From an uncultured delta proteobacterium (GTDB lineage: Bacteria > Myxococcota_A > Polyangia > Polyangiales > Polyangiaceae): DNA of 64,000 nt. Where the stretch lies: NCBI GenBank assembly GCA_963716725.1, contig CAVQUB010000034.1:119281-183280 (forward strand). Direction: 5' to 3'. Every line of letters starts with the position of its first letter. Within the stretch, counting starts at the first letter, position 1. A program made the position numbers and the translations under genes. The notes below the pieces were generated by a model, which saw nothing but the letters and a program-made list of their open reading frames with translations, was not told the origin of the DNA and searched no databases. Positions 1-64,000 of this stretch are shown in pieces.

Positions 1-308
1 AGCTGTCAGGTCAACGGTTGGATCAAACCAGACAGTCTCACTGGCGGCTTTCTCTATCTTCCTGGCGAGCAGTCACCGACCACATTCGGTCTCTGACAGG
101 GCACCCGAGCGTCCGGGCGCGTAGTGCGCGAGGCGCACCGTCAGGTGGAGGGCCCTCTCCGTGCGCTGCACATCCGCCGCGGAACCCGCACACGCCCCAG
201 GCCGGTGCTCGGGGTCGCGGACGTTCGCGCCGTCAAGACGGACGTTCGAGCCTGGCGGTCGCCTCCGCGAGGCCCCATCTCCGGAGGTTCCAAGAGGAGG
301 AACGAATC

Positions 309-921
309 ATGAAACTTCACGGCCATCCGCTCTCCCAGAACTGCCGTCGCCCGGACCTGGTTGCCAAGCACCTCGGGCTCGATCTCGAGCAGGTCACTGT
401 CGACTTCAAAGATTCTGAAGAGCCCGGCGTTCTTGCAGTTGAATCCGGCGGGCCGCATCCCGGTGCTGGTCGATGGCGATTTCGTGCTCAGCGAGTCCCG
501 AGCCATCGCCCAGTACCTCGCCGGCAAGAAGCCCGGCTTGATGCCCTCCGATGAGCGCGGACGCGCCGACGTGGCGCGCTGGCAGTTCTGGGACGGCCAG
601 CACTTCTCGTCGCCGCTCGGCACCCTCGCCTTCGAGAAGCTGCTCAAGCCCATGATGGGCATGGGCGAACCCTCGGAGACGGCCGTGACGAACGCGCTCT
701 CGCGCTACGAGGCCTCGGCCAAGGTGCTCGACGGACACCTCGCCAAGAACGAGTGGCTGGTGGGCAAGAGCATGACCGTGGCGGATCTCTCCGTCGCCGC
801 GTCGATGGCCTACGCGCTGCCGTCCGGAGCACCGATCGATCCCTATCCGCACCTGAAGGCCTGGTTCGGACGGATCCGCGAGCTGCCGGCCTGGCAGGCG
901 ACCGAGCCGAAGACCGGGTGA
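309..921 (+). CDS. Glutathione S-transferase family protein, frameshifted near 410-420
   Basis: GAGGAGG SD at 294-300 and ATG at 309 (MKLHGHPLSQNCRR...); continues in another frame as LNPAGRIPVLVDGDFVLSESRAIAQYL (GST N-domain) and WLVGKSMTVADL (C-domain). Confidence 0.85.
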
Positions 922-924
922 CGC

Positions 925-2136
925 TCAGGCGTCTCGCTCAGCGCTCAGGCGAATGAGCTGGGGCGTGGCCCGGGGGCCGCAGTTGCACACGAAACCCCCG
1001 GGCGAACGCGCCGGCAGCGAGGCCCCCAGCGCGTCCCAGACCTCCGGCGACTCGAGGCAGAGCGAGACGCGGCTCTCGGGCAGGTGTGCGCGGACGATGG
1101 CGCTGATCTCCGAGTAGATGCGCGCGCGCGTGTGCTCGGGGAAGGGCGCGCCCTTGTCGCCGCGCAGTGACTTCGCCGCCGCGCGAGCCGCTTCGAGCGC
1201 GCCAGAATCGAGCATGCCGAGGGGTACGATCCGCGGCAGCTCGTCGAGCTCGATCATGCTGAGGGTCCAGAAAGTGAAGAGCTCGGGAGAGCCGGCTCGG
1301 GCGATGCGGCGCGCGAGATCGTCGTAGGCGTCGCGATAGCCCGCGAAGGGCACGATGGGCGAGAAGCGGACGCGGACCGGATAGCCCGCACGGTGCAGCG
1401 CACCAAGCGCCTCGATGCGCGACGCCGGAGAGGGCGCGCCTTGCTCCAGGAGATCCGCGATGGGCTCGGGCGTGAGGGTGAACGAGGCCGCGGTCCGGCC
1501 GGCGTGGTCGAGATCGACCAGGTGCTCGACGCGGTCGCCCTTCGAATAGAGCAGCAGCGTCGGCCCACCGAGCCGCGCGAAGCGCTGGACCAAGGCCGCG
1601 GACAGTCCGTACTCGGGCTCGAGCGCCAGGGTGTCGCTGCGATTGTTCAGCTTCCACAGGGTCTGGCTCGGCCGTGACTTCACCAAGGCTTCCACCCGGT
1701 CCACGAAGGTCTCCACGTCGAGTCGGACGCATACGAACGAGGTGTATGGACAGTAGGCGCAATCGAAAGGACAACCGACCACCGATTGCACCTCGATGGC
1801 GGTCTGACACAAGACGCCGTGCTGCTGCGCCTGGGTGCGCCCGTTGCGGATCTCTCGCCACGAGTAGCCCGGAAATACCTCGCGCACCGCCGGGCCGTCG
1901 CCGAAGCGCGCGAAGGCGACCAGGTCCTTGGGCTGCCCGCGGCCATCGAGCCCCGCCCGCGGCCGACCCGAGCGCGGACCGAGGGCCGAGATGCGCCGCT
2001 CGACCTCGTCGTCATCGAGGATCTCGACCTTGCTCGACTCCACGAAGGGCAGCATCGCCTCGAGGCGACCCCGGCTGGGCGGATCCGTCAGCACGCTGCG
2101 AGCGATCAGCACACGTTCGGATCGAAGCGGCTCCAC
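925..2136 (-). CDS. Radical SAM protein, spore photoproduct lyase-like
   Basis: GCPFDCAYC (CxxxCxxC) plus SDTLALEP and VRVRFSPIVP segments typical of SplB-like proteins; start codon approximate. Confidence 0.7.
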   Translation of the reverse strand: MEPLRSERVLIARSVLTDPPSRGRLEAMLPFVESSKVEILDDDEVERRISALGPRSGRPRAGLDGRGQPKDLVAFARFGDGPAVREVFPGYSWREIRNGRTQAQQHGVLCQTAIEVQSVVGCPFDCAYCPYTSFVCVRLDVETFVDRVEALVKSRPSQTLWKLNNRSDTLALEPEYGLSAALVQRFARLGGPTLLLYSKGDRVEHLVDLDHAGRTAASFTLTPEPIADLLEQGAPSPASRIEALGALHRAGYPVRVRFSPIVPFAGYRDAYDDLARRIARAGSPELFTFWTLSMIELDELPRIVPLGMLDSGALEAARAAAKSLRGDKGAPFPEHTRARIYSEISAIVRAHLPESRVSLCLESPEVWDALGASLPARSPGGFVCNCGPRATPQLIRLSAERDA

Positions 2137-2412
2137 CCTGAGATCGTGCCGTGCATTGGCACAAAGCGCCAAGAATCTAGGGACTGTCCCGATCCGAAGC
2201 TGCCGCTCGCGGATCCGCACCCACTGGCGCCCGCCAACGCACGAACCAGCGTCAGCTCCATTCGTCTTGCGCCAACCGCTAGGCAGTTCGCGCCAACGGG
2301 GGGCATCTGCACGCCTTCCCACGGATACCGTTGAAACGATGGCGCGTCGCCGAGCCATCGCAGCCACCAGGATAGATGGCGAGGGAACTCGGCGCACAAC
2401 GCGGAGGAGAAA

Positions 2413-3747
2413 ATGTTCCGACTCTTCTTGAATCTGTCGCTCTTGATCTTGGTGGTGTCCCTGTGCGCGTGCGGGGGTTCGGAGGACGGCAACAACGGCG
2501 CTGGGGGAACCGGAGGAGGAACCGGAGGAGGAACCGGAGGAGGAACCGGGGGCAAAACCAGCGCCGTCGTTCCCAAGAAGGCGCCGGTGGGCGACCCGAC
2601 TGGCGCACCGGTGAGCGCATCGATCGGCCCCGAGGGCGGCGTGCTGGTCAGCGACGACGGACGCTTCGAAGTCGACCTGCCCGCCGGCGCGCTCGCTGCG
2701 CCGACGGACTTCAGCATTACGCCTCTCGACAACACGGCCGGGGGTGGCGTGGGCACCGCGTATCGCGTGCTTCCCAACTTGCAACTCGCGAAGCCTGCGA
2801 CCGTGCGCTTCAACTATGACGACGCCGACGAACTGGGCTCTCTCCCGGAAGCCTTCGAGATCACTTACCAAGACGACGACGCCTTCTGGCGCATCGTGCA
2901 AGGCGCGGTCGTCGATGAATTCGAGGGCACGGTCAGCGTGCAAACGGAACACTTCACCGACTGGTCGCTGATCCAGGTTTTCGAGTTGGCGCCCAGCAAG
3001 GCCAGCATCGAGCCCGGATCGAGCCTCGACTTCAAGTTGGTCTGGTGTGCGTCAGCACTGGGACCAGACCCCCTCGCGCCGATGTTCTACGACTGTAGTC
3101 CCGAGCTTTTCCCGCTGGGCTTGAAGACGGAGTGGTCCGCCAGCGCGGGCAGCATCGACAACCAGGGCAAGTACACCGCGCCCGGGACTGCCCCGACGCC
3201 GAATCCGGTGATCGTGACGCTGCGTGTGAACTACGACGGCAAGCTCTGGATCCTCCTGGGAGAGGTGTTGATCAGCGACGCAGGCACCTTCAAAGGTGAA
3301 ATCAACCACGAGAGCCTGAACCCCAGCTTTGCATTCAAAGCGCGCGTTGACACCGAGCTGTATTTGGAATCCCAGGACGAGACTGCGTTCTATGCAGCTC
3401 GCGGCACCATCAACGTCTTGACGGACGTCGATGTCGGCGACGCCCTGTGCACGCTCGCTTCACCCACGGCCAAGTTCGACACGACCACGTCGAGCCTGGT
3501 GGCAATCTCCAAGAACGATACCTACACCTTCCACTACGTCCTCACTCTCGCTTCCTCTGCGACCTGCAAACCCAAGGACCCGAGCAAGGCGGCGTACACG
3601 CTGCCAAACATGCCCGTGGGCCTGACCTTCTTGCCCGACTGCAACCCGTCGGCGAGCTTCGCGGTGACGGACCCGGCCCTCTTGAAGGATGCCGGCCAAG
3701 ATGGCTGCTCGCAGAGCAAGGCGAACTGGGCGTTCAAGAAGCAGTAG
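2413..3747 (+). CDS. Secreted lipoprotein with Gly/Thr linker and ZU5-like domain
   Basis: Signal peptide ending ...SLCAC; IGPEGGVLVSDDGRFEVDLPAGAL and TEHFTDWS motifs. Confidence 0.7.
   Translation: MFRLFLNLSLLILVVSLCACGGSEDGNNGAGGTGGGTGGGTGGGTGGKTSAVVPKKAPVGDPTGAPVSASIGPEGGVLVSDDGRFEVDLPAGALAAPTDFSITPLDNTAGGGVGTAYRVLPNLQLAKPATVRFNYDDADELGSLPEAFEITYQDDDAFWRIVQGAVVDEFEGTVSVQTEHFTDWSLIQVFELAPSKASIEPGSSLDFKLVWCASALGPDPLAPMFYDCSPELFPLGLKTEWSASAGSIDNQGKYTAPGTAPTPNPVIVTLRVNYDGKLWILLGEVLISDAGTFKGEINHESLNPSFAFKARVDTELYLESQDETAFYAARGTINVLTDVDVGDALCTLASPTAKFDTTTSSLVAISKNDTYTFHYVLTLASSATCKPKDPSKAAYTLPNMPVGLTFLPDCNPSASFAVTDPALLKDAGQDGCSQSKANWAFKKQ
2506..2549 (+). repeat. 12-bp tandem repeat (GGAACCGGAGGA) x3.7 encoding a GTGG linker
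   Basis: Read directly from the sequence. Confidence 0.9.
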
Positions 3748-3798
3748 CGCGCACGCCAACACCAAGTCCGTGCCTCGAGGTTGCGCTGCTTGCAGCCC

Positions 3799-4255
3799 CT
3801 AGTAACGAAATCTCCAAACCAAGTCGACGGCGGCGCTGCCCGCATTGCCCAGCTCGGTGCGCAAGGACCAGCGTGGCGAGAAGCGCCAGTCCAGCGTTCC
3901 CGTAAGCGCATCGAACTGCTCCTGGGGACCGATCTCCTGGCTTTCGGTCTCCTGGGTGTAGCTGCCCTCCAACCACAGTCCCTCGGCCAGACGCACGGCC
4001 GCTGCCGCTCCGGTTCGCGCGTTGTCGCTCTTTGCCCGGAGCTGTAGGCCCTCGAGCGGCGTGTTCTCGAGCATTTGCGTGACTCCTTGGAGCGCGAGGG
4101 CGCTGGCCAGAGCAACATCGCCGCTTCCACCGAGCAGGCGCGCCAGGATCTCGGACTGCGGAAGGCCGGGATCACTGCGCAGCGTGAGGTGTGCCTTCTT
4201 CAAGGTGCCGCTCAGATCAATGAAGATGACCGTGCCATCCTGCGCGGTCCACTTT
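3799..4255 (-). pseudogene. C-terminal fragment of a TamB-like (translocation/assembly module) protein
   Basis: KWTAQDGTVIFIDLSGTLKKAHLTLRSDPGLPQSEILARLLGG...VDLVWRFRY resembles a TamB C-terminus; only about 150 aa present and no convincing start. Confidence 0.55.
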
Positions 4256-4457
4256 GCGCAGCTGAATGTCCGACAAGACTCGCTTGCCGGGTGGATAGTC
4301 CCGCTTGAGGCAGCCAGTAGCGAGGGAGAGCGAGCACAGCAGGGCGAGCCAGAGCCCCGGTTTTGCCCCTCCCCGCCGGCGGACAAAACGCCGTCTGTCT
4401 TGGAGCCTTCTCAGTCCGAGGAAACCGACCACAGGTCCGCGCCGTAACAACCGAACG

Positions 4458-5237
4458 ATGCGAAGACTCGCCGTGCCCCTACTCCTCGGACTCGCCGTCG
4501 CGGCCTGCGACAGCAAACCCGCCGCTCCCCTCGCCCCCGCCGCGTCCGCGCTGCCCGCCGCTGAGAAGCGCTCCGAGTCCGCCAAGACCTTTGCCATCGA
4601 GGCCGCCAGCAGCAAGGTCACGTTCTTGATGCAAGCGCCCTTCGAGAAGATCCACGGCGACGCCGAGGGCAGCGCCAAAGGCGAGCTCTTCATCGACCCG
4701 TCGGACATCTCCAAGACCGCGGGTCTGATCGAAATCGACCTCGACAAGCTGGTGCTCTACCAGCAAAAGCGGCAGGACGAGAAGTCGGACTACGGTGAGC
4801 GCAAGAAGAGCGACCAACAGAACGAGCACGCGAAGACCTGGCTCGAGATCTCACCCGACGCTCCCGCCGCGGAGCGCGAGCTCAATCGCTGGGTCCAGTT
4901 CCGCATCGACAAGGTCATCGAGTCGTCTGCGCCGGACGTCAGCAAGCTGACCGGCGCCGAGCGCAAGATCACCGCCACCGTCGAAGGCGAGCTCCGCCTG
5001 CACCAGCGCAAGGTGCGCAAGCAAGCCAAGGTCGAGGCGACCTTCAAATACGACGGCGACAAACCGGTCAGCGTCAGCATCAAGACCACCGCGCCGGTGG
5101 TCGTGGATCTCGACGCCCACGACGTGCGACCGCGGGAGCTCTTCGGCAAGCTGGCGCAGAAGACCCTGTCCGACATGGGGCAGAAGGTCGCAAAAGAGGC
5201 GCCCATCGAGTTCCAGATTTCAGCGAACCTGAAGTGA
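4458..5237 (+). CDS. YceI-like lipoprotein
   Basis: Lipobox LAVAAC; FAIEAASSKVTF and ITATVEGELRLH beta-barrel motifs. Confidence 0.7.
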   Translation: MRRLAVPLLLGLAVAACDSKPAAPLAPAASALPAAEKRSESAKTFAIEAASSKVTFLMQAPFEKIHGDAEGSAKGELFIDPSDISKTAGLIEIDLDKLVLYQQKRQDEKSDYGERKKSDQQNEHAKTWLEISPDAPAAERELNRWVQFRIDKVIESSAPDVSKLTGAERKITATVEGELRLHQRKVRKQAKVEATFKYDGDKPVSVSIKTTAPVVVDLDAHDVRPRELFGKLAQKTLSDMGQKVAKEAPIEFQISANLK

Positions 5238-5240
5238 AGC

Positions 5241-8186
5241 TCAGCGCCGCACCTGTTCGCGCCCGACACGCAGCTTGACGCTTCCTGAAGCGCGCTCGAC
5301 CTCGATCACCACGTCGGTGCGCGTCGGGCCGCTGAGCCGCGAGCGCGCGTCCCGCATGTCGACCACGTCGTGGCCGTCCACCGAGAGCACCACATCCCCC
5401 ACTGCGAGCCCGGCGCGCTCCGCCTCGCTCGCGTCGGCCACGTGCACCACGACGACCTCGAGATCGTCACCGTCGCCGCGCTCGCCGAGTGTGACCGCCA
5501 CGCTGCCGCTCACGGTCGGATCGTCGTCGCCGGCGGCGTGGGTCAGACGCAGCGTGATGCCGGTGACGTTGCGCCCCGATTGGATCACGACGTGGGCCAC
5601 GCCTCGACCCACGTCGGGCGCGTAGGCCTCGATCTCGGCCTTGCCCGGCGCGACGCCGCTCAGCTTGAAGCGGCCCTTGGCGTCGGTGACGGCCATGCCC
5701 GTCGGCAGAGTGCCCGCGGGCAAATAGGCCGGCACGACGCCGGCGCCGACCCGGGCGCCCTGCACCGGTTTGCCCTGCGCGTCGGTCACCACGCCCTCGA
5801 CGCCGCCGCCCTCGCTCAGATCGATGGTTGGAAGCTCGAAGGCGCGGTCGGCGCGGCCGGTGGCAGTCACCGTCGCGGTCGCCTCGGCGTTGGCGAAATC
5901 AGGGTGTGCGACGATGATGTGCACCGGCGCCGCGGCCACGTCCTTGATCCGGTAGATCCCGTCCTTGTTGGTGAGAGCCGCGAAGCGGCGTCCCTCCGAG
6001 ACCAAGGTCACGCTGGCCCCCTCGACGGTGCGTCGACCACGGACCGAGGTCACGCTGCCCTCCACCAATACGCCTCGGCTGAGCGCGATCTCGAGCTTGT
6101 CACCGGCCTTTGCCACCTGGCGCACCGCCACGCCGAAGCCCGGGGCTTCGACCACGACGCGCAGCTCGAGCCCGCGCGCGTCCGCGATGGTGGCCTTGCC
6201 GTCGGACGAGGTGAAGACCGTCTGGCGCAGCGGCGCGCTGGGATCGAGGGAGAGCACCGCGACCTGAGCGGCGTCGACCGCCCGACCGCTCTCGTCGACC
6301 ACCGAAACAGTGAAAGCGTCGCGCGGAGCGGGCAGCTCGACGGTGAGGTTGGTGCGCCCGCCCTCGGGGACCTCGATGGTCTTTCGCACCACGAGCTTGG
6401 ACGGATCCTCGGGCCGCGCCACGGACACGATCACCTCTTCGGGCACCGACGCGAAGGCGAAGCTGCCGTCGGTGGCGGTGAGGGTCGTGCGTTCGAGCGT
6501 GCCGCGAGCCGCCGTAAGATCGACGCGCGCGCCGGACACGCCGCGCCCCGACGCATCGACCACGCGCCCCTCGATGGCGCCGCCGGCGAGCAACACGATC
6601 TTCACCTTGGCCCGACCACCCGGCTGAACGTTGACGGGATCGCTGAAGCCCTCGACGTATGCCGGGTGACGGACCAGCGCCCGCACGCGCCCCGGCGTGA
6701 CGGGATGCGCTTCGAATTTGCCATCGAGCCGCGTGACCCAGGGCTCGAAGGCGAGCGGCGCCGAGTCGACGGTGTCCACCGGCTGCCCAGTGCCGCGCGG
6801 GATGGGCGGGATCGGACCCGGCATCACACCCAGCTCGCCCGCGGGAATGAGCGGCCGCGGACCGGCGAGCGCCCACTCGAAATGGGACCGACGGAAGGCC
6901 ATCGTGGACGGCGAGTCGGCGATGGGCAGTCCGAACAGATCGATGCCGATGATCTCGACCGTCGCGCCGTCCACCGCCGCGCCCTTCGAGTCCACGACCT
7001 CTCCGTCCAGGGTCCCACCTCGCATCAGCTGGATCTGCACCGGTCCGTCGAGCACCTCGGGCACGACCACGGCCGGACGGGTCACGAAGCCGTCGGCGCT
7101 GGCCGACACGGTGGCGGCGCCGGCGGAAATCGGGCCGAGCGTCACACTGCCGTCGCCGGCGGTGCGGCCTTGGATGGGGAACGAGCTGAGCCCACCTTCG
7201 GCCAGCACGACGTCAGCGTTTCCCACCGGCGTGGGGCGATCGGGCTCGTCGTCGGTGACCGAGACGACCACCATGCGGCCCGGTCCCAGCTTCAGCGTGA
7301 GCGTCTCGTGGGCGCCGCGCTGGACCTCGAAGCCGAACATCGTCTCGCTCACCTGATCACCCTTGGTGGCGCGCAGGTCGAAGTGACCCGCGACCAAACC
7401 CGCGATGCTCGCCGTCCCGTTGGCGTTGGTCTCAGCGCGGCGCGCGGGCCAGAGCGTCGAGCCCGTGATCGCCACCTGCGCGCCGGAAGCCGCAGAACCG
7501 TCGACGTTCTTCACGTGCACATCGAGGGACGCAAGCCGTCGGAGCGCCAGCGTCACGTCCGCGGTCACTCCCGATTGCGTCACCGATTCGTAGCCTGGCG
7601 CCGAAGCCTTCACCGTCCACGGCGATCGCGGCAAGCTGGTGAAGCTCGCCACTCCGACGTTGCTCGTGAGCGCGCCGAAGGGCAGTGGATCTCCGGAGTT
7701 CACCAGAACGGTGGCGCGGGGGAGCGGGGCTCCTTCCTCGTCGCTGACCGTCACGCGCAAGGCCGCCGCGCGCTCGAGCTTCAACGCCGCGTACCGCTCC
7801 CCGCCTTCGAGCACGAGCCTGGTCGAGGCGCGCGCGTGGTGTGCTGCCTCGACGACCACCCAGACGGCGCCGCGCGGCAGTCCGCCGATCTCGATTCGAC
7901 CGTCGTCGCCGCTGCGGCCCGTGCCCGCCAAGTAGAAGCGCTCGTCGCGCTCCCAGTACACACGCGCTTCAGCGCCGCGCACCGCAGCGTCGTCCGCTCC
8001 TGTGACGGCTACGACGATCTCCGCGTCGCGCTCGTCGACGTCCGCTGGCGGGGGAGGCGCTTGTAGAGCGAACGGGTGGGGCCGGAGCCCGACATCCACG
8101 ACGCGCGCGAGCAGTACCCAGCACGCCAGTGCGGCGAGCACTCCGATCAGACGGTGAACGAGGCGGTCTCGCGACAAGGGCGGCAC
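5241..8186 (-). CDS. Carboxypeptidase-regulatory-like repeat protein with C-terminal PDZ domain
   Basis: Repeated GxVxDxxGxPVxGAxV modules; SEAERAGLAVGDVVLSVDG PDZ motif; N-terminal TM segment; start approximate. Confidence 0.8.
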   Translation of the reverse strand: MPPLSRDRLVHRLIGVLAALACWVLLARVVDVGLRPHPFALQAPPPPADVDERDAEIVVAVTGADDAAVRGAEARVYWERDERFYLAGTGRSGDDGRIEIGGLPRGAVWVVVEAAHHARASTRLVLEGGERYAALKLERAAALRVTVSDEEGAPLPRATVLVNSGDPLPFGALTSNVGVASFTSLPRSPWTVKASAPGYESVTQSGVTADVTLALRRLASLDVHVKNVDGSAASGAQVAITGSTLWPARRAETNANGTASIAGLVAGHFDLRATKGDQVSETMFGFEVQRGAHETLTLKLGPGRMVVVSVTDDEPDRPTPVGNADVVLAEGGLSSFPIQGRTAGDGSVTLGPISAGAATVSASADGFVTRPAVVVPEVLDGPVQIQLMRGGTLDGEVVDSKGAAVDGATVEIIGIDLFGLPIADSPSTMAFRRSHFEWALAGPRPLIPAGELGVMPGPIPPIPRGTGQPVDTVDSAPLAFEPWVTRLDGKFEAHPVTPGRVRALVRHPAYVEGFSDPVNVQPGGRAKVKIVLLAGGAIEGRVVDASGRGVSGARVDLTAARGTLERTTLTATDGSFAFASVPEEVIVSVARPEDPSKLVVRKTIEVPEGGRTNLTVELPAPRDAFTVSVVDESGRAVDAAQVAVLSLDPSAPLRQTVFTSSDGKATIADARGLELRVVVEAPGFGVAVRQVAKAGDKLEIALSRGVLVEGSVTSVRGRRTVEGASVTLVSEGRRFAALTNKDGIYRIKDVAAAPVHIIVAHPDFANAEATATVTATGRADRAFELPTIDLSEGGGVEGVVTDAQGKPVQGARVGAGVVPAYLPAGTLPTGMAVTDAKGRFKLSGVAPGKAEIEAYAPDVGRGVAHVVIQSGRNVTGITLRLTHAAGDDDPTVSGSVAVTLGERGDGDDLEVVVVHVADASEAERAGLAVGDVVLSVDGHDVVDMRDARSRLSGPTRTDVVIEVERASGSVKLRVGREQVRR

Positions 8187-8248
8187 GATAACGCGGCCCC
8201 GGCCGGGGCGCTTCCAGCACCGGCGAAGCGACCTGCTATGCTGCCCGG

Positions 8249-9442
8249 GTGCAACGGCAGTTCGCGGCAGCGGCGCTTCTGACGGGGCTGACGGCGTCGG
8301 TCCACGCATGCTCTTCCGGGGACCGCCCGAGTCCCTTCGACGGCGCGAAGGACGCCGGCGGGGCGGGCGGCTTCGTGGGACTCGACACCGGGCTCGTCGA
8401 CGGCCCTCCCTCGCCGGACGCCGACGGGCTCTGCGGCAACACCGTGATCCCGGTCGTCGTCGAGCGCCCCAACGTGTACTTCGTGGTCGACCGCTCCGGC
8501 AGCATGCAGGACCCGCTGCCGAAGAGCAGCTACAACAAATACGTCAGCGCTCGCATTGCCATGAGCAAGTTGCTGCGTTCGGTGGGGCATCGCCTGCGCT
8601 ACGGCGCCGCGGTCTTCCCCATGCCAGGCGGCACGGTGGAAGGCTGCAACGCCGGCAAGGAGATCTTCGTCACGCAAGAAGGTGATCCGCCGAGCTACGC
8701 CCAGCAGGGCCTGAACGGTCCCGTGCTGAAGAAGCTCTTGACGGTGCTCGCGGCCTACGCGCCAGAGGGCGGCACGCCGACCTCGTCCACGCTGGAGTCC
8801 CTGATCCCGACCGTCTCTGCTCTTCCCGGACAGACCTTCGTGGTGCTGGCCACGGACGGCGCTCCCAACTGCAACTCGTCGGCAAGCTGCCCGGCCTCGG
8901 AATGCACGGCCAACATCGAAGGCGCAATGCTCGATCCGACCACGCCTTGCGCGGCGCCGATCAACTGCTGCGATCCCAAGCTGGTCAGCAATGGGCCACA
9001 GTTCTGCGTCGATCGACCCGCGACCGTCGAAGCCGTGACCAAGCTCTTCAGCGCAGGCATCAAGACCTACGTGATCGGCATGCCCGGTGCCGAGGTCTAC
9101 GCGAACGTGCTCAATGAGGTCGCCACCGCCGGCGGGACGGCCAAAGCCACGGCGCCTCTGTACTACTCCGTGCAAGACGAGCCGGAGCTCACGGCGTCGC
9201 TGCAAGAAATCGGGATCAAGGTCGCCGTCAGCTGCACCGTCGACTTGGGCAGCGCGCCGCCGGACAAGAATCTGGTGAACGTGTACTTCGACACCAAGCT
9301 GGTTCAGTACGATTCGACCGACGGCTGGAGCTGGACGTCGGACAAGACCGTGGAGCTCAGCGGTGAAGCCTGCGCCAAGCTCAAGAGCGGAGACGTCTAC
9401 CAAGTCCAGGTCGTGGCCGGCTGCCCGACGTCCGTGAAGTGA
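8249..9442 (+). CDS. vWA-domain Cys-rich lipoprotein
   Basis: MIDAS motif DRSGS, GGTPT, VLATDGAPNC, TYVIG; lipobox VHAC. Confidence 0.85.
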   Translation: MQRQFAAAALLTGLTASVHACSSGDRPSPFDGAKDAGGAGGFVGLDTGLVDGPPSPDADGLCGNTVIPVVVERPNVYFVVDRSGSMQDPLPKSSYNKYVSARIAMSKLLRSVGHRLRYGAAVFPMPGGTVEGCNAGKEIFVTQEGDPPSYAQQGLNGPVLKKLLTVLAAYAPEGGTPTSSTLESLIPTVSALPGQTFVVLATDGAPNCNSSASCPASECTANIEGAMLDPTTPCAAPINCCDPKLVSNGPQFCVDRPATVEAVTKLFSAGIKTYVIGMPGAEVYANVLNEVATAGGTAKATAPLYYSVQDEPELTASLQEIGIKVAVSCTVDLGSAPPDKNLVNVYFDTKLVQYDSTDGWSWTSDKTVELSGEACAKLKSGDVYQVQVVAGCPTSVK

Positions 9443-9474
9443 CGCGAGGCCCCAAGGCGGGTTAACATGGCAAG

Positions 9475-9753
9475 GTGGACGATCAGCCCAACCTCTCCGA
9501 GCTGCGCGACGAGATCGATCGGCTCGACGACCAGCTGCTCGACTTGCTGGGCGAGCGGCTGGCGATAGCGCTCCGAGTCGGGGAAGCCAAACGCGCCGGG
9601 GGCCTGCCGATCTACGATCCGGAGCGGGAACGCAGCATCTTTCTCAGGTTGTGCCAGCGTGCTCGAGATCCGCTCACCCCAGACGTCGTGCGCCGTATCT
9701 TCGAGCGCATCATCGACGAGACTCGCTGGGCGGAGCAGCGCGCCAAACGCTGA
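9475..9753 (+). CDS. Chorismate mutase (AroQ/type II)
   Basis: LSELRDEIDRLDDQLLDLLGER...VGEAK...PIYDPERE. Confidence 0.9.
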   Translation: MDDQPNLSELRDEIDRLDDQLLDLLGERLAIALRVGEAKRAGGLPIYDPERERSIFLRLCQRARDPLTPDVVRRIFERIIDETRWAEQRAKR

Positions 9754-9755
9754 GC

Positions 9756-11006
9756 TCAGTGCAAGGTGTGCCAGCCGCCTTCGTGCTCGACGCGGGGCAC
9801 CTCGATTTCTTCCACTCGCGGCTTGATGTCGACCACTTCGCTGCGTGCCTCGCGTGCAAAGACAATGCGCACTCGGCCGGCCTCAGCCTCGCGCAACCTA
9901 CGGCGCAGCTCGTCCTCCGCGGCCTCCTCACGGCCCCAGCGCGCCAGGGTCACTCCCGAGCGCTTCTTGCGCCGGCGCCAGCCCCAGATGAAGAGGCCGA
10001 TGGCTCCCACCCAGATCACCGTGCCGCTGAAGATCACGGGCCAGAAGGTGTAGCGACGGGCCACGTCCTCGCGCCACTCGAACTCCAGGGTCGCTAGATC
10101 GAGTCCGTACGAGTCGTTGAGCGCCCGCTCGAAGTCCTGCCCTTTGCGCACTCGCTCCACTAGGCCGGTGAATCGTTGCTGGTCCTGACGCCGGATCAAG
10201 AAGCGCACGACGTCAGCGGCCTGGGCGTAGGCCACCGAAACGCCAACCGCATCGGTGGGAAAGGTCCGCTCCAACCGGCCCAGCGGCAGCAGCTCGTCGG
10301 CCACAGTCGCGGTCCACAGCGTCTGCAGACGGGTCACCGATCCTTCTCCCGAGACGAAGACAGCGACGCCTTCGTTGAACCAGCGAGGCACGGGCCGGCC
10401 GTCGACCGCGTCGTGCAGCGCGACGTGCGCCAACTCGTGTCGGAAGACCTCACCCAAGTCGTGACGTGAGTTGGGATCGACCGGGTGCAAGGTCAGCAGC
10501 ACGAAACCGATGTCCGAGTAGGCGACGCCGGCGGCATAGCGCGGGAAGGGCGCTCCTTCGGGAGCGAGGCTCGCCATCTCTCCGGGCGTGCGCGCCACAT
10601 AGACAGTGACTTTGCTCAGCACCGGGCGCCCGAAGCGCCGGACCAACTCGGCGCGCGCCGCGTCGGCCTGCGTGATCAACGGTTGCACGCGCTCGCGCAA
10701 CCCCGGCTCGTAGGCGAATTTGATCCAGCCCCCGTCGTGGGTATTGAAGCCGGCCGGAGGGGGTGGGATGGCCAGCTTCGAGTCGATGCGGGGCGCGTCG
10801 GCGGGCGGCGCGTGCGTCTCGGGATCAGGACCCGCGCGCTCGGGCTCCGGAGCTGGCGGCGCCGGGGTCGACACACCGATGCGAACCGGCATGCCGGCGG
10901 GCGGCGACTCTGCGACGGCGCTGCCACCCGTCACCAGCGCGAGCACGAACGCGGCGAGCAGCAAGAGGCGGCGGAAGAAATGGGATTCGACGCGCGAAGC
11001 GCCCAT
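9756..11006 (-). CDS. Peptidase MA-like zinc metallopeptidase, membrane anchored
   Basis: HELAH...PRWFNEGVA gluzincin motif, signal peptide, C-terminal TM. Confidence 0.8.
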   Translation of the reverse strand: MGASRVESHFFRRLLLLAAFVLALVTGGSAVAESPPAGMPVRIGVSTPAPPAPEPERAGPDPETHAPPADAPRIDSKLAIPPPPAGFNTHDGGWIKFAYEPGLRERVQPLITQADAARAELVRRFGRPVLSKVTVYVARTPGEMASLAPEGAPFPRYAAGVAYSDIGFVLLTLHPVDPNSRHDLGEVFRHELAHVALHDAVDGRPVPRWFNEGVAVFVSGEGSVTRLQTLWTATVADELLPLGRLERTFPTDAVGVSVAYAQAADVVRFLIRRQDQQRFTGLVERVRKGQDFERALNDSYGLDLATLEFEWREDVARRYTFWPVIFSGTVIWVGAIGLFIWGWRRRKKRSGVTLARWGREEAAEDELRRRLREAEAGRVRIVFAREARSEVVDIKPRVEEIEVPRVEHEGGWHTLH

Positions 11007-11040
11007 GGTCCGTTGAAGGTAAGGGCGGCAACCCACTCCG

Positions 11041-11823
11041 TCAACGTGGGTCGACGGGTCTGAGCCAGCCCGAGAGCCCGGTCAGCACCGGCGCCTGATC
11101 GGCGAGCACCCCGCGCATCTGTGCAGCTCCAAGGCCCCAGCCGAGACCCGCGGCGACGACCACGACCCAAAGCGCGGGTCCGATGCGCGCGACCAATTGC
11201 CGCGCCGGAACGAACGCTCCGACCGCGGCCAGCACCACAGACAAAAGGCCGTCGAGCACCGAGCCGCGGAGTTCCGCGCCGAGGGCGGGCAGCGCGAGCA
11301 CCAAGCCCAGCGCCAGCGAGAGGGCGGCGATGACTCGGGGCGCCTGGGCGAGAGCACCCTCGCGCCCAGCCGACCAGGCGATCAAGCGCGCTGCCACCGC
11401 CGTCGCGCCGAGCACCAGCAGCGTCGCGACGATGGCAAACGTGGCGCCACCCAAGGGGCGATGGTGGGTCGCAACCTTGAGCACTCGGGCAAAGAGCATG
11501 AGCGGGGCGAGGGAGAGCGCGAGGCCGAGCGGCAAGCTCCACGCGCTCCGGGAGAGCGGACGCGCGAGTCGCCAGGCCGCGGCGACTGGCGCGATCATCA
11601 ACGCCGCCGATCCCCAAAGCGCAACCCACGCGACGATCAGGCCCGCGCCACCGCCGGCCGCCCGGAGCGCCGCCGGAACCACGATCACGGCGGAGCCGAG
11701 CGTGGCGATGGCGAGACCGGTGCTCGCCGCGGCGCGCGCTTCAGCCGCGCTCACGCCGAGCGCAGCTCCAGACGTACACGGCGTGAGGCGCCCTCGGGCA
11801 GGTAGCCGTGCTCCAGGTACCAA
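11041..11823 (-). CDS. Hypothetical multi-pass membrane protein
   Basis: Several hydrophobic helices; co-oriented with neighbours; true start probably near 11750. Confidence 0.6.
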   Translation of the reverse strand: MVPGARLPARGRLTPCTSGAALGVSAAEARAAASTGLAIATLGSAVIVVPAALRAAGGGAGLIVAWVALWGSAALMIAPVAAAWRLARPLSRSAWSLPLGLALSLAPLMLFARVLKVATHHRPLGGATFAIVATLLVLGATAVAARLIAWSAGREGALAQAPRVIAALSLALGLVLALPALGAELRGSVLDGLLSVVLAAVGAFVPARQLVARIGPALWVVVVAAGLGWGLGAAQMRGVLADQAPVLTGLSGWLRPVDPR

Positions 11824-12806
11824 CGCACCGCGCGCGCGAGGGTTTGCCGTGCGGGCCGATGCTGGTAGCCGAGCTCACGCTCGGCCTTCTCGCTGCTGAC
11901 CCACACGTACGCGCAGGCGTAGTCGCGAGCGAGCTTCTTGGTGATGGGCGGATCCCCGCCGAATAGCTCGGCCTTGAGCTCCATCAGCGAGCCCAAGAAG
12001 CCAATCAGGCCCGGCCCGAGCACGCGGCCCGGCAAGGCGAGCCCGGTGATGTCGGCCAAGGTGTCGATGAGCTGGTGATAGGTCACGTTCTCGCCGCCGA
12101 GCACGTAGGTCTCACCGACCTGACCCTTCTCCATGGCAGCGATGTGTCCCTCCACCACGTCGTCGACGTCCACGACGCTGAGCCCACCGTCGGTGACGGG
12201 CACGCTGAGCGACGGAGGAGTCTTCATGTAGGTGAGCAGGCTCTGACCCGTGGGCGTCGGCTTCCAGTCTCCGGGACCGTAGATAGCCGAGGGACGCACA
12301 ACCACGACAGGCTCGCCCTCGTCGGCGGCTTCGAGGGCGACGCGCTCGGCCTCGAACTTCGAGAGCACGTAGGCCTCGGGATCCTTCAAGTTGAATTCAT
12401 GCGTCTCGTCCATCTCTTCGGCGGCCGTCGTCGAGCCCATGGCAGCGACGCTGCTGGTGACGACTATCTTCTCGATGCCGCGACGGCGCGCCGCCTCGAG
12501 CGTCGCTCGCGTTCCCTCGATGGCTGGCCGCAAGATGGTCTGCGGATCCGGATCCCACATCTTGAAGTTGCTCGCGACGTGGTAGAGCCGATTGCAGCTC
12601 GCGAGGGCGCGGAACACCGTGTGCTCGACGGTGATGTCACCGTAGGCCAGCCGGCAGCGATCGGTGGGCAGATCCGCCAGGTGACGCAGGCTCGATCCAG
12701 CGCGAACGAAGGCCTTGACGTGCTCGCCGCGCTCGACCAGCGCGCGCACGAGCCGCGAGCCCACGAAACCAGAGGCGCCGGTGACCAGGGTCCAGGACTG
12801 AGCCAT
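11751..12806 (-). CDS. NAD-dependent epimerase/dehydratase (dihydroflavonol reductase/HpnA-like)
   Basis: LVTGASGFVGS Rossmann motif, YVLSK, VRPSAIYGPGD. Confidence 0.9.
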   Translation of the reverse strand: MAQSWTLVTGASGFVGSRLVRALVERGEHVKAFVRAGSSLRHLADLPTDRCRLAYGDITVEHTVFRALASCNRLYHVASNFKMWDPDPQTILRPAIEGTRATLEAARRRGIEKIVVTSSVAAMGSTTAAEEMDETHEFNLKDPEAYVLSKFEAERVALEAADEGEPVVVVRPSAIYGPGDWKPTPTGQSLLTYMKTPPSLSVPVTDGGLSVVDVDDVVEGHIAAMEKGQVGETYVLGGENVTYHQLIDTLADITGLALPGRVLGPGLIGFLGSLMELKAELFGGDPPITKKLARDYACAYVWVSSEKAERELGYQHRPARQTLARAVRWYLEHGYLPEGASRRVRLELRSA

Positions 12807-12850
12807 GCAGAGCTACCTACCATCGGGCCCGCACGGCTGTCAGCCCAAGC

Positions 12851-15316
12851 TCATTTCCGGCCGCGGGTCCGCGTGCCGCAGGTCGGCGGGGACTCGAGCG
12901 CGGCCTGCGCGGCCCGCCGCACCATCGGGGGCGCGGCCTCACTGGTGAGACGACGAAGTCGCTTGGGCAAGTCCGCGGGTCGGATCCGCGACAGCGCGCC
13001 GAGCGCCACCGGTCCGAGGGCGCGCGCCTCGGCGCTGGCTGCAGGGCTCGCGAGCTCGAGGGCGATCTGGGTGAGCAGGTCGACGGATCCGGCGTCGCAC
13101 ATCAGCCCGAGCGAGAGCCCCGCCGCGAGCCGGACATCCAGGACCTCGTCCGCGTCCTCGAGCCGCTCCCGCACCGCGTCGGCGTGAGCGTTGCCCCGCC
13201 GATCGCCGAGCGCGATGGCCGCCGGCGCACGGACCTTCGGCGACTCATCGCGGAGTGCACGTGCCAACGCGGCGTCCGCCGCCGGACTCGCGCGGTGTTG
13301 GGCCAGGGCGACGGCCGCAGCGGCTCGGACCATGGGCCAGCGATCACTTTGCAGCAGCGAGGACGCCGCATCCAGGGCGAACGATCCCTGAGGTTTGGTC
13401 AGATTCTCGAGCGCATATTCCCGCACCCGCACCTCGCGGTCGGCGAGCGCATGCAACAACTCCTTTTCGAACGCTTCCACGCGGGGGACTCGTCGCGCGG
13501 CCTCTGCCCGAACGTGATGACTCGGATCGGAGACGATGGCCCGGGCCAAGAGCGCGCGGGCTCCCGCGTCGCGCGCCGAGAGTGCCGCGGCCGGACCGAG
13601 CACCAGGTAGCGCGTGCGGAAGTCGGCGCCGGGTTTCGAGATGCGTGAGAGCGCCGCGCTCGCTTCCGGTGCGAAGGCCGGCGCGCGATCGCCGAGCGAC
13701 CTCAAGAGATCGAGAGTCGCCAGCTCGGGCAGGCTCAGATCGGAGAGCAGACGCCGCACCTCGGTGGCCGCCTTGGGATCACGGGTGGCCCAGCCGAGCG
13801 CCTTGCGCAAGAGTCGGCGACCACGCGGGTCGCTCGCCGGCAGCATGGGCACGACCAGGCGCACCGCGCGCTCCGGGGCGACCAACGACAGCTCCGACGC
13901 GAGCAGCGGACGCAGCCGGGGCGTCGCCGCGACGAGGGCCTTCTCCAGAGCGTCGGCGGCGTCGGTGCCGCATCGCCTCAGGCGATCGCGCCCGTGGCGC
14001 CGTTGCGCCGGAAAGGGGCCGGTGAGCGCTCGCAGATAGAGCGCGACGCCCGCCGAGCAGGGCGACTGATCGATCACCGCCAGCGCGACGCGTCGCCCGC
14101 CTTCGTCGAGGCTATCGAAGGCCTTGTGGATCGGCTCCACCGCCGCGGCTCCAAGCGCCCTCAGCGCGTCCGCCGCGGCCTCGGCCCGCGGTCCTCCGCC
14201 TGCCAACGCGCCGACCAGGCTGTCCACCGTGTTCCGATCGAACTCGGTGCGCGCCGTGAGCTCGGCAAAGGTCACCCGGGAGTCCGCGGTCGCTCCCTGA
14301 GCGCCCTCCACCACCAGCGCGAGGCAGTCGTCGCGGATCGGTGCATCGAGCGCGATCTCGAAGCGCGCGCCGGGCACCTTCCACGCGTCGGCAGGCAGTG
14401 TGACGTGGATCAGCGTGTCGTGAGTCGCCAGCCAGAAGTCCGAGGCTGCGACGCCCTTGTCCGGCGCCACGCCCGGCGGCCGTAGCACCAACTCGAAGCC
14501 GTGGATGGGGAGCTGCGACGGCGCGTCCATCAGCACGAACTCGCCGCGGCCCTCGCCACCTCGGTTCTCGGCCCAGGTCGTCTCCGGCTTTCCGTCGGTG
14601 AGCGCTCCCGGATCGCCGATGGCGCTCGAGGCTGCCGTCGCACGCAGCAAGCGGTAGGTCGCGCGTGGCGCGTCGTCCGCCAGGAGTCGCGCCGTCACTT
14701 GGCGCGCGCGGTCGCGCTCTGCGGATCCAAGCCGCTGCACCTTGGCGGGTTTCAGCGTCAGATCAGCGGCGACGATTTTAGGCGCGAGGATGGCGGCTCG
14801 TCCGCACAGTGAGAGATCCTCGCGCTGCTCGCCGATGGCGATGCTCCAGGTGCCGTCCGCGTTGGGATCACCGCGTTGCACCATGGGACCGCGCCGTGCT
14901 CCGGGCTCTCCCTCGAGCAACCCGGCCCAGCCCTTGAACAGGACCTTGGGCGCGTTGCCGCCGTCGATGGGCGCGGCGACCAGGGCATGCCATGTGCGCG
15001 CGCGGCTCGCGTCGGCGATCTCGATGCTGATCAAGCGCCGCGCCTTCGCGATCCGCACGACGGCGAGCTTCGCCCTGCCGGCCAGCGACCTCGCGTCGGC
15101 GGGCAGCTCGAGATCCACGGCGCCTCGCCCGTCGAGCGCGCACGGACCCTTCGGGCAGACCGCTGCCCGCAAGCTCTCGTCAGCAGCGAAACCGAAGCTG
15201 AGCGCCGCCTGTCGATCCCCCGCTGGCGCGTGCGCCACCACCGGTTTCAGCTTCTGCGCGCGCGCCGGCGCCGCGAGGCACAAGAGCACCGCGAGGGGGA
15301 ACGGCCAGGCGCGCAC
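12851..15316 (-). CDS. Secreted HEAT-repeat protein with discoidin-like domain
   Basis: Signal peptide; ALTDGKPETTWAE; C-terminal LxDxxxxVRxxAAxAL repeats. Confidence 0.75.
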   Translation of the reverse strand: MRAWPFPLAVLLCLAAPARAQKLKPVVAHAPAGDRQAALSFGFAADESLRAAVCPKGPCALDGRGAVDLELPADARSLAGRAKLAVVRIAKARRLISIEIADASRARTWHALVAAPIDGGNAPKVLFKGWAGLLEGEPGARRGPMVQRGDPNADGTWSIAIGEQREDLSLCGRAAILAPKIVAADLTLKPAKVQRLGSAERDRARQVTARLLADDAPRATYRLLRATAASSAIGDPGALTDGKPETTWAENRGGEGRGEFVLMDAPSQLPIHGFELVLRPPGVAPDKGVAASDFWLATHDTLIHVTLPADAWKVPGARFEIALDAPIRDDCLALVVEGAQGATADSRVTFAELTARTEFDRNTVDSLVGALAGGGPRAEAAADALRALGAAAVEPIHKAFDSLDEGGRRVALAVIDQSPCSAGVALYLRALTGPFPAQRRHGRDRLRRCGTDAADALEKALVAATPRLRPLLASELSLVAPERAVRLVVPMLPASDPRGRRLLRKALGWATRDPKAATEVRRLLSDLSLPELATLDLLRSLGDRAPAFAPEASAALSRISKPGADFRTRYLVLGPAAALSARDAGARALLARAIVSDPSHHVRAEAARRVPRVEAFEKELLHALADREVRVREYALENLTKPQGSFALDAASSLLQSDRWPMVRAAAAVALAQHRASPAADAALARALRDESPKVRAPAAIALGDRRGNAHADAVRERLEDADEVLDVRLAAGLSLGLMCDAGSVDLLTQIALELASPAASAEARALGPVALGALSRIRPADLPKRLRRLTSEAAPPMVRRAAQAALESPPTCGTRTRGRK

Positions 15317-15328
15317 GCGGCGATTGAA

Positions 15329-16237
15329 TCAGGAGTCGGCGGGCTGCGCCAGCTTGCGAGACCACAAGAAGGCGTCGACGCGACGTGGTCCCAGGGCGAT
15401 GTGGCCGCGCAGGGTGCCCGTGCGGCGGAAGCCGTGGAGCGGGAACACCGCCGACATACGCTGATCGTCGGCGGGGCTGAGCGCAAAACAGCCAACCACC
15501 TCGCGACGCAGCAGCTCGTCGCAGAGCAGCCTCACGGCAGCGGAGGTGAGGGCCAGCTCTTTGTCGGTCTTGGGCGCGGTCAACAGCTCGAGGAAGGCGT
15601 TGTTGAAGCAAGCCTGGGTCTCCACCGATGCCCAGAGCGACAGCCCGCCCCGCGCGGTGCATTGGAAGGTGCTGCGGATCACGTCGCGCCCGAAGGGCTC
15701 GAAGCCGGTGAGGGCACGACCCGATCGAAGGGCGGCGGCCACGGGTTTGTCGGCGTCCGCCGGCTTGACCTGCGAGAGCTTCGCCGCGATGGCCGGCAGC
15801 GCCTCGACGTCTTTGATGGCGCGCCGCACGGCTTGATACGCGCGATCGGTCTCGAGGTCTTCGCCGCTCTCCGTCAACGCAGGTCGGGTGCCCGACTGTT
15901 CGTTCTCCTCGTACGCGTTGTCACCGCCGACGATCGTGCCAAGCACGAAGGCGTCGCTGCGTTTGTAGAAGCCTGGGATGTTTCCCTCTCGAGCGAACCC
16001 CATGCGCGTCCAGGCCGCACACTCGTCACGCTCGACCAAGGTGTAGATGCGCTCGGCCCCCTCGCGTCGGGCGGCGCCCAGCACCAAGGCGCGCTTGACC
16101 GGGCTGGGCCCACTGCGAAAGTCGACGACTCGGAGGCTGCGGGCGCGCCGATTGACGAGCAGGCACAGCGAGACGTTGGGCTTGTAGATGAATATCTCTT
16201 CGGAAATAGGCTGAGCGGACGGAGTGTGAGCAGGCAT
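15329..16237 (-). CDS. Hypothetical protein with two GNAT-like halves
   Basis: WTRMGFAREGNIPGFY and FPLHGFRRTGTLRGH resemble GNAT C-terminal motifs. Confidence 0.55.
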   Translation of the reverse strand: MPAHTPSAQPISEEIFIYKPNVSLCLLVNRRARSLRVVDFRSGPSPVKRALVLGAARREGAERIYTLVERDECAAWTRMGFAREGNIPGFYKRSDAFVLGTIVGGDNAYEENEQSGTRPALTESGEDLETDRAYQAVRRAIKDVEALPAIAAKLSQVKPADADKPVAAALRSGRALTGFEPFGRDVIRSTFQCTARGGLSLWASVETQACFNNAFLELLTAPKTDKELALTSAAVRLLCDELLRREVVGCFALSPADDQRMSAVFPLHGFRRTGTLRGHIALGPRRVDAFLWSRKLAQPADS

Positions 16238-16395
16238 CGACCCCCCTCGAGGCTGCAGAAGCTGGTGGGTCCGACCAGACTTCGCGTGGTTGAACGCTCC
16301 AGGCGGGAGCGCGCTTTCAAAACTGCAACGCCGCGTAGCATGGGCAATGCGTTCGAGCAACGCACGCCCGAAGCTCGCGTGACGCGGCGCGCTAC

Positions 16396-17295
16396 TCAGG
16401 AATAGCGCTGTGCGAACGCGGCATCGGCGCCGAGCGCGCCGAGCACCACCGGCAGCTGCTTGAGCGGCAACGACACCCGGGTGGGCATGCCGCCGGCCAG
16501 CCCGAACAGCGTGAGGAAGTTCCGCCCGCTGTCGAAGCGTGCGGCGATCGCCACGTTGTTCGAATCGATCACCACGCTGACCGCCTCGCGTTCTTGTCCC
16601 AAGAGCAGCAACAGGGTCTTGTCGAGCTTGCCGAATCCCTGTCGCACGTCGACCACCGCGATTCCCGGCGGGATCCGTTCGTAGCCCTGGGCGGCGCGCC
16701 GAGTCTCTTGTTCGACCGGGATCAGCTCTGCGGCGGCGCGATCGACCATTTCCCACAGGCTGGCGTCCGCGAGTCCCGTGGCGAGGTGGCGCACGATCAA
16801 GCCGAGCAAGCCCAAGTCGTTGTGCCGCGCGCGCAGGGCCCGGTCGAAGCGAACCGCGACGGCGCTGGGTTCGCCGATTCGGGTGTCGATGGCGCGGGCG
16901 TCGTCGTCGCAACCCGGGTAGGGCTCGATGCCTTCACGGATCCACTTGGCCGCGCTCGCGAGCCCGTCGAAGTCGGTGTGGCAAACGATGGTCTCGATGG
17001 GCCCAACGCGCGCCACCAGCGCTGGGTCGATCATTTCAGGGCAGGCGCCGTGCTCCGACTTCTTGGCCAGCACAAAGCGCGGATCGTTGGCGAACCTCGG
17101 GTGTTCGTCGTGGTCGTGGTGATCGACCCAGGCCCGAAGGCGGTCGCCCAGCGCTTCGATGAAGGGCAACGTCACCTTCTCGAAGCCGGATCCGAGCCCG
17201 GCGAAGGCCACGTCGACGACCACCACCCGCCCAGAAAGCTGCTGGGGTTTCGGCAGCTTGCGCGGCGTCGTGAAGGAAAGCGCTGGAGTGAGCAT
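16396..17295 (-). CDS. DHH-family phosphoesterase
   Basis: VDHHDH and CHTDFDGLASA motifs. Confidence 0.75.
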   Translation of the reverse strand: MLTPALSFTTPRKLPKPQQLSGRVVVVDVAFAGLGSGFEKVTLPFIEALGDRLRAWVDHHDHDEHPRFANDPRFVLAKKSEHGACPEMIDPALVARVGPIETIVCHTDFDGLASAAKWIREGIEPYPGCDDDARAIDTRIGEPSAVAVRFDRALRARHNDLGLLGLIVRHLATGLADASLWEMVDRAAAELIPVEQETRRAAQGYERIPPGIAVVDVRQGFGKLDKTLLLLLGQEREAVSVVIDSNNVAIAARFDSGRNFLTLFGLAGGMPTRVSLPLKQLPVVLGALGADAAFAQRYS

Positions 17296-17358
17296 CGGTT
17301 GGCGACCAAGCGCCGTCCAACGACGGACATGACAGGCGCCCGGAGCTGGAGCAGAACA

Positions 17359-18402
17359 ATGCGTAGCATGCTTTCCGTCCCAAAGACTGCCACGGCCACG
17401 ATCTGCACCGCCCTCGCGGTCGCAGTCACGGTCACGGTCACGGCCGCACCCGCCAAAGCCGACGCCATTCAGACCGGGTCGTGCTCGCTCACTGGCAGCT
17501 CGCTGCCGGCGATCGACACGCTCATTTACGAAAAGTCCAGCGGCGGAGACCCCATCGCTCGGCTCACAGGCGCGAAGATCGGGCTCGTGGCGTCAGACTT
17601 CTTCGCGGGCGCGAGCGACCGGGTGCATGTCAAGACCAGCGTGGGTGCGGGTAGTTTCCGCATCGAGGGGTGGATCGACGCCAAACGGCTGCCGGTCTTC
17701 ACCAACAAGAACGTTCCGGTAGTGCAGAGCCACATCTGGATCGGCGCCCTGCGCGAGGTGACGGTCATCGGCGCGGGCAGCGGCAAGCTCAGGGTGAAGC
17801 GGCAGGTGGGCCTTCCCTTCAACCAAGCCTTCACGGGTTGGGCCGACTGCAGCGCGCTCTCGCTGGCGGCCACCGCGCCCAGCGGCTGGACGCCGACGGG
17901 AAACGCCAGGGCCTACGTCGCCAAGAAGGACGTCGAACTCTACGACAGCGGCGACGACGGTCGGAACCTGATCACGCTCCTCAGCCCCGATTCGAAGGGC
18001 AACGGGATCGTGCTCTGGAGCACCGAAAAGAAGGGGGGATGGGTGCGCTTGGTGCATCAGTCCGAGGTGGTGATCGACGCCTGGGCGCGCACGAAGGATC
18101 TGAAGGAGCTGCCCCGCGGGGAGCTGCAGGACTCCCACCCCCCGTCCACCAGCCGGCGCAGCCCACCGGCGCTGAAGCTCAGCGGCAAGGCCAACTCGGC
18201 GACGGCCCCGAAGGACATCGAGATCCGGGCCAGCGCCAGCGACAAGGGCAAGCTCATCGGAACCCTCGAGGCCGGCGCGGAGGTCTACGTGCTGGACATC
18301 GTCGCGGGCTGGGCCAGCGTGCTGCCCAAGGTGCTGAACGTGGCGCCGCACGGCGAGGGTCAGTTCTGGGTCAAGGCCTCGACCCTGGGCGTCCTTCCTT
18401 GA
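17359..18402 (+). CDS. Secreted hypothetical protein with C-terminal SH3-like domain
   Basis: Signal peptide ending AKA; IEIRASASDKGKLIGTLEAGAEVYVLDIVAGWASV. Confidence 0.6.
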   Translation: MRSMLSVPKTATATICTALAVAVTVTVTAAPAKADAIQTGSCSLTGSSLPAIDTLIYEKSSGGDPIARLTGAKIGLVASDFFAGASDRVHVKTSVGAGSFRIEGWIDAKRLPVFTNKNVPVVQSHIWIGALREVTVIGAGSGKLRVKRQVGLPFNQAFTGWADCSALSLAATAPSGWTPTGNARAYVAKKDVELYDSGDDGRNLITLLSPDSKGNGIVLWSTEKKGGWVRLVHQSEVVIDAWARTKDLKELPRGELQDSHPPSTSRRSPPALKLSGKANSATAPKDIEIRASASDKGKLIGTLEAGAEVYVLDIVAGWASVLPKVLNVAPHGEGQFWVKASTLGVLP

Positions 18403-18439
18403 GGTCGTGAGCGTCCGCCTGTGTGATAGCGTCCGCACC

Positions 18440-19408
18440 GTGCCGAGCGTGGACCGACAGACCGTCGTCGAAGCCCTGAACCACACGCTGGACCAGAGCG
18501 ACTTCCCCACTCTCGGCGCCAAATACGAAGGCAAGGTCCGCGACAACTACTCGCGGGACGGCAAGCGCACGATCATCGTCACCGATCGCATCAGCGCCTT
18601 CGATCGAATCCTGGGCACCCTCCCCCTCAAGGGTCAGCTCTTGAATCACGTCGCCGCGTGGTGGTTCGACAAGACGGCCGATGTCGCGCCCAATCACGTG
18701 ATCGCGGTGCCCGATCCCAACGTGCTCATCGCCCACGAGTGCACGCCGCTCCCGGTAGAGATGGTGATGCGCGGCTACCTGACGGGCACCACCTCGACGA
18801 GCATCTGGGTGCACTACGAGAAGGGCGCGCGAACGTTCTGCGGTCACGCGCTCCCCGACGGCCTGAAGAAGCACCAGCGTTTGCCCGCCCCCCTCCTCAC
18901 GCCGAGCACCAAGGCCGCGAAGGGCGGCCACGACGTCTCGGCGAGCCGCAGCGAAATCCTCGCGATCTCGGGCATGGCCCCGGCCGACTTCGACCAGGCC
19001 GCCGACATGGCCATGGCCCTCTTCGCCGCGGGCCAGCGCATCGCCGCCGACCGCGGCCTGATCCTGGTCGACACCAAATACGAGCTCGGCCGCACCCACG
19101 ACGGGCGCATCGTGGTCATCGACGAGATCCACACCCCCGACTCGTCGCGCTACTGGAAAAGCGCCACCTACGACGCGCGCTTCGCGGCGGGCCAAGACCC
19201 CGAGAGCTTCGACAAGGAGTACCTACGCCGCTGGCTCTCGGAGCGCGGCTTCACCGGCGACGGGCCGATTCCGGCAATACCGGATGAGATCCGGGTGGAG
19301 GCCACGCTGCGCTACATCGAAGCGATCGAAACGCTGACCGGTGAAGCGTTCGTGCCGAATACGGAAGAGCCGGTTGGGAGGATGCGGAGGAATCTGGGGA
19401 TTGGGTGA
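18440..19408 (+). CDS. purC: Phosphoribosylaminoimidazole-succinocarboxamide (SAICAR) synthase
   Basis: YEGKVRD, TDRISAFD, LVDTKYELG, DEIHTPDSSRYW, SFDKEYLR motifs. Confidence 0.95.
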   Translation: MPSVDRQTVVEALNHTLDQSDFPTLGAKYEGKVRDNYSRDGKRTIIVTDRISAFDRILGTLPLKGQLLNHVAAWWFDKTADVAPNHVIAVPDPNVLIAHECTPLPVEMVMRGYLTGTTSTSIWVHYEKGARTFCGHALPDGLKKHQRLPAPLLTPSTKAAKGGHDVSASRSEILAISGMAPADFDQAADMAMALFAAGQRIAADRGLILVDTKYELGRTHDGRIVVIDEIHTPDSSRYWKSATYDARFAAGQDPESFDKEYLRRWLSERGFTGDGPIPAIPDEIRVEATLRYIEAIETLTGEAFVPNTEEPVGRMRRNLGIG

Positions 19409-19474
19409 GGGGCGGGCGGGGCTGACGGGTGGGGGATCCCCCCGGTCGAACACCCCGCTGTCTGGTTGGCGATT
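19352..19474 (+). repeat. purC 3' end + 66 nt downstream, copy 1 (resident)
   Basis: 123 nt repeated at 25724-25846 (1 mismatch), diverged at 23833-23912 and 31251-31343; contains the GGGGGATCCCCC palindrome. Confidence 0.95.
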
Positions 19475-19628
19475 CGGGCGTGCTCCCGCGAACGCCGGAG
19501 ATCATCGTGGCAGAGCGCGAGGCGCATCCGAGCGGGCGCGTGCCGAAGACAGTGAAGGCGCCCGTGACGCGCAACGTGCGGTGAAACTCGCCTGGCCGGC
19601 GTTCGGCGGGTGGAACGGCCAGTTATGC
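19465..19628 (-). repeat. attC-like site, about 165-bp family, one end degenerate
   Basis: CCCGCGAACGCCGG...CCGGCGTTCGGCGGGTGGAACGGCCA-GTTATGC. Confidence 0.7.
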
Positions 19629-19696
19629 CGTGGTGGAACACAGAGAGCCGGGTTGCGGAGGCCGTCGGCGCAGCAACCGTGTGCCATGGTCGTCGC

Positions 19697-20414
19697 TCAC
19701 CGAGACGCAAGCGCCTTGACGAGAGTCCAGCAGTCATCGAGGGCGTCGTGGTGCGCTGTGCCCGGTTGGTCATCGAGGGTCTGGCGCATCACGACGTGGC
19801 GAAGTCCCGCACGGACGCCCTCAACAACGAACCCGCCGCCTTCTGCGACGACGCAACTCGCCTCGTGACCACCGGGACCACATACCCTGACGTGGGAATG
19901 AACGTCTCTGCTGAAGTCGTCGAGTGGCGCGGCGTTCCAGAAACCGCGGTCCATGCAGGCGTCGATTCGAGTCCACGCGGTCAGAGGAGCAGACCAGCTG
20001 TCGACCGTGTGCGCAATGCCGAGCCCGTCTCGATCCTCGCAGGGGCCCCAGCGCTTGAGACGCGCGCGACAGAGCGACGCACGACGTTCCAGTGTAACGA
20101 CGCTTCCAAAAGTTCCGCCAACAAGGAATCGATACGCGGGCGCTCCCGACGAGTCTGGCAACGTGGCCTCACCGTGCAGGAGCAACTCGCCCGCGGCGAG
20201 GCGGAGCCATCGCGCACTCTGCAGGCGGGGAGAGAGGCCTGGAAAGAGTTCCGCGGTGGTTGCCGAGTCCGCCGGAGCCGGCGGCTGATCTACGGCAATC
20301 GGCTGGGTGGGGCAGCGGGGGAGGGCCATGCGTTCGCAGCCGGGCACTGTCGCCATGGTCAGGGCGGTCAGGGCCGCGGGAAGGCGGCGCGAAGCAGCGG
20401 TTGCGGCAAGCATC
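19697..20414 (-). CDS. Hypothetical cassette protein, possibly a lipoprotein
   Basis: ORF between attC-like sites; ...LTALTMATVPGC possible lipobox. Confidence 0.35.
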
Positions 20415-20509
20415 AGGTCGTCGCTGATCTCGCGCAGGCGTTTCCGGTGAGAAGACAGCGGGATAACGAATCGAAATTCAGCTGCGAAGGCAGCCTCAAC
20501 TTCACTGGA

Positions 20510-20586
20510 TGCTACCACTCCAGCAGCACACCTGGGGCGCTGCGGCTGGCGGGTCAGCCTTCGGCTGCTGAAATTTCCTGTTAGAC
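20510..20586 (-). repeat. Short attC-like site (degenerate R')
   Basis: Minus strand GTCTAAC-aggaaatttCAGCAGC...GCTGCTG just after the stop codon of 20596-21387. Confidence 0.55.
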
Positions 20587-20595
20587 CGCACCCGA

Positions 20596-21387
20596 CTACG
20601 CAGCGAGCAGCGCTTCCAAGTTGGTTCGATCTGAGAACGGCTGAAGCGTGCTGTACTGCTCAATCCGTTTGAGATCCTCGTCACGATAGACACGGTTGAT
20701 GTCAACGCTGTCGTCCAGCAAGGTCACTCGGCTCTCTGTCGCGCCACCGGCATTGAGATCGTGCCACTTCCGGAAGACTTCGTTCGCTTGCACATGACCC
20801 GAGGAGGTCATGCGAGAGAAGAGCGTTATGATCGCCGAACGGGTGGATTTTCCGGTAACCACGAAATCAACCGGAACGGGGCCGAACTGGCCGCTCAGTT
20901 GAATGGACGGCTCATACTGCAAACTCGCGTCCGAAAGGAACTCTTCGACGTCCTCGTTGAACGGGCTTTGGAGTTGAAGGCGCTTGGTGAAGAGCAGGTC
21001 TGACATTCTCACGCACGCCTGGCCCAGGAGGACGATCCCTTCCTGCAACGAATCGTCCGTGGGCGTAACCGGCAACTCGAGGGCACCGCCGCGGAGTGAA
21101 GCCCCGTAGAGATCGATTGCTTGTTCAAGCTGGGTTCGCCGCTTCTTTGAAGTCCACGGCTGGACGTCGTGGTCGAGGAGAAATGCCATGGTCTGGCCGA
21201 GGTCGCTCAGGCGCATCGGGGGCAGAAGCGGTGCGCTGGGCTCATCAACGACGAAGACGTCGACGGACGAACCGTCGGGATAGAGAAACCCAGTCTGGAT
21301 CCGGATGTGCCCCTTGGGGAGCATGTCGACCTGCCTGACCATGCAGAGGTCAGCAATTGTCTTGGCGAGGGCTGGCGCGTTTTGCAT
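20596..21387 (-). CDS. DUF1828-like protein with C-terminal restriction-endonuclease-like domain
   Basis: IQTGFLYPDGSSVDVFV and RLSDLGQT (DUF1828-like); VPVDFVV in the C-terminal domain. Confidence 0.7.
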   Translation of the reverse strand: MQNAPALAKTIADLCMVRQVDMLPKGHIRIQTGFLYPDGSSVDVFVVDEPSAPLLPPMRLSDLGQTMAFLLDHDVQPWTSKKRRTQLEQAIDLYGASLRGGALELPVTPTDDSLQEGIVLLGQACVRMSDLLFTKRLQLQSPFNEDVEEFLSDASLQYEPSIQLSGQFGPVPVDFVVTGKSTRSAIITLFSRMTSSGHVQANEVFRKWHDLNAGGATESRVTLLDDSVDINRVYRDEDLKRIEQYSTLQPFSDRTNLEALLAA

Positions 21388-21399
21388 GATCGAAGCTGA

Positions 21400-21825
21400 T
21401 CAAGGGACCTCGAAGGTCCCGTTGTGATTGATGTTTGCCGCAGCGCAGAAGTCCGCAAAGACGTCTTGAATGGTTTTGCCGGAGAGGTCCGCCCGCGTCT
21501 GTACGCCATCTCGAAGGTTCCTGGCGACACTGTGGTCGTCCTGAACAGAGTGTTTGTGGGAGCGCCCGGCAGATCCGTGGCAGGCCCCATCGACGTCGAG
21601 ACGACAGATCGGTCCTTCGCCAATCAGAGTGACGTTGATCGTCTTGGCGCCAGTCTCGAGATTGTAGTTGACGTTCATGACGATGTTCACGCCGCTTGGG
21701 TTGGTGATGGGGATGCGCGAGGCGGTGAGCAGGGGGTGGGTAGCCGCCTTTTCGACGAGCTTTATGTCGACATCGATCGACTTGCCGGACAAGTCGCGCA
21801 GCGCACGGAAATCTGGGTTGTTCAC
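21400..21825 (-). CDS. Small hypothetical protein upstream of the DUF1828-like gene
   Basis: GPICRLDVDGACH...HKH...FADFCAAANI; 12 bp from the next gene; GTG start assumed. Confidence 0.65.
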   Translation of the reverse strand: MNNPDFRALRDLSGKSIDVDIKLVEKAATHPLLTASRIPITNPSGVNIVMNVNYNLETGAKTINVTLIGEGPICRLDVDGACHGSAGRSHKHSVQDDHSVARNLRDGVQTRADLSGKTIQDVFADFCAAANINHNGTFEVP

Positions 21826-21840
21826 GCTTCGGTGATCCCG

Positions 21841-21869
21841 AGCGTACCTGCTCGCCACACACTCGTCCA
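21841..21869 (-). promoter_or_regulatory. Putative sigma70 promoter for the two-gene cassette
   Basis: TGGACG-17 nt-TACGCT on the minus strand. Confidence 0.35.
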
Positions 21870-21994
21870 TATTGCGCCAGGGCCGGATGAAGTGTGGACT
21901 TGGACAGGACGGCGTGCCCCCGCAGGCGCACGGAAGCAGGCGCAACGACCGGCGGCGCCTGGCTTCGCTTCGTCCACTGACCGCGTCCGCGGGG

Positions 21995-22993
21995 TCAAAC
22001 GATCATACGCTTGGTTTCGCGGTCCCAAGAATCAATCACCCCCGCGTAGGGCAACCTAACGTCGTTGACATCCTCCAGCGCTAGCAAACGAACACAGTTC
22101 TTTCCACGTTCCTGCCTGGGCATCAGGCGCCCCAGCCCTTTCCATCCGGCGGACTGCAGGGTGTTGTTGCACGCGCGGCGGATCACAGACGCCAAAACGT
22201 CAACCATTTGAATGCCCGTTACCCGGTGCGACGCGCAAAACTTCATGTCGCTCAAGAGAGCGTCAATGTCCACGTAGGTGAACGGTCCGTCCGGGCCAGA
22301 GACGCGCTCGCGAAGATGCTCAGGGGGCTCGGCTCTCTGGCCCATGTACCGCTGGAAGGCCGAGTAGTCAGCGCCCTTCATGCAAGCCAACGGGGTTGAG
22401 AGCGACTGGGTTTGTAACAGGGGGCCGACAATATCTTGCCAAAGCTGCTCGTGTCGCGTGGGAGTTACATCCTTTGCGTCGAGTCGCCAGCAGAATCTGC
22501 CAAGGGCCTTTGGAATCCTCTGGCTGTAGTAGAGAGTCGAAGCGGCAAGCACGGAATGCATCAAGGTCGTGAGCAGCACGGATTGGACATATAGTTGATC
22601 CGACAGGCTGCGCACTCGCGCCGCCAAACCTTCGAGTCGAGCTCGCACGGTTGATGCCATCGCGGGTGTCACGCTCGCGAGGATCTTTACGGCCTGCTCT
22701 TCCTTGTGGGACGAGATGCCTTGCCCGGTATGTATGCCCATGTCGATCACGGTCGCGATCAGAAGGATATCCAACCGCCGAATCGTGCGGATCACCTCCG
22801 CCATCTGCGCCTCCAAGAGTTGGCTTCCCTTGACCTCGCGGCCGCCGACTTTCCAGGGCTTGGTCACCCGGCGGAACTTCCGAAAGAGCGTTGTCGCTAG
22901 ACTCTCGGGAACAACCAAGGCCGCGACGCAGGAGACCGCATTCGGTCTGGGCGGTATCTGAAAGGCACCTGCTTCGTCGATGAAGATGTACAT
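21995..22993 (-). CDS. DUF3800 domain protein
   Basis: N-terminal YIFIDEAG, EVKGS, C-terminal GIQMVDVLAS. Confidence 0.8.
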   Translation of the reverse strand: MYIFIDEAGAFQIPPRPNAVSCVAALVVPESLATTLFRKFRRVTKPWKVGGREVKGSQLLEAQMAEVIRTIRRLDILLIATVIDMGIHTGQGISSHKEEQAVKILASVTPAMASTVRARLEGLAARVRSLSDQLYVQSVLLTTLMHSVLAASTLYYSQRIPKALGRFCWRLDAKDVTPTRHEQLWQDIVGPLLQTQSLSTPLACMKGADYSAFQRYMGQRAEPPEHLRERVSGPDGPFTYVDIDALLSDMKFCASHRVTGIQMVDVLASVIRRACNNTLQSAGWKGLGRLMPRQERGKNCVRLLALEDVNDVRLPYAGVIDSWDRETKRMIV

Positions 22994-23084
22994 CGTCGAT
23001 GCTGTCCTCACCTTGAGTCCGACCGAAGGTTCTCGGGAGCACCACGCGGCGATGAAGCAAGGGCGTTCATGTACGGTTCGGCCG

Positions 23085-23833
23085 GTCTAACTGGCGTTCT
23101 CCCTCGAACGCCGGTGGCAATGTTAGCGGAAGACACCGCCGCGGGCACCAGCTCAGCGACCCAGCGCCTCCCGCACCCGAGCGAGCGCCTCCGGCAGCGC
23201 ACGCTCGACCAGTTGCGCTTCCAGCCGAAGCACGCGGTAGCCGAGCGTCGTAAGCCTGCGGTCGCGCCGAGCATCCGCCGCGCCACGACCGCGGTGTGCG
23301 CTGCCGTCCACCTCGATGATGAGCCGCCGGGCGGGCACCACGAAGTCGGCGATGAATTCCCCGACCACCACCTGGCGCCGCACCTCGACTCCGAGTTGGT
23401 GCGCGCGAAGCACGCGCCACAGCGCGGCCTCCGAGGCCGTGGGCGCCGCGCGCATCGCTGCGGCGCGGGCGGCAAGGAGCTGTTGGCGGCGGAGCTGTTG
23501 GCGGTCGCGAGCGAGCATGGTTCCTCCGAGGCCCGGCGTGGTGGGCGGGCTTCGCGGCCCAGGGCGCACGATCTGTGACACGCCGCCCTTTGCGCTCGCT
23601 CGGAGGCGCCGGCTCTCGTGCTCAGTGCGTCGCGCCTGGTGAAAACGCGGCGTGGCGCAGAGCGTGCGCCGCTGAGCGGAGCCCGACCGCCGCGCCGGGC
23701 CGAGGCCCACCCGGCTCGCATGCGTCACCTCACCGGGAGCGCGACAACCACGCGAACGCGTCCCCCTCAATCGCGCTGCGCGCGATTGGGGGGGGACCGC
23801 CGAGCGCAGCGAGGCGAGGGGGGGCAACCCGAG
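23085..23833 (-). mobile_element. DUF559 module copy 1 (half attC + ORF + about 310-nt leader)
   Basis: Near-identical to 24963-25724. Confidence 0.8.
23153..23518 (-). CDS. DUF559 (Vsr-like) endonuclease, copy 1
   Basis: MRAAPTASEAALW...RRQ...IADF...IEVDGSAH...DARRD...LGYRVLR; GGAGG SD. Confidence 0.9.
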   Translation of the reverse strand: MLARDRQQLRRQQLLAARAAAMRAAPTASEAALWRVLRAHQLGVEVRRQVVVGEFIADFVVPARRLIIEVDGSAHRGRGAADARRDRRLTTLGYRVLRLEAQLVERALPEALARVREALGR

Positions 23834-23912
23834 TGCCGAATACCGAGGAGCCGATCGCGCGGATGCGGAGGAATCTGGGGATTGGGGGGTGAGGGGCGGG
23901 CGGGGGTGACGG
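23833..23912 (+). repeat. Diverged purC 3'-end copy (VPNTEEPIARMRRNLGIGG*)
   Basis: Aligns to 19352-19430. Confidence 0.9.
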
Positions 23913-24212
23913 TGCCCTGGCTCCGGTGGCTGGGGATCACATGGTCTCAACGGATTCCAGCAACCTGCCCTGGAAAGAGAGCGGTGCGGCGAGTTCGCCC
24001 GGCCGACGCGGCACGTGGCACCGGCCGGGCAGAGGGCGGCACCGGATGAGCGGAAACTGACGAGCGGCCGCGAGGTCGACGCGGAGGGGACTTGCGTCGG
24101 TTGGGGGTGCGATTCGGCCGGCAGCGCGCAGACCGCTGCACCGACCAGGAACACGAGCAGCACAACGCATCTGACACCAGGGCTTTGGGCGTCTTGGGAA
24201 TGTGTTCAGACC

Positions 24213-24296
24213 GGAGAACGATCTGGCTTTCACCTGCAGGCGACCGAAGGAGCGCAGCGACCGACGGCGACTCTCACGTGCAACAGCATATTAGGC
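24213..24296 (-). repeat. attC site (84 bp)
   Basis: Minus strand GCCTAAT-atgctgTTGCAC...GGTGAAagccagatc-GTTCTCC right after the stop of 24304-24924. Confidence 0.7.
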
Positions 24297-24303
24297 CGTC
24301 TCC

Positions 24304-24924
24304 CTACTGGGATGAGAGTTCTTCTGCGTAGCGTCCAGCTGCGATCCTCCGCGCAGCGTGAGCGAGGTCACGGAGAAGATCGGCAAGCTCATCCCAGCTC
24401 AGTGAGGTCTTGGCGCAGTGGAGCCCGTCGTTGGCGAGCCAGAGAGCTTGTGGGTGACCTTCGGGAAGCTGCTCTGGAAGGTAGTGCTTGCTCAAATTGT
24501 ACAGCTGATTGAGTCGACTTGCCGGACTCTCGTCGCTCTTCTCGAAGAGGCGCTGGCCCGTGACTCGCGCGCCCACATCGAGACCCTGGTAGAGCGTCGC
24601 CAAGGCATGCTCAAGGTGTGACAACGCTTCGAAGTAGACACCAACTCCGCGGGACTTCGTCTTGTCTCCGCTCAAGTACTGGTTCACCGCGTCGACCCCC
24701 GCATCGTGCGCGAGTATGCTGCTACTGCTGCGCCTGATTACAGCGAAGGCGAGTTGCGTTCCCCTGGGGCTGCATGGCGCGCTGAAGACTGAATTGAGGA
24801 CGAACTGCTGTAACCAGTGGGCGCCGTCCGCGAACTCGTCCCGGAGCGGCTTCGCCGAACAGGCGCCCAAGAGCGAGAGTTCCTGTGAAACGAAGGTATC
24901 GAGAGCAAAGTTGCTGAGCGGCAT
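24304..24924 (-). CDS. Hypothetical cassette protein (helical, possible HEPN-like)
   Basis: Clean ORF bounded by attC-like sequences; RLNQLYNLSKH. Confidence 0.7.
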   Translation of the reverse strand: MPLSNFALDTFVSQELSLLGACSAKPLRDEFADGAHWLQQFVLNSVFSAPCSPRGTQLAFAVIRRSSSSILAHDAGVDAVNQYLSGDKTKSRGVGVYFEALSHLEHALATLYQGLDVGARVTGQRLFEKSDESPASRLNQLYNLSKHYLPEQLPEGHPQALWLANDGLHCAKTSLSWDELADLLRDLAHAARRIAAGRYAEELSSQ

Positions 24925-24962
24925 CGCTTCTTCTGGCCCAGGGACCGCGGGATGTGGAGTCA

Positions 24963-25724
24963 GCTAACGATCGCCCTGGCTGGCGTTCTCCCTCGAACGC
25001 CGATGGCAATGATAGCGGAAGGCACGGCCGCGGGCACCAGCTCAGCGCCCCAGCGCCTCCCGCACCCGGGCGAGCGCCACCGGCAGCGCGCGCTCGACGA
25101 GCTCCGCTTCCAGCCGAAGCACGCGATAGCCGAGCTTCGCGAGCTTGCGGTCCCGCCGAGCGTCAGCGGCGCGGTGTGCGCGGTGTGCGCTGCCGTCCAC
25201 TTCGATCACGAGCCGCACGCAAGGCACGACGAAGTCCGCGATCAGCCCGCCGTTCACCACCTGGCGGCGCACTTCGACTCCGAGTTGGTGCGCGCGAAGC
25301 ACGCGCCAGAGCGCGGCCTCCGAGGCCGTTGGCGCGACACGCATCGCGGCGGCGCGGGCGGCAAGGAGCTGTTGGCGGCGGAGCTGTTGGCGGTCGCGAG
25401 CGAGCATGGTTCCTCCGAGGCCCGGCGTGGTGGGCGGGCTTCGCAAGCCTTGGCGCACGATCTGTGACACGCCGCCCTTTGCGCTCGCTCGGAGGCGCCG
25501 GCTCTCGTGCTCAGTGCGTCGCGCCTGGTGAAGGCGCGGCGTGGCGCAGAGCGTGCGCCGGTTAAGCGCAGCCCGCCCGCCGCGTCGGGCCGAGGCCCAC
25601 CCGGCTCGCATGCGTCACCTCACCGGGAGCGCGACAACCACGCGAACGCGTCCCCCCCAATCGCGCGCAGCGCGATTAAGGGGGGGACCGCCGAGCGCAG
25701 TGAGGCGAGGGGGGGCAACCCGAG
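24963..25724 (-). mobile_element. DUF559 module copy 2
   Basis: Same half attC, ORF, leader and GCAACCCGAG boundary as copy 1. Confidence 0.8.
25042..25407 (-). CDS. DUF559 (Vsr-like) endonuclease, copy 2
   Basis: LIADF...IEVDGSAH...DARRDRKL..LGYRVLR. Confidence 0.9.
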   Translation of the reverse strand: MLARDRQQLRRQQLLAARAAAMRVAPTASEAALWRVLRAHQLGVEVRRQVVNGGLIADFVVPCVRLVIEVDGSAHRAHRAADARRDRKLAKLGYRVLRLEAELVERALPVALARVREALGR

Positions 25725-25846
25725 TGCCGAATACGGAAGAGCCGGTTGGGAGGATGCGGAGGAATCTGGGAATTGGGTGAGGGGCGGGCGGGGCTGACGG
25801 GTGGGGGATCCCCCCGGTCGAACACCCCGCTGTCTGGTTGGCGATT
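25724..25846 (+). repeat. purC 3' end + downstream copy, near-identical to resident
   Basis: 1 mismatch in 123 nt versus 19352-19474. Confidence 0.95.
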
Positions 25847-25983
25847 GAGGCGTTCAGCAGCGAACGCCGAGAGTCATCGCAGCAGACCGCGCGCTTGCCG
25901 CAGACAGCGAGGGCGTCCGCGACGCGCGACGGACGGGGAAACTCGCCTGGCCGGCGTTCGGCGGGTGCAACGCCAAGTTAGAC
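25837..25983 (-). repeat. attC-like site; R'' GTCTAAC overlaps the TAA of 25978-26370
   Basis: GCGAACGCCG...CGGCGTTCGGCGGGTGCAACGCCAA-GTTAGAC. Confidence 0.75.
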
Positions 25984-26370
25984 AGCGCCAGTGAGCTCCT
26001 TGTAGCGCCAATAGGATTCGAAAAAGGCATCGTGGAGCATGGCGCGGTCGTCGTCGTCGGTAGGTTCAACTAGATCCAGCCCAAGCCAGTCCGCGCAGGG
26101 GACGAGTTCCGGATCGCCTACGCCGTCGATCAAACAGAACAAGCGGAAGATCGTTGTCGCACACGCATCGGCAACGACCTTCTGGAGGGCCGAGTGGGCG
26201 TCCGGGGACAAGCCCAGCGTCTGCAGTGCACGGAGTTCCGAGTCGGACAGCACGGGCTCCGGCGGGTAGCCGACCTTGGCGGAAGCGCGCCCCAGACCCT
26301 CGACCGCCTCGCACGCGGCGTCACGAATCAATCGGTGGACTTCGACGAGGAGAGCATCACGAGGGGTCAT
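25978..26370 (-). CDS. Hypothetical cassette protein
   Basis: ORF fills the cassette; ends MLHDAFFESYW. Confidence 0.7.
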   Translation of the reverse strand: MTPRDALLVEVHRLIRDAACEAVEGLGRASAKVGYPPEPVLSDSELRALQTLGLSPDAHSALQKVVADACATTIFRLFCLIDGVGDPELVPCADWLGLDLVEPTDDDDRAMLHDAFFESYWRYKELTGAV

Positions 26371-26385
26371 GAGGAACGCCCGGCT

Positions 26386-26551
26386 GTATAACGAGAGTGG
26401 CGTTCACTCGCGAACGCCGGAGGACATCGTAGCAGAGCGCGAGGCGTGGCAGAGGCGGGCGAGTGCCGAAGACAGGGAGGGCGCCCGCGACGCGGAACGG
26501 ACGGTGAAGTCGGCAAGGCCGGCGTTCGACGGGTGGGACGGCAAGTTAGAC
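26386..26551 (-). repeat. attC site (166 bp)
   Basis: GTATAAC...GTTAGAC with internal inverted repeat CGAACGCCGG/CCGGCGTTCG. Confidence 0.8.
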
Positions 26552-26569
26552 AGCCCTCGCGCCGCTCGT

Positions 26570-26917
26570 TCACTCCGCCGGCGCGTCCGTTGCCCCGGCG
26601 TCGCAGGGGTTGAGGCTGAGGCTGCTGCTGGTGAGCGTGCAACTCCATGTCCCGGTCGGGCAAGAACAAGCGTACTGCCTGAGCCCCGTCACGTACTGCA
26701 CTCCGGGTTCGCAAAGAAACTGGACCGAAAGCGAGCAAGCGGCGCCGGTGACGCACCCACCGTTCAACAGCTGGTGGACGATGGCGCCATCCGCGGGACA
26801 GCTTGGATCGATTGGAGTTGGCGCGGCATCAGGACCCTTTCCGGTCGCGGAATTGTCGTCTGCGCAGCCGGACAGAAGCAGCGCAGGAATCGAGAGGCGG
26901 CAGATCAGGGAGCGCAC
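26570..26917 (-). CDS. Cys-rich lipoprotein (cassette)
   Basis: Lipobox LLSGC; CSCPTGTWSC. Confidence 0.7.
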   Translation of the reverse strand: MRSLICRLSIPALLLSGCADDNSATGKGPDAAPTPIDPSCPADGAIVHQLLNGGCVTGAACSLSVQFLCEPGVQYVTGLRQYACSCPTGTWSCTLTSSSLSLNPCDAGATDAPAE

Positions 26918-26936
26918 TGAACCTTCCCGGTGGCCT

Positions 26937-27101
26937 GTATAACGAGACACACGTTCACCGGCGAACGCCGAGCGTCAAGTCGTCAGTCGGCAAGGCGCAA
27001 CAGACGCGGGCGAGTGCCGCGTCAGAATGTTCGCCCGCGGAAGCGGAACGGATGGTGAAGTCGGCACGACCGGCATTCGGCGGGTGCAACGTGAGTTATG
27101 C
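26937..27101 (-). repeat. attC site (165 bp), near-identical to 32088-32252
   Basis: GTATAAC...GTTATGC. Confidence 0.8.
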
Positions 27102-27152
27102 CGCTCTGCGAAGCGCCTCGACCGACTGCACATGAGTTGTCAGAATCAACGG

Positions 27153-27325
27153 ATGATTGCCGAGACGGTCGTCCTTGTCGGTGCCGGCGTGGTGGCCAAC
27201 GGCTGGGATCCAGTGATCGCCGCGCTGCGGCGCACGTACTTCCCCGACATGCGTTCGCCGGAGGCCGCCAATTTCGCGATGGCGCGGTTCGTGTACGCGG
27301 CCCGGCTGACGCGCCCTGGGGGCGC
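27153..27325 (+). pseudogene. Truncated ORF with a SIR2-like N-terminus
   Basis: TVVLVGAGVV...W motif; ends at the IS junction. Confidence 0.3.
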
Positions 27326-28017
27326 AACGTAGCGCGCACCGAGTTCCTGCGCCTTCGCCAGGACCTCGAAAATGTCCGCTTCGCGGTCCATCACGTGAAT
27401 GAGCGCGCTGCCGGGGCAGCGTGCATGGACGGCCTCGAGCATGGCCGGCCAGCGCAGTGATTCGCGCTCGGGGTCTCTCCGACTGACAGACCGGCGGCGC
27501 CCGCGTCCACCCTTGTGTACGAGGCGGACGTGTCGCTGTAGACCCAGAACTCCGAGTGGCACTCGCTCCTCGCCGGGAAGCACGGCCAGCGCCACGTGTG
27601 CGAGAAACCCCTGGCTGCCGCCGGACGTGACGCCCAACCCAGCTCGCCGACTGGCGCCGCCGAGTGATACTTCGGTCGTATCGTGCGCGACGATACACAG
27701 GCCAGCGGAACTCACACGCTCCACCGTCGCCGACAGGTGCGGGTCAAGGATCTGCTCCGCGTCGAACTGCTCGTTGCCCAGGAATCGGTAGACACCCCCA
27801 AGCTCGGACGGAGTGTCGACAGCCTGCGGAAACCCAACACCGGGCGCCGCCATCAGTTTCTCAGCGAGCCAACCGAGCCTGTCACTGCGCCGCTTATCGC
27901 CGAGCTGAGAGCCCTCGAACTCGTCCGAAATCGACCGCCCTAACCATTCTGTTGCCGGCATTTCTCCCGTAGATCACACGCGCCGTCCGCTCGCAATGAG
28001 ATGTGTATGATCTTGAG
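27325..28017 (-). mobile_element. IS4-family (IS50/Tn5-like) remnant: one end + 5' half of transposase (ATG at 27961)
   Basis: EFEGSQLGDKRRSDRL, HDTTEV, HVMDREADIFE; end sequence CTcaagatcATACACATCT (minus strand 28017-27999) matches the Tn5 end core ATACACATCT. Confidence 0.85.
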
Positions 28018-28084
28018 CCGAAGGGGTGGGACTTCCAAGGGTCGTGCTCGGCGAGCAAGCGCGTGATGGCGACCCGGGTCGTGG

Positions 28085-28175
28085 CGACCTCGGCCCTCTC
28101 CAAGAACGCCGGCCAATTCTCCTCCACCGTCTGGTAGAGCACGGTGCTCTCCGGCCGCTGGCGAGTGCGCGAGCG
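28085..28175 (-). pseudogene. Fragment of an IS91-like transposase N-terminus
   Basis: RQRPESTVLYQTVEENWPAFLERAE. Confidence 0.5.
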
Positions 28176-28396
28176 GACCGGCGGTGCGAGAGCGTGTGCG
28201 CCGAAGCCCAATTCACGGCCGCATCAGCGAGCGGCGTGCCAGGTGGGCGGACCCGAAAAGTCGGGTGGATCTGCTCGCCGCAATTGGGGAAGCGGCGAAG
28301 TCAGGTGGCGATCGCCACCTGGACTCGCAGCGAAGGCCGAGACAGACCGGCGAATACGCGATGCTCGGAGCCGCCGCCCAGAACGGCTGGGCCCGT

Positions 28397-28454
28397 CCCC
28401 CCCATTCGCGCGACAGCGCGAATTTGGGGGGGACCGCCGAGCGCAGCGAGGCGA
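28397..28454 (+). repeat. REP-like hairpin of the DUF559 module (isolated copy)
   Basis: CCCCCCCATTCGCGC-gaca-GCGCGAATttGGGGGGGACCGCCGAGCGCAGCGAGGCG. Confidence 0.75.
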
Positions 28455-28902
28455 CGACCCTGGGAAGTCCCTGACGAGGGAGGGGGGGCAACACAGGTCG
28501 GAGGCGGATGGGTGAGAGGGCGCGGCAGACGGTCGGCGGTCGAGGGGTGCAACGGCCGTACGTGGCGTCGCGCTGTCCGGCGCATTCAAGGCGGAGCTCG
28601 ACCTGTCCATCGGAGCAGTCGGCGATTGCAGACACGGCAGCGTGGCTCAGGACCAGATCCCCAAACGCGGGCAATTCCGCGGGCGTTGGGCACCAGGAGT
28701 TGGAAGCGTGTTCAAGCTCGAGGCCCCCGCATGTCCCGCCGGCAACGTGACCACGAGCGCGTTCACGAGACTCCCGCTTCAGCCGGCTCCGAATCTGTCC
28801 TGCCCCTGATCGGCCGAGGACTTCTGGCCGGCGCGAGGCAGATCGACAACCGTCAGCATCCAAGTCACGCTGGCCCAGCTCCGAGCGTCTCACGACGGTT
28901 GG

Positions 28903-29868
28903 TTGGCCTGCGCCATGCGAGCTTCCTCTTCCACTTTGAAATCCCAATGGATTGGCGCTCTGCGGCTAGACCCTGCGCAGCATCCGCAGGCACGGGCGCA
29001 TCTGAGCGCTGCCAGTGGCTTGGTGCGATCGGGCCAGACGCTGTTTGTGTTGGCCGACGACGAGCTGCACCTGGGGTTGTTCGAAGACACCGTCGCCGCT
29101 GGCACGCCACCTGCGCCCGGAGGGTTGTTGCAGTTGCTGGATGGCGATTTGCCCGGAGACGCAGCGCAGCGCAAGAAGGCCAAACCAGACTTTGAAACGC
29201 TGGCCCACTTGCCAACCTTGCCCGGCTGTGGGGGCGGCGCGCTGCTGGCGTTGGGCTCGGGCTCCAAGCCCAACCGCGAGATGGCCGTGCTGCTGGCGCT
29301 GGCTGGTCCCGGTCAACTCAGTGGGCGCAAAGCCACGGTGTCTTTGTCTGCTTTGTATGCGCGGCTGCGCGAGCAGTTTTCCGATTTGAATATCGAGGGC
29401 GCGTGGGTGGACAGTGGCGACCTGCATTTGCTGCAGCGGGGCAACAAGGGCGATGCGCGCAGCGCCTGCATCCGATACGACTGGGAGATGACTGCGCCCT
29501 GGCTGGCAGGTGCGCGAGCACAGCCACCCGCCATCAAGAGCGTGCAGGTGCTGGACTTGGGGACCGTGGACGGGGTGCCGCTGAGCCTGACCGACGGTGT
29601 GCCGCTGCCGGGCGGTGACTGGCTGTTCAGCGCGGTGGCCGAAGACACTAGCGACAGCGTGGCAGACGGTGCCTGTGTGGCATCGGCATTGGGGGTGGTG
29701 GCCGCAGACGGCCAGCTGCGCCGCCTGACGAGTCTGCTGGGCGCGCCCAAGGTGGAGGGGATTGCGGTCCAGACCGAGGGTGATGACTGGCTGGTGACGA
29801 TGGTGACCGACCCCGACGACGCGGCCGTGGCCTCGCAACTCGCGGCCGTGCGCCTGTCCCGCATCTAG
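28903..29868 (+). CDS. Hypothetical beta-propeller-like protein (DUF6929-like), atypical codon usage, 5' end probably lost
   Basis: [24 protein letters not shown] motifs. Confidence 0.65.
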
Positions 29869-29915
29869 TTCCCCAGCGCGATGAGCTGAACGGACAGGAC
29901 GCTGCGGTTCGCCCT

Positions 29916-30025
29916 GAGCTGCCAGACCAGGACGTGACCGTGAGAGGCGCGGTCAGCATCGCCCGCCGGCTGCAAGATCCGCTCTCCGAGTTGGTGAAGA
30001 TCGATCCCAAGAGCGTCGGCGTCGG
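29916..30025 (+). pseudogene. 110-bp internal fragment of tex
   Basis: Matches 39930-40039 with 3 substitutions. Confidence 0.9.
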
Positions 30026-30149
30026 GGGCGCCGTATGATCCTCAGGAGAGCGCATGCCGAAGAAGCTGAGCGCCTGGGTCGGGTTGGGCTGCGTGATGCT
30101 CGCTGCTGCCGGTTGCTCCGCACCCTCGGACGACGCGCTGAGCCTGCGG

Positions 30150-30487
30150 GTGAGGGAGGCAAAGCACGACCGGCCTTCGGCGGGTTCATCGTCTGCCATA
30201 ATTCTCGTTAGCGATGGTTGTAAGTTTGTGAGATCAGCGAAGCAACGGCACTCAACCTGCGACGCGAAGCAGCAGGGGTAGTTGGTGCACGATGCCACGA
30301 TCTCGCCCTTTGCAACGCCAGCATCCAGCGGACGGCAGGTGCAGGTCTTGTTGACGTTGTCGGCAGAGCAGTGCCATGCGGGCTCGTCGGACACGTGACC
30401 GCAGTTGATCGCCGGTGCGGCAATGAACGTGGCGAGGCATACGCGCACGGTCGTGCGCCAGGTTTGCTGAGCCCTGACACTCGCCAT
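30150..30487 (-). pseudogene. Cys-rich secreted cassette protein, 3'-truncated
   Basis: Starts just after the attC R'; CTC...SCTNYPCC...CRC; end approximate. Confidence 0.4.
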
Positions 30488-30497
30488 TGGTGTTGCC

Positions 30498-30593
30498 GCC
30501 TAACGAGGCCGCTCAGCCGCGAGCGGCGCCACGAGTCTACCACCCTTGCGAGACGGGCGAACGCCGGTCGTCGGCTGCAGCGGCTTGTTAGAC
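30498..30593 (-). repeat. Canonical attC site (96 bp)
   Basis: Minus strand GTCTAAC-AAGCCGCTGCAGCCGAC...GCGGCTGAGCGGCCTC-GTTAGGC; R'' overlaps a TAA. Confidence 0.9.
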
Positions 30594-30905
30594 CGCTGTA
30601 GCCAACTCGAGAAAGCACGTACGAAGTTCCTGCTCGACGGCCGGCGTCGGAACTCCAGCCGAGGCGAGGAAGTCAGCGAATAGAAGGAGCGTTCCGTAAA
30701 GATCTTCACCGTCAGTCGGGTACAGCGCGCAGATCACGGCGCGGACGGCAGCAGCGTGCGACGGATCTGAGGCGGCATCAACGAAATGCCAGCACGCAAC
30801 GCGCGCGTTCACGACATCCGCTAGCGGTTGGGTTCCGTGGTGATAGTCCCGAATCACGAGCAGTGCGGTGCGAGCGGTCTCCGGCAGGCCCTCCTCAATA
30901 AGCCG
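30588..30905 (-). pseudogene. 5'-truncated cassette gene
   Basis: Plausible helical protein C-terminus ending in the attC R''; no start codon; abuts a DUF559 leader. Confidence 0.55.
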
Positions 30906-30907
30906 GT

Positions 30908-31250
30908 TTCTCCGAGGCCCGGCACCCCTTCGAGTGTCACGAAGCGCGTCGTGGTGGGCGGGCTTCGCGATCCCTGGCGCACGATCTGTGACGCGCCGCC
31001 CGTTGCGCTTCGCTCGGAGGCGCCGGCTCTCGAGCTCGGGACGTCGCGTCTCGCAGGCGCGCGGCGTGGCGCAGACCGTGCGCCGCCGAGCGGAGCCCGA
31101 CCGCCACGCAGAGCCGAGGCCCACCCGGCTCGCGCACGTCACCTCAGCGGGAGCGCGGCGACCACGCGAACGCGCCCCCCCAATCGCGCGCAGCGCGATT
31201 AAGGGGGGGACCGCCGAGCGCAGTGAGGCGAGGGGGGGGGGCAACCCGAG
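30908..31250 (-). repeat. DUF559 module leader without the ORF (copy 3)
   Basis: Aligns to 23522-23833 including hairpin and GCAACCCGAG boundary. Confidence 0.85.
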
Positions 31251-31343
31251 CGGAGGAATTTGGGGATCGCGGGGTGAGAGGCGGGCGGGGGGAACGGGTG
31301 GGGGATCCCCCCGGTCGAACACCCCGCTGTCTGGTTGACGATT
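31251..31343 (+). repeat. Diverged purC tail (RRNLGIAG*) + downstream palindrome
   Basis: Aligns to 19385-19474. Confidence 0.85.
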
Positions 31344-31498
31344 GAGGCGTTCGGCAACGAACGCCGAGACGAAGGGTATCAGACCGCCGAGCGTTTTCGA
31401 GACGGCGCGTGCCGCAACAAATTGGGCGCCGGCCGCCGCGGAACGGACGGTGATGCTCGCCACTGCCGGTGTTCGGCGGGTGCAACGTCCAGTTATGC
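31333..31498 (-). repeat. attC-like site (166 bp)
   Basis: GGTTGAC...GTTCGGCGGGTGCAACGTCCA-GTTATGC. Confidence 0.75.
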
Positions 31499-31503
31499 GG
31501 TAC

Positions 31504-31797
31504 TCAGCCTCGCGTTTGCCAGGTTGCCGGGTGGCGCTTGCCGTGAGCGACTGCGACGATCGCGATCAAGTCGGGATAGACCCGATAGTACACGCCATAC
31601 GGGAACCGGTTGAGGACCGTGCACCTCAGGCCGCGATACCGGACAGCGAACGAAGTCGGACCTTCGCCGATCTGGCGGACGGCGTCGTCGAGTTCAGCGC
31701 GAAACACGAAACCGAGCCCAGCGCCTTGAGTCTCGTACCACTGGAACGCCTCGAGCGCGTCGACCTCGGCCTCCGTCGTGAAGACGACTGGGGTCAA
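31504..31797 (-). CDS. Type II TA toxin, RelE/ParE family
   Basis: FTTEAEVDALEAFQWYE...GLG...LNRFPYGVYY...IVAVAHGKRHP..W. Confidence 0.9.
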   Translation of the reverse strand: MTPVVFTTEAEVDALEAFQWYETQGAGLGFVFRAELDDAVRQIGEGPTSFAVRYRGLRCTVLNRFPYGVYYRVYPDLIAIVAVAHGKRHPATWQTRG

Positions 31798-32009
31798 CGT
31801 TTTCCGGTCGTCATGCGAGCCCGGACCTGGTCCCAAGGCACGCCGGTCGGGCCCTCCCGATCAAGACGATCGAGTCGTCGGTCCAGCTCAGCGCGAAGCT
31901 CCGACGAAAGCGGGAGGTCCTCGGGCTTGAAGCTGCCCCAGAGTTCGTCGATAAGATCGAGCTTCTCGTCGGCGGTGAGATTCGAGATGTCCACGGCAGG
32001 TTTCGCCAC
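31794..32009 (-). CDS. Addiction-module antitoxin
   Basis: LTADEKLDLIDELWGS...ELDRRL...GVPWDQVRAR; 4-bp overlap with the toxin. Confidence 0.85.
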   Translation of the reverse strand: MAKPAVDISNLTADEKLDLIDELWGSFKPEDLPLSSELRAELDRRLDRLDREGPTGVPWDQVRARMTTGKR

Positions 32010-32087
32010 CCCCGCATGATGCCTCCGGTGGGAAGATCGCGCCAGAACCACCAACCGCGAAGGTGCAGCCATGGCTACCATGCGGCC

Positions 32088-32252
32088 GGATAACGAGACA
32101 CACGTTCACCCGCGAACGCCGAGCGTCAAGTCGTCAGTCGGCAAGGCGCAACAGACGCGGGCGAGTGCCGCATCAGAATGTTCGCCCGCGGAAGCGGAAC
32201 GGACGGTGAAGTCGGCAAGACCGGCGTTCGGCGGGTGCAACGTGAGTTATGC
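32088..32252 (-). repeat. attC site (165 bp)
   Basis: GGATAAC...GTTATGC; duplicate of 26937-27101. Confidence 0.8.
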
Positions 32253-32304
32253 AGCCTCAACCACGACTCGAATGGTTCGGCGGCGCGAAGCACCACGTCT
32301 GAGC

Positions 32305-33084
32305 TCATCGCGTGAACTCTCGCGACAACGTCGCGAGCACGTCGCCAAACGTCTCTTTGATTTTGCCTTTGGAGTACCGAATTTGCTGAATGCCCTGAAC
32401 ATTGCTGAACTCCTCGCACCCTTCCTCGAGCAGCAAGATTGTGTTTCGGAAGCCCAGCCGCCCTTGGAACAACCCTGCCTCGTGGACAACGTTCTGGCGC
32501 GCACGAAGTGTTCCATCGGCCAGTTCGTCTTCGGCCGTCAGAACTAGCAACGCGAACGCAGAGGTGCTCAGCATTTCTTCGAGTACGTCGCGGACGGTGT
32601 GCCCGGCCCGGGCGCCGCTCTCGAATGCTTGCACCGGGTAGCCGTGGAGCTCGTGTAGGTGATCCTTCAGGTCGCGCCACTGCGCGCTCCTTCCGTGCCC
32701 GATGAAGAGTACGGGCTTTGCACGCTTCGCTGGGGCCGGCTGTGGAATGCGCTTCGCAGCCGAAAGCGCGCTCTCGAAAATTGCGAACAGACTTTCGATT
32801 GTTGCACGGGAAGCGGCGCTGACGGAGGTGCGCGTGCGCCAGCCCCAAGCCGTCTTGCCGTCCGAAGAGCCCTGGTACGCGCCATACGCGCCGACGCTGA
32901 CAGCCAGGGCGTCCCCACGAAACATGACGCGGGAATCCCCGCGGGACCGCCTGTAGTCGGCGGCAAACTCGGGAAACGAGTCGTGGTCCCACTCGGCGCC
33001 ATCAACGGTGATCACGAGAGACAGGGGCGCACATGACTCGTCCAGCCTTTGGCACTCCTTCAGCACGCTTTCCAGTGTTTCCAC
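32305..33084 (-). CDS. TIR-like nucleotide-binding domain protein (Cap12/PycTIR-type TIR family)
   Basis: FIGHGRS...FALLVLTAED...ARQNVVHEAGLFQGRLG...SNVQG. Confidence 0.85.
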   Translation of the reverse strand: METLESVLKECQRLDESCAPLSLVITVDGAEWDHDSFPEFAADYRRSRGDSRVMFRGDALAVSVGAYGAYQGSSDGKTAWGWRTRTSVSAASRATIESLFAIFESALSAAKRIPQPAPAKRAKPVLFIGHGRSAQWRDLKDHLHELHGYPVQAFESGARAGHTVRDVLEEMLSTSAFALLVLTAEDELADGTLRARQNVVHEAGLFQGRLGFRNTILLLEEGCEEFSNVQGIQQIRYSKGKIKETFGDVLATLSREFTR

Positions 33085-33160
33085 CCCGAAGTGGGTGAAG
33101 TCGAATACCTTGGTCTTCCGCTCGGGACTTCTCAGTGAGCGGGTCGCTCTCGCGCGGTCC

Positions 33161-33326
33161 GCCCAACGGTTTGGCGTTCACCCGCGAACGCCGAGACCAA
33201 GAGATACCAGAGAGCGCGGCGGTGCACACGCGGGCGAGTGCCGCAGAACGAAGGGTGCACGCGGCTGTGGAACGGACGGTTCAGAGCGGTACGGCCGGCG
33301 GTCGGCGGGTGCAACGTGAGTTAGGC
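33161..33326 (-). repeat. attC site (166 bp)
   Basis: GCCCAAC-ggtttggcgTTCACCCGC...GCGGGTGCAACGTGA-GTTAGGC. Confidence 0.85.
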
Positions 33327-33356
33327 GGCGTCAAGAACACGTGGTAAGTTTGGGGA

Positions 33357-33566
33357 ATGCGCACGTACACGGCAGTCGTGGAACGAGACGCCGACACCGG
33401 CTGGTACGTCGGCCACGTACCGGGTTGGCCCGGTGCGCACTCGCAAGGCGCGACAGAGGACGAGCTCCGTCGGAATCTCGAGGAAGTCATCGCGATGCTC
33501 CTCGAGGATGGCGAGCCGACGCTCGAGTCAGAGTTCGTGGGGACGCAGACAGTCCGGGTTGCGTAG
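33357..33566 (+). CDS. hicB: HicB-family antitoxin (short form)
   Basis: YVGHVPGWPGAHSQGATEDELRRNLEEVI. Confidence 0.85.
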   Translation: MRTYTAVVERDADTGWYVGHVPGWPGAHSQGATEDELRRNLEEVIAMLLEDGEPTLESEFVGTQTVRVA

Positions 33567-33569
33567 GAC

Positions 33570-33794
33570 GTGGGTGACGTTCCCGTTCTGAAACCGCGCG
33601 AAGTGGTCGCGATCCTGGCTCATCTAGGCTTCGCTGAGGTGCGACAACGCGGCTCGCACAAGCAATTTCGCCACTCGGATGGGCGCGTCACGACAGTGCC
33701 GGTTCACACGGGTCGGGACATCTCGCCAAGCCTGGTACGCCAGATCGCGCGCGACATTGGTATGGACGTGCGCGATTTCATCGCGCAGCGGTGA
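33570..33794 (+). CDS. hicA: HicA-family mRNA interferase toxin
   Basis: LGFAEVRQRGSHKQFRH..GRVTTVPVH. Confidence 0.9.
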   Translation: MGDVPVLKPREVVAILAHLGFAEVRQRGSHKQFRHSDGRVTTVPVHTGRDISPSLVRQIARDIGMDVRDFIAQR

Positions 33795-33813
33795 CGAGGG
33801 TCGCCGGGAGTCC

Positions 33814-33843
33814 GCCCAACTGGCGTTCTCCCTCGAACGCCGG
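33814..33843 (-). repeat. Half attC of the DUF559-module type
   Basis: GCCCAACTGGCGTTCTCCCTCGAACGCCGG, as at 23085 and 36774. Confidence 0.75.
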
Positions 33844-34378
33844 GCTCCCACATCCCCCGAGGCCACTCCGCTTCCGAGACCGCGCGCGACGCGCGAAAGA
33901 ACTGACCATGCCGGCGCGGCCGCTGGCGGGTCCTCCCGGGGAAATTCGTGGCCATGGAGTTTCGGGCCCCCACCCACCCCGCGTGGGCTGGAAAAAAGGG
34001 AGGATGGCAGCTCGGGCCGGTCCCGGATTCGAGCCCATATTCCTTCAGCATCGCTCCCTGCCTGGGCCAGTTTGCCGACGACCCAAGCTACCACCTGCCC
34101 GCTGTCTGCATGTCCGCTGTGTCCGTCGAGGCCACCCCGCTCTGGGACGTTGGGCTCAACGAGGGCCGCTGCACCCTGGAGCCCGGGAAGACCTACTACC
34201 TCAACACCATCAGCGCCGTTCTGCCAGATTTGACGACCACCGCGTGCAAGCGAGACGACTATTGCTCCACACCAGTCGATTTCGGCGGCACCGTCGGCTG
34301 GCCTTCGCAGGCCCCGTGATGGTCAAGGGTTGAGGCGGCCCCGTTGAAGCGCTGCCCACCGGTTCCCTCTGGTCCGGA

Positions 34379-34753
34379 GTGTTGGGTGCGGCCGCGGTGG
34401 TGGCGCTGATCGCGGTGGTGGCGCTCATCATCATCTACGCGCGAGCGCCGGCGGAGGGAGCGGTACCTGCCGAACCGTCCGTAGAGATCAGCGGCGCGTC
34501 GAACGAGTCGAGCGAAGCTGCCATGTCGACGCTGTCCGACGCCACCGCCGGCCCTGGACCCATTGCAACTGCGGCTGCGGTCGCCCCGACGCCAACGCCA
34601 GCCAGTGCGCCGCCGCCTGCCACGCCTGGTGTTGTTCCGCCGGGACCCAAGCGTCCGCCCACCGTGCGGCCGCCGAAACCAAAACCGAACTGCGCACCAC
34701 CGTACACCTTGGACAAGGACGGCGTGCGCATTCCGAAACGGGAGTGTTTTTAG
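34379..34753 (+). pseudogene. C-terminal fragment resembling a myxobacterial Ser/Thr kinase extracellular tail
   Basis: TM helix, Pro/Ala linker, terminal CAPPYTLDKDGVRIPKREC; no kinase domain upstream. Confidence 0.5.
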
Positions 34754-34787
34754 ACGGCGCGGATCCCTCGCTGCATGCGCAAACCGT

Positions 34788-35486
34788 TCACGCCGGCTCT
34801 TGCCGCGTCCACAGCCCGGTCCACTCGGGCACTCGCGCCCAGCCGCGCGCAAGCACTTTGGTTGCCAGTTCCGGTCCGAAGAAGAAGCCCAAGCAGCGGG
34901 CGGCGGACGCAGCATCGTCGAACGCGTAGTCCGTCGCGAACTGCCTCCGCTCGAAGCCCTGCTGCTCCAGCCAGGCGTAGTACTCGCCAAGGCGCTCGTT
35001 CGGCGGCGCTGCCGCTTCCTCTGCGGTGCCCAAAGTCTCAATCACCGCCAGCGTTCCTCCGGGAATCACCACGCGCCGCATCTCCGAGAGCGCTTGGGCG
35101 ATGTGCGTCCTCCAGCCCGCTTCCTCCCAATAGCGGAAGTGCCCAAAGACCCAGCCGGCCACAGCGCCGTGCATGCTGTCGTTTTCGAACGGCAACGCGC
35201 GCCCGTCGCCGAGCGTGAGTTCGAGCTGGTGCGGGACGTACTCCGCGAGCTGGGTCCGAGCCACGTCCAACATAGCGGCTTCCGGCTCAAGGGCGACTAC
35301 CTGTGCCCCCTGTTCCAGAAGCAAGCGGGAGACCCGGCCCGTGCCCGCGCCAACATCCAGCAGTCTGCCTGGCACGCTGCTGAAGATGTCGCACAGCGCA
35401 TGCCTCAGGTTGTCGTCCGCGTCCTCTGCGGTCACCAGCTCGTGATAGCGGTCCGCGTGGTTCCGATAGACTTCACGAAACTCCAT
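34788..35486 (-). CDS. Class I SAM-dependent methyltransferase
   Basis: LLDVGAGTG, GDGRALPF. Confidence 0.9.
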   Translation of the reverse strand: MEFREVYRNHADRYHELVTAEDADDNLRHALCDIFSSVPGRLLDVGAGTGRVSRLLLEQGAQVVALEPEAAMLDVARTQLAEYVPHQLELTLGDGRALPFENDSMHGAVAGWVFGHFRYWEEAGWRTHIAQALSEMRRVVIPGGTLAVIETLGTAEEAAAPPNERLGEYYAWLEQQGFERRQFATDYAFDDAASAARCLGFFFGPELATKVLARGWARVPEWTGLWTRQEPA

Positions 35487-36184
35487 GCTGGGACCTCGCA
35501 GCGAAGGGCTACGGAGTCAATCTAGTTTCGCGCGCCATACCTAGCGGAAGGAAAGGTCGACGTTGGCTTCACGCACGGGTCCTGTTGGCGCGTGCCCAGC
35601 TTGGATGTCGTAGTTCACACCTCGCCCTCGTCAGCGAGCCGCGTGCCAAGCAGGTGACGCCAGAATTTCCCGTGACTCCGCTCGCCCTCCAGGTGGCGAA
35701 CTGGCGAAGTCTGACACGATGAGTTTCGAATTGAATGAGGTCTCCGAGGGCGCAACTGGCACCGTGCAAGCCTACGTCGGAGTGTCTGGGCCTAGTTCCC
35801 AGCAGGGATGGCGGACTCCAGCGGGCGCTTGCACGATTGATGTCACCGAGCACACGGTGGTTGATGACAACTATCAGGACATGCGCGAGTACCGAATCGG
35901 GGGTACGGGCTCCTGCGACCAGGGCGCGTCTGGCACGTCGGGAATCGTGGACATCGGCGCGTTTTCCATGCGTGGCGTTCTCTTCTGGGAGAAGTGACCG
36001 ATCCCGCGCGAGCCCCCCGAACGTCTTGCCGCTCAGCCGCAAGCACCAGCAGAGTCGACTCCACGAGACCGCCCCGGAGGGGGTCTCGTCGCTCGCGCGC
36101 GGGACCTAGACGACCATCTGTTCGCAGTGCACCTTCTATCGCGGTGTGAGGGCGGTGGTGGCGTCCACGCGGCGCCGAGGTTCG

Positions 36185-36277
36185 CAAGAACCGAGGCGCT
36201 AAGCCCCGCGCGCAGGGCGGAACGAACAGCAGCCAGTCGGAAAGCCCGCGGTCGTCTGCTGCAACGTCCTGTTAGGC
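36185..36277 (-). repeat. attC-like site; R'' GCCTAAC overlaps the TAA of 36272-36760
   Basis: GTCTGCTGCAACGTCCT-GTTAGGC; the other arm is disrupted (possible arm at about 36015 CCCGAACGTCTTGCCGCTCAGCCGC). Confidence 0.6.
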
Positions 36278-36760
36278 ATCCTCGGCGCCTTCGTCGTAGA
36301 TCCTTGAATAGTTACCGAACTCGGTACCCTTCAAATCGGTGGCGACGACCTGTTCCGCGACGTCATAGTCGACGACGTAGCAGCACACTTCCATCGTGTC
36401 CGAGCCAATACTTCCACCGTCGCACATGCCGAGCCCCGTCCACCCCAACGTTTGGTCCATCCTGTCCTGCAATCGGTATCGCTTCTTCAAATCGGCAGCA
36501 TCCCCGAATCCGTCGACGGTGTATTCAATCAAGAGGATCCGGTGGTCATCGAGTTCGATTGGTTGGTAACCATCACTCACGAAACGATCAATCTCCGCCT
36601 GGACCTTCGTCTCGACCTTGCGCAGCCCGGTCGACCTAACCGTCTTGGATTCGCCTTTCGCGCCCAGACTTCCCCAATGCACCGTGTGAGAACCGTCGTC
36701 GTTGTCCCACGTTTCCCAGTAGAGAATCTGGCTCGGGGTGCGCCTATAAAGCTTTAGCAC
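36272..36760 (-). CDS. Hypothetical cassette protein with WGR-like N-terminus
   Basis: YWETW...VHWGSLG; GWTGLGMCDGGSIG. Confidence 0.75.
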   Translation of the reverse strand: MLKLYRRTPSQILYWETWDNDDGSHTVHWGSLGAKGESKTVRSTGLRKVETKVQAEIDRFVSDGYQPIELDDHRILLIEYTVDGFGDAADLKKRYRLQDRMDQTLGWTGLGMCDGGSIGSDTMEVCCYVVDYDVAEQVVATDLKGTEFGNYSRIYDEGAEDA

Positions 36761-36773
36761 CTGCTTGATGCCT

Positions 36774-36930
36774 GCCTAACTGGCGTTCTCCCTCGAACGC
36801 CGGTGGCAACGATAGCGGAAGACACGGCCGCGGGCACCAGCTCACCGGCCCAGCGCCGCCCGCACCCGCTCGAGCGCCACCGGCAGCGCGCGCTCGACGA
36901 GCGCAGTGAGGCGAGGGGGGGCAACCCGAG
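36774..36930 (-). mobile_element. Internally deleted DUF559 module (copy 4)
   Basis: Half attC + last about 19 codons of the ORF joined directly to GCGCAGTGAGGCGAGGGGGGGCAACCCGAG. Confidence 0.85.
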
Positions 36931-36971
36931 CGGAGCAGCTTGGTGATCGTGGGTGCTGAGGCAACAGCGAC

Positions 36972-37694
36972 TTACTCCGCGGGGTTGGAAGATCGGATTG
37001 CCTCCCACCCGAACGTCTTGGCCTGATGGACCCAGTCAAGCTCGGCAAGAACGGCTTGGCTGCCGAGCTCGCTTGCATGCTTCCACTGGTCCTCGGTCAG
37101 CGGGACGAGCTGCAGCAAATTGAGCTCCATCGCGCCGTCGAGCTCGCCGGTAGTAGCCAGCAGATAGCGCTCGTCTTCTTTTCGCTTCTGCCGGTTTGGG
37201 AAGTCGAGCATCTCGGCGGGCTCGGTTGCCGGAACGATCACGAAGTGAAGCAAGTCATGAAACGCGGCGCCCCACAGATCGAATGCCTTGAACGCCAAAT
37301 CGCCGGGGCCAGCTGTGGCGACATCGTGAGCCAACATGAACAAGAACTCCGCGACTCGCGCGTCTCGCTTTGGCGAGTACGCGATCAGTTCGAGATGCGG
37401 CATCACGCCCTCAGCGCGTTGCGGGACGAAGGCGAGGCCCGCGCTGAGGTACGTCCAATACTCGCGGCCCTCGGACTGACCAAACTCCAACACGAGAAAG
37501 TCTGGCCGATTCGGCAACTCCATCCCGGGGTTCGGTTTCCACTCGTCCGTCGGGTCTCCCAAGAAGTCGATCACGTGAGATATCCAGCGAGCGCGGGCGC
37601 CCCATTGCGCGGAGAGCATCCAGTCCGGAACGCGCGCAGTCGCCGGTTCGGCGCCGACGGTTTGCTTTTTCTTCTTACGGAACCAGCCCAGCAT
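36972..37694 (-). CDS. Suppressor-of-fused (SUFU)-like protein
   Basis: FLVLEF...YWTYLSAGL...ELI...LLQLVPLTEDQW. Confidence 0.7.
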   Translation of the reverse strand: MLGWFRKKKKQTVGAEPATARVPDWMLSAQWGARARWISHVIDFLGDPTDEWKPNPGMELPNRPDFLVLEFGQSEGREYWTYLSAGLAFVPQRAEGVMPHLELIAYSPKRDARVAEFLFMLAHDVATAGPGDLAFKAFDLWGAAFHDLLHFVIVPATEPAEMLDFPNRQKRKEDERYLLATTGELDGAMELNLLQLVPLTEDQWKHASELGSQAVLAELDWVHQAKTFGWEAIRSSNPAE

Positions 37695-37844
37695 GCCTGG
37701 TACTCCCTCGTCCCCACGAGGTTACCGCATTCGCCTGCAAGGTTCCGAAGAGGCGCGGGGGCGCGGGGGCGCGGGCACGCGGGGCCACGCGTGCCGGCGA
37801 CACGGTCGGAAGATGGAACGAAATGCTCGGACATGCGGGCCAGC

Positions 37845-38075
37845 CCGCAGCGCGGCCTCCGAAGCCGTGGGCGCCGCGCGCATCGAGGCGGTGCGGCCGC
37901 CAAGGACCTGTTGACGACGGAGCTGTTGATGGTCGCGAGCGAGCATGGTTCCTCCGAGGCCCGCCGGGCTCGCTCGGCCGCGACAACTCCACGCGAACGT
38001 GTCCCCCCCGATCGCGCGCAGCGCGATTGAGGGGGGGACCGCCGAGCGCAGCGAGGCGAGGGGGGGCAACCCGAG
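37845..38075 (-). mobile_element. Truncated DUF559 module (copy 5): 5' 34 codons + shortened leader
   Basis: MLARDHQQLRRQQ...MRAAPTASEAAL; hairpin and GCAACCCGAG boundary. Confidence 0.85.
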
Positions 38076-38132
38076 CGCGTATGGCGATCGCGGCTCTGGA
38101 TCAACGCGTCTGCTGCAACGGGCAGCCCCCCG

Positions 38133-38549
38133 CTACCTGTTCCCACCGTGGCGACCAACCGCGCCCGAAAACCAGGTTGGCGCTGCCGAGGGATCGGCGA
38201 ACCAGCCCCAGTCGTCGAGCGTTTGCGAGAACTGGCTCCTGTCGTAGATTTCATAGAGGTACGGACTGAGTCCGGAGGCGTAGAGCCCCAGGGCCTCGGC
38301 GACATCGAAGATGTTGTCGTCCGCTTCTCGCGAGGCGATGACTGTTCCCTTGGGTCCACCAAAGTCAGGCAATAGCCCCGCGCACCAGCAGATCGTTCCG
38401 TCGTGCTGCATCGCGAAAGGTGACTCGAATCGAATGCCGAGGTCGGCAGCCGCGTCTTGCCATGCCCGGGCTGCTCGGCTTGCCGCGATGACGTCGCGAT
38501 TGCCGGAAGGCGCCTCACAGTGGCTCACGTTCCGCTTGCGGTAGAGCAT
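38133..38549 (-). CDS. Hypothetical cassette protein
   Basis: AWQDAAADLGIRFESPF...PDFGGPKG...TLDDWGWF; degenerate attC arm at about 38105-38125. Confidence 0.65.
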   Translation of the reverse strand: MLYRKRNVSHCEAPSGNRDVIAASRAARAWQDAAADLGIRFESPFAMQHDGTICWCAGLLPDFGGPKGTVIASREADDNIFDVAEALGLYASGLSPYLYEIYDRSQFSQTLDDWGWFADPSAAPTWFSGAVGRHGGNR

Positions 38550-38657
38550 TCTCTTGCGCTCCGCCTACGGTGCCGAGGCACCGCGCTCGGGCGGCGCAAC
38601 CCGCAGGGCGTCCTGGCGCTTGACGGCGGCAGGCGCCCGCGTTGAAGAATGCGGAGC

Positions 38658-40814
38658 ATGCGTGACGCCGCTCTGGTCGAGAAGATCGCGCGCGAGCTTC
38701 AGGTCGCGCCCCGCTCGGTGACAGCCGCGCTCGAACTCTTCGACTGCGGCGCGACCGTTCCGTTCGTCGCGCGCTATCGCAAAGAGGCCACCGACGGGCT
38801 CGACGAGGTGGCGCTGCGGGAGATCGCCGCGCGCGCCAAGTACCTCGATGACCTCGCGGATCGCCGGCGCGTCGTGCTCGAGACCATCGCGGGCCAGGGC
38901 AAGCTCACGGCCGAGCTCGAGCGCGCCATCGCAGCCTGCGAGACCAAGGCGGAGCTCGAGGCCTTGTACGCGCCCTTCAAGAGCAAGCGCAGGACGCGGG
39001 GTCAGATGGCCAGGGAGCTGGGGCTGGAGCCGCTGGCGGATTGGATCTGGCAGCGGCGCGGTCCGGGCAACCCCGAGGCGGCCGCGCTCCCGTTCCTGGA
39101 GCGGAGGCCGGAAATCGGGTCGGTCGAAGCTGCGCTCTCAGGAGCCGTCGACATTTGTGCCGAGCGCATCGCCGAAAAGCCGAGCGCTCGCCGCTTGGTG
39201 CAAGACGAGCTGCGCCGCGGCACGCTCCGCGTCAAGAAGGCTCCAAAGTTTCGCGAGCAGAAGACCAAATTCGACAACTACGAGAAGTTCGGCGAGCCGG
39301 TGGCGAGAGTCGCCTCGCACCGCTACCTGGCCATCTGTCGTGGGGAGGCCGAAGGCGTGCTCAAGCCGAGCTTCGAGCTCGACGAAGCGCGGGTCGCGGG
39401 CGCGCTCGAGCGGACGTTGGGGCTCTCGGGCAACGACCCCTGGACCAAGCTCCTCGCTCGCGCCGTGGACGACGCGCTCACGCGGCTGTTGATACCCTCG
39501 GCACGCTCCAGCGTGCGTGCCGAGCTCGGGGACGCCGCAGAGCGCGACGCCATCAAGGTGTTCGCGAAGAACCTCGAGCAGCTGTTGCTCGCCGCGCCCT
39601 TCGGCGCGCGCTGGGTCCTCGGGATCGACCCGGGGCAGCGCACGGGCTGCAAGTGCGTCGTGGTCGATGCGACCGGCGGCCTGATCGAGCACACGGTCAT
39701 CTACTTGGTTCAAGGACCGCGAGCGGAGCAGGCGGCCGAGAAGACGCTGTCGGCGCTGCTCGATCGCCACCCCATTCTGGCCGTCGCAGTCGGCAACGGC
39801 ACCCACGGCCGTGAGACCGAGAATTTCGTGCGCGGGCTGTTGAAGCGCCGTGGGAAGCCCGAGGTCCTGTGCGTCTCGGTCAACGAAGCGGGCGCCAGCG
39901 TCTACTCGGCGAGCGAGCTCGCGCGGCACGAGCTCCCAGACCAGGACGTGACCGTGAGAGGCGCGGTCAGCATCGCCCGCCGGCTGCAGGATCCGCTCTC
40001 CGAGCTGGTGAAGATCGATCCCAAGAGCGTCGGCGTCGGTCAGTATCAGCACGACGTGAGCGAAAGCTTGCTCTGCGCCAAGCTCGACGAAGTGGTGGAG
40101 AGCTGCGTCAACCGCGTGGGCGTGGAGGTCAACACCGCCAGCCCGTCGCTGTTGGCTCGCGTCTCGGGTATCGGCGAGAAGCTGGCGCAGCGCATCGCCG
40201 ATCATCGCGCAGAGAGCGGCCGCTTCCGCTCGCGGCGCGATCTCGCCAAGGTGACCGGGCTCGGCGCCCGCACCTTCGAGCAAGCGGCGGGCTTTCTGCG
40301 CGTGCACGGCGGGGCACACCCCCTCGATGCGAGCGGAGTTCATCCCGAACGCTACGCTTTGGTCGAGCGCATGGCGCGGGATCTCGGCGTCAGCCTAGAG
40401 AAGCTGATCGGGGCTCCAAAGCTGGCAACCCTAGACCGCACGCGATATCTGTCCGCCGACGTCGGCGCCTACACGCTCGACCACATCTTGACCGAGCTCG
40501 ACAAGCCCGGGCGCGACCCGCGGGCCGAGTTCGAAGCCCCGGGCTTCCGCGACGATGTGCGCAGCATCGAGGAAGTGACGCCTGGCATGCTGCTCGAGGG
40601 GCGCGTGACGAACGTCACCGCCTTCGGCGCCTTCGTAGACATCGGGGTGCACCAAGACGGCCTGGTTCACGTCTCCGAATTGGCCGACCGCTTCGTGAAG
40701 GATCCGAGCGAGGTCGTCCGGGTGGGTGACCTGATTCGTGTCCGGGTGCTCAGCGTCGATCTCGATCGCAAACGCATCAGCCTGAGCGCGAAGGCGAGGC
40801 TCGGGATCACGTAA
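38658..40814 (+). CDS. tex: Tex RNA-binding transcriptional accessory protein
   Basis: [61 protein letters not shown]-terminal S1 domain. Confidence 0.95.
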   Translation: MRDAALVEKIARELQVAPRSVTAALELFDCGATVPFVARYRKEATDGLDEVALREIAARAKYLDDLADRRRVVLETIAGQGKLTAELERAIAACETKAELEALYAPFKSKRRTRGQMARELGLEPLADWIWQRRGPGNPEAAALPFLERRPEIGSVEAALSGAVDICAERIAEKPSARRLVQDELRRGTLRVKKAPKFREQKTKFDNYEKFGEPVARVASHRYLAICRGEAEGVLKPSFELDEARVAGALERTLGLSGNDPWTKLLARAVDDALTRLLIPSARSSVRAELGDAAERDAIKVFAKNLEQLLLAAPFGARWVLGIDPGQRTGCKCVVVDATGGLIEHTVIYLVQGPRAEQAAEKTLSALLDRHPILAVAVGNGTHGRETENFVRGLLKRRGKPEVLCVSVNEAGASVYSASELARHELPDQDVTVRGAVSIARRLQDPLSELVKIDPKSVGVGQYQHDVSESLLCAKLDEVVESCVNRVGVEVNTASPSLLARVSGIGEKLAQRIADHRAESGRFRSRRDLAKVTGLGARTFEQAAGFLRVHGGAHPLDASGVHPERYALVERMARDLGVSLEKLIGAPKLATLDRTRYLSADVGAYTLDHILTELDKPGRDPRAEFEAPGFRDDVRSIEEVTPGMLLEGRVTNVTAFGAFVDIGVHQDGLVHVSELADRFVKDPSEVVRVGDLIRVRVLSVDLDRKRISLSAKARLGIT

Positions 40815-40921
40815 CGTGGGGTACCGCGACAGGAGGATGCTGAGAATGGCTGCGGGCGCGGAACGGACGGCGGAGTTCGCCTGGCCCGCGCTCGTCTGCT
40901 GCAACGCCCAGCCAGACGGCT

Positions 40922-41095
40922 TCATCTCAGGAAGGCGAATCTGGGGTCACCGTCACCGTCGAGACCTTCAACAAGCGCGCCAAGGAAAGACTCAATCGAC
41001 TCGGCCACCACGTCGGTCGCTTCGAACTCGGGCTCTGAACCGGACACAACCGCGCCGGGTACCCCGTCGTTGAGTTCTACGGCAACGTAGGAATA
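40922..41095 (-). pseudogene. C-terminal fragment resembling SMI1/KNR4-type immunity proteins
   Basis: YVAVEL...GAVV....PEFE....VAESIESFL; preceded by a degenerate attC arm at 40857-40917. Confidence 0.4.
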
Positions 41096-41097
41096 GA

Positions 41098-41226
41098 TGG
41101 CAATGATAGCGGAAGACACGGCCGCGGGCACTAGCTCAGCGACCCAGCGCCGCGCGCGTCGCGGCGGCGCGGTCGGCAAGGAGCTGTTGATGGTCGCGAG
41201 CCAGCATGGTTCTTCCGAGGCCCGGC
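41098..41226 (-). mobile_element. Collapsed DUF559 module remnant (copy 6)
   Basis: TGGCAATGATAGCGGAAGACACGGCCGCGGGCAC...then the ORF start region and CCGAGGCCCGGC. Confidence 0.8.
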
Positions 41227-41238
41227 ACCTCGATCGGT

Positions 41239-41739
41239 CTAGCTCTCCAGAGCTACTGCGGTCGGCTGCCGAGCGGCGTCGAAAGACACGCAGAGCAGAT
41301 AATGCGTAACGTCTGGATCAATCGAATAATCGAGCAAGACGCGTCGGTCCTCGTGCTCGGGGTAGAGTCCGACCCGCACGAGAACAAGACGCGACAGCAT
41401 CGCCTCGGGATCGGCTGAACCAGGTTTGTCAGTACCGAAAAGGCGCTGCAGGTCGGCGGTCGGAAGCTCGCTCCCATGATGCGTGAGGTAGAGCGTGGAT
41501 GCCGCGTCGTCGTCGCGCGCCTGGGCATCGCGCAGGATAGCGAGGCGCGCGGCGCGGTCGAAAGGCACGAGGTCTTCCAGTTGCTGCGGCAGGTCGTTCA
41601 GGTCTGGCCCCGTTAGACCCGAACTGTCGATTGTCAGGTCGAAGGTGATGGTGCGGCCGGCGAAAGTCAGCGTCGTGTCCCAAAAACCCGGCGCGGACGG
41701 GTCGATCTCTCCAAGTATCGGGTGCAAAACGGTTGGCAT
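41239..41739 (-). CDS. DUF2004-like protein
   Basis: LVRVGLYPE...LDYSIDPDVTHYLLCVSFD...VALES. Confidence 0.6.
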   Translation of the reverse strand: MPTVLHPILGEIDPSAPGFWDTTLTFAGRTITFDLTIDSSGLTGPDLNDLPQQLEDLVPFDRAARLAILRDAQARDDDAASTLYLTHHGSELPTADLQRLFGTDKPGSADPEAMLSRLVLVRVGLYPEHEDRRVLLDYSIDPDVTHYLLCVSFDAARQPTAVALES

Positions 41740-41815
41740 GGCTTCAGCTCTTTCGGTCTGCCGCCGGGAAGCCGGCCTCGGTTTGTTCAACGACGATCAG
41801 GTATCTCATCGGAGG

Positions 41816-42679
41816 TCAGACCCGACGCGCCAACGCCAGCCGTTCGTAAGGCCGCACGTGGCGCGCTTCGCGGGCCGGCCAGCGCTCCACCCAATCAAGA
41901 GCGCTGCCGTCGCCTTCGACCTCGAATCCGCGCGCGGCGAGCCGAGCCGCGATGCCACGGGCATCCTCTTGGAACCTGAGCGCCTCGCCGATCCACATGG
42001 CGCCCACCTCGCTGACGGTCCGCAGGAAGGGGCTCGCGTATTCGGGGGGAAGGTACGTCATCGCAAGTCGGCTCTCGGGGGCGGCCAGCTCGGCGACGGC
42101 CTCGAGCGTGGCGTCGATGGCCTCGGCGGTCAGGTACATGGTGACGCCCTCCCAGATCCAGACGCTGCGCGCGCTCGCGTCGAAGTCGTGGGCGCCGAGC
42201 ACCTCGGGGATGGTCTGCCGCTCGAAGTCGATGGAGCAGAAGCGAACGTCTTTCGCCAGCGGTCGCAGATCACCGATGCCTTCGCGCTTGAAGGCCTGAG
42301 TGTCGGGGTGGTCGAGCTCGAACACCGAGACCTCCGCGAGGTTCGGCATGCGCCAGGCGCGCGCGTCGAGCCCGGCCCCCAGCACCACGAGCTGGCGCGT
42401 GCCCGCCTCCACGCTGCGCTCGATGGCGTCGTCGATGGCCGCGGTGCGCAGCGGCACGGTGAAGCTGAGCCCGCGCGTCGCGGCCCCCAACAGACGGTGG
42501 GCCAGGCGAGGTCCGAAGGGCGCGCGGGTCACACCGCGCACCAGCGCGCCAAGGCCACCGGGCAAGAGTCGCTGGGCGACGCCGTCGTCGAAGATGGCCA
42601 GATCGGGCGGCGCTTCGCTGTAGAGCGCGCGCAACGCCGCCACCCAGTCGCTGGTGCGGCTGCGGTTCCCTGCTCGCAT
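41816..42679 (-). CDS. SAM-dependent methyltransferase (leucine carboxyl methyltransferase-like)
   Basis: RTAAIDD, QLVVLGAGLDARAWR, FELDHP, WEGVTMYL. Confidence 0.9.
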   Translation of the reverse strand: MRAGNRSRTSDWVAALRALYSEAPPDLAIFDDGVAQRLLPGGLGALVRGVTRAPFGPRLAHRLLGAATRGLSFTVPLRTAAIDDAIERSVEAGTRQLVVLGAGLDARAWRMPNLAEVSVFELDHPDTQAFKREGIGDLRPLAKDVRFCSIDFERQTIPEVLGAHDFDASARSVWIWEGVTMYLTAEAIDATLEAVAELAAPESRLAMTYLPPEYASPFLRTVSEVGAMWIGEALRFQEDARGIAARLAARGFEVEGDGSALDWVERWPAREARHVRPYERLALARRV

Positions 42680-42789
42680 GGCCCATACTTAACGCAACTC
42701 GGGCCCTCACTGCACCCTCGCTCAGGGGGTGGCCCGCACTGCCGAACCGCGTTAGAGGAGCCTGGTATCAGCGAAAAGGGAGCTCAGCC

Positions 42790-43980
42790 ATGACCCACCA
42801 CGTATCCCCGGTTTATGTCGTCAGCGCCGTGCGCACTCCCATCGGCTCATACCTGGGGGCGCTCGCCTCGGTGCCCGCGCCTCGCCTCGGCGCAGTGGCG
42901 ATCCGAGCCGCCGTCGAGCGCGCCAAGATCGATCCCAGCCGCGTCCAAGAGGTGTTCATGGGCAACGTGCTCAGCGCCGGAGTCGGCCAGGCGCCCGCGC
43001 GCCAAGCGGCCATCTACGCCGGGGTGCCCGACAGCGTGCCGGCAACCACCGTGAGCAAGGTCTGCGGCTCGGGCCTGCAGGCGGTGGTCTTCGGCGCCAA
43101 GACCGTGATGCTCGGCGACGCCGACGTGGTGGTGGCGGGCGGCATGGAGTCGATGTCGAACGTTCCCTACTACCTCCGTGATGCGCGCACAGGCTACCGG
43201 ATGGGTGACGGCAAGCTGATCGACGGAATGATCGCCGATGGGCTCTGGGATCCCTACGGAAACTTCCACATGGGAGAGGCCGGCGAGAAGTGCTCGAAGG
43301 AGTACTCGCTCTCGCGCGAAGCACAGGACGAGTTCGCACGCGAGAGCTATCGGCGCGCGCTCTCGGCGCAGAAAGAAGGGCTCTTCGAGGCGGAGATTGC
43401 GGCGGTCGAGATCGCACAGAAGAAGGGCGATCCGCTGAAGGTCTCCGCCGACGAGGAGCCGGGCAAGGGAGATCCGAGCAAGTTCGACAAGCTGCGACCG
43501 GCCTTCGCGAAGGACGGCACCATCACCGCCGCCAACGCCTCGAGCATCAACGACGGCGCATCGGCGCTGGTACTCGCCAGCGAGAAGGCAGTGAAGGAGC
43601 AGAACCTGACCCCCATCGCGCGCATCGTCGGTTACGGCGGCGCCGCGCAGGCTCCCGATTGGTTCACCACGGCGCCTTCCAAGGCCATCGACGCGACCCT
43701 GACCAAGCTCGGCATGAAGAAGGAGCAGATCGATCTCTGGGAGATCAACGAGGCCTTCTCCTGCGTGACCATGGCCTGCTCCAAGATCTCGGGCCTGGAC
43801 CCGGCGAAGGTGAACGTGCGGGGCGGCGCCGTGGCGCTCGGCCACCCCATCGGCGCCTCGGGCGCGCGCATCCTGACCACGCTGCTCTTTGCCATGCGCG
43901 ATCACAAGGTCAGCCGCGGCCTCGCCACCCTGTGCATCGGCGGCGGCGAAGCGGTCGCCGTGGTGGTCGAGCGCGTCTGA
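42790..43980 (+). CDS. atoB: Acetyl-CoA C-acetyltransferase (thiolase)
   Basis: KVCGSGL, NEAF, GHPIGASG, LCIGGG. Confidence 0.92.
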   Translation: MTHHVSPVYVVSAVRTPIGSYLGALASVPAPRLGAVAIRAAVERAKIDPSRVQEVFMGNVLSAGVGQAPARQAAIYAGVPDSVPATTVSKVCGSGLQAVVFGAKTVMLGDADVVVAGGMESMSNVPYYLRDARTGYRMGDGKLIDGMIADGLWDPYGNFHMGEAGEKCSKEYSLSREAQDEFARESYRRALSAQKEGLFEAEIAAVEIAQKKGDPLKVSADEEPGKGDPSKFDKLRPAFAKDGTITAANASSINDGASALVLASEKAVKEQNLTPIARIVGYGGAAQAPDWFTTAPSKAIDATLTKLGMKKEQIDLWEINEAFSCVTMACSKISGLDPAKVNVRGGAVALGHPIGASGARILTTLLFAMRDHKVSRGLATLCIGGGEAVAVVVERV

Positions 43981-43991
43981 TTTCGCCTCCC

Positions 43992-44834
43992 ATGATCAGA
44001 CCTCGGGACGTCGCCGAAGGGGTTGGAGCATTTCCGACTCGCACCCCGACCTTGCCGCCGGCGACGCACACGCAGAGCTACGCACTCGGCACGCGTCAGC
44101 TGTTGCTGATCGAGCCGGCCACGCCCTACGCCGACGAGCAACGCGCGTTCCTCGACTGGGCGCGGAGTCTCGTCAGCTCGGGTCGCGAGATCCTGGGCAT
44201 CGTGCTCACGCACCATCACATCGACCACGTCGGCGGCGCGCAGACCTTCTCCCACGAGCTCGGTGTTCCGCTCTGGGCGCACGAAGCAACCGCGGCCCGG
44301 CTCCCGGAGCTCGACATCAGCCGACGGCTTGACGACGACGAGGTGCTCACGCTGGATGGCCCGTCGCCCCAGGCGTGGCGGGTGCTGCACACGCCCGGTC
44401 ACGCTCCTGGACACATTTGTCTGTTCGAGCCCGAGCTGGGCGCGGTGGTCGTGGGCGATATGGTGGCGAGCGAGGGCACCATCTTGATCGAGCCCACGGA
44501 CGGCGACATGGCCGAGTACCTCCGGCAGCTCGCGCGACTCGAGGCGGTGGGCGCGAAGACCGCGCTCCCGGCCCACGGCGATCCGATCCCGGAGCCGAGC
44601 CAGCTCTTCGCCCACTACGTGGCGCACCGCCTCGAGCGGGAGCGCAAGGTGGCGGCGGCGCTCGAGGCCGCCGGATCCGGTGGAACCACGGATTTGTCCC
44701 TGGTGCCCAGGGCCTACGCCGACACGCCGCAGGCCGCGTGGCCCCTCGCCCTCTTGAGCGTTCGCGCACACTTGGTCAAGCTCGTGGCCGACGGCCGCGC
44801 CCGAACCGACGGCGAGAGATACTGGACCCCATGA
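43992..44834 (+). CDS. MBL-fold metallo-hydrolase
   Basis: THHHIDHVGG, HTPGHAPGH, GD, PAHG. Confidence 0.9.
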   Translation: MIRPRDVAEGVGAFPTRTPTLPPATHTQSYALGTRQLLLIEPATPYADEQRAFLDWARSLVSSGREILGIVLTHHHIDHVGGAQTFSHELGVPLWAHEATAARLPELDISRRLDDDEVLTLDGPSPQAWRVLHTPGHAPGHICLFEPELGAVVVGDMVASEGTILIEPTDGDMAEYLRQLARLEAVGAKTALPAHGDPIPEPSQLFAHYVAHRLERERKVAAALEAAGSGGTTDLSLVPRAYADTPQAAWPLALLSVRAHLVKLVADGRARTDGERYWTP

Positions 44835-45052
44835 CGACAGACTCCGATGACTTCGAGCGGGCCTACGTCGCCGTGAGCTACCTCATCGACCGGCGGGGCG
44901 ACGATCTCACCCGCGCGCTCGGCGGCGGCACCGAGATCGCGCGGCGCTTGACGCTTGCGCTGGCTCACCCAGAGCGCGCTTCACGGGCGGTTGTGCTCGC
45001 GCGCGAGGTCGCACGGATCGCTTGCGCGCTCGACGCGCGGAGGCTCGGGTGA
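44831..45052 (+). CDS. Small hypothetical protein
   Basis: ATGA and GTGA overlaps with both neighbours. Confidence 0.55.
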   Translation: MTTDSDDFERAYVAVSYLIDRRGDDLTRALGGGTEIARRLTLALAHPERASRAVVLAREVARIACALDARRLG

Positions 45053-45702
45053 GCGTGACCCGCGGCCGCCTGCTCCGCGCGGACGACGCCCGTGACGCGC
45101 GCCCGATCGCGCTGGCGACCCCCGCCCTCGCGCCGGTGGGACGCCGCGTGCCACGCGCCATCGTGGACGCCGAAGGCCGCGCACGCGCCATTGTCGAGAG
45201 CGCCGAAGGCCGCGCACGCATGCTGCTCGACGACGCAGCGCGCGCCGCCGGCGACGCGCGGGTCGCTGCCCAGGCCGAAGGCCGTGCCGACGGCATCGCG
45301 GCGATCGCGGCGAAGGCCGTGGCCCTCGCGGCCCTCGAAGCACGCGTCGATCAGCGGGGGCTCGACCGCAGCGTCGAGCTCGCGCGCGTGCTCGCCGAAC
45401 GCTTGATCGGTGAAGAGCTGCGCCTGGATCCCGCGCGGGTGAGCGCCATCGCCAAGCGCGCGCTGGCCGAGGCTCGGGGTGCCCGCCGGGTGCGGATTGT
45501 CGCCCACCCGGACGACGCGGCGCGCCTCGAGGCCGAGCGAGCGACCCTGGGGGTCGGGCTAGAAGCCCTGGAAATCACGGCAGATCCGGCGCGTTCACCC
45601 GGCGATCTGCGGCTCGAAACCGAGATCGGGGTGCTCGACGCCGCCCTCGCGCCGCAGCTCGATCGGCTGGCTCAGAAGCTGCGTGAGTCGCTGAAGCCAT
45701 GA
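45049..45702 (+). CDS. FliH/SctL-family protein
   Basis: ARAIVESAE..AEGRADG, IVAHPDD, GDLRLETEIGVLDA.L..QL. Confidence 0.75.
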   Translation: MSVTRGRLLRADDARDARPIALATPALAPVGRRVPRAIVDAEGRARAIVESAEGRARMLLDDAARAAGDARVAAQAEGRADGIAAIAAKAVALAALEARVDQRGLDRSVELARVLAERLIGEELRLDPARVSAIAKRALAEARGARRVRIVAHPDDAARLEAERATLGVGLEALEITADPARSPGDLRLETEIGVLDAALAPQLDRLAQKLRESLKP

Positions 45703-46724
45703 GCTCGTCCGACGAACAGTGGCGATTCCCCGCGCCGCCCGACGACAGCGCGACGATCGCTGGGCCGACTTCCGCGCCTCCGCCCAGCGACGCGCCGCGG
45801 GCCCGCGTCCGCTGGCCGCTCAACGTGGTGCTATTCGCGATCACGGTCTGGAGCGTGTTCGAGGTGGGGCAGACGTGGAACGGCCAGAGTGAGGTGCCGG
45901 GCCTGAAGGGCTGGCTGTCGGGCTGGTCTTTTGCAGTGCCGCTCCTCGCCATCTTGCTCTTCCACGAGTTCGGACACTACATCGCGGCGCGCATTCACCG
46001 CGTCCCGGCGTCGTTGCCGTATTTCATCCCCTTCCCCAAGCTGAGCCCCTTCGGCACCTTCGGCGCGGTGATCGTGATGCCCAATCGCATCCGCTCTGCA
46101 AACGCGCTCCTCGACATCGGTGCCGCGGGCCCCCTGGCGGGCATGGCCGTCGCGATTCCGGTGATGATCGTCGGCCTCCTCTACTCGACCGTCGGGCCTC
46201 GCAGCGAGAGCGGCTTCATCCAGGAGGGGCAGAGCATCCTGTACTGGCTGCTCAAGCGCGTCGTGCACGGGTCCATCGCCCAGAATCAAGACGTCTTTTT
46301 GCACCCCACCGCGCTGGCGGCCTGGGCGGGCTTCTTGGTCACCTTCCTGAACCTGCTGCCCTTTGGCCAGCTCGATGGCGGGCACGTGGCCTACGCTCTC
46401 TTGGGCAAAAGGCAGGACCGGCTGGGGCGCTTTGCCGTGTTTTTGCCCCTGGTGATGGTCGGCTACAACGCCTGGGTCCACGTCCGGCCCATCGTGCTCC
46501 GGGGCATGCACGAGGGTTACGGCAAGCAGAGCTGGCTACCGGTCAGCGCCGCGACGGTCTGGATCAGTATCTTCGTGCTGCTCTGGATCCTGCGCGGCGT
46601 ATCTGGAGCCGATCACCCACCCGTCGACGACGCACGTCTGTCGCCCAAGCGGCGGATCGTGGCCATCGCCACGCTGGCGCTCTTCGTCCTCTTGTTCATG
46701 CCCACGCCTTGGGCGGTGTTCTGA
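45699..46724 (+). CDS. Site-2 protease (M50)
   Basis: HEFGH, AAGPLAG, NLLPFGQLDGGH. Confidence 0.9.
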   Translation: MSSSDEQWRFPAPPDDSATIAGPTSAPPPSDAPRARVRWPLNVVLFAITVWSVFEVGQTWNGQSEVPGLKGWLSGWSFAVPLLAILLFHEFGHYIAARIHRVPASLPYFIPFPKLSPFGTFGAVIVMPNRIRSANALLDIGAAGPLAGMAVAIPVMIVGLLYSTVGPRSESGFIQEGQSILYWLLKRVVHGSIAQNQDVFLHPTALAAWAGFLVTFLNLLPFGQLDGGHVAYALLGKRQDRLGRFAVFLPLVMVGYNAWVHVRPIVLRGMHEGYGKQSWLPVSAATVWISIFVLLWILRGVSGADHPPVDDARLSPKRRIVAIATLALFVLLFMPTPWAVF

Positions 46725-46731
46725 GCTTGGC

Positions 46732-47223
46732 TCAGGGCTGGGAGTAACGCCGTCGCAGCGCGGCCACCACGTTGGGCGGGGCGTAGCGCGCGACGTCACC
46801 GCCGTGGCTGGCGATCTCGCGCACCAACGACGCCGAGATGAACCCGTAGTTGGTGCGGGTCGGCAAGAACACCGTGTCGATCTCGGGCCTCAGATCGGAG
46901 TTCGCGTGGGCGATTTGCAGCTCGTACTCGAAATCCGTGGCGGCCCTCAGGCCACGCACGATGACCCGCGCGCCGATCTTCTGCCCGTAGTCGATCAACA
47001 GGCCGCTGAACGAGTCGACCTCTACGTTGCCGTAGGGCACGACGATCTCACGCAACAGCGACAGGCGCTCCTCCGCGGCGAGCAGCGGCTGCTTGGTGGG
47101 ATGCACTCCGACGGCCACCACGACCTTCGGAAACAGCTTGGCCGCGCGCTCGACGAGATCGAGATGCCCGTAGGTCGGGGGATCGAAGCTGCCGGCGTAG
47201 ATCGCGAGCTGCGGCCCGGTCAC
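46732..47223 (-). CDS. coaD: Pantetheine-phosphate adenylyltransferase
   Basis: AIYAGSFDPPTYGHLD, RGLRAATDFEYE, ISASLVRE. Confidence 0.95.
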   Translation of the reverse strand: MTGPQLAIYAGSFDPPTYGHLDLVERAAKLFPKVVVAVGVHPTKQPLLAAEERLSLLREIVVPYGNVEVDSFSGLLIDYGQKIGARVIVRGLRAATDFEYELQIAHANSDLRPEIDTVFLPTRTNYGFISASLVREIASHGGDVARYAPPNVVAALRRRYSQP

Positions 47224-48707
47224 GGCTGGGCTCCCGGCGCAGGCGGCGCGTTGCCTCCAGGCGCAGCAGCCTTCGTCGCCGGGGCCGCCTTGGGCGTCGA
47301 GGGATTGGGCACCCAAGCCTTGGGCTTCTTGGCCCCGGGCTTGGTCGGGGGCGGCTCGGGCGCTTCTTCTTCGACATCCGCGTCGGGCCCGTCGGGCAGG
47401 TCGGGGAGCGACGGGAGCCTCGGCCCCGACAGCAGCGCTTCGCGCGGCAGATCTTCGAGCCACATGGTTCGACCGCCGTCCACCAGAGTGACCCGGAAGG
47501 TCGCGAGCAGGCCCGAGCCGACGAGCCCGTCGAGATCGATATCGAGGCCTTTTTCAAGCTCCTCGACCGGAGCCCCGAGCACTCCCGGGACCTGCGGCAC
47601 CGTGAACGCTCCGAGGCGCAGTTGCGGGAGGATGCCTGCGCGAAGGTTGCCCGCATTGGGGATCGAGCGCAGCCCCGAGGTGGGGACTCCCGCCTTCTTC
47701 CAGCCGCCCTCGTCGAGCGCGAGCGGGAAGCTCATCGAGGTGTCGATGAGCAAGCTGGCAAACGGCGCGTTCTGATCGGAGCCGAATGCGCCGCGCATCA
47801 ACATGCCCCCGCCGCGCACGTAGCTCACCCGCACGGTCGTGGCCTGGGGCGGAGGCGGCGGCTCGAAGGTGCGGACCACGAACTGGCTTCCGGCAAAGTC
47901 GATGGTGGGGTGCAGGTGCCGGAGCAGGTTCACCCCGATCAACACCTTGATGGGCGCGTTGAGCTGCCTCGAAATACCGGAGAGGTCCTTGGACAACGCG
48001 GGCACGTCTTTGACCTCGATGCGTTCACCGAAGCGCATGGAGATCCACTTGGGTTCCCCGCCCGGCCCACCGCTGTCGATGACGGCCTCGGCAGTCCCAG
48101 TTGCGATCAGTCCGAGCGCGGGCTCACCGTTGACCTCTACCGGCACGACCAGGGACGTGGCCGCCACCTGCGGCATCTCCGTGACGGCGACCATGCCGCC
48201 GCTGAGACGGAAGGGTTTGCGCCCACTGCCACGGCGCGCGAGCTTGGCCACCTCGACGGCCCACACGTCCCGCACTTCGGGATCGGCCACGAGCTTCTCG
48301 AGCTCGTCGGCCGCCTTGTCGACTTGGCCCGAATACCAGTAGGCCCGGCTGCGGAGCGCTCCCGCGTCGGAGCCTTCGATCCCCGAAAGGAGCTGCGTTA
48401 CCCGCGCGTGTTGCAGGTGAGCGAGGGCGATCCGCGCCGCCAGCAACCGTACCGCGGGCTCGTCAGGGAGCACCCGCAGGGCGTTTTCGACCGCGGACTC
48501 GGCGTCTTCGACGTCGCCGGTTCGGTAGCTGTGGTCCGCGCGGTCGAACCACTTTTTCGCGCTCGCGGGCCACGCTGCCTCCTGGCCCGCCACCACCGGA
48601 CCGCAGCCGACGGGGGAGAGCGCGAGGGCGAGAGTTGCCGGGATCAGGACTCGTTTCAAGGTCACCTCGAGCCGGGCCCGCGGCCCAGCCGCGACGGGAT
48701 AGCTCAT
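47220..48707 (-). CDS. TPR lipoprotein with degenerate aspartyl-protease-like domains
   Basis: SPVGC lipobox, TPR helices, LIATG/LLIDTS and GLVGSGLL motifs. Confidence 0.65.
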   Translation of the reverse strand: MSYPVAAGPRARLEVTLKRVLIPATLALALSPVGCGPVVAGQEAAWPASAKKWFDRADHSYRTGDVEDAESAVENALRVLPDEPAVRLLAARIALAHLQHARVTQLLSGIEGSDAGALRSRAYWYSGQVDKAADELEKLVADPEVRDVWAVEVAKLARRGSGRKPFRLSGGMVAVTEMPQVAATSLVVPVEVNGEPALGLIATGTAEAVIDSGGPGGEPKWISMRFGERIEVKDVPALSKDLSGISRQLNAPIKVLIGVNLLRHLHPTIDFAGSQFVVRTFEPPPPPQATTVRVSYVRGGGMLMRGAFGSDQNAPFASLLIDTSMSFPLALDEGGWKKAGVPTSGLRSIPNAGNLRAGILPQLRLGAFTVPQVPGVLGAPVEELEKGLDIDLDGLVGSGLLATFRVTLVDGGRTMWLEDLPREALLSGPRLPSLPDLPDGPDADVEEEAPEPPPTKPGAKKPKAWVPNPSTPKAAPATKAAAPGGNAPPAPGAQP

Positions 48708-48777
48708 CGCCGGGCTCGGGTCGAGGGTGAGCTGCGCTGAAATTGGGCATGTTCGACGCCGTGCTAGGCTTCTCGGC

Positions 48778-49395
48778 GTGAGCAGCACCGTCAGCGGCCC
48801 AAGGAAGAGCCCCTACGCGCGGCGCGACGTGCTCGCCCTTCCAGTTCTGCTCCTGAACCGCTACTTCAACCCGGTCAGCGTGACCCCGGCTCGTCGAGCG
48901 GTGGTCCTGCTATTCGCCGGCTCCGCTCTCGCGGTCGACGACGACGGCGCGATGCACGACTTCGCCTGTTGGCGCGCGCTGCCGATACGCTCCAGGGACG
49001 ACGGGATCCCCATGGTTGGGGGGCAACTCCGGGTCCCGCGGGTCCTCCACCTGGTGCGCTACGACCGATCCCCGCGCGTCATCGTTCGACTGACACGGCG
49101 CAACCTGATGCTGCGCGACGACCACCACTGCCAGTACTGCGCCAAGCGCCCGCAGCTGCGCGAATTGAACCTGGACCACGTGTTGCCACGCTCCCGGGGT
49201 GGGGCGGACAGCTGGGAAAACCTGGTCGTCTCCTGCCGGGGCTGCAACCTCAAGAAGGGGCGTCGAACGCCCGAAGAGGCCGGAATGTCCTTGCTCCGCC
49301 GCCCGCAGAAGCCACGCTGGACCACCCCAGCCCAGATCCTCTTGGCTGAGCGTGAGCCTTTCAGCGAGTGGGAGCCCTACCTGCTGACGGGTTGA
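48778..49395 (+). CDS. HNH endonuclease
   Basis: RD.HHCQYC...LDHVLPRSRGG..SWENLVVSCRGCNLKK. Confidence 0.9.
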   Translation: MSSTVSGPRKSPYARRDVLALPVLLLNRYFNPVSVTPARRAVVLLFAGSALAVDDDGAMHDFACWRALPIRSRDDGIPMVGGQLRVPRVLHLVRYDRSPRVIVRLTRRNLMLRDDHHCQYCAKRPQLRELNLDHVLPRSRGGADSWENLVVSCRGCNLKKGRRTPEEAGMSLLRRPQKPRWTTPAQILLAEREPFSEWEPYLLTG

Positions 49396-49431
49396 CTGGA
49401 GCCAGGGGCGAACGACGCCTATGATGGGCTC

Positions 49432-49953
49432 ATGCAAGCCTGCTCCACGCTGAACGTCGCTGCCTCGCTGCTGATCGTCGCCATCGCAGCGCACGCCGGC
49501 TGCGCGAGCAAAGCGCCGGAGCCGAGCGCTCCGACCCCAGCCCCGACGGGACCTGCATCCGCCGAGCCGAAGACCGAGTCGGGGACCGACCCGGGCGCGG
49601 GCACGACCGAACCCGCCGCCGACGAAGGCGCCGGCGCCGCAGGCGGTGGCGACGTCGAGACCCGCACCACCGAGGTGATCCAGAAGTTGGTCCAAGACAA
49701 CCGGAAGCCCGTGCGCGAGTGCTACGAGAAGGCCCTGAAGCAGATCCCGGATCTGAAGGGCACCATGACGATCCGCTTCGTGCTCGACCCCGAAGGCAAG
49801 GTCAAGGAGGCCGTCCTGAACGTCGAGAAGAGCGAAGTGAAGTCGCCCGACGTCGTGAAATGTTCGGTGGAAGTGATCAAGAAGATCAAATTCCCGGCCT
49901 CGTCGCGGGGCATGGAGTCCACCATCAATTACCCCTTCACCTTCAATCCTTGA
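49432..49953 (+). CDS. AgmX/PglI (TonB C-terminal-like) domain lipoprotein
   Basis: VRECYEKAL...LKGTMTIRFVLDPEGKV...FP...INYPFTF. Confidence 0.8.
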   Translation: MQACSTLNVAASLLIVAIAAHAGCASKAPEPSAPTPAPTGPASAEPKTESGTDPGAGTTEPAADEGAGAAGGGDVETRTTEVIQKLVQDNRKPVRECYEKALKQIPDLKGTMTIRFVLDPEGKVKEAVLNVEKSEVKSPDVVKCSVEVIKKIKFPASSRGMESTINYPFTFNP

Positions 49954-49970
49954 TCTTCCCGGGACGGCAC

Positions 49971-51581
49971 ATGACCCAAGCGCCGGCCAAGCGGAGCTAC
50001 ATGCCGTCGGTCGCCCCGGGCGGCGACCCCTACAGCGACCTCCTGGCGCGCACCCGAGGCATGCCGCGCACGCAGCGCGCCCAGCGCGACGCGTGGTTCA
50101 ACGCCCTGCCTCTCGAGAACAAAGACGACGTATTGTTCGAGCTCGAGGTCTTGCTCAAGGCCAGCGCGTGTTTCGTCAATCCGCGCAACCACCCGGGTCA
50201 TCCGAGGCGCGCCCCGGTGGTCACGCAGGACTTCCGCGAAGCGACCGTGCTGTTCCGCGACGGAATGCACCACGCCCTGGATCTGACTCGTCAGCTCCTC
50301 GGTACCCGGGACCGCGCCCTGGTATTCCACCGCTACCTCGAGACCGTGCTTCCGGAAGACCGACTGCGCAGCCAGCTGATCGGCGAGGGTTCCGAGCACG
50401 AGACGCCGGAAGACAGCCTGGTCGCGCTGCGCCACGGCCTCTCGCGTTGGGTGGAGGTGTTGGAGGGCGTGCTCCGGGGTCCGCGGGTGCCCTACCGGCT
50501 GTTTTACGCCGTGCTCTCGACCATACAGCGTGAGATCTCCTCCAGCGCGTTCTTCAACCCCCTGACCGCGCTGGAGTTCCGCCCCGAGTTCGACCGAATC
50601 AAATCCAGCCACGTGCTCGACTTGATTCGCGCGGTTCCCGGCGACGAGGCTCACCGGCTGGTGGCGCTGTCATTTCTCTCTTTGTTCCGCCTGCTGCGCT
50701 ACGTCCGCTTGCTGGGCCGCATCGCGGTCGAGCCGGGCGGCAGGCGCCGGCGCATGGGTGGCCGCGCCTATTTGGTGCTCAGCGTGATGCGCTCCGACGC
50801 CCGGGCCCTCGGCGACCACCTGCGACGGAGAACTGGCGCCCTGCTCGCAAACAGCTTCGAGCGCGATCTGCTGCGCGTGAACATGCGCGACCTAGCGGAC
50901 CGCAGCGACGCGTTGCGAGCCGATGGCCACCGGCTCATCGGCATCAAGTCGGCACTCGAAGGTGTCGCCGGCAGCCTGCGCCTGGAGACCCGCCGCGCCT
51001 TCCACCACGAGCTGCCGCCGATGGCTCGGGACACCGGCGAGACAGAGTTGCGCGCGGCCCTTCAATCGGCCGCTGCCGACCTACGTCCGGCGTTGCGCAA
51101 CGCCATTCTGTTCTTGGGCAAGGCCCTGGGCAGCAACCTCGACGAGCAGGGCGTGTTCGATGATCAGGCTGCGCTGCGCGAGACCAGTGACCGACTGCGC
51201 CGCGACGTCTGGATGTTCGCTCAGATCGTGCGCGCCTTCGCAGCCAAAGCCGAGCACACGCCGAGCGAAGACCGCTGGGCCTTCGTGCACAACTTCCAGT
51301 ACGTCAGGGAGTTCCTCGCGTACTTCCGGACCATGGGCTACCCGCTCCTACGCGCCACCGACTATCCGCGCTTTGATGCGTTTCTGCGCGCCATGGAGCG
51401 CCTCGAAGACACGGACCTGGTGGATCCGTCACGACTCGAGGCCGCGATCGACGAGTGCGTCGCCTTCCACACCTTCCTGCTCCAGCTCTTCGACGACATC
51501 TCGCGCCGCGACGTGCTGGTCGGCGTCCCCTTCGATCGTCGGGCGGCCGCCGGTGCGCTGAAGCTCTACATCAGCGACTGA
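49971..51581 (+). CDS. Hypothetical all-helical protein
   Basis: Long ORF with host-like codon usage; no motif recognised. Confidence 0.7.
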   Translation: MTQAPAKRSYMPSVAPGGDPYSDLLARTRGMPRTQRAQRDAWFNALPLENKDDVLFELEVLLKASACFVNPRNHPGHPRRAPVVTQDFREATVLFRDGMHHALDLTRQLLGTRDRALVFHRYLETVLPEDRLRSQLIGEGSEHETPEDSLVALRHGLSRWVEVLEGVLRGPRVPYRLFYAVLSTIQREISSSAFFNPLTALEFRPEFDRIKSSHVLDLIRAVPGDEAHRLVALSFLSLFRLLRYVRLLGRIAVEPGGRRRRMGGRAYLVLSVMRSDARALGDHLRRRTGALLANSFERDLLRVNMRDLADRSDALRADGHRLIGIKSALEGVAGSLRLETRRAFHHELPPMARDTGETELRAALQSAAADLRPALRNAILFLGKALGSNLDEQGVFDDQAALRETSDRLRRDVWMFAQIVRAFAAKAEHTPSEDRWAFVHNFQYVREFLAYFRTMGYPLLRATDYPRFDAFLRAMERLEDTDLVDPSRLEAAIDECVAFHTFLLQLFDDISRRDVLVGVPFDRRAAAGALKLYISD

Positions 51582-51608
51582 ACAGGCTGGCCCCACAAAA
51601 CAGCAAAC

Positions 51609-51828
51609 GGGAAGACGGGCCGGTAGCTGTCTCCCGACCTGTCCTCCCGCTTGCTGGTAGCCGAAGATGGGCTGTCCGAGCGCGACTCTCACCGCGCTCG
51701 CCAGCTCCTCGAAACCCCCCGCACACGCGACAGGTCGCGGAACGGAGCTGCCCATCCGGCGGAAGGCTGCGAATTCGGCTCCCACCGAATCGCCTGGCCA
51801 CCGCGCCATCGCGGGGCCGAGCCCTCCC
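51609..51828. ncRNA. Candidate structured non-coding RNA
   Basis: Nested helices and a 9-bp loop-loop complement in a 350-bp intergenic gap (see findings). Confidence 0.4.
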
Positions 51829-51931
51829 TCTCTCTAGCGCGTCATCGCCTCACCCTTGGAGCACCCCGTAGTCGCCTCGCGAAGAGGCGACCCGGGGCCG
51901 GGCAGGCATCTCTGCCGCGCTACCGTCTCAA

Positions 51932-52096
51932 TCAGGCCTTCTTGGCGGCCTTCTTGCGACGCGCCTTGCGCTTCGCCGGTGCCTTCTTGGCAGTGGCCTT
52001 CTTCGCCTTGCGCTTCGTCTTGCGCTTCGCGACCTTCGGCGCCTTCTTGGCTGCGGGCTTACGGGCGGACTTGGTACGGGTCTTCTTTGCGGCCAT
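51932..52096 (-). CDS. 54-aa Lys/Ala-rich histone H1-like protein (absent from the ORF track)
   Basis: MAAKKTRTKSARKPAAKKAPKVAKRKTKRKAKKATAKKAPAKRKARRKKAAKKA; AGGAGG SD at 52105-52110. Confidence 0.85.
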   Translation of the reverse strand: MAAKKTRTKSARKPAAKKAPKVAKRKTKRKAKKATAKKAPAKRKARRKKAAKKA

Positions 52097-52406
52097 TTTT
52101 GATGCCTCCTAGGAGCGTGGGGATAAAGACAATGAAGCTCATCCCGAGGTATGTTGCACGACGTATATTGCCACCTATTGTGATGTGTCAACGAAAAATG
52201 TTCAGCTTGCATTTCATGATCGCTCGAACGCCGTAGCGAAACCCATGCAACCGGTGCGCACCGATCACCTGGTCAGTGCCCTCGAAGGAACCCCCACTCT
52301 GGGCCGGAACCCCTTGGAACTTCGAAGAAATCATCCCTTGACGCCCGCGACGACCGCACGCTACGGCTGTGCGCCCTCGGCCCCGATCGGGCCCTCCTCA
52401 AAGACG

Positions 52407-53217
52407 ATGAACATGCGCATCCGACCCCTGACAATTTTCTTCGCCGCTGCACTGCCATCGCTGCTCGTCGGCTGCGGCTACTCGCAAGAGGAGTGGGACC
52501 AGAAGGTCCGCGAGAGCGAGAGCCTCCGAAACCAGTTGGCGGCACAGCGTCAGGCGCACAAGAAGTGCGAGACCGACTACGCCGACTCGCTTCAAGAGAT
52601 CGAAGATCTGAAGAAGAACCTCAAGGAGCGCGGGATCAACATCGAGAACCTGAGCTCGAAGCTGGACGAGGAGCGCAAGGCTCTCGAAGAGTACCGGCGT
52701 CGCGCTGAGCAGCTCGACCAGATCCGAAAGCGATTCGATCTGCTGCGCACCAAGCTGCAGAAGCTGACGCAGCTCGGGCTGAAAGTAGCGGTTCGCGACA
52801 ATCGCATGGTGATCCAGCTGCCCGGCGACGTCCTGTTCGACTCCGGCCGCGACCGGCTCAAGAAAGAGGGCGAGGAGATCCTCAAGCAGGTGGCGGAGGT
52901 GGTCCGGGACTGATTCCGACCTGAAGAACCGCGAGTTCCAGGTCGCGGGCCACACCGACAGCAAGCCGCTCAAGGGCGGCGAGTTCAAGGACAACTGGGG
53001 CCTGTCCGCCATGCGCGCGCGCTCGGTGCTCATCTACCTGACCGGCACCAATCAGGGCGGGCTCGAGGCCAAGAACTGGAGCGCGGCCGGCTATTCCGAC
53101 ACCGATCCGGTCGAGACCAACGACACCGACGACGGGCGCGCCAAGAATCGCCGCGTCGAGCTGGTCGTGCTTCCCAACGTCGAAGAAATGCTGAATCTGA
53201 ACAGCCTGGCCAAGTGA
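52407..53217 (+). CDS. OmpA/MotB-family lipoprotein, frameshifted at about 52910
   Basis: LVGC lipobox, coiled coil, DVLFDSG; second frame VAGHTD...NWGLSAMRARSV...GRAKNRRVE. Confidence 0.85.
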
Positions 53218-53227
53218 GCCGGGCTCC

Positions 53228-54134
53228 GTGCTGCGCGCAGCGGCGGTAGACATCGGCACCAACACGGTGCTGCTGACCATCGCCGAGCGACGCGGTCCCC
53301 TCGTGCGTCCCGGTCTGCGAGCGCGCCGCCATCACGCGGCTCGGTGCCGGGGTCGATCGCACCCGATCGATCTCCGCCGAGGCTTGCACACGCACGCTGG
53401 CGTGCCTCTCCGAGTACGGCGAGCTGATCCGACTCCACGGCGCAGACTTCGTGGATGCCGTTGGCACCAGCGCTCTACGCGACGCTGGATCCGACCCGCA
53501 CTTCATCGGGTTGGCCCAGCAGGCCTTGGGCTGTCGCCCGCGCGTGCTCAGTGGCGCGGAGGAAGCCGAACTCACCTTCCATGGGGCGCTGAGTGGGCTC
53601 GCCTTGCAGGGCGAGGTTCTGGTGTTCGACGTCGGCGGTGGCAGCACCGAGATCGCATCTGGAAGCGCCGCCGGACCGGCCCGCGTCGCGAGCGCGGTCA
53701 GCCTCGATCTCGGCAGCGTGCGTTTGTTCGAGCGCCACATCCGGAGCGATCCACCGACTCGCGAGGAGATGCTTGCGGTGCGCTGCGCGGTGCGCGACGC
53801 GCTGGCGCGCGCTCCGATGCCGAGCCGGGATTGCGAGATCGTCGGCGTCGCCGGCACGGTGACCTCCCTCGCGGCGCTGGCCGGGACCGCCGCCCCTCTC
53901 CACGGCGCCCTGCTCGCACGGAGCGCGGTGGACCGACTCGCCGACGAGCTCGCCGAGCTGCCCCTGGCCCGGCGTCTGGGGCTCGCCGACCTCGACCCCG
54001 GCAGAGCGGACGTGATCGTCTGCGGCGCGGCCATCGTCAGCGAGGTGATGGCCTGGTCGGGGGCGACTGCGCTACGGGTCTCCGACCGCGGAGTGCGCTG
54101 GGGCCTGCTCGAGCACCTGCTACGATCTGCCTGA
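53228..54134 (+). CDS. ppx: Ppx/GppA phosphatase, frameshifted near 53300-53320
   Basis: AAVDIGTNTV; then TSALRDA, EEAELTF, DVGGGSTE, RADVI, GVRWG. Confidence 0.85.
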
Positions 54135-54214
54135 AATGCGCGGCCGCTTGCGTTGCTCAGTCCTTCGGCCCAAGCTTCTGTGTGGTCACCGCGTCGAAGC
54201 CCGCTAGCAACTTG

Positions 54215-54243
54215 TTGACAGAATAGGTCGACGTGACTAGAGT
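54215..54243 (+). promoter_or_regulatory. Sigma70-type promoter upstream of the carD-family gene
   Basis: TTGACA-17 nt-TAGAGT. Confidence 0.7.
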
Positions 54244-54465
54244 GCCGCGCCTGGCGACCCATATCCTGCGGTCGCCGTCGGTTGCCCGTAATATTGGAAT
54301 GAATCTCTTATCCGAGCTGTTCGTGACACATCTCTGAAGAGGTGGTTCGCGCGAAGGGGCTCGGGGGAAACCGTAGGAATCCGTTCAGCATTCGAGTGCG
54401 CTGAGCCACGTGCGCTCATCGCTTCGCGATGACGAAGTCATCTCTCTCTCTTTCAAGGAGTTCAC

Positions 54466-54974
54466 ATGCCCGCAAGTTCCGAAGTTGAGTTCAAGGTCGG
54501 CGACAAGGCTGTCTACCCCGCACAGGGCGTGGCGGAGGTGATCAGCATCGACGAGAAGGACATCGCCGGCTCGCGGCAGCGATTCTACGTGCTGCGGATC
54601 CTCGACACGGACCGCAAGATCATGGTCCCGGTGAGCAACGCAAACGCCGTGGGCCTGCGCCAGGTGATCAGCGAGACAGGAGATCAAGCGAGATCTTCGA
54701 CATCCTGCAGGAGCGCACGATCGGTTTCGACACGCAGACCTGGAACCGCCGCTACCGCGGCTTCATGGACAAGATCAAGACCGGGTCGATCTACGACGTG
54801 GCCGAGGTGCTGCGTGACCTGTACCGCCTCAAGGCGAACAAGCAGCTTTCGTTCGGCGAGCGCCGCATGCTCGACACCGCGCGCACGCTGATCGTGAAAG
54901 AGATCGCCATCGCGCGGGCTCAGACCGAAGAGCAGGTCCGCACCGAAATCGAAGCCATCTTCTTCTCGAACTGA
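54466..54974 (+). CDS. carD: CarD/CdnL-family RNA polymerase-binding regulator, frameshifted near 54677-54690
   Basis: FKVGDKAVYPAQGV, IMVPV...VGLR; then WNRRYR, AEVLRDL, LSFGERRML. Confidence 0.9.
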
Positions 54975-54992
54975 AGATCGCCGTCGCCGATC

Positions 54993-55033
54993 GGGACGCG
55001 CCGTCGAGAGACCGCGCGTCCCGTGGCGTTTTG
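54993..55033 (+). terminator. Possible intrinsic terminator between convergent genes
   Basis: GGGACGCG...CGCGTCCC stem followed by a weak T tract. Confidence 0.35.
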
Positions 55034-55037
55034 TGAC

Positions 55038-55502
55038 TCAGCTGCCGGCGTCGTCCCGCTGCTGAATGGGCGGCACCGGCGGCACTTCGAGCACCACGCG
55101 CCAGCTGCCGTCCTCGCGGACGCACTTCATCTCTTGGCGCTGAGTGTCCGCGGCCTCCCCGGTGACGGTCACCAGAGCCCAGTCGCCGTCGACCTTCGCG
55201 CTGTAGCGGCGCGGGGTGAACCTGAGGGAGAACCTCGACGGCACGAGCATCTCTTCCGGAGCGACCTTGCGCCCCGACAGCGCGCTGGCCCGCTTGGCTC
55301 GTTCGGCGAGGTTCTGCTTCGCGTCGGACCACAAGAGGTCGTACGCCGCCCGCGACGACTTGGGGTTGCCGTGAACGCGCTGCATGCGTTCGACGAACTC
55401 TCTGACCACACGCTCCGGCTCGCCGTCGGGCGCTTCGCGCTCGCAGCCGGACAAGACCAAGGGAATCAGCGCGGCGAGGCTCAGGAGCCGGGCGCGATTC
55501 AC
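55038..55502 (-). CDS. Hypothetical lipoprotein (NTF2-like)
   Basis: LSGC lipobox; PERVVREF...AYDLL...VREDGSWRV. Confidence 0.7.
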   Translation of the reverse strand: MNRARLLSLAALIPLVLSGCEREAPDGEPERVVREFVERMQRVHGNPKSSRAAYDLLWSDAKQNLAERAKRASALSGRKVAPEEMLVPSRFSLRFTPRRYSAKVDGDWALVTVTGEAADTQRQEMKCVREDGSWRVVLEVPPVPPIQQRDDAGS

Positions 55503-56512
55503 GACTTGGTCGCCCGCACGTTCATGCCCATGGCCTCACGCACATCGGCCATGGTGTGGCTGGCGATGGAGCGTGCACGCTCGGCCCCGGCCTCGAGCAC
55601 GTCGAGCACCCGCTTGGGATTGGCCCTGAGTTCGGCGGCACGAGCGGCGATGGGGGCGAGCTCGGCGTTCATGTTGGTGGTGAGGCGCTTCTTGCACTCG
55701 CCGCAGCCGAGCGCACCGGATCGACAGTCGGTGTCGATGCTCTTGACGTCGTCGGCCGGCGTGAGCGCGGTGTGCATCGTGAAGATGTTGCAGATCTCCG
55801 GGCGGCCGGGGTCGCCCAGGCTCAGCTTGAGCTCGTCGGTGAAGGCGCTCTTCAGCTTCTTCTCGACGGTCTTCGCGTCGTCGAAGAGATCGATGGAGTT
55901 TCCCAGCGATTTGCTCATCTTGCGCTTGCCGTCCAGACCCATGATGCGGGGCGTTTCGGTGAGCTTGGGCTGGGGCTCGGGGAAGAGCGCGCCGAAGCGC
56001 GTGTTGAACTTGCGGCAGATTTCCCGGGACAGCTCCAGGTGCTGTACCTGATCGTTGCCCACCGGGACGACCGTGGCGCGGTAGACCAAAATGTCGGCGG
56101 TCATCAAGACCGGGTAGGTGAAGAGACCCGCGTTGACGTTCTGCTTGAACTGTTCGCTCTTCTCTTTGAACTGGGTCATGCGCTGCAGGTCGCCCATCGG
56201 CGTCACCGTGGACAGGTACCACGCGAGCTCCATGTGCTGTGGCACGTCGCTCTGCACGAACAGGGTGGCGCTCTCCGGATCCAGCCCTGCGGCCATGTAC
56301 GAGAGCGCGGTCCCGAAAATCCGCGTGGGCATGTCGCGCGCTTCGTACTCGGTCGTTGCCGCATGTGCGTCCACGACGCAGAACAGCGCGTCGTAGCCGC
56401 CTTCGCGACTGAGGCGCACCCAGTTGCGCAACGCGCCGAGGTAGTTGCCGATGTGCAGCTCGCCGCTGCCCGTGGGCTGCATGCCGGAGAAGATTCGGGG
56501 CGTGTGCGTCAT
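55499..56512 (-). CDS. trpS: Tryptophan--tRNA ligase
   Basis: SGMQPTG, HIGN, YPVLMTADIL, VPVGNDQ, KMSKS. Confidence 0.97.
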   Translation of the reverse strand: MTHTPRIFSGMQPTGSGELHIGNYLGALRNWVRLSREGGYDALFCVVDAHAATTEYEARDMPTRIFGTALSYMAAGLDPESATLFVQSDVPQHMELAWYLSTVTPMGDLQRMTQFKEKSEQFKQNVNAGLFTYPVLMTADILVYRATVVPVGNDQVQHLELSREICRKFNTRFGALFPEPQPKLTETPRIMGLDGKRKMSKSLGNSIDLFDDAKTVEKKLKSAFTDELKLSLGDPGRPEICNIFTMHTALTPADDVKSIDTDCRSGALGCGECKKRLTTNMNAELAPIAARAAELRANPKRVLDVLEAGAERARSIASHTMADVREAMGMNVRATKS

Positions 56513-56625
56513 GAGTCGAAGGCGTCAGGTAGCCTCCCGCCGCTGTGCGGGCAAGCCCCAGACCGAGACGACGTGCGGCGAAGTTGGCCGGAAGTGCGGG
56601 TGACTCGTTAGGATTTCATTCGAGA

Positions 56626-57669
56626 ATGCCCCCTTCGACCCCAACCGTTCGTCTGGAGTGGCCCGGCAAGAGCGCGAGTCGACCGGCATTGGCGGCGCGG
56701 CTCGAGCCGGCCCGCAGCGGCCACCCGGCCTGCATGCTGGTCCAGGGAGACAACCTGCTGGCGATGCGCGCGATGCGCGAGCGGCCGAGCGCTCGCTTCT
56801 CGCTGGTCTACCTCGATCCGCCGTTCTTCACCGGCCGGCAGCACGACCGCGTCGATCGCCGGCGCGATCCCGAGACCGGCAACGTGGTCCGACTGATGCG
56901 CCCTGCCTTCGACGACCGCTGGAACGGCCTGCACCACTACCTGGGCGAGCTCGGGCAGCGCATCGAGGCCGCGCGCGATCTGCTGGCCGCCGACGGCTGT
57001 CTCGTGGTTCACGTCGATCCCAAGACCAGCCACTACGCGAAGGTCATGTGCGACGAGGTGTTCGGGCCAGAGTGTTTCGCGAGCGAGATCGTCTGGCGCT
57101 ATCGGCGCTGGCCCGCGAAGACCAAGAACTTCCAGCGCGTACACGACGTGCTGCTGCGCTACGTGCGAGATCCAGACATCGAACCCAAGTTCCGACAGCT
57201 CTACGAGCCCTTGGCCCCGTCGACTCTCCAGACCTGGGGTGACCGCAAGCAGCGCGCCGTCGTCGGCAGCGACGGCCGTCGCACACGCTCGAGCCGGACC
57301 GAGGAGGCGACCCCTGGCGCCCCCATGGGGGACGTCTGGGAGATCGGGATCGTCGCGCCCATCGCCAAAGAACGCACCGGATATCCGACCCAGAAGCCCG
57401 AGGCGCTGCTGGAGCGATTGATCGAGGCCTGCACCGAGCCGGGCGATCTGGTGCTCGATCCCTACGCCGGCAGCGGGACCACGCTGGCGGTGAGCGCGCG
57501 GCTCGGACGCTTGTCGGTGGGCATAGACGCCGGCAGTGAGGCTCTGCGTGTGGCGCGTAAGCGCCTGCGAGCGCAGGGTCTGCGTCCCTTCGAAGAGCGC
57601 GTCGTGCTCGAGGCCCCGGGGCCAGCCAAGGCCAAGGCGGCGGCGCGCGCGGCGGCCCTCGCCGGCTGA
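56626..57669 (+). CDS. Site-specific DNA methyltransferase (N6A/N4C, beta class)
   Basis: GDNL, YLDPPF, YPTQKPE, VLDPYAGSGTT. Confidence 0.9.
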   Translation: MPPSTPTVRLEWPGKSASRPALAARLEPARSGHPACMLVQGDNLLAMRAMRERPSARFSLVYLDPPFFTGRQHDRVDRRRDPETGNVVRLMRPAFDDRWNGLHHYLGELGQRIEAARDLLAADGCLVVHVDPKTSHYAKVMCDEVFGPECFASEIVWRYRRWPAKTKNFQRVHDVLLRYVRDPDIEPKFRQLYEPLAPSTLQTWGDRKQRAVVGSDGRRTRSSRTEEATPGAPMGDVWEIGIVAPIAKERTGYPTQKPEALLERLIEACTEPGDLVLDPYAGSGTTLAVSARLGRLSVGIDAGSEALRVARKRLRAQGLRPFEERVVLEAPGPAKAKAAARAAALAG

Positions 57670-57690
57670 TCCGGTGGCAGGCTCCAAGTC

Positions 57691-58923
57691 GTGCGGTTCT
57701 TCCTTCCGAGCGGCGCCCAGGTCGAGCTGGGGTCGGGTGAGCCCCTGGATCTGCCGGGCGCCCTTGGCGACGAGCTGCGCGGCCTGCGGGCGACGCCGAG
57801 CAGGCCCCTCGACGACCTGTCGCTGGCCGATCTGCACGTGATCCGGGCCCTCGCGCGCAAACTCCGCTTGGTAGACGAAGGCGAAGTCGAGATCCGCTGC
57901 AGCAACTGCCGCGAAGAGATGCGAGTTCGGCCCTGCTCGGCCCTGGAGCTCGGGCCCTTCGTCGATGGTGAGCTCGACGATCCCGAGCTGGATGCTGGCT
58001 TCGACTTCTCGCGCTCCTACCCGGTGCCGGCGGTTCGGGCGGGATCGCCGAGCGACGAATGCGAGGTGAGGCTCGCTCCTCGAAACGTCGCGGAGGCACG
58101 GCCACTGCACGAGGCCGTAGTGAGCGACAGGCCGCTGCGAATCACGTCGAAGGTCGCAATCGGCATGGGCGTGGTGGAGCTCGATGGCGAGAAGCATCCC
58201 AAGAGGATCGCGCGACTGCTCGCCCAGGCGCCGGACTCGGCCTTCGAGAGCATCGCGGCGCTGTTCGAGGACGCACACTACCCAGCGCGTCTCGACGTGC
58301 CGCACCTTTGCCCGAGTTGCGGCGTCACGGAGTGGCTGTCGGTACCGCTGTCGCGCGAGCTCGGGCTCGAGCCGCCCGCGGGCGTCGGCGCACCGCTGTC
58401 GCCAGACGACGCGGCTTTCATGAGCGTGGACGAATTCGAGTCGATCGTGCGAGCTGAGGCCGAGCGCGCCTACTCCGACTTGAAGATCTGGCAGATCGAT
58501 CTCAGCGTGATCGAAGGTCCCGCTGAGGTCGACGACGGCGGCGAGCCGCTCTTGGGCTGTTACCGTCCGCCGGATCCGGAGGGCTTGGTGCCCCGACCCG
58601 CTGAGATTCGGCTGTTTTTTCGGACTTTTGCCAACATTGCCCACGACGAAGGGCCCTACGACGTCGAGAGTGAGGTGCGGGAAACGCTCCGGCACGAGCT
58701 CGAGCACCACTTGGCTCATCTCGCGGGTGACGACCCCGTCGACGACGAGGAGCACGCGGAAATCCACCGCGAGCGTTCGCGGCGGGTGGGCCAGAAAGAG
58801 GTCGCACGACGCGCCGCGCGCGGGCTTTCGTCCGAGCTCCGCGCCTTCTTCTCCCGGACCTGGTGGGTGTGGGCCATCGCGCTCGTGGCGACACTGCTCG
58901 CTGCGCTCGCCCAGTCGCGCTAG
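57691..58923 (+). CDS. Protein with two CxxC motifs, minimal zincin domain and C-terminal TM
   Basis: CSNC, CPSC; LLGCY...IRLFFRTF...ETLRHELEHH. Confidence 0.75.
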   Translation: MRFFLPSGAQVELGSGEPLDLPGALGDELRGLRATPSRPLDDLSLADLHVIRALARKLRLVDEGEVEIRCSNCREEMRVRPCSALELGPFVDGELDDPELDAGFDFSRSYPVPAVRAGSPSDECEVRLAPRNVAEARPLHEAVVSDRPLRITSKVAIGMGVVELDGEKHPKRIARLLAQAPDSAFESIAALFEDAHYPARLDVPHLCPSCGVTEWLSVPLSRELGLEPPAGVGAPLSPDDAAFMSVDEFESIVRAEAERAYSDLKIWQIDLSVIEGPAEVDDGGEPLLGCYRPPDPEGLVPRPAEIRLFFRTFANIAHDEGPYDVESEVRETLRHELEHHLAHLAGDDPVDDEEHAEIHRERSRRVGQKEVARRAARGLSSELRAFFSRTWWVWAIALVATLLAALAQSR

Positions 58924-58932
58924 CTTCAGCGG

Positions 58933-59436
58933 GTGCCGAGAAAGGTCGAGCCCTCCGTCCCCGCCAACAAACGCGGCAGCCCCGAGGCCATCGACAAGCG
59001 CCGCTCGGCCCGCTCCTTCAACGAGCTGCTCGACCCCACCGGATCGTCGCGCCTCGACGGGCGCACGGAGCAACGCCGCCGCCGCTTGTTGCTGGAGCTC
59101 GAGTCGGGCAAGGCGCGCGGCTCTGGCCGACCGCTCAAGCCCGTGGACGTGCTCTCACACGTCACCGAGCTCTTGGATCTGGGCGAGGGCCTCGCGAGCA
59201 TTCGCAAGGTCTGCCGCCCGCGTCCCGCGCCGCAGGTCGATCCTCGCTTCATCGAGTCACTGGTGCGCCTGCATCGCGCCTACGGCTTTCCCAAGGAGGC
59301 CTACGCCTTCGTCGGGATCTCCGACGAAACGCTGAAGCGCGCAGGCATCTTGGGGTCGCGGGCGGCGAAGCGAAGCGCCGACCCGGAACCTGCCCCTTTC
59401 GGGGTCTCGACGCGACGCCGGCGGGCGGAATCGTGA
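58933..59436 (+). CDS. Hypothetical protein
   Basis: ORF in operon context. Confidence 0.6.
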   Translation: MPRKVEPSVPANKRGSPEAIDKRRSARSFNELLDPTGSSRLDGRTEQRRRRLLLELESGKARGSGRPLKPVDVLSHVTELLDLGEGLASIRKVCRPRPAPQVDPRFIESLVRLHRAYGFPKEAYAFVGISDETLKRAGILGSRAAKRSADPEPAPFGVSTRRRRAES

Positions 59437-59485
59437 GCGGCGCGCTTGCCGGCACCCAAACGCTCTTCTAAGAAGGGGGCGTCGC

Positions 59486-60478
59486 ATGCGCCATCCGGTC
59501 GCCCTCGCCTTGGCCCTCGCGGCCAGCACGGCCCTCGCCCAGACCCCGTCCGAGCCCGGGGCCAAGGCCGAGGTCGCGGTGACGGTAGGCTCGAGCACGC
59601 TCTCGGTGGCCGAGGTGGAGCGGCGACTGAGCGCGATCCCGCCCTTTCAGCTCCAACAGTTCGGCAAGACCCCGGCCGAGATCAAGAAGCGGTTCGTGGA
59701 GACTATTCTGGTCCCGGAGCTGCTCGCGGTCGAGGAGGCTCGTCGGCGCGAGGTCGAGAAGTCTCCGGCAACGCGCGACCGAATCCGCGACGCCCTGCGA
59801 CAGGCGATGGAGGCCGAGCTTCGGGAAGCGGCCAACAGCGTCTCGCTCGACGAGATCAAGTCGTACTACGACCAGAACAAGCATCGCTTCAACACGCCAC
59901 GCCGATTGAAGCTCTGGCGCATCTTGGTGCGCGACGAGGCCACAGCGAAGAAGATCTTGACCAGCGTGAAGGGGGAAGAGACCAAGGCCACCGAGCACTG
60001 GAACCGGAGCGCGCGCGAGGCCTCGGTCGACAAGTCCACGAACATGCGCGACGGGGACCTCGGCTTCGTGATGCCCGACGGGCAGACAGAAATGCCGCAG
60101 CTCCGTGTCGATCCCGCGCTCTTTGCCGCCGCCGACAAAGTGAAAGACGGCGAACTGGTTCAGGAACCCGTGAAAGAGGGCGAGAACTGGGCGGTGGTCT
60201 GGCGTCGCGGCAGCCTCGAGGCGGTCAACCGCACGCTCGCCCAGGAGGGGCCGGCCATCCGCCAGCTGCTGTCCCGGGAGAAGATCATCGGCCTGTCGAA
60301 CGATCTCGCCAAGAATCTCGAAGGCGACTTGGTCAAGAACGTGAACTACGAGCTCGTGAAATACATCAACGTCGATCCGTCCGGAGACGTCGGTGGGCGC
60401 CAAAGGCCGGGAGTGGTGCCGCGCCACCGCCCCCAGAACCCGGGCACGCCCCACCGCGACGAACGCGGCCTGCGCTGA
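59486..60478 (+). CDS. PpiC/parvulin-type peptidyl-prolyl isomerase (PrsA/SurA-like)
   Basis: Signal peptide; AREASVD...DGDLGF; KDGELVQEPV. Confidence 0.8.
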   Translation: MRHPVALALALAASTALAQTPSEPGAKAEVAVTVGSSTLSVAEVERRLSAIPPFQLQQFGKTPAEIKKRFVETILVPELLAVEEARRREVEKSPATRDRIRDALRQAMEAELREAANSVSLDEIKSYYDQNKHRFNTPRRLKLWRILVRDEATAKKILTSVKGEETKATEHWNRSAREASVDKSTNMRDGDLGFVMPDGQTEMPQLRVDPALFAAADKVKDGELVQEPVKEGENWAVVWRRGSLEAVNRTLAQEGPAIRQLLSREKIIGLSNDLAKNLEGDLVKNVNYELVKYINVDPSGDVGGRQRPGVVPRHRPQNPGTPHRDERGLR

Positions 60479-60481
60479 CGA

Positions 60482-60898
60482 TCACTTCCCGGGCAGCGGG
60501 AAGCCGAGCTGCTTGAGGACACCACGCAGCACCCGCTCTTCGTCGCGGGCGCGCTGGTGGTAGACCAAGAAGCGCTGCGGGTTGCCGTCCTTCGCCGCCT
60601 CGGCTGCCCGTTCGTGGTTCTCGAGCACCAAGAGCAGGTGTGGGTGCGCTTGGGCGGCCTCTTTGGGTACCGTCATGCCGCTCGCAGCTTTGACGCGAGC
60701 CTCGGCCACCGCGTGGATCACGCGCCCGAGCTCGCGATCGGACAGGCGCGCGCGCAGATACTCCGAGTCGTGGTCGGCCTGGTTCACCAGCAGCGCGAGT
60801 CGATCGAGGTAGCTGCCGGCCGCCGCCGAGGTGGCGAAAGCCAAGAGCGCCATCGCCAGCATCGACCCGACGAAAGCACGGCGCGTCGTCGTCATCAT
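60482..60898 (-). CDS. Secreted hypothetical protein
   Basis: RRAF-containing (Tat-like) signal peptide; 4-bp overlap with rnc. Confidence 0.65.
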   Translation of the reverse strand: MMTTTRRAFVGSMLAMALLAFATSAAAGSYLDRLALLVNQADHDSEYLRARLSDRELGRVIHAVAEARVKAASGMTVPKEAAQAHPHLLLVLENHERAAEAAKDGNPQRFLVYHQRARDEERVLRGVLKQLGFPLPGK

Positions 60899-61584
60899 GG
60901 CTCCACCTTCTCGACCCAGCTCGGGTCGCTGAGCGCGGCGCGAGCGGCGGCAAACTCTGCTGCCCGCTTGGAACGTCCTCGTCCGCGACCGATCTCTCGA
61001 GGCCCCACCCGCGCGCTGACCTCGAACCAGCGATCGTGCGCCGGGCCACCGCTGTCCACCACGTCGTAACGCGGGGTGTCGCTCCGCACCGCCTGCACAC
61101 GTTCCTGGAGCTCGCTCTTCGGATCGCGGGTCTCGCCGGCGTCCATCTGTTCCAGCTGCGGCACCAGGATGCCCTCGCAGGCTTTTCGCGCGGCGCCGAG
61201 GCCGGCGTCGAGATAGGTGGCTGCCACCAGGGCCTCGACCGCGTCGGCGAGCACGTTGGTGCTTCCTCGAAGGCCACTCGACTCCGCGCCGCGCCCGAGC
61301 AAGAGCGCCTCGGCAACGTCGTTGTCGCGAGCCCAGTTGGCGAGGGCCTCTGCGTTCACCAGGCGCGCCCGCAGGCGCGTGAGCGAACCCTCGTCGGCGT
61401 CGGGGAAGCGCTCGTAGAGCAGCTCGCTCGCGCAGAGACCGAGCACCGCGTCACCGAGAAACTCGAGTCGCTGGTTGTCCGCCTCACCGCGCTGCTCGTT
61501 GGCGAAGCTCGGGTGGGTGAGGGCCTGCTTGAGATGCGGCGCCTCCTCGCTGAGGCCAAACCTGACTGCGATTTCCGTGTGCAT
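60895..61584 (-). CDS. rnc: Ribonuclease III
   Basis: ALTHPS, NQRLEFLGDAVL, ADAVEALVAA, dsRBD DPKSELQE...GRSKRAAE. Confidence 0.96.
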   Translation of the reverse strand: MHTEIAVRFGLSEEAPHLKQALTHPSFANEQRGEADNQRLEFLGDAVLGLCASELLYERFPDADEGSLTRLRARLVNAEALANWARDNDVAEALLLGRGAESSGLRGSTNVLADAVEALVAATYLDAGLGAARKACEGILVPQLEQMDAGETRDPKSELQERVQAVRSDTPRYDVVDSGGPAHDRWFEVSARVGPREIGRGRGRSKRAAEFAAARAALSDPSWVEKVEP

Positions 61585-61709
61585 CGTCACCGCGAAGGCC
61601 AAGGTGTAGCGAAACTGCCCGAAAAGTCACCCCATGACGCCCGGGAACCTGAGCGCCCCGCGGCTGTCGATTCTCGACAATGGGATATGCTCTCGCGGTG
61701 GCCCGCCTC

Positions 61710-62366
61710 ATGGCTTGCCCGTTTTGTCGGGAGCTCTTCCCCGAAGGGGAGACCCAGTCGTGCCCGGAGTGCGGCGTTTCGCTGCAATCCATGTCCAAGT
61801 TGCCCCCGAGCCAGGAGGCCCTGGCGGAGGAGGTAGAGGAGGGACAGATCACGCCTCCGGAGCACCGCGAGCTGCCCTGGAATTATTTCGGCCGTGGGCG
61901 GGGTGCCCTGCTCGTCCTTGCAGTGCTCGGGCTCGTCGCCTTCTTCTCGCCGTGGGTAACGGTGACCGCTCCGACCGACATGACCCTCAGCGGCTTCGAC
62001 CTCGCCCGGGGACGCGCCGGTTGGCTGTGGGGTGGCGCCGTGGGCTGGTTCACGATGATCCCGCTGGTCTGGACTCGGCGCACCATCGCGAAGATGCGCG
62101 GCGTCCGAATCGTCGCCGTCGCGTTTGCGGCGCTGACGTTGATCGAGGTGGGCATGATGCTCTCGATGCCTCCGCAGAGCAGTCGGCTTCGTCCGGTGGA
62201 GCTGGCCTGGGGCTTCGGTATCTACGCGAGCGCAATCTTCTCGGTCATCGGCGTCGCCGTCGCCACCAGATTTGGCGGGCGACTCGACGACCTGCCAGCG
62301 GTCCCGTGGCACGACGGTCACGGCCGGCGCCAGCGTGAATCGAGCGAGGGCGAAACGCTGCACTGA
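61710..62366 (+). CDS. Zinc-ribbon membrane protein
   Basis: CPFC...CPEC followed by 4 TM segments. Confidence 0.7.
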   Translation: MACPFCRELFPEGETQSCPECGVSLQSMSKLPPSQEALAEEVEEGQITPPEHRELPWNYFGRGRGALLVLAVLGLVAFFSPWVTVTAPTDMTLSGFDLARGRAGWLWGGAVGWFTMIPLVWTRRTIAKMRGVRIVAVAFAALTLIEVGMMLSMPPQSSRLRPVELAWGFGIYASAIFSVIGVAVATRFGGRLDDLPAVPWHDGHGRRQRESSEGETLH

Positions 62367-62406
62367 CCTCGTCCTCGCGAAGCCCGGCCAACCGTGCTAC
62401 CGCTGG

Positions 62407-63255
62407 GTGGTGCGGAATTCGGGAGCTCGGGATGCTCCGGGGGGACCCGCGGAGCGCGCGGCCGCAGCGGAGAGCGACGCTGCGCTCGAGTTGGTCGAAG
62501 TCCCGGCCACGGTGGTCTGCGCCATGTGCGGCGATCCGTCATGCACAGGCGACTGTCAGCTCGACGAAACCACGCAGACGTCGGGCGTCGTGGCCATCGT
62601 GCCTTGGGAGCGCCCGGGCTCGACGGCGGGTCGCCTGTGGGGAACCGCCAGGCAGGCCACCGTCAGCTCCGAGGCGTTCTTCGGCGCGCTGCCCGACGGA
62701 GACATCGCCGGGCCGCTGCGCTTCGCGCTGCTGGCCGAGTCCCTGGCAGTGCTGGGGATGGCCGTCGTCGCGGTTCCGGTCGTGCTGGCGTTCGCGCCCT
62801 GGCTCTTCGAGGCCATCGGCCGTGACCCCTGGCTGCGCGCCTGGCTGGGTCGGCTGCTCGGCTTCGGCATGCCGGGCCTGGCGCTGCTCATGGTCGTCCT
62901 GCACACGGTTCACGGCCTCAGCCTGGATCTGGGCGCTCGGCGCGTCGGCGCGCGACCACGCACCGCTCGCGGGCTGCGCTTCGGGCTTTACTCCTGCGGG
63001 TGGGATCTCTTGACCCTGCCGGCCGGGGTGGCTGCGCTGGCGGTGACCGATGGGTTCCGCGCGGCGCGGCGGGCGCTTCCAATGTCACTGACCGTCCCGA
63101 AGCTGGCCTCCCGCGCCTTCCTGCGCGGGGTCTACCAACTCGACGAAGACGCCTGTCGACTCGCGTCGCGCCGAGCCATGTGGATCGCAGCCGCCGCTGC
63201 GTTGATGGCGTGCGGGACGTTTGGCGCAGCGCTGGTCGCGCTAGTGCTCTTCTAG
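62407..63255 (+). CDS. Hypothetical membrane protein with Cys motif
   Basis: CAMCGDPSC, VPWERP, several TM segments; start approximate. Confidence 0.65.
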   Translation: MVRNSGARDAPGGPAERAAAAESDAALELVEVPATVVCAMCGDPSCTGDCQLDETTQTSGVVAIVPWERPGSTAGRLWGTARQATVSSEAFFGALPDGDIAGPLRFALLAESLAVLGMAVVAVPVVLAFAPWLFEAIGRDPWLRAWLGRLLGFGMPGLALLMVVLHTVHGLSLDLGARRVGARPRTARGLRFGLYSCGWDLLTLPAGVAALAVTDGFRAARRALPMSLTVPKLASRAFLRGVYQLDEDACRLASRRAMWIAAAAALMACGTFGAALVALVLF

Positions 63256-64000
63256 AACATCGCGCCGAGCTCGAGCGCGATCGTCCACTGGCGCGGCGTT
63301 CCGTCGAGGTCTGCCTTGTCGGCGTCGGAGTTCTGCGCGTCGGCCGGATCGACGATGTCGGTGATGAATTGGCCGCCCACCATGACCATCTCGTACCGGT
63401 AGTTCAGCCCGAACATCAGGCGCTGGCGCTCGAGGCGCACCTTCTTGAACACGGTATTGTTGTTGAAGTCGAGCGGGGACCCGCCGGCGCAGATCGGTTG
63501 GCCGTCGTAGACGCCCGCGGCCTTGCTGGGATCTTGGTTGCCCGGGAGGTTGGCGCCGGCGTAGTTGCAGTAACCGACCGGATCGGTCGCGGGCGTCAGG
63601 TCGACGAGGCCCGAGTCACCGAACATCCACAGGTACTGGTAGCCGATGTAGGGGGTGATCACCGACGAATCCGCGATGGGAAGCGGCTTGGAGATCTGCA
63701 CGTCTAGACCCGCCACCGTGAGCTGGAACTGCGGTGTCCCGGTGATGGTGCGGACGCCGCCGCCCACGGCGAGGTCCGGCAAGATGCCGGGCAGGCCGCT
63801 GCGAAAGCCCTCGAGCAGCGACACGCGAACATCGGCGCCGCCAGAGACGATGCTGGTGTTGGGCATGAAGCCCACTTGACCCGCGACCTCGAAGCCAAAG
63901 CCAAAGCTCTTGCGGAGCTTGAGCGAGTACAGGGTCAGGATATCCGACGGGCTCTTGTTCTGAATCGACGCCTTCTTGGTGTTGGGGTCGATCTTGCCCT
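63252..64000 (-). CDS. Outer-membrane beta-barrel-like protein, 3' part (runs off the window)
   Basis: Alternating beta strands and terminal Phe (LELGAMF). Confidence 0.6.
   Translation of the reverse strand, partial: GKIDPNTKKASIQNKSPSDILTLYSLKLRKSFGFGFEVAGQVGFMPNTSIVSGGADVRVSLLEGFRSGLPGILPDLAVGGGVRTITGTPQFQLTVAGLDVQISKPLPIADSSVITPYIGYQYLWMFGDSGLVDLTPATDPVGYCNYAGANLPGNQDPSKAAGVYDGQPICAGGSPLDFNNNTVFKKVRLERQRLMFGLNYRYEMVMVGGQFITDIVDPADAQNSDADKADLDGTPRQWTIALELGAMF

Follow-up and report, generated by a model that had tools for sequence, protein, structure and literature searches.

The locus studied here raises the question of how five blocks of accessory genes came to be stacked between purC (18407-19408) and position 38075 in the genome of an uncultured soil or water myxobacterium. 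The whole 64,000-nt stretch that was analysed is referred to below as the window, and positions are counted from its first nucleotide.

Organization of the locus downstream of purC

Self-comparison and direct reading placed the unit ends at 23832, 25723, 31249, 36932 and 38075, reproducing the five consecutive units described in the initial annotation of this DNA. Each end is formed by a DUF559 (Vsr-like nuclease) module with the common terminal motif ...GAGGCGAGGGGGGGCAACCCGA(G), present in five copies in the self-comparison, and this module, with its hairpins, is indeed what all unit boundaries have in common. Four of the module ends are immediately followed by a copied purC 3' end. The repeated "tail" corresponds to the last 57 nt of purC (19352-19408, stop codon at 19406-19408) and is conserved across the purC genes of six genus relatives. 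As had been claimed, tail copies open the first four units, while the last is degenerate or absent: a degenerate piece of ~25 nt is left at 36933, and no tail was found after 38075 by self-comparison and direct reading of the window. The stretch from purC to the conserved flank spans 22.4 kb, with the following landmarks:

18407..19408, plus strand: purC (SAICAR synthetase), the anchor gene (Pfam PF01259, E 2.4e-64)
23833..23912, plus strand: displaced purC tail of unit 2, 80 nt, 87.5%, directly after the motif
25724..25831, plus strand: displaced purC tail of unit 3 with 50 nt of purC-downstream sequence (sequence comparison)
31250..31329, plus strand: displaced purC tail of unit 4, beginning at tail position 33; 78% over 255 nt
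38649..40814, plus strand: tex, the genome's only copy, within the variable region
40841-40916 (within 40841..41226), strand not given: half attC (profile search and self-comparison)
41098-41157 and 41147-41226, strand not given: fragments of a sixth DUF559 module (self-comparison)
41816: LCM methyltransferase, start of the conserved flank

The tail of unit 2 represents a different purC allele with an in-frame extra codon, and the match from 25724, including the attC that follows, extends over 275 nt (85%). The start of the repeat differs between units (19352 vs 19384). Differences between displaced and functional copies fall mostly at synonymous sites (pN/pS of 0.15 for the pooled short tails), and therefore the units arrived horizontally. 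Their cargo is diverse:

20596..23011, minus strand: three genes, unit 1 (PADLOC and Pfam)
24304..24924, minus strand: 206-aa ORF, unit 2 (ORF call)
27146..27961, minus strand: truncated IS4/Tn5-family transposase, N-terminal part only (Pfam PF14706; NCBIfam NF033590 below cut-off)
28903..29868, plus strand: DUF6910/DUF6929 gene, unit 3 (Pfam)
31504-32081, minus strand: ParE toxin and antitoxin cassette, unit 4 (profile searches)
32305-33084, minus strand: TIR-domain cassette, unit 4 (profile searches)
34788..35486, minus strand: class I SAM methyltransferase, unit 4 (Pfam)
36972..37694, minus strand: SUFU-like gene, unit 5 (Pfam PF05076, E 9.5e-7)

Two unit 1 genes match the candidate defence pair PDC-M24B/PDC-M24A (PADLOC E 1.9e-35 and 7.9e-8), a Pfam DUF1828 match also lies in this cargo, and the third gene is weakly DUF3800-like, with a Pfam score under the cut-off. 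Pfam, PADLOC and NCBIfam-type profile searches gave no family match for the 206-aa ORF.

The reported lack of a tyrosine or serine recombinase was confirmed on a wider scale: none of the genome's 18 PF00589 and 21 TIGR02249 matches lies on the 183-kb contig, counted over its whole length, and a search of the genome for serine recombinases found none. These sequences come from a metagenome bin (84% complete, 3.9% contamination), and the unit order is based on one assembly together with short public contigs, which, in four runs from three studies, cover 30 of 30 bins of 19000-38500 at ≥95% identity.

The attC sites as an integron component

Do the attC cassettes and the DUF559 modules belong to one system, as had been proposed? 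A profile built from this genome's own attC sites (nhmmer) found seven full-length and two partial sites in the window; the full-length sites and the unit 3 cassettes are as follows:

19461..19629, minus strand: attC, unit 1 (nhmmer E 2.9e-35)
25833-25984, 26384-26552 and 26935-27102, minus strand: attC trio, unit 3 (profile search)
25978-26370 and 26570-26950, minus strand: two one-ORF cassettes, unit 3 (ORFs and attC positions)
31330-31499, 32086-32253 and 33158-33327, minus strand: attC trio, unit 4 (profile search)

The sites are homogeneous, ~165 nt long and accompanied by one-ORF cassettes. In the attC at 19461..19629, the box nearest purC is degenerate, with CTGGTTGGCG replacing xxATAACG, and this degenerate box is common to the three attC sites adjoining a tail. 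The description of all cargo as attC-bounded holds in part: genuine sites occur in three units, but unit 2 has none, and in units 1 and 5 there is at most one.

Genome-wide, 34 attC matches were found, 11 beside a full integron integrase (444 bits against a cut-off of 265) and nine beside a partial one. The window sites are of the same family as these 20, which lie next to two integrase genes on other contigs (C7 and C8); neither contig gave a DUF559 match. Since the window attC match those of two integrase-bearing integrons elsewhere, IntI is available in trans, and this component of the locus amounts to an ordinary cluster of attC sites that has no integrase of its own. Full IntI genes are also present in four of six genus relatives, in G002 just 42 kb from purC. 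The genome-wide search proposed earlier as a check thus located the integrases away from the locus, and it also located DUF559 modules at six other places in this genome without attC or purC. The tandem purC tails are a phenomenon separate from the attC cassettes, and the view of cassettes and modules as one system is not supported.

Anatomy of the DUF559 module

The module (~750 nt) comprises a single nuclease gene together with a hairpin of 175 nt that shows covariation, and it closes with a structured end that is conserved; it is longer than its gene, with 314 nt of conserved non-coding DNA. The copies in the window are as follows:

23081..23832, minus strand: module 1 (gene, hairpins, end motif; hairpin-model match)
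23085-23135, strand not given: short attC-like half-site in module 1 (sequence reading)
23153-23518, minus strand: DUF559 gene of module 1, intact, 121 aa (Pfam PF04480)
about 23530-23705: leader hairpin of module 1, just upstream of the nuclease start codon
23762-23795: C-run/G-run hairpin of module 1, followed by a second hairpin and the end GGGGGGGCAACCCGA
24970..25723, minus strand: module 2 (gene, hairpin-model match)
25042-25407, minus strand: DUF559 gene of module 2, intact, 121 aa, protein 88% identical to that of module 1
28394..28454, plus strand: stray module-end fragment, hairpin region (self-comparison)
30940..31249, minus strand: module 3 remnant, leader and end only, nuclease gene lost (hairpin model 46 bits)
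36770..36932, minus strand: module 4 remnant, first 132 nt fused to last 38 nt
37845..38075 (37845-37966 and 37979-38074), minus strand: module 5 remnants, terminal motif ending at 38075

The gene of module 1 starts with GGAGGA, a spacer and ATG, and the two intact genes match PF04480 at E 1.7e-24 and 2e-22, respectively. With rising distance from purC the modules are intact, intact, reduced to the leader region and end, and twice reduced to two fragments; this decay fits addition at purC, and the units do have the appearance of having been added one after another at the 3' end of purC, as the initial annotation held.

In the 18-bp core helix of the leader hairpin, 94% of cells are paired, compared with 73.8% in shuffles (0 of 500 shuffles match), and with 82 double-change cells, 12 of the 18 pairs covary. 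This hairpin adjoins eight of the nine DUF559 genes of the genome. An attC-like half-site lies 3' of the nuclease stop in modules 1 and 2 and in one copy on contig C5. The architecture of the module end is common across genera (C-run/G-run hairpin, second hairpin, GGGGCA plus 5-7 nt), and the end joins abruptly to unrelated positions of the upstream gene; comparison of the junction positions revealed no clear common motif, and the junction is not at a G/TT triplet. Among solved structures, the DUF559 profile matches a DUF559 protein (3HRL) at E 7e-29 and, for the homing endonuclease I-Bth0305I, the catalytic domain (3R3P) at E 2.9e-5. The protein consists of 121 aa only, without a separate DNA-binding domain, and such a bare domain makes recognition of many different target genes hard to picture.

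Recurrence at other genes and in other genomes

Is this arrangement unique to one purC locus? In three genomes of the genus, a module end abuts a 5'-truncated copy of the upstream gene, purC. The comparison of purC loci proposed with the initial annotation supported it on this point: G002 and G003 carry a minimal form: purC tail, DUF559 module, displaced tail. These minimal units (~0.6 kb in G003) hold solely the nuclease gene and its structured DNA, and the junction base in G003 is that of window units 2 and 3. G001 has, on a second contig, an extra purC tail adjoining a module and an attC array.

The same architecture recurs with other upstream genes: on contig C13 of this genome behind a Ser/Thr kinase gene, where one of seven genus genomes has the module, at Rhs toxin genes in G052 (three module-to-fragment junctions, the units being Rhs orphans) and at a large unnamed gene in G076 (two junctions). 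A search for integron integrases at E 1e-30 was negative in the junction carriers G052, G076 and G072 (96-98% complete). Close DUF559 relatives are patchily distributed: 24 of the 61 family genomes have them, in as many as 14 copies, and the leader hairpin occurs in 19 of the 61.

The Rhs fragments have dN/dS values of 0.08-0.18 and the G076 fragments of 0.01-0.03, including two displaced copies separated by a dS of 0.36. By these ratios, the copies have been under purifying selection and were therefore working alleles from different lineages rather than local duplicates. In the window, G052 and G076, module-to-fragment junctions number one fewer than modules, with no displaced fragment after the last array module (positions 38075, 14800 and 18298, respectively), a pattern not expected from simple homing into a naive gene. 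Direct repeats between the sequences beyond the nuclease stop and beyond the module end were found at 14 of 46 non-redundant modules, several being module-to-module or attC repeats, not gene tails, and one probably an artifact, compared with 10 of 300 random genome sites; the examined flanks of the other 32 modules have none.

Because modules occur without attC or purC, and in Rhs toxin arrays of genera that gave no integron integrase at E 1e-30, the claimed tie to attC and purC specifically does not hold. The broader idea survives when generalised, with the module linked to the displaced 3' part of whichever gene lies upstream, and the recurrence of the purC pattern at other genes of related bacteria suggests a nuclease-linked piling of genes onto 3' ends.

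Proposed origin of the stack and alternatives

The reading we prefer, with a probability of roughly 0.5, is that the stretch downstream of purC is a composite of integron cassettes lacking a local integrase and at least five units that the DUF559 module has stacked, its nuclease putatively initiating the process. The cassettes, ORF plus attC on the minus strand, would be movable by the integrases of the two other contigs. The module would act as a one-gene element of ~750 nt (121-aa Vsr-like nuclease, leader hairpin, two subterminal hairpins and fixed end) within units of the form purC tail, cargo, module. A new unit would enter at the purC 3' end, supplying or keeping a working tail, and each arrival would push the older tail and unit downstream, so that the youngest unit lies next to purC and the oldest, most decayed one farthest away. 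Cargo between tail and module would then expand by integrase-mediated cassette insertion. We infer that the nuclease is the agent, starting the event by a nick or cut made either close to the junction or in its own hairpin, with completion by homologous recombination via the tail.

A serious although unlikely alternative is that ordinary homologous recombination stacks the units, whether by unequal crossing-over, by transformation with relatives' DNA or by Campbell-type integration of circles that had been excised between two tails, while DUF559 is an uninvolved passenger or selfish addiction-type gene and the conserved DNA of the module is portable homology only. The portions of PMC3150448 and PMC3482391 drawn on here describe genomic Rhs orphan arrays and do not mention a module of this kind. 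Tails and modules are repeats open to RecA, most modules lack a flanking repeat, and the deficit of one junction per array is expected if units arise by tandem duplication or by a circle entering beside an existing module. However, this leaves unexplained why, across several genera, breaks at unrelated positions of four kinds of gene all fall at one and the same defined module end, and why the minimal units of G002 and G003 consist of the nuclease gene and its structured DNA alone. Moreover, homology of 57-110 nt, the length of the tails, is short for efficient unaided recombination.

It is quite improbable that integron biology accounts for everything, with IntI in trans acting on attC and secondary purC sites, duplicating the tails and carrying DUF559 as another cassette. 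The genuine attC of three units, the half-sites past the nuclease stop and the IntI genes of relatives, including that near purC in G002, favor it, and, as far as described in 10.1101/2022.09.11.507474, IntI is able to place cassettes at positions other than att sites and to excise beyond such sites. Against it are the junctions in three genomes without a detected IntI, the integrase contigs without DUF559, unit 2 without attC and the junction away from a G/TT triplet.

About as improbable is a tyrosine integrase encoded elsewhere that uses the purC 3' end as its att site, the units being tandem classical integrative islands. Direct repeats of a gene 3' end around each unit are a hallmark of such islands, and the genome has its 18 PF00589 matches, but the units, and the contig as a whole, gave no integrase, the repeat start varies, the minimal G003 unit measures ~0.6 kb, and the same module is present at unrelated genes. 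An assembly artifact chaining alternative purC-downstream haplotypes of co-existing strains, conceivable for a metagenome bin whose units open with similar sequence and whose repeats show alternative joints in public contigs, is very improbable, as the module-to-tail junction recurs in the independent assemblies G002, G003 and G001 and at other loci, the unique cargo of all five units is found at ≥99% identity in contigs from runs of three studies, contigs of two runs bridge 36932, and an artifact would not put the module end, instead of purC coding sequence, ahead of each tail.

Comparison with known systems

Tandem integrative islands at gene or tRNA 3' ends duplicate the target 3' end with each unit. 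The present locus likewise has the target end doubled at each unit boundary but differs in its lack of an integrase, a minimal unit below 1 kb and a varying repeat start. CALIN (attC clusters lacking the integron integrase) and sedentary chromosomal integrons, as described in the sections of PMC4889954 used here, resemble it in the seven homogeneous attC with one-ORF cassettes and in the integrases located elsewhere in the genome, not nearby; here, however, the attC sites are broken up by purC tails and DUF559 modules, and three tail-adjoining sites have the common degenerate box.

Rhs/CdiA loci show C-terminal displacement and orphan toxin/immunity arrays (PMC3150448, PMC3482391), in which copies of the upstream gene, truncated at the 5' end, follow one another in tandem and each carries new 3' cargo, and the G052 units are themselves Rhs orphans. 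As far as those accounts describe them, they differ in that the present units have a nuclease module at every boundary, and the window is anchored on a housekeeping gene instead of a toxin. Homing endonucleases of the Vsr-like (EDxHD) type, which comprise free-standing genes within "fractured" genes (PMC2677866) as well as I-Bth0305I (PMC3239194), share the nuclease superfamily, as the profile match above indicates, the free-standing gene and hairpins noted upstream of the endonuclease ORF (PMC2677866). In the parts of these sources considered, these enzymes interrupt genes at inteins or are located in group I introns, and they have extra DNA-binding regions, unlike the bare 121-aa DUF559 domain, whose gene sits behind genes with a duplicated tail.

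The closest analogue is the endonuclease-borne C-terminal displacement of fungal mitochondria, where, according to the portions of PMC3630166 consulted, mobile endonuclease ORFs (mORFs) bring in the C-terminus of a foreign gene, behind which the native C-terminus is retained (atp6 in Allomyces; atp6, atp9, cox2 and nad3 in Glomus). Differences are the bacterial host, the opposite-strand DUF559/Vsr-like nuclease, putative here, in place of an in-frame LAGLIDADG or GIY-YIG ORF, the covarying hairpin and structured fixed end, and the tandem stacking with kilobases of cargo. The likeness extends to the order of gene, inserted 3' end, endonuclease gene and displaced native 3' end, to two ends that differ as alleles of different lineages, and to endonuclease-free alleles in relatives, and the process at purC would resemble these mobile ORFs in bringing in a foreign 3' end and leaving the native one downstream.

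Tandem units behind purC

The window takes up the final 64 kb of a contig of 183 kb in a metagenome bin of 7.9 Mb (67% G+C; 84% complete, with 3.9% contamination). Five tandem units of cargo and a DUF559 module, the first four of which begin with a purC tail, had been described behind purC in the initial annotation, and both self-comparison and direct reading of the junctions reproduced them.

Features of the purC-tex region (unit limits from self-comparison and junction reading)
18407-19408, purC; its last 57 nt (19352-19408) are the purC tail
19352-23832, unit 1
23833-25723, unit 2
25724-31249, unit 3
31250-36932, unit 4
36933-38075, unit 5
23081-23832, DUF559 module 1, nuclease gene on the minus strand; 90% identical to module 2
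24970-25723, DUF559 module 2, nuclease gene on the minus strand; 90% identical to module 1
38649-40814, tex

The terminal motif ...GAGGCGAGGGGGGGCAACCCGA(G) closes all five units. Immediately beyond the unit end, the 3' end of purC is repeated, as the full tail from 23833 and from 25724, as a copy that begins at tail position 33 at 31250, and as no more than a degenerate stub at 36933; reading of the junctions found no tail copy after 38075. The tail is true purC sequence: its last 18 codons are kept in the purC of six relatives and across the order. A conserved LCM-methyltransferase gene and its neighbours lie 1.9 kb after purC in two genus relatives (G003 and G006) and 6.3 kb after it in a third (G002), whereas this flank begins at 41816 in the window genome; compared with these three relatives, 22.4 kb has therefore been added. 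From purC outward, the modules are intact, intact, reduced to the leader, in two fragments and again in two fragments, with traces past tex, and this falling integrity agrees with addition at the purC end.

Could the tandem units be an artifact of assembly? Short contigs from four public metagenome runs (three studies) fully cover 19000-38500 at an identity of at least 95%, the unique cargo of all five units is found in each run, and position 36932 is crossed by contigs from two runs. These contigs, being short and of low depth, speak to presence and to this sole bridged junction, not to unit order or to circular forms. The same type of junction occurs in separate assemblies (the genus relatives G001, G002 and G003, and genomes of other genera), which makes an artifact unlikely.

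Several further observations concern the content of the region. A run dense in G-tracts (19384-19440; GGGG ATT GGG TGA GGGG C GGG C GGGG ...) spans the final purC codons and the next 40 nt. It recurs at 23865-23912, 25756-25803 and 31250-31297, is present in every displaced tail, that is, every purC 3'-end copy pushed downstream behind a module end, and could form a G-quadruplex. Two neighbouring genes of unit 1 (20596-21945) correspond to the two parts of PDC-M24, a candidate defence system in PADLOC (E 1.9e-35 and 7.9e-8). A truncated IS4/Tn5-family transposase fragment (27327-28020) has 5-7 times the surrounding depth in contigs of all four public runs, which points to an element that is repeated in the genome or common in the sampled communities. 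The tex gene, single-copy and within the variable region, was considered as a second anchor gene and rejected because no DUF559 gene occurs at a distance of 1.5 kb or less from tex in G003, G004 and G006. It was found in four of the seven genus genomes, with no match in G001, G002 and G005 (94-98% complete). Unit 3 holds a 110-nt internal tex fragment (29916-30025, 97% identical), and a second tex copy in G003 is broken by three in-frame TGA codons.

Structure of the DUF559 module

Modules 1 and 2 each contain a 121-aa DUF559 gene with a GGAGGA ribosome-binding site and, upstream of the gene, 314 nt of conserved non-coding DNA. The two genes, which are the intact ones in the window, score 86.2 and 79.6 bits against PF04480 (cut-off 20.6). 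Seven residues (D58, F59, E69, D71, G72, H75 and D82) are invariant in 22 DUF559 proteins, and by analogy with the family these conserved core residues are probably catalytic. Among solved structures, the DUF559 profile matches the DUF559 protein 3HRL (E 7e-29); a weaker match is to I-Bth0305I, a Vsr-like homing endonuclease, in its catalytic domain (3R3P, E 2.9e-5). A genome-wide search for further modules revealed diverged copies at other loci (66-73% nucleotide and 53-77% protein identity) with an unchanged layout. A scan of the collection with the DUF559 protein gave 598 pattern matches, none of which was confirmed by tblastn.

The leader hairpin (DNA fold, z -5.3) is approximately 175 nt long and begins a short way before the start codon. 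In the 24 copies compared, which come from 16 genomes, 94% of the cells of its 18-bp core helix are paired, compared with 73.8% in shuffles (0 of 500 shuffles reach 94%) and 26-50% when the partners are slid. Compensatory changes were found in 12 of the 18 pairs, and G-U pairs in 1 of 430 cells, so that the covariation is Watson-Crick only. Two conserved mismatches adjoin an invariant G-C pair; they read C.A (20/24 copies) and C.T (22/24) on the gene strand, and T.G (20/24) and A.G (22/24) on the strand opposite the nuclease gene. By minimum free energy, 12 of 37 copies favour the opposite strand, and most of the remaining ones favour the gene strand.

No Rfam 15 family matches the leader hairpin in 19000-42000 at E values up to 1. 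The single match in this interval, to GA-cis, is below threshold (23 bits, gathering 34.7; E 0.7) and falls on the module 2 end (25646-25724), not on the leader. A covariance model of the core helix identified 12 sites in the window genome, eight beside DUF559 genes (nine such genes) and four in module remnants. Of the 61 family genomes sampled, 19 have sites for this model, and 18 of these belong to the 24 with close DUF559 relatives. As a structured motif, the leader hairpin is new and well supported, and its genomic signature is clear.

The module end consists of a C-run/G-run hairpin, a further hairpin and then GGGGCA plus 5-7 nt, an architecture retained in other genera despite differing sequence. 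Some contigs of two public runs (X1 and X6) near 23528 and 25417 join a G003-type module end (…GGGGCA.GAAGA) straight to a leader start, which suggests further junction variants, with tandem leaders, in related strains.

Recurrence at other genes and in other genera

Is the arrangement peculiar to one purC locus? Comparison of the purC-tex loci among relatives revealed a minimal form in G003 and G002: the purC stop, a convergent DUF559 gene, the module end and a second purC tail, which in G003 begins at the same base as window units 2 and 3. In G001, the purC contig stops inside a DUF559 gene, and an extra purC tail lies beside a module and an attC array on a second contig; the purC genes of G006 and G004 carry no module. 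On another contig of the window genome (C13), a module lies behind the gene for a 1255-aa Ser/Thr kinase, and directly against the module end lie a duplicate of the final 117 nt of that gene and an older module remnant; the kinase gene is module-free in the six other genus genomes (6/7). In two genomes of other genera, module ends stand against 5'-truncated Rhs core fragments (three cases in G052), which carry differing toxin tips and small downstream ORFs as classical orphan units do, and against 1-kb fragments of a large unnamed gene (two cases in G076). In all these cases, the truncated copy against the module end comes from the gene upstream, whichever gene this is. At 23833, 25724 and 31250, in G003 and G002, and on C13, the nuclease gene lies between the 3' end fused to the gene and the displaced copy.

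Among 80 Polyangiaceae purC loci, in a survey that left out G002 and G003, two have DUF559 downstream and two have attC sites, all in the genus of the window, and none shows a tail repeat at threshold. The link to purC is therefore genus-specific. Far from purC, at C5:22755-22900 of the window genome, an isolated module end adjoins positions 33-84 of the purC tail (91-98% identical to the copies in the window); pieces made of module and tail have apparently been relocated to other loci.

A direct repeat across the module flanks was detected for 14 of 46 non-redundant modules that had enough flank, against 10 of 300 random genome sites, in a comparison of 1.5 kb past the nuclease stop with 700 nt past the leader that would miss units whose cargo exceeds 1.5 kb, unit 1 of the window among them. 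The positives include approximately six short gene tails near the module, some longer fragments with cargo between, one module-to-module repeat, two attC-like repeats and one probable artifact. The genes upstream of 22 further modules have almost no Pfam matches. A search for a target motif shared by the junctions gave none that was convincing; several junctions follow GAT, GAG or TTC.

Integron cassettes as cargo

An attC site is an imperfect palindrome with terminal xxTAAC and GTTAxxx boxes that folds as a single strand. A profile made from the repeats of the window genome itself identified 34 such sites genome-wide, and a whole-genome search for integron integrase (IntI) genes found one full and one partial gene, each beside attC sites. 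Eleven sites lie less than 9 kb from the full-length gene (C8:394170-395114; TIGR02249, 444 bits, cut-off 265), nine adjoin the partial gene on C7 (280 bits), nine are in the window (seven full and two partial), and five are at other places. They are approximately 165 nt long, have both boxes (alignment of 25 sites) and fold into long imperfect hairpins; for the attC region at 32080-32262, the DNA fold reaches -43.4 kcal/mol (z -3.1). The window cassettes are single ORFs on the minus strand with an attC site after each, and contain a ParE toxin and antitoxin, a TIR-domain protein and two small unknown ORFs. In the usual integron layout, the integrase is divergent from the cassettes; at C8:385321-395114, it shares the strand of the inferred cassette ORFs and precedes the array, which is a co-directional ('inverted') layout.

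The initial annotation had reported no tyrosine or serine recombinase at the locus, and the absence extends to the whole contig: none of the 21 TIGR02249 and none of the 18 PF00589 matches of the genome is located there, and no serine recombinase was found anywhere in the genome. An integrase gene beside the purC-tail repeat was looked for inside every unit and is absent, which speaks against an integrative island with a site-specific recombinase. The attC part is an integrase-less cassette array (CALIN), an object of an established type, and a predicted substrate of IntI.

G001, G002, G004 and G005 have full IntI genes, and those of G003 are broken. At E 1e-30, a search detected none in three genomes of other genera (G052, G076 and G072; 96-98% complete), all of which bear modules and junctions, and the integrase-bearing contigs C7 and C8 have no DUF559 matches. 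Judging from gene content, IntI appears not to be required for the modules or the junctions. The three attC sites that adjoin a purC tail have a degenerate box in common, and these sites were thus inherited with the tail and not recombined in. The integron part is cargo of the units, not their engine. An attC-like half-site right after the nuclease stop in modules 1 and 2 and in the C5 copy offers a putative entry point for IntI between tail and module.

Two other loci combine these components differently. At C5:376845-377613, a full module (73% identical) has attC-site halves on both flanks, as if it lay inside an attC site. In G002, a full integron integrase (C1:667804-668748) lies 42 kb from purC (625095-626078) on the same strand, and the attC profile of the window genome found no site in the first 40 kb behind purC.

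Displaced gene ends as alleles

Functional and displaced tails of purC and the kinase gene differ mainly by synonymous changes and in-frame indels (pooled tails: Sd 23.5, Nd 10.5, pN/pS 0.15). The dN/dS values are 0.08-0.18 for the Rhs fragments of G052 and 0.01-0.03 for the G076 fragments, including two displaced copies at a dS of 0.36, and neither set contains stop codons. Such low ratios and intact frames indicate that each fragment diverged mostly inside a working gene. The gene-end copies are thus working alleles from different lineages and not local duplicates, and horizontal transfer and displacement assembled the units. Comparison of the relatives' purC alleles by eye over 57 nt assigned neither tail as native or foreign.

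Discussion

An explanation of these loci has to accommodate a one-gene module with a defined end, its recurrence across genes and genera and its presence/absence polymorphism. It must also accommodate allelic tails, stacking with a gradient of decay, and units that lack a recombinase. The account that we prefer, tentatively, is that the DUF559 nuclease sets the process going and that the tail then serves for homologous recombination, which completes it. On a bolder reading, to which we give a probability of roughly one in three, DUF559 modules would be an undescribed class of bacterial mobile element, each with one Vsr-like nickase, a folded-DNA recognition hairpin and a fixed structured end. 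The nickase would act on the hairpin with its conserved mismatches or on the module end, after which the element would be joined to the 3' part of an upstream gene or recombine through it. Repeated rounds would stack horizontal cargo, such as cassettes, defence genes and Rhs toxin tips, behind housekeeping and toxin genes. We infer from the arrangement that the nuclease causes the stacking; a passive alternative, in which recombination alone builds the arrays and the nuclease is a passenger, is a credible rival.

Two features sit badly with simple homing. No displaced fragment follows the final module of any multi-unit array, and a 121-aa protein that has no extra DNA-binding domain would have to recognise many targets. 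We may speculate instead that the nuclease acts on another substrate, nicking either the hairpin of its own module, with its mismatches, or the module end, that the freed end is attached somewhere in the upstream gene, on the sister copy or in a circle, and that the resulting units of fragment, cargo and module enter homologous genes by recombination. Such a route would explain why a fixed end is joined to variable positions.

If the module drives stacking, the DUF559 family gains a function, the strategy of fungal mitochondria that combines a mobile endonuclease with a replacement gene end reaches bacterial chromosomes, and the growth of orphan toxin/immunity arrays and of defence-gene stacks behind conserved genes acquires a testable mechanism. 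Integron cassettes would then be cargo of another mobile unit, with attC clusters copied or moved without an integrase of their own. Under a more modest reading too, the leader hairpin remains a new structured motif.

How do these loci compare with known systems? The integron component is known biology. DUF559 is a large and widespread family to which, to our knowledge, no role has been assigned. Among open-access papers and preprints, the titles and abstract openings of the matches listed do not describe DUF559 as part of a mobile unit, and as far as these searches show the DUF559 component is undescribed in bacteria. Vsr-like homing endonuclease genes that are free-standing and preceded by hairpins are on record (PMC2677866). 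In layout, the closest analogue is a mobile endonuclease ORF of fungal mitochondria, which brings in the C-terminus of a foreign gene as it inserts, so that the native one stays behind downstream (PMC3630166). As in such endonuclease-borne displacement of 3' ends, nuclease-free alleles of the same genes (purC and the kinase gene) exist in relatives, and the differences between the two ends are those of working alleles from separate lineages. By this analogy, the DUF559 component is best filed with endonuclease-borne gene-end displacement.

Follow-up and report, generated by a model that had tools for sequence, protein, structure and literature searches.

The window, that is, the whole 64,000-nt stretch of DNA analyzed here, carried next to purC an integron cassette array that was interspersed with copies of a chromosomal unit, each intact copy being composed of a DUF559 nuclease gene, a structured leader, and a 3'-terminal palindromic arm resembling the attI sites of the genus. 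According to the reading to which we give about an even chance, the unit with its attI-type site heads runs of cassettes; it would have been multiplied mainly by recombination between purC and purC' (a duplicate of its last ~57 nt) together with integrase-driven cassette turnover, and would then have decayed. A purC-side nuclease gene copied within a cassette array, with each copy ending in a putative integrase site, hints at a way in which arrays lacking an integrase may become associated with ordinary genes. The inventory comprised two intact DUF559 genes (copy 1 and copy 2), four decayed copies (r3 to r6), and four identical orphan arms (Table 1).

Table 1. Features of the variable region next to purC (window coordinates)
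Feature	Position	Strand	Remarks
purC (SAICAR synthetase)	18407-19408	+	Pfam SAICAR_synt, E 2.4e-64; left border of variable region; purC' tags derive from its final ~57 nt
Full attC, most distal of the array	19461-19629	-	nhmmer E 6.5e-34; both halves present
DUF3800-like ORF, first ORF behind copy 1 arm	21995-23011	-	weak DUF3800 match (E 0.0025, 19 bits, under Pfam cut-off 21)
Arm of copy 1, predicted IntI-type simple site	23085-23112	-	top strand GGCGTTCGAGGGAGAACGCCAG|TTAGAC; predicted crossover between 23091 and 23090
DUF559 copy 1, 121 aa, intact	23153-23518	-	GGAGG ribosome-binding site 5 nt ahead of ATG
Leader of copy 1	23519-23832	-	alignments; RNAalifold
purC' of copy 1, including stop codon	23833-23892	+	52/58 identical to purC 19349-19408
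Short degenerate attC of 206-aa ORF cassette	24213-24297	-	weak left and right half matches (E 0.044 and 2.8)
Arm of copy 2	24973-25000	-	same 22-mer; core G|CCAGGG
DUF559 copy 2, 121 aa, intact	25042-25407	-	Pfam; dS 0.33 and dN/dS 0.23 versus copy 1
Copy 2 leader with 5' GC hairpin	25408-25723	-	alignment; RNAalifold
purC' of copy 2, spacer, and R' end of next attC	25724-25847	+	57/58 and 66/67 identical to true purC flank 19352-19475
Full attC upstream of copy 2	25833-25985	-	nhmmer E 6.3e-39; both halves; folds as long hairpin
Other canonical attCs	26384-26553, 26935-27102, 31330-31500, 32086-32254, 33158-33327	-	nhmmer and half-site HMMs
Degenerate attC	30496-30594	-	half-site HMMs
Remnant r3	30940-31280	-	leader, GC hairpin, purC' with 32-nt deletion; no part of the ORF
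Lone arm r7	33814-33841	-	core G|TTGGGC; half-site HMM
Truncated attC (R''-L'' and half of centre)	36171-36278	-	right half E 5.1e-8, no left half
Remnant r4	36774-36932	-	arm (core G|TTAGGC), 3'UTR, last ~28 codons fused to first 31 nt of the unit
Remnant r5	37845-38128	-	diverged purC', GC hairpin, internally deleted leader, first ~38 codons
Remnant r6	41096-41226	-	ribosome-binding site, in-frame 23-codon mini-ORF, 3'UTR; arm lost

Integrase-less cassette array

The 22-kb region 19461-41226, flanked by purC and a methyltransferase gene and read on the minus strand, was a cassette array of a sedentary integron that lacked an integrase of its own. Its ~175-nt repeats were shared with two other arrays of the same genome, each array having them in one orientation (11 on contig C8, 9 on contig C7, and 8 in the window), and they folded into long hairpins whose bulged bases lay in the 3' half, as read on the plus strand. 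The three canonical repeats tested folded as attC hairpins with paired halves (z -4.1 to -6.4, 0/200 shuffles as good), and half-site HMMs recovered both halves in the seven full local attCs and in three degenerate ones. The C8 and C7 arrays adjoined intI genes transcribed toward them (that on C8 was intact), and the arrangement in the related genome G002 was alike; a TIGR02249 (intI) profile search of C34, the contig of the window, gave no match.

CALINs are clusters of attC sites without an integrase (Cury et al. 2016, PMC4889954). The window array was classed as a CALIN on nhmmer and half-site HMM matches, given at least two same-orientation attCs (seven full plus degenerate ones, 19461-33327) and no intI on the contig. 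As in sedentary chromosomal integrons and CALINs, attC hairpins of one orientation separated small genes that were mostly uncharacterized or toxin-antitoxin genes, and the array itself had no intI while its sister arrays in the genome had it beside them. The window array differed from CALINs in being interspersed with a purC'-tagged, non-cassette chromosomal unit, the copies of which ended in a putative attI-type site instead of an attC.

The most distal attC abutted a 50-nt spacer behind purC and had a degenerate R' core (G|CCAACC, top strand). Cassette genes between the attCs of 26384-33327 were mostly on the minus strand (Pfam run on ORFs). The truncated attC 36171-36278 was located behind a 162-aa ORF that came after the r4 arm, and its sequence was 94% identical to the 108 nt that form the right side of attC C7:156979-157085; a further truncated attC was present at 40883-40911. 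The sole methyltransferase cassette in the window was UbiE-like.

DUF559 gene and its leader

Both intact genes, which the sequence-only reading had already recognized, matched Pfam DUF559 (PF04480) with 89.6 and 81.1 bits (cut-off 20.6), kept the motif ADF...IEVDGSAH, and aligned to PDB 3HRL (E 5e-11). They were 87% identical to each other, and with a dN/dS of 0.23 between them the gene is predicted to encode a Vsr-like PD-(D/E)xK nuclease under purifying selection. No other gene was found in the unit by ORF calls and Pfam.

The DUF559 gene and its ~330-nt structured leader made up a ~0.8-kb repeated unit of the genus. The leader contained a conserved nested long-range helix that took in the ribosome-binding site, together with a GC-rich hairpin forming the 5' end of the unit; RNAalifold gave 38 pairs, 19 of them with compensatory changes. 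One relative had 27 matches, including ~99%-identical ~805-bp units at separate loci and one head-to-tail pair, in keeping with the earlier view of a discrete multi-copy unit. A single DUF559 clade was found within the cassette arrays of three species.

The Vsr/DUF559/DUF2726 group of PD-(D/E)xK nucleases has T/G mismatch nicking enzymes among its members and, according to a table in PMC3424549, a homing endonuclease of a group I intron; Caulobacter VsrA (PMC12907096) was part of the comparison. The window genes were akin to this group in their Pfam match, motif, and 3HRL alignment but differed from it in that Pfam found no cytosine methyltransferase partner for DUF559 in the window and that the unit was multi-copy with a conserved structured leader. 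In the literature searched, no description was found of a multi-copy DUF559 unit with a conserved structured leader or of its link to integron sites.

The arm as a recombination site

The arm began 40 nt past the DUF559 stop codon and read, on the plus strand, core, T, GGCGTTC, a 6-nt centre TCCCTC, and GAACGCC. The same arm had been noted behind the window copies (copy 1, copy 2, r4, and r7), and a fifth exact one was now located behind a DUF559 gene on contig C5. It was 22/22 identical in the five copies despite a gene dS of 0.33 between copy 1 and copy 2 and 0.82-0.87 between either of them and the C5 copy; 6 of ~40 positions in the adjacent 3'UTR varied among the window copies (manual count). 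Half-site HMMs recognized the four window arms as orphan L'-R' halves (E 3.5e-4 to 7.7e-4), and pairing of the arm with its upstream flank was no better than in shuffles for copy 1, copy 2, and r4 (z +1.0, -0.1, and -0.1, respectively); as orphan halves for which no upstream partner was found, these arms did not qualify as attC sites, and their earlier description as R'-side halves without an R'' arm holds.

The palindrome corresponded to the canonical arm at 18/20 positions, and a G|TTRRRY core was present in 3/5 arms (TTAGAC, TTAGGC, and TTGGGC; CCAGGG and CCAGGC in the other two), which places the arm, as far as sequence can tell, in the local family of integron recombination sites. None of the 21 canonical arms shared the 6-nt centre of the five arms, and the spacing to the core, 1 nt in these arms as in attI, was different in every canonical arm that kept a recognizable core (about 5 nt in the attCs aligned). 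Since the five arms were identical to one another and differed from all 21 canonical arms, they move as part of the unit and do not come from separate targets; the arm is inherited with the unit, and independent attC targeting, as proposed in the sequence-only reading, finds no support here. The exact 20-mer occurred in 3 unrelated records among 185,579 species (one genome each), with DUF559 near 0/3 of them; the exact arm was found in 0/60 other genomes of the family, where up to two mismatches gave only single sites in G013 and G078.

In attI x attC integration, attI serves as the double-strand site. With the register fixed at the crossover, the arms matched the two attI sites of the window's genome (G000) at 18-21 of 28 positions (20/28 for the copy 1 arm), attI sites of different species matched pairwise at 19-22 of 28, and 0.005% of 20,000 random window 28-mers reached 18 matches; within the 7 genomes of one genus compared, mostly draft assemblies, the arm thus appears to resemble attI sites as much as attI sites of different species resemble one another. 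The exact motif GGTAGAATGNNNGTTA had 8 occurrences in these 7 genomes: (i) six adjoined intI and (ii) two lay ~150 nt behind DUF559 genes of the same clade in G001, with a different cassette after each. G005 had four DUF559 tails followed by three different sequences, and two of these tails shared 17-20/28 positions with attI sites while the other two shared 10-14/28.

The arm was like attI in having a G|TTRRRY core behind a putative integrase-binding box, and in standing at the head of cassette runs, and exact attI cores were present behind DUF559 in G001. It differed from attI in being located away from intI (DUF559 holds the upstream position), in occurring several times per array, and in having an attC-type palindrome; GGTAGAATG, invariant in intI-linked attI sites, was absent from the G000 arm, which reads GGGAGAACG there (7/9 positions). 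GCC replaced GTT at the core in 2/5 arms, and three attC cores joined to a purC-type spacer were degenerate too, so the arm sites may be inactive.

Origin of the unit next to purC

The closest homologues in G002 and G003 (82-88% amino acid identity) faced purC in convergent orientation, and the unit there bore a purC 3' copy at its 5' end and had no attC; synteny of the window with both genomes stopped at 19399 and restarted at 41818-41820. Every window copy that kept its 5' end (copy 1, copy 2, r3, r4, and r5) carried the purC' tag, and the junction of the copy 1 purC' with the unit recurred in G003. Because all these copies are tagged by purC' and the sister species hold the unit beside purC without an array, the window copies descend from one resident purC-side unit and not from separate attC insertions, the latter having been the earlier proposal; the unit would ancestrally be a chromosomal gene beside purC that predates the array at this place. 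Agreement of the copy 2 5' flank with the true purC flank was 123/125 positions and then 113/135 inside the attC; this near-identity next to genes that are 87% identical (copy 1 versus copy 2) speaks for recombination at purC'. The purC' of r4 lay just upstream of the remnant, r3 and r4 shared an identical 32-nt deletion in purC', and the dS of copy 1 versus copy 2 (0.33) was near the distance to the G003 orthologue (0.36).

Junctions and multiplication

Homology among the copies stopped at ...CAG|, the predicted G|TT crossover, and the cassette ORFs behind the copies were unrelated to one another, each accompanied by an attC that was full, degenerate, or truncated; the sequence past G|TTAGAC at the copy 1 arm was unrelated to those behind the other arms, and a 206-aa ORF cassette (24304-24924) sat between copy 2 and copy 1. 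At the 5' side, the boundary coincided with an attC R' end for copy 2 and r3 only, both with degenerate cores, and ~320 nt intervened between copy 1 and an attC core. The unit was accordingly unlike an integron gene cassette: it had no complete attC, and only its 3' boundary lay at G|TT-type cores.

We infer the following course for the favored reading. The unit would have resided next to purC before the array expanded, and in this lineage it would end in one double-strand IntI site of attI type, in which an attC-like palindrome stands at attI spacing from G|TTRRRY; the 'half attC' of the sequence-only reading would be this site. The next cassette would join at the arm, so each unit would head a cassette run, as intI-attI does in the complete integrons of the genus. 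Copy number would have risen mainly through unequal homologous exchange or gene conversion involving the 3' end of purC and its 57-nt purC' duplicate, an integrase supplied in trans would have swapped cassettes on both sides, and microhomology deletions would later have led to decay of copies. Integrase-mediated insertion of cassettes outside att sites is a known route (bioRxiv 10.1101/2022.09.11.507474) that could have seeded cassettes in the purC-DUF559 interval; as presented there it needs no attI-like site, whereas a conserved attI-type site is found at the junctions here.

A possible but doubtful alternative is that the integrase actively moves the unit itself: the arm would recombine with an upstream attC to excise a circle, which would re-enter at any attC via efficient attI x attC recombination, the unit being a cassette mimic with attI in place of attC. 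The strict conservation of the arm, the sharp fall of identity at the R' end, the arm-bearing C5 copy that sits in a small cassette cluster apart from the array, and the several copies with different cassettes after each in G001 and G005 are all consistent with this, as is the joining of one 5' flank (starting |CCAACC or |TCAACC) to three attCs with interiors only 80-85% alike (83% for an unrelated control pair). However, this common 5' flank is the true purC flank, and recombination between purC and purC' therefore yields the same pattern; moreover, the copies are old (as judged from the dS values above), copy 1 and r4 start away from an attC core, and the 5' junction cores are GCC or GTC instead of GTT. 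A point against the favored reading is that the C5 copy is at another locus, which unequal crossing-over at purC cannot explain.

That the unit is a decayed ordinary cassette, with a full attC that lost its R''-L'' half and centre, passively duplicated copies, and a functionless arm, is improbable. Truncated attCs elsewhere in the array (36171-36278, 40883-40911, and 24213-24297), the microhomology deletions, and the single origin of all copies would fit such decay, but the attI-like 1-nt spacing of the arm, its 22/22 conservation at dS up to 0.87, the exact attI core in G001 and attI-like tails in G005 behind the same clade, and the ancestral state as a chromosomal gene beside purC rather than a cassette all argue against it.

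IS1111-attC insertion sequences and group IIC-attC introns encode a transposase or reverse transcriptase and enter various attCs, intact apart from the insertion, always at the same point. The window unit was like these elements (PMC3001079) in being small, located in cassette arrays, and associated with attC sequence, and differed from them in encoding DUF559 only and in having a site inherited with the unit. An insertion mode of this kind, in which the DUF559 nuclease would cut attCs or folded strands, follows the proposal of the sequence-only reading and is very unlikely: discrete repeats in the genus, three loci with a 59-142-nt direct copy of downstream sequence flanking the unit like an insertion footprint (which at purC, and as judged by eye at one more locus, takes in the 3' end of a convergent gene), and a C5 unit placed between an R''-L'' half and an arm speak for it, but the arms are identical by descent and not target halves, the footprints lie away from attCs, at the 3' end of purC and at two further loci, and 25/28 loci from other genomes had no attC within 1.5 kb (the HMM being genus-specific), with none nearby in 20/22 G002 regions either. 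The largest G002 array (58 kb) had no DUF559 match, no intact split attC holding the unit was found among the loci examined, and nothing pointed to a role of the nuclease in the rearrangements. At C5, the R''-L'' half of the preceding cassette lay ~60 nt upstream of the unit, the ~108-nt attC centre was replaced rather than split, and the L'-R' half belonged to the module; G002 carried the same preceding cassette with an intact attC.

Decayed copies

The four remnants were recovered close to where they had first been placed (Table 1). r3 ended just ahead of the start codon position, and its upstream side was a purC-type spacer followed by attC 31330-31500. r4 retained both ends of the unit and lacked the middle, as the sequence-only reading had it; its comparison there to non-autonomous elements was not supported, nor did it resemble a MITE-like derivative, given a fusion point at a 5-nt microhomology (GCTCG), no second copy of this deletion form in the genome, and unit ends at which neither terminal inverted repeats nor short target duplications were seen. 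No DUF559 sequence was found upstream of the lone arm r7, and r6 stopped just short of the arm. A HicBA cassette and attC 33158-33327 came after r7.

Array and integron setting

The source genome was a 7.9-Mb draft of ~67% G+C, in which a ~175-nt repeat family with termini RYYTAAC...GTTAKRC gave 33 nhmmer matches, 28 of them in three same-oriented clusters: contig C8 (n = 11), contig C7 (n = 9), and the window (contig C34:119281-183280; n = 8). Three of these repeats, folded as single-stranded DNA, formed long hairpins with an unpaired spacer past the terminal stem and bulged bases mostly on the 3' half of the plus strand, and their halves paired far above shuffled sequences (z -4.1 to -6.4). 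The C8 array was adjoined by a full integron integrase (TIGR02249, 443.8 bits vs cut-off 265) and the C7 array by a partial one; both read toward the cassettes, and the layout was identical in G002, a relative in the same genus. This layout and the minus-strand cassette genes together establish that, within the window, the top strand is the minus one. The array there spanned 19461-41226, no integrase being found on its contig, and its cassettes contained ParE/antitoxin, HicBA, a TIR protein of CAP12 type, and an ORF whose DUF3800 match was weak and under cut-off.

The array also held an N-terminal piece of an IS4-type transposase (Tnp_DNA_bind, E 7.8e-14). The sole Tex gene of the genome lay inside the variable array region between remnants r5 and r6, together with an attC R''-L'' remnant, and was absent from the syntenic interval of G002 and of a second congener, G003. 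No Rfam family matched the whole window at gathering thresholds, and no tRNA or tmRNA was found.

Features of the window and related loci (window positions unless a contig is named)
Feature	Location	Strand	Remark
DUF559 gene, copy 1	23153-23518	-	
DUF559 gene, copy 2	25042-25407	-	
Unit remnants r3; r4; r5; r6	30940-31280; 36774-36932; 37845-38128; 41096-41226		
Lone arm	33814-33841		
Leader structure	23519-23720; 25408-25610	-	alignment A1
GC-rich hairpin	23746-23832; 25636-25723; 28394-28454; 31161-31249; 37979-38078		
GC-rich hairpin, outside window	C5:22809; C3:150484; C6:108277		
CC/TC cores	19468-19474; 25840-25846; 31337-31343; 24973-24979; C5:377614-377619		
IS4-type transposase piece	27146-27961	-	
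ParE-like toxin + antitoxin cassette	31504-32081	-	
CAP12/Pycsar-type TIR-domain protein cassette	32305-33084	-	
HicB/HicA cassette	33357-33794	+	reverse orientation
Tex gene	38649-40814	+	
attC R''-L'' remnant	40883-40911		
Array at purC, G004	G004:C67:1-5716		L102
Array at purC, G001	G001:C116:1-5600		L100
Flanking direct copies, purC	L006; L027		59-80 nt
Flanking direct copy, G002	G002:C3:400050		142 nt; L043 (G002:C3:396000-404000)
Flanking direct copy, G001	G001:C149:102269		107 nt; L028 (G001:C149)
Near-identical G002 units	G002:C1:1146500-1345000		L045-L048

Anatomy of the DUF559 unit

Both intact 121-aa ORFs reported by the sequence-only reading were confirmed as DUF559, with the motif kept and PDB 3HRL matched, and its four remnants proved real, being deletion products (one join had 5-nt microhomology). 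dN/dS was 0.17-0.23 for all 10 pairs formed by copy 1, copy 2, the contig C5 copy, and two orthologues. The repeat exceeded the gene and had, in gene orientation, the order purC' (the last ~57 nt of purC), GC-rich hairpin, leader (~330 nt), ORF, 3'UTR (40 nt), and an attC-like L'-R' half-site (arm) ending the unit, GGCGTTCGAGGGAGAACGCCAG|TTRRRY.

The leader contained a conserved nested long-range structure: (i) an outer helix taking in the GGAGG ribosome-binding site and (ii) an inner helix pairing blocks GGCGCACG..CCACGCCGC with GCGGCGTG..CGTGCGCC and enclosing an insert of ~70 nt that varies. For an alignment of 17 leaders drawn from several genera, RNAalifold gave 38 pairs, 19 with compensatory changes; the leader, which had no Rfam match, is a candidate cis-regulatory RNA. 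Across 23000-26100 and at E up to 5, the sole Rfam match was GA-cis on the GC-rich hairpin, sub-threshold (23 bits vs 34.7). This hairpin was also solitary at many places of the source and sister genomes and displayed compensatory differences between species, resembling a REP-type dispersed repeat. Among the DUF559 papers listed, no title or abstract opening pointed to mobility or integrons, and nothing related was found for DUF559 together with integron.

The arm as a putative attI-type site

Four arms were present in the window and one on C5. The claim that the arm was half of an attC type without its R'' arm agreed with half-site models, which called the window arms orphan L'-R' halves. Its palindrome differed from the canonical attC arm at 2/20 positions, and the arm-to-core spacing was 1 nt vs about 5 nt. 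With the register fixed on the predicted IntI crossover, the arms matched the two attI sites of the source genome at 18-21/28 positions, attI sites of different species matched one another at 19-22/28, and 18/28 was reached by 0.005% of 20,000 random window 28-mers. The arm was 22/22 identical in five copies with gene dS of 0.33-0.87; the adjoining 3'UTR varied at 6 of ~40 positions among window copies (counted by eye on printed sequences) and had a 20-nt insertion in the C5 copy. Homology between copies stopped at the G of G|TT, and the cassette ORFs beyond differed: (i) a DUF3800-like ORF, (ii) a 206-aa ORF plus degenerate attC, (iii) a 162-aa ORF plus truncated attC, and (iv) HicBA plus full attC.

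Cores beside the module often had CC/TC for the expected TT (top strand G|CCAACC twice, G|TCAACC, G|CCAGGG, and G|CCAGGC) and may be inactivated junctions. The AAC core was kept in 17/22 full attCs of the genome and missing in the three joined to the purC-type spacer.

Several other candidate structures were set aside. A miniature attC in the 3'UTR would use an R''-like GCTAAC, which in copy 1 lies 9 nt away from the arm's hairpin; the other copies have GCTATC there, and the fold amounted to no more than the 7-10-bp hairpin of the arm itself. Considered as a vestigial R''-L'' half, the 50-nt spacer that follows purC/purC' had, by eye, GTTCGAC and a 10-mer in common with real halves; the half-site HMM gave no match, its pairing with the arm had z +1.0, and its alignment to the C5 flank scored 65 (shuffles: mean 48.6, sd 5.8, maximum 68.5). 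The lone arm at 33814 paired with an orphan R''-L'' at 36241 (z -3.9); 36171-36278 belonged to another attC type, 94% identical to a C7 one with a different arm centre, and the pairing reflects how complementary members of the attC family are in general rather than one divided site. Possible terminal inverted repeats formed by the 5' end of the unit with the arm (~10/15 positions matching by eye) were dropped.

Origin at purC and multiplication of the unit

The closest homologues (82-88% aa) in G002 and G003 were convergent to purC, carried the purC 3' fragment at the unit's 5' end, and had no attC near the purC-adjacent unit. Flanking synteny of these genomes with the window held to 19399 and resumed at 41818-41820. 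The purC'-unit junction was the same in the source genome and G003 and was found with a 9-nt deletion in G002; thus, the purC'-unit pair was older than these species, with the 22 kb between as the variable part. Since the purC' region was kept in five window copies, with a 32-nt deletion common to r3 and r4, the window copies are descendants of one resident unit. They were not recent: the two intact copies, 1 and 2, differed by a dS of 0.33, which about equalled the distance to the G003 orthologue (0.36). The 5' flank of copy 2 was identical to the true purC flank at 123/125 positions, and past the R' end of the attC neighbouring copy 2 identity dropped to 113/135, the level of a control (one unrelated attC pair, 123/148), which shows that purC and purC' recently exchanged by homologous recombination. 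If such direct repeats recombined unequally, entire blocks (unit plus site plus cassettes) would be duplicated. The reading that we favour, with about even confidence, is that the DUF559 unit was resident with an attI-type site heading cassette runs, that its copies were multiplied through purC/purC' exchange, and that they were reshaped by a trans-acting integrase plus deletions.

In two other congeners, arrays also abutted the purC stop codon: a nearly full attC lay 10 nt from purC in G004, and an R''-L'' half lay ~60 nt from purC in G001; within the genus, arrays thus occur repeatedly on the 3' side of purC.

The C5 copy and rival readings

The C5 unit sat in a small degenerate cassette cluster. 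About 60 nt upstream lay the R''-L'' half of the attC belonging to the preceding cassette (E 4.1e-5, whole-genome scan), and the orthologous cassette in G002 had an intact attC. In the C5 attC, the unit with the arm of the module itself stood in place of the ~108-nt centre plus L'-R' half, an event that is a replacement and not a clean insertion. Both layouts of the source genome were also present in the congener G005.

The main rival is that an integrase actively moved an attI-bearing module. The strict conservation of the arm and the separate C5 copy favour it, and the age of the copies and the purC-type 5' flank, which purC/purC' recombination would also produce, count against it; we consider it possible but rather doubtful. 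That the module is merely a damaged cassette is improbable: other truncated attCs in the array would suit it, and the attI-register match and the attC-free purC-adjacent units sit poorly with it. Least probable, and quite unlikely, is the nuclease-driven targeting of attC sites put forward by the sequence-only reading; the occurrence of DUF559 units as discrete repeats in the genus would be in line with it, and the identity of the arms by descent and the C5 replacement speak against it.

Relatives and wider searches

The association of DUF559 homologues with attC arms anticipated by that reading was sparse: attC lay within 1.5 kb of 3/28 DUF559 loci from other genomes, all three of this clade, and the arm was at 0/28; because the attC model was genus-specific, the lack of any attC at the 18 of these 28 loci that lie in other genera carries little weight. 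A search of 60 other family genomes turned up no exact arm and only two single sites (G013 and G078) at <=2 mismatches, and the one-genome-per-species collection had three exact sites, judged chance, none with DUF559 nearby. A metagenome scan recovered two distant DUF559 loci (55-61% identity), neither with attC.

The comparison within the genus covered seven genomes, most of them drafts. The attI core motif GGTAGAATGNNNGTTA had eight exact sites in seven genomes, six adjoining intI. G001 harbored two units of the same DUF559 clade, each with an exact attI core ~150 nt downstream and then a different cassette, one run extending to purC. Four G005 units of this clade shared an end tail, beyond which three different sequences were found; two tails matched attI sites at 17-20/28 and two at only 10-14/28.

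Significance of the locus

Tentatively, and less likely than not, a chromosomal nuclease unit may have acquired an attI-type site and may now act as a secondary cassette-acceptor and hitchhiker, the integrase of the genome joining cassettes in trans at the site and moving the unit among attCs. If so, integrase-less arrays would be seeded at purC, and an ordinary gene, purC-tagged and on C5 already between two attC halves, would be becoming a cassette-like mobile unit, leaving a visible trace of gene and array recruitment by integrons. The origin of integrase-less arrays and the first linkage of ordinary genes to integron sites are open questions, for which this locus is a datable, tagged case: the unit was array-free in two sister species and array-embedded in three others, each array-embedded copy with an integrase-type site where different cassettes join. 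Were the arm active, attI-type sites would not be limited to the integrase gene's side, and trans seeding and extension of arrays at such sites would be possible. The unit is itself an uncharacterised multi-copy element, with a covarying leader spanning the ribosome-binding site and 59-142-nt flanking duplications at some loci.

Other DUF559 loci

At three separate loci, sequence lying downstream of the DUF559 unit recurred as a direct copy on its other flank; the duplicated stretch was the 3' end of a convergent gene at purC and, by eye, appeared so at the G002 contig C3 locus. These copies look like an unusually long insertion footprint. G002 also had ~805-bp DUF559 units ~99% identical at separate loci, a head-to-tail unit pair, and one unit inserted into the ribosome-binding site of another, and neither inverted repeats nor short target duplications were seen; the unit 3' end in this genome bore (CTT)n and (CGTGGCGT)n repeats.
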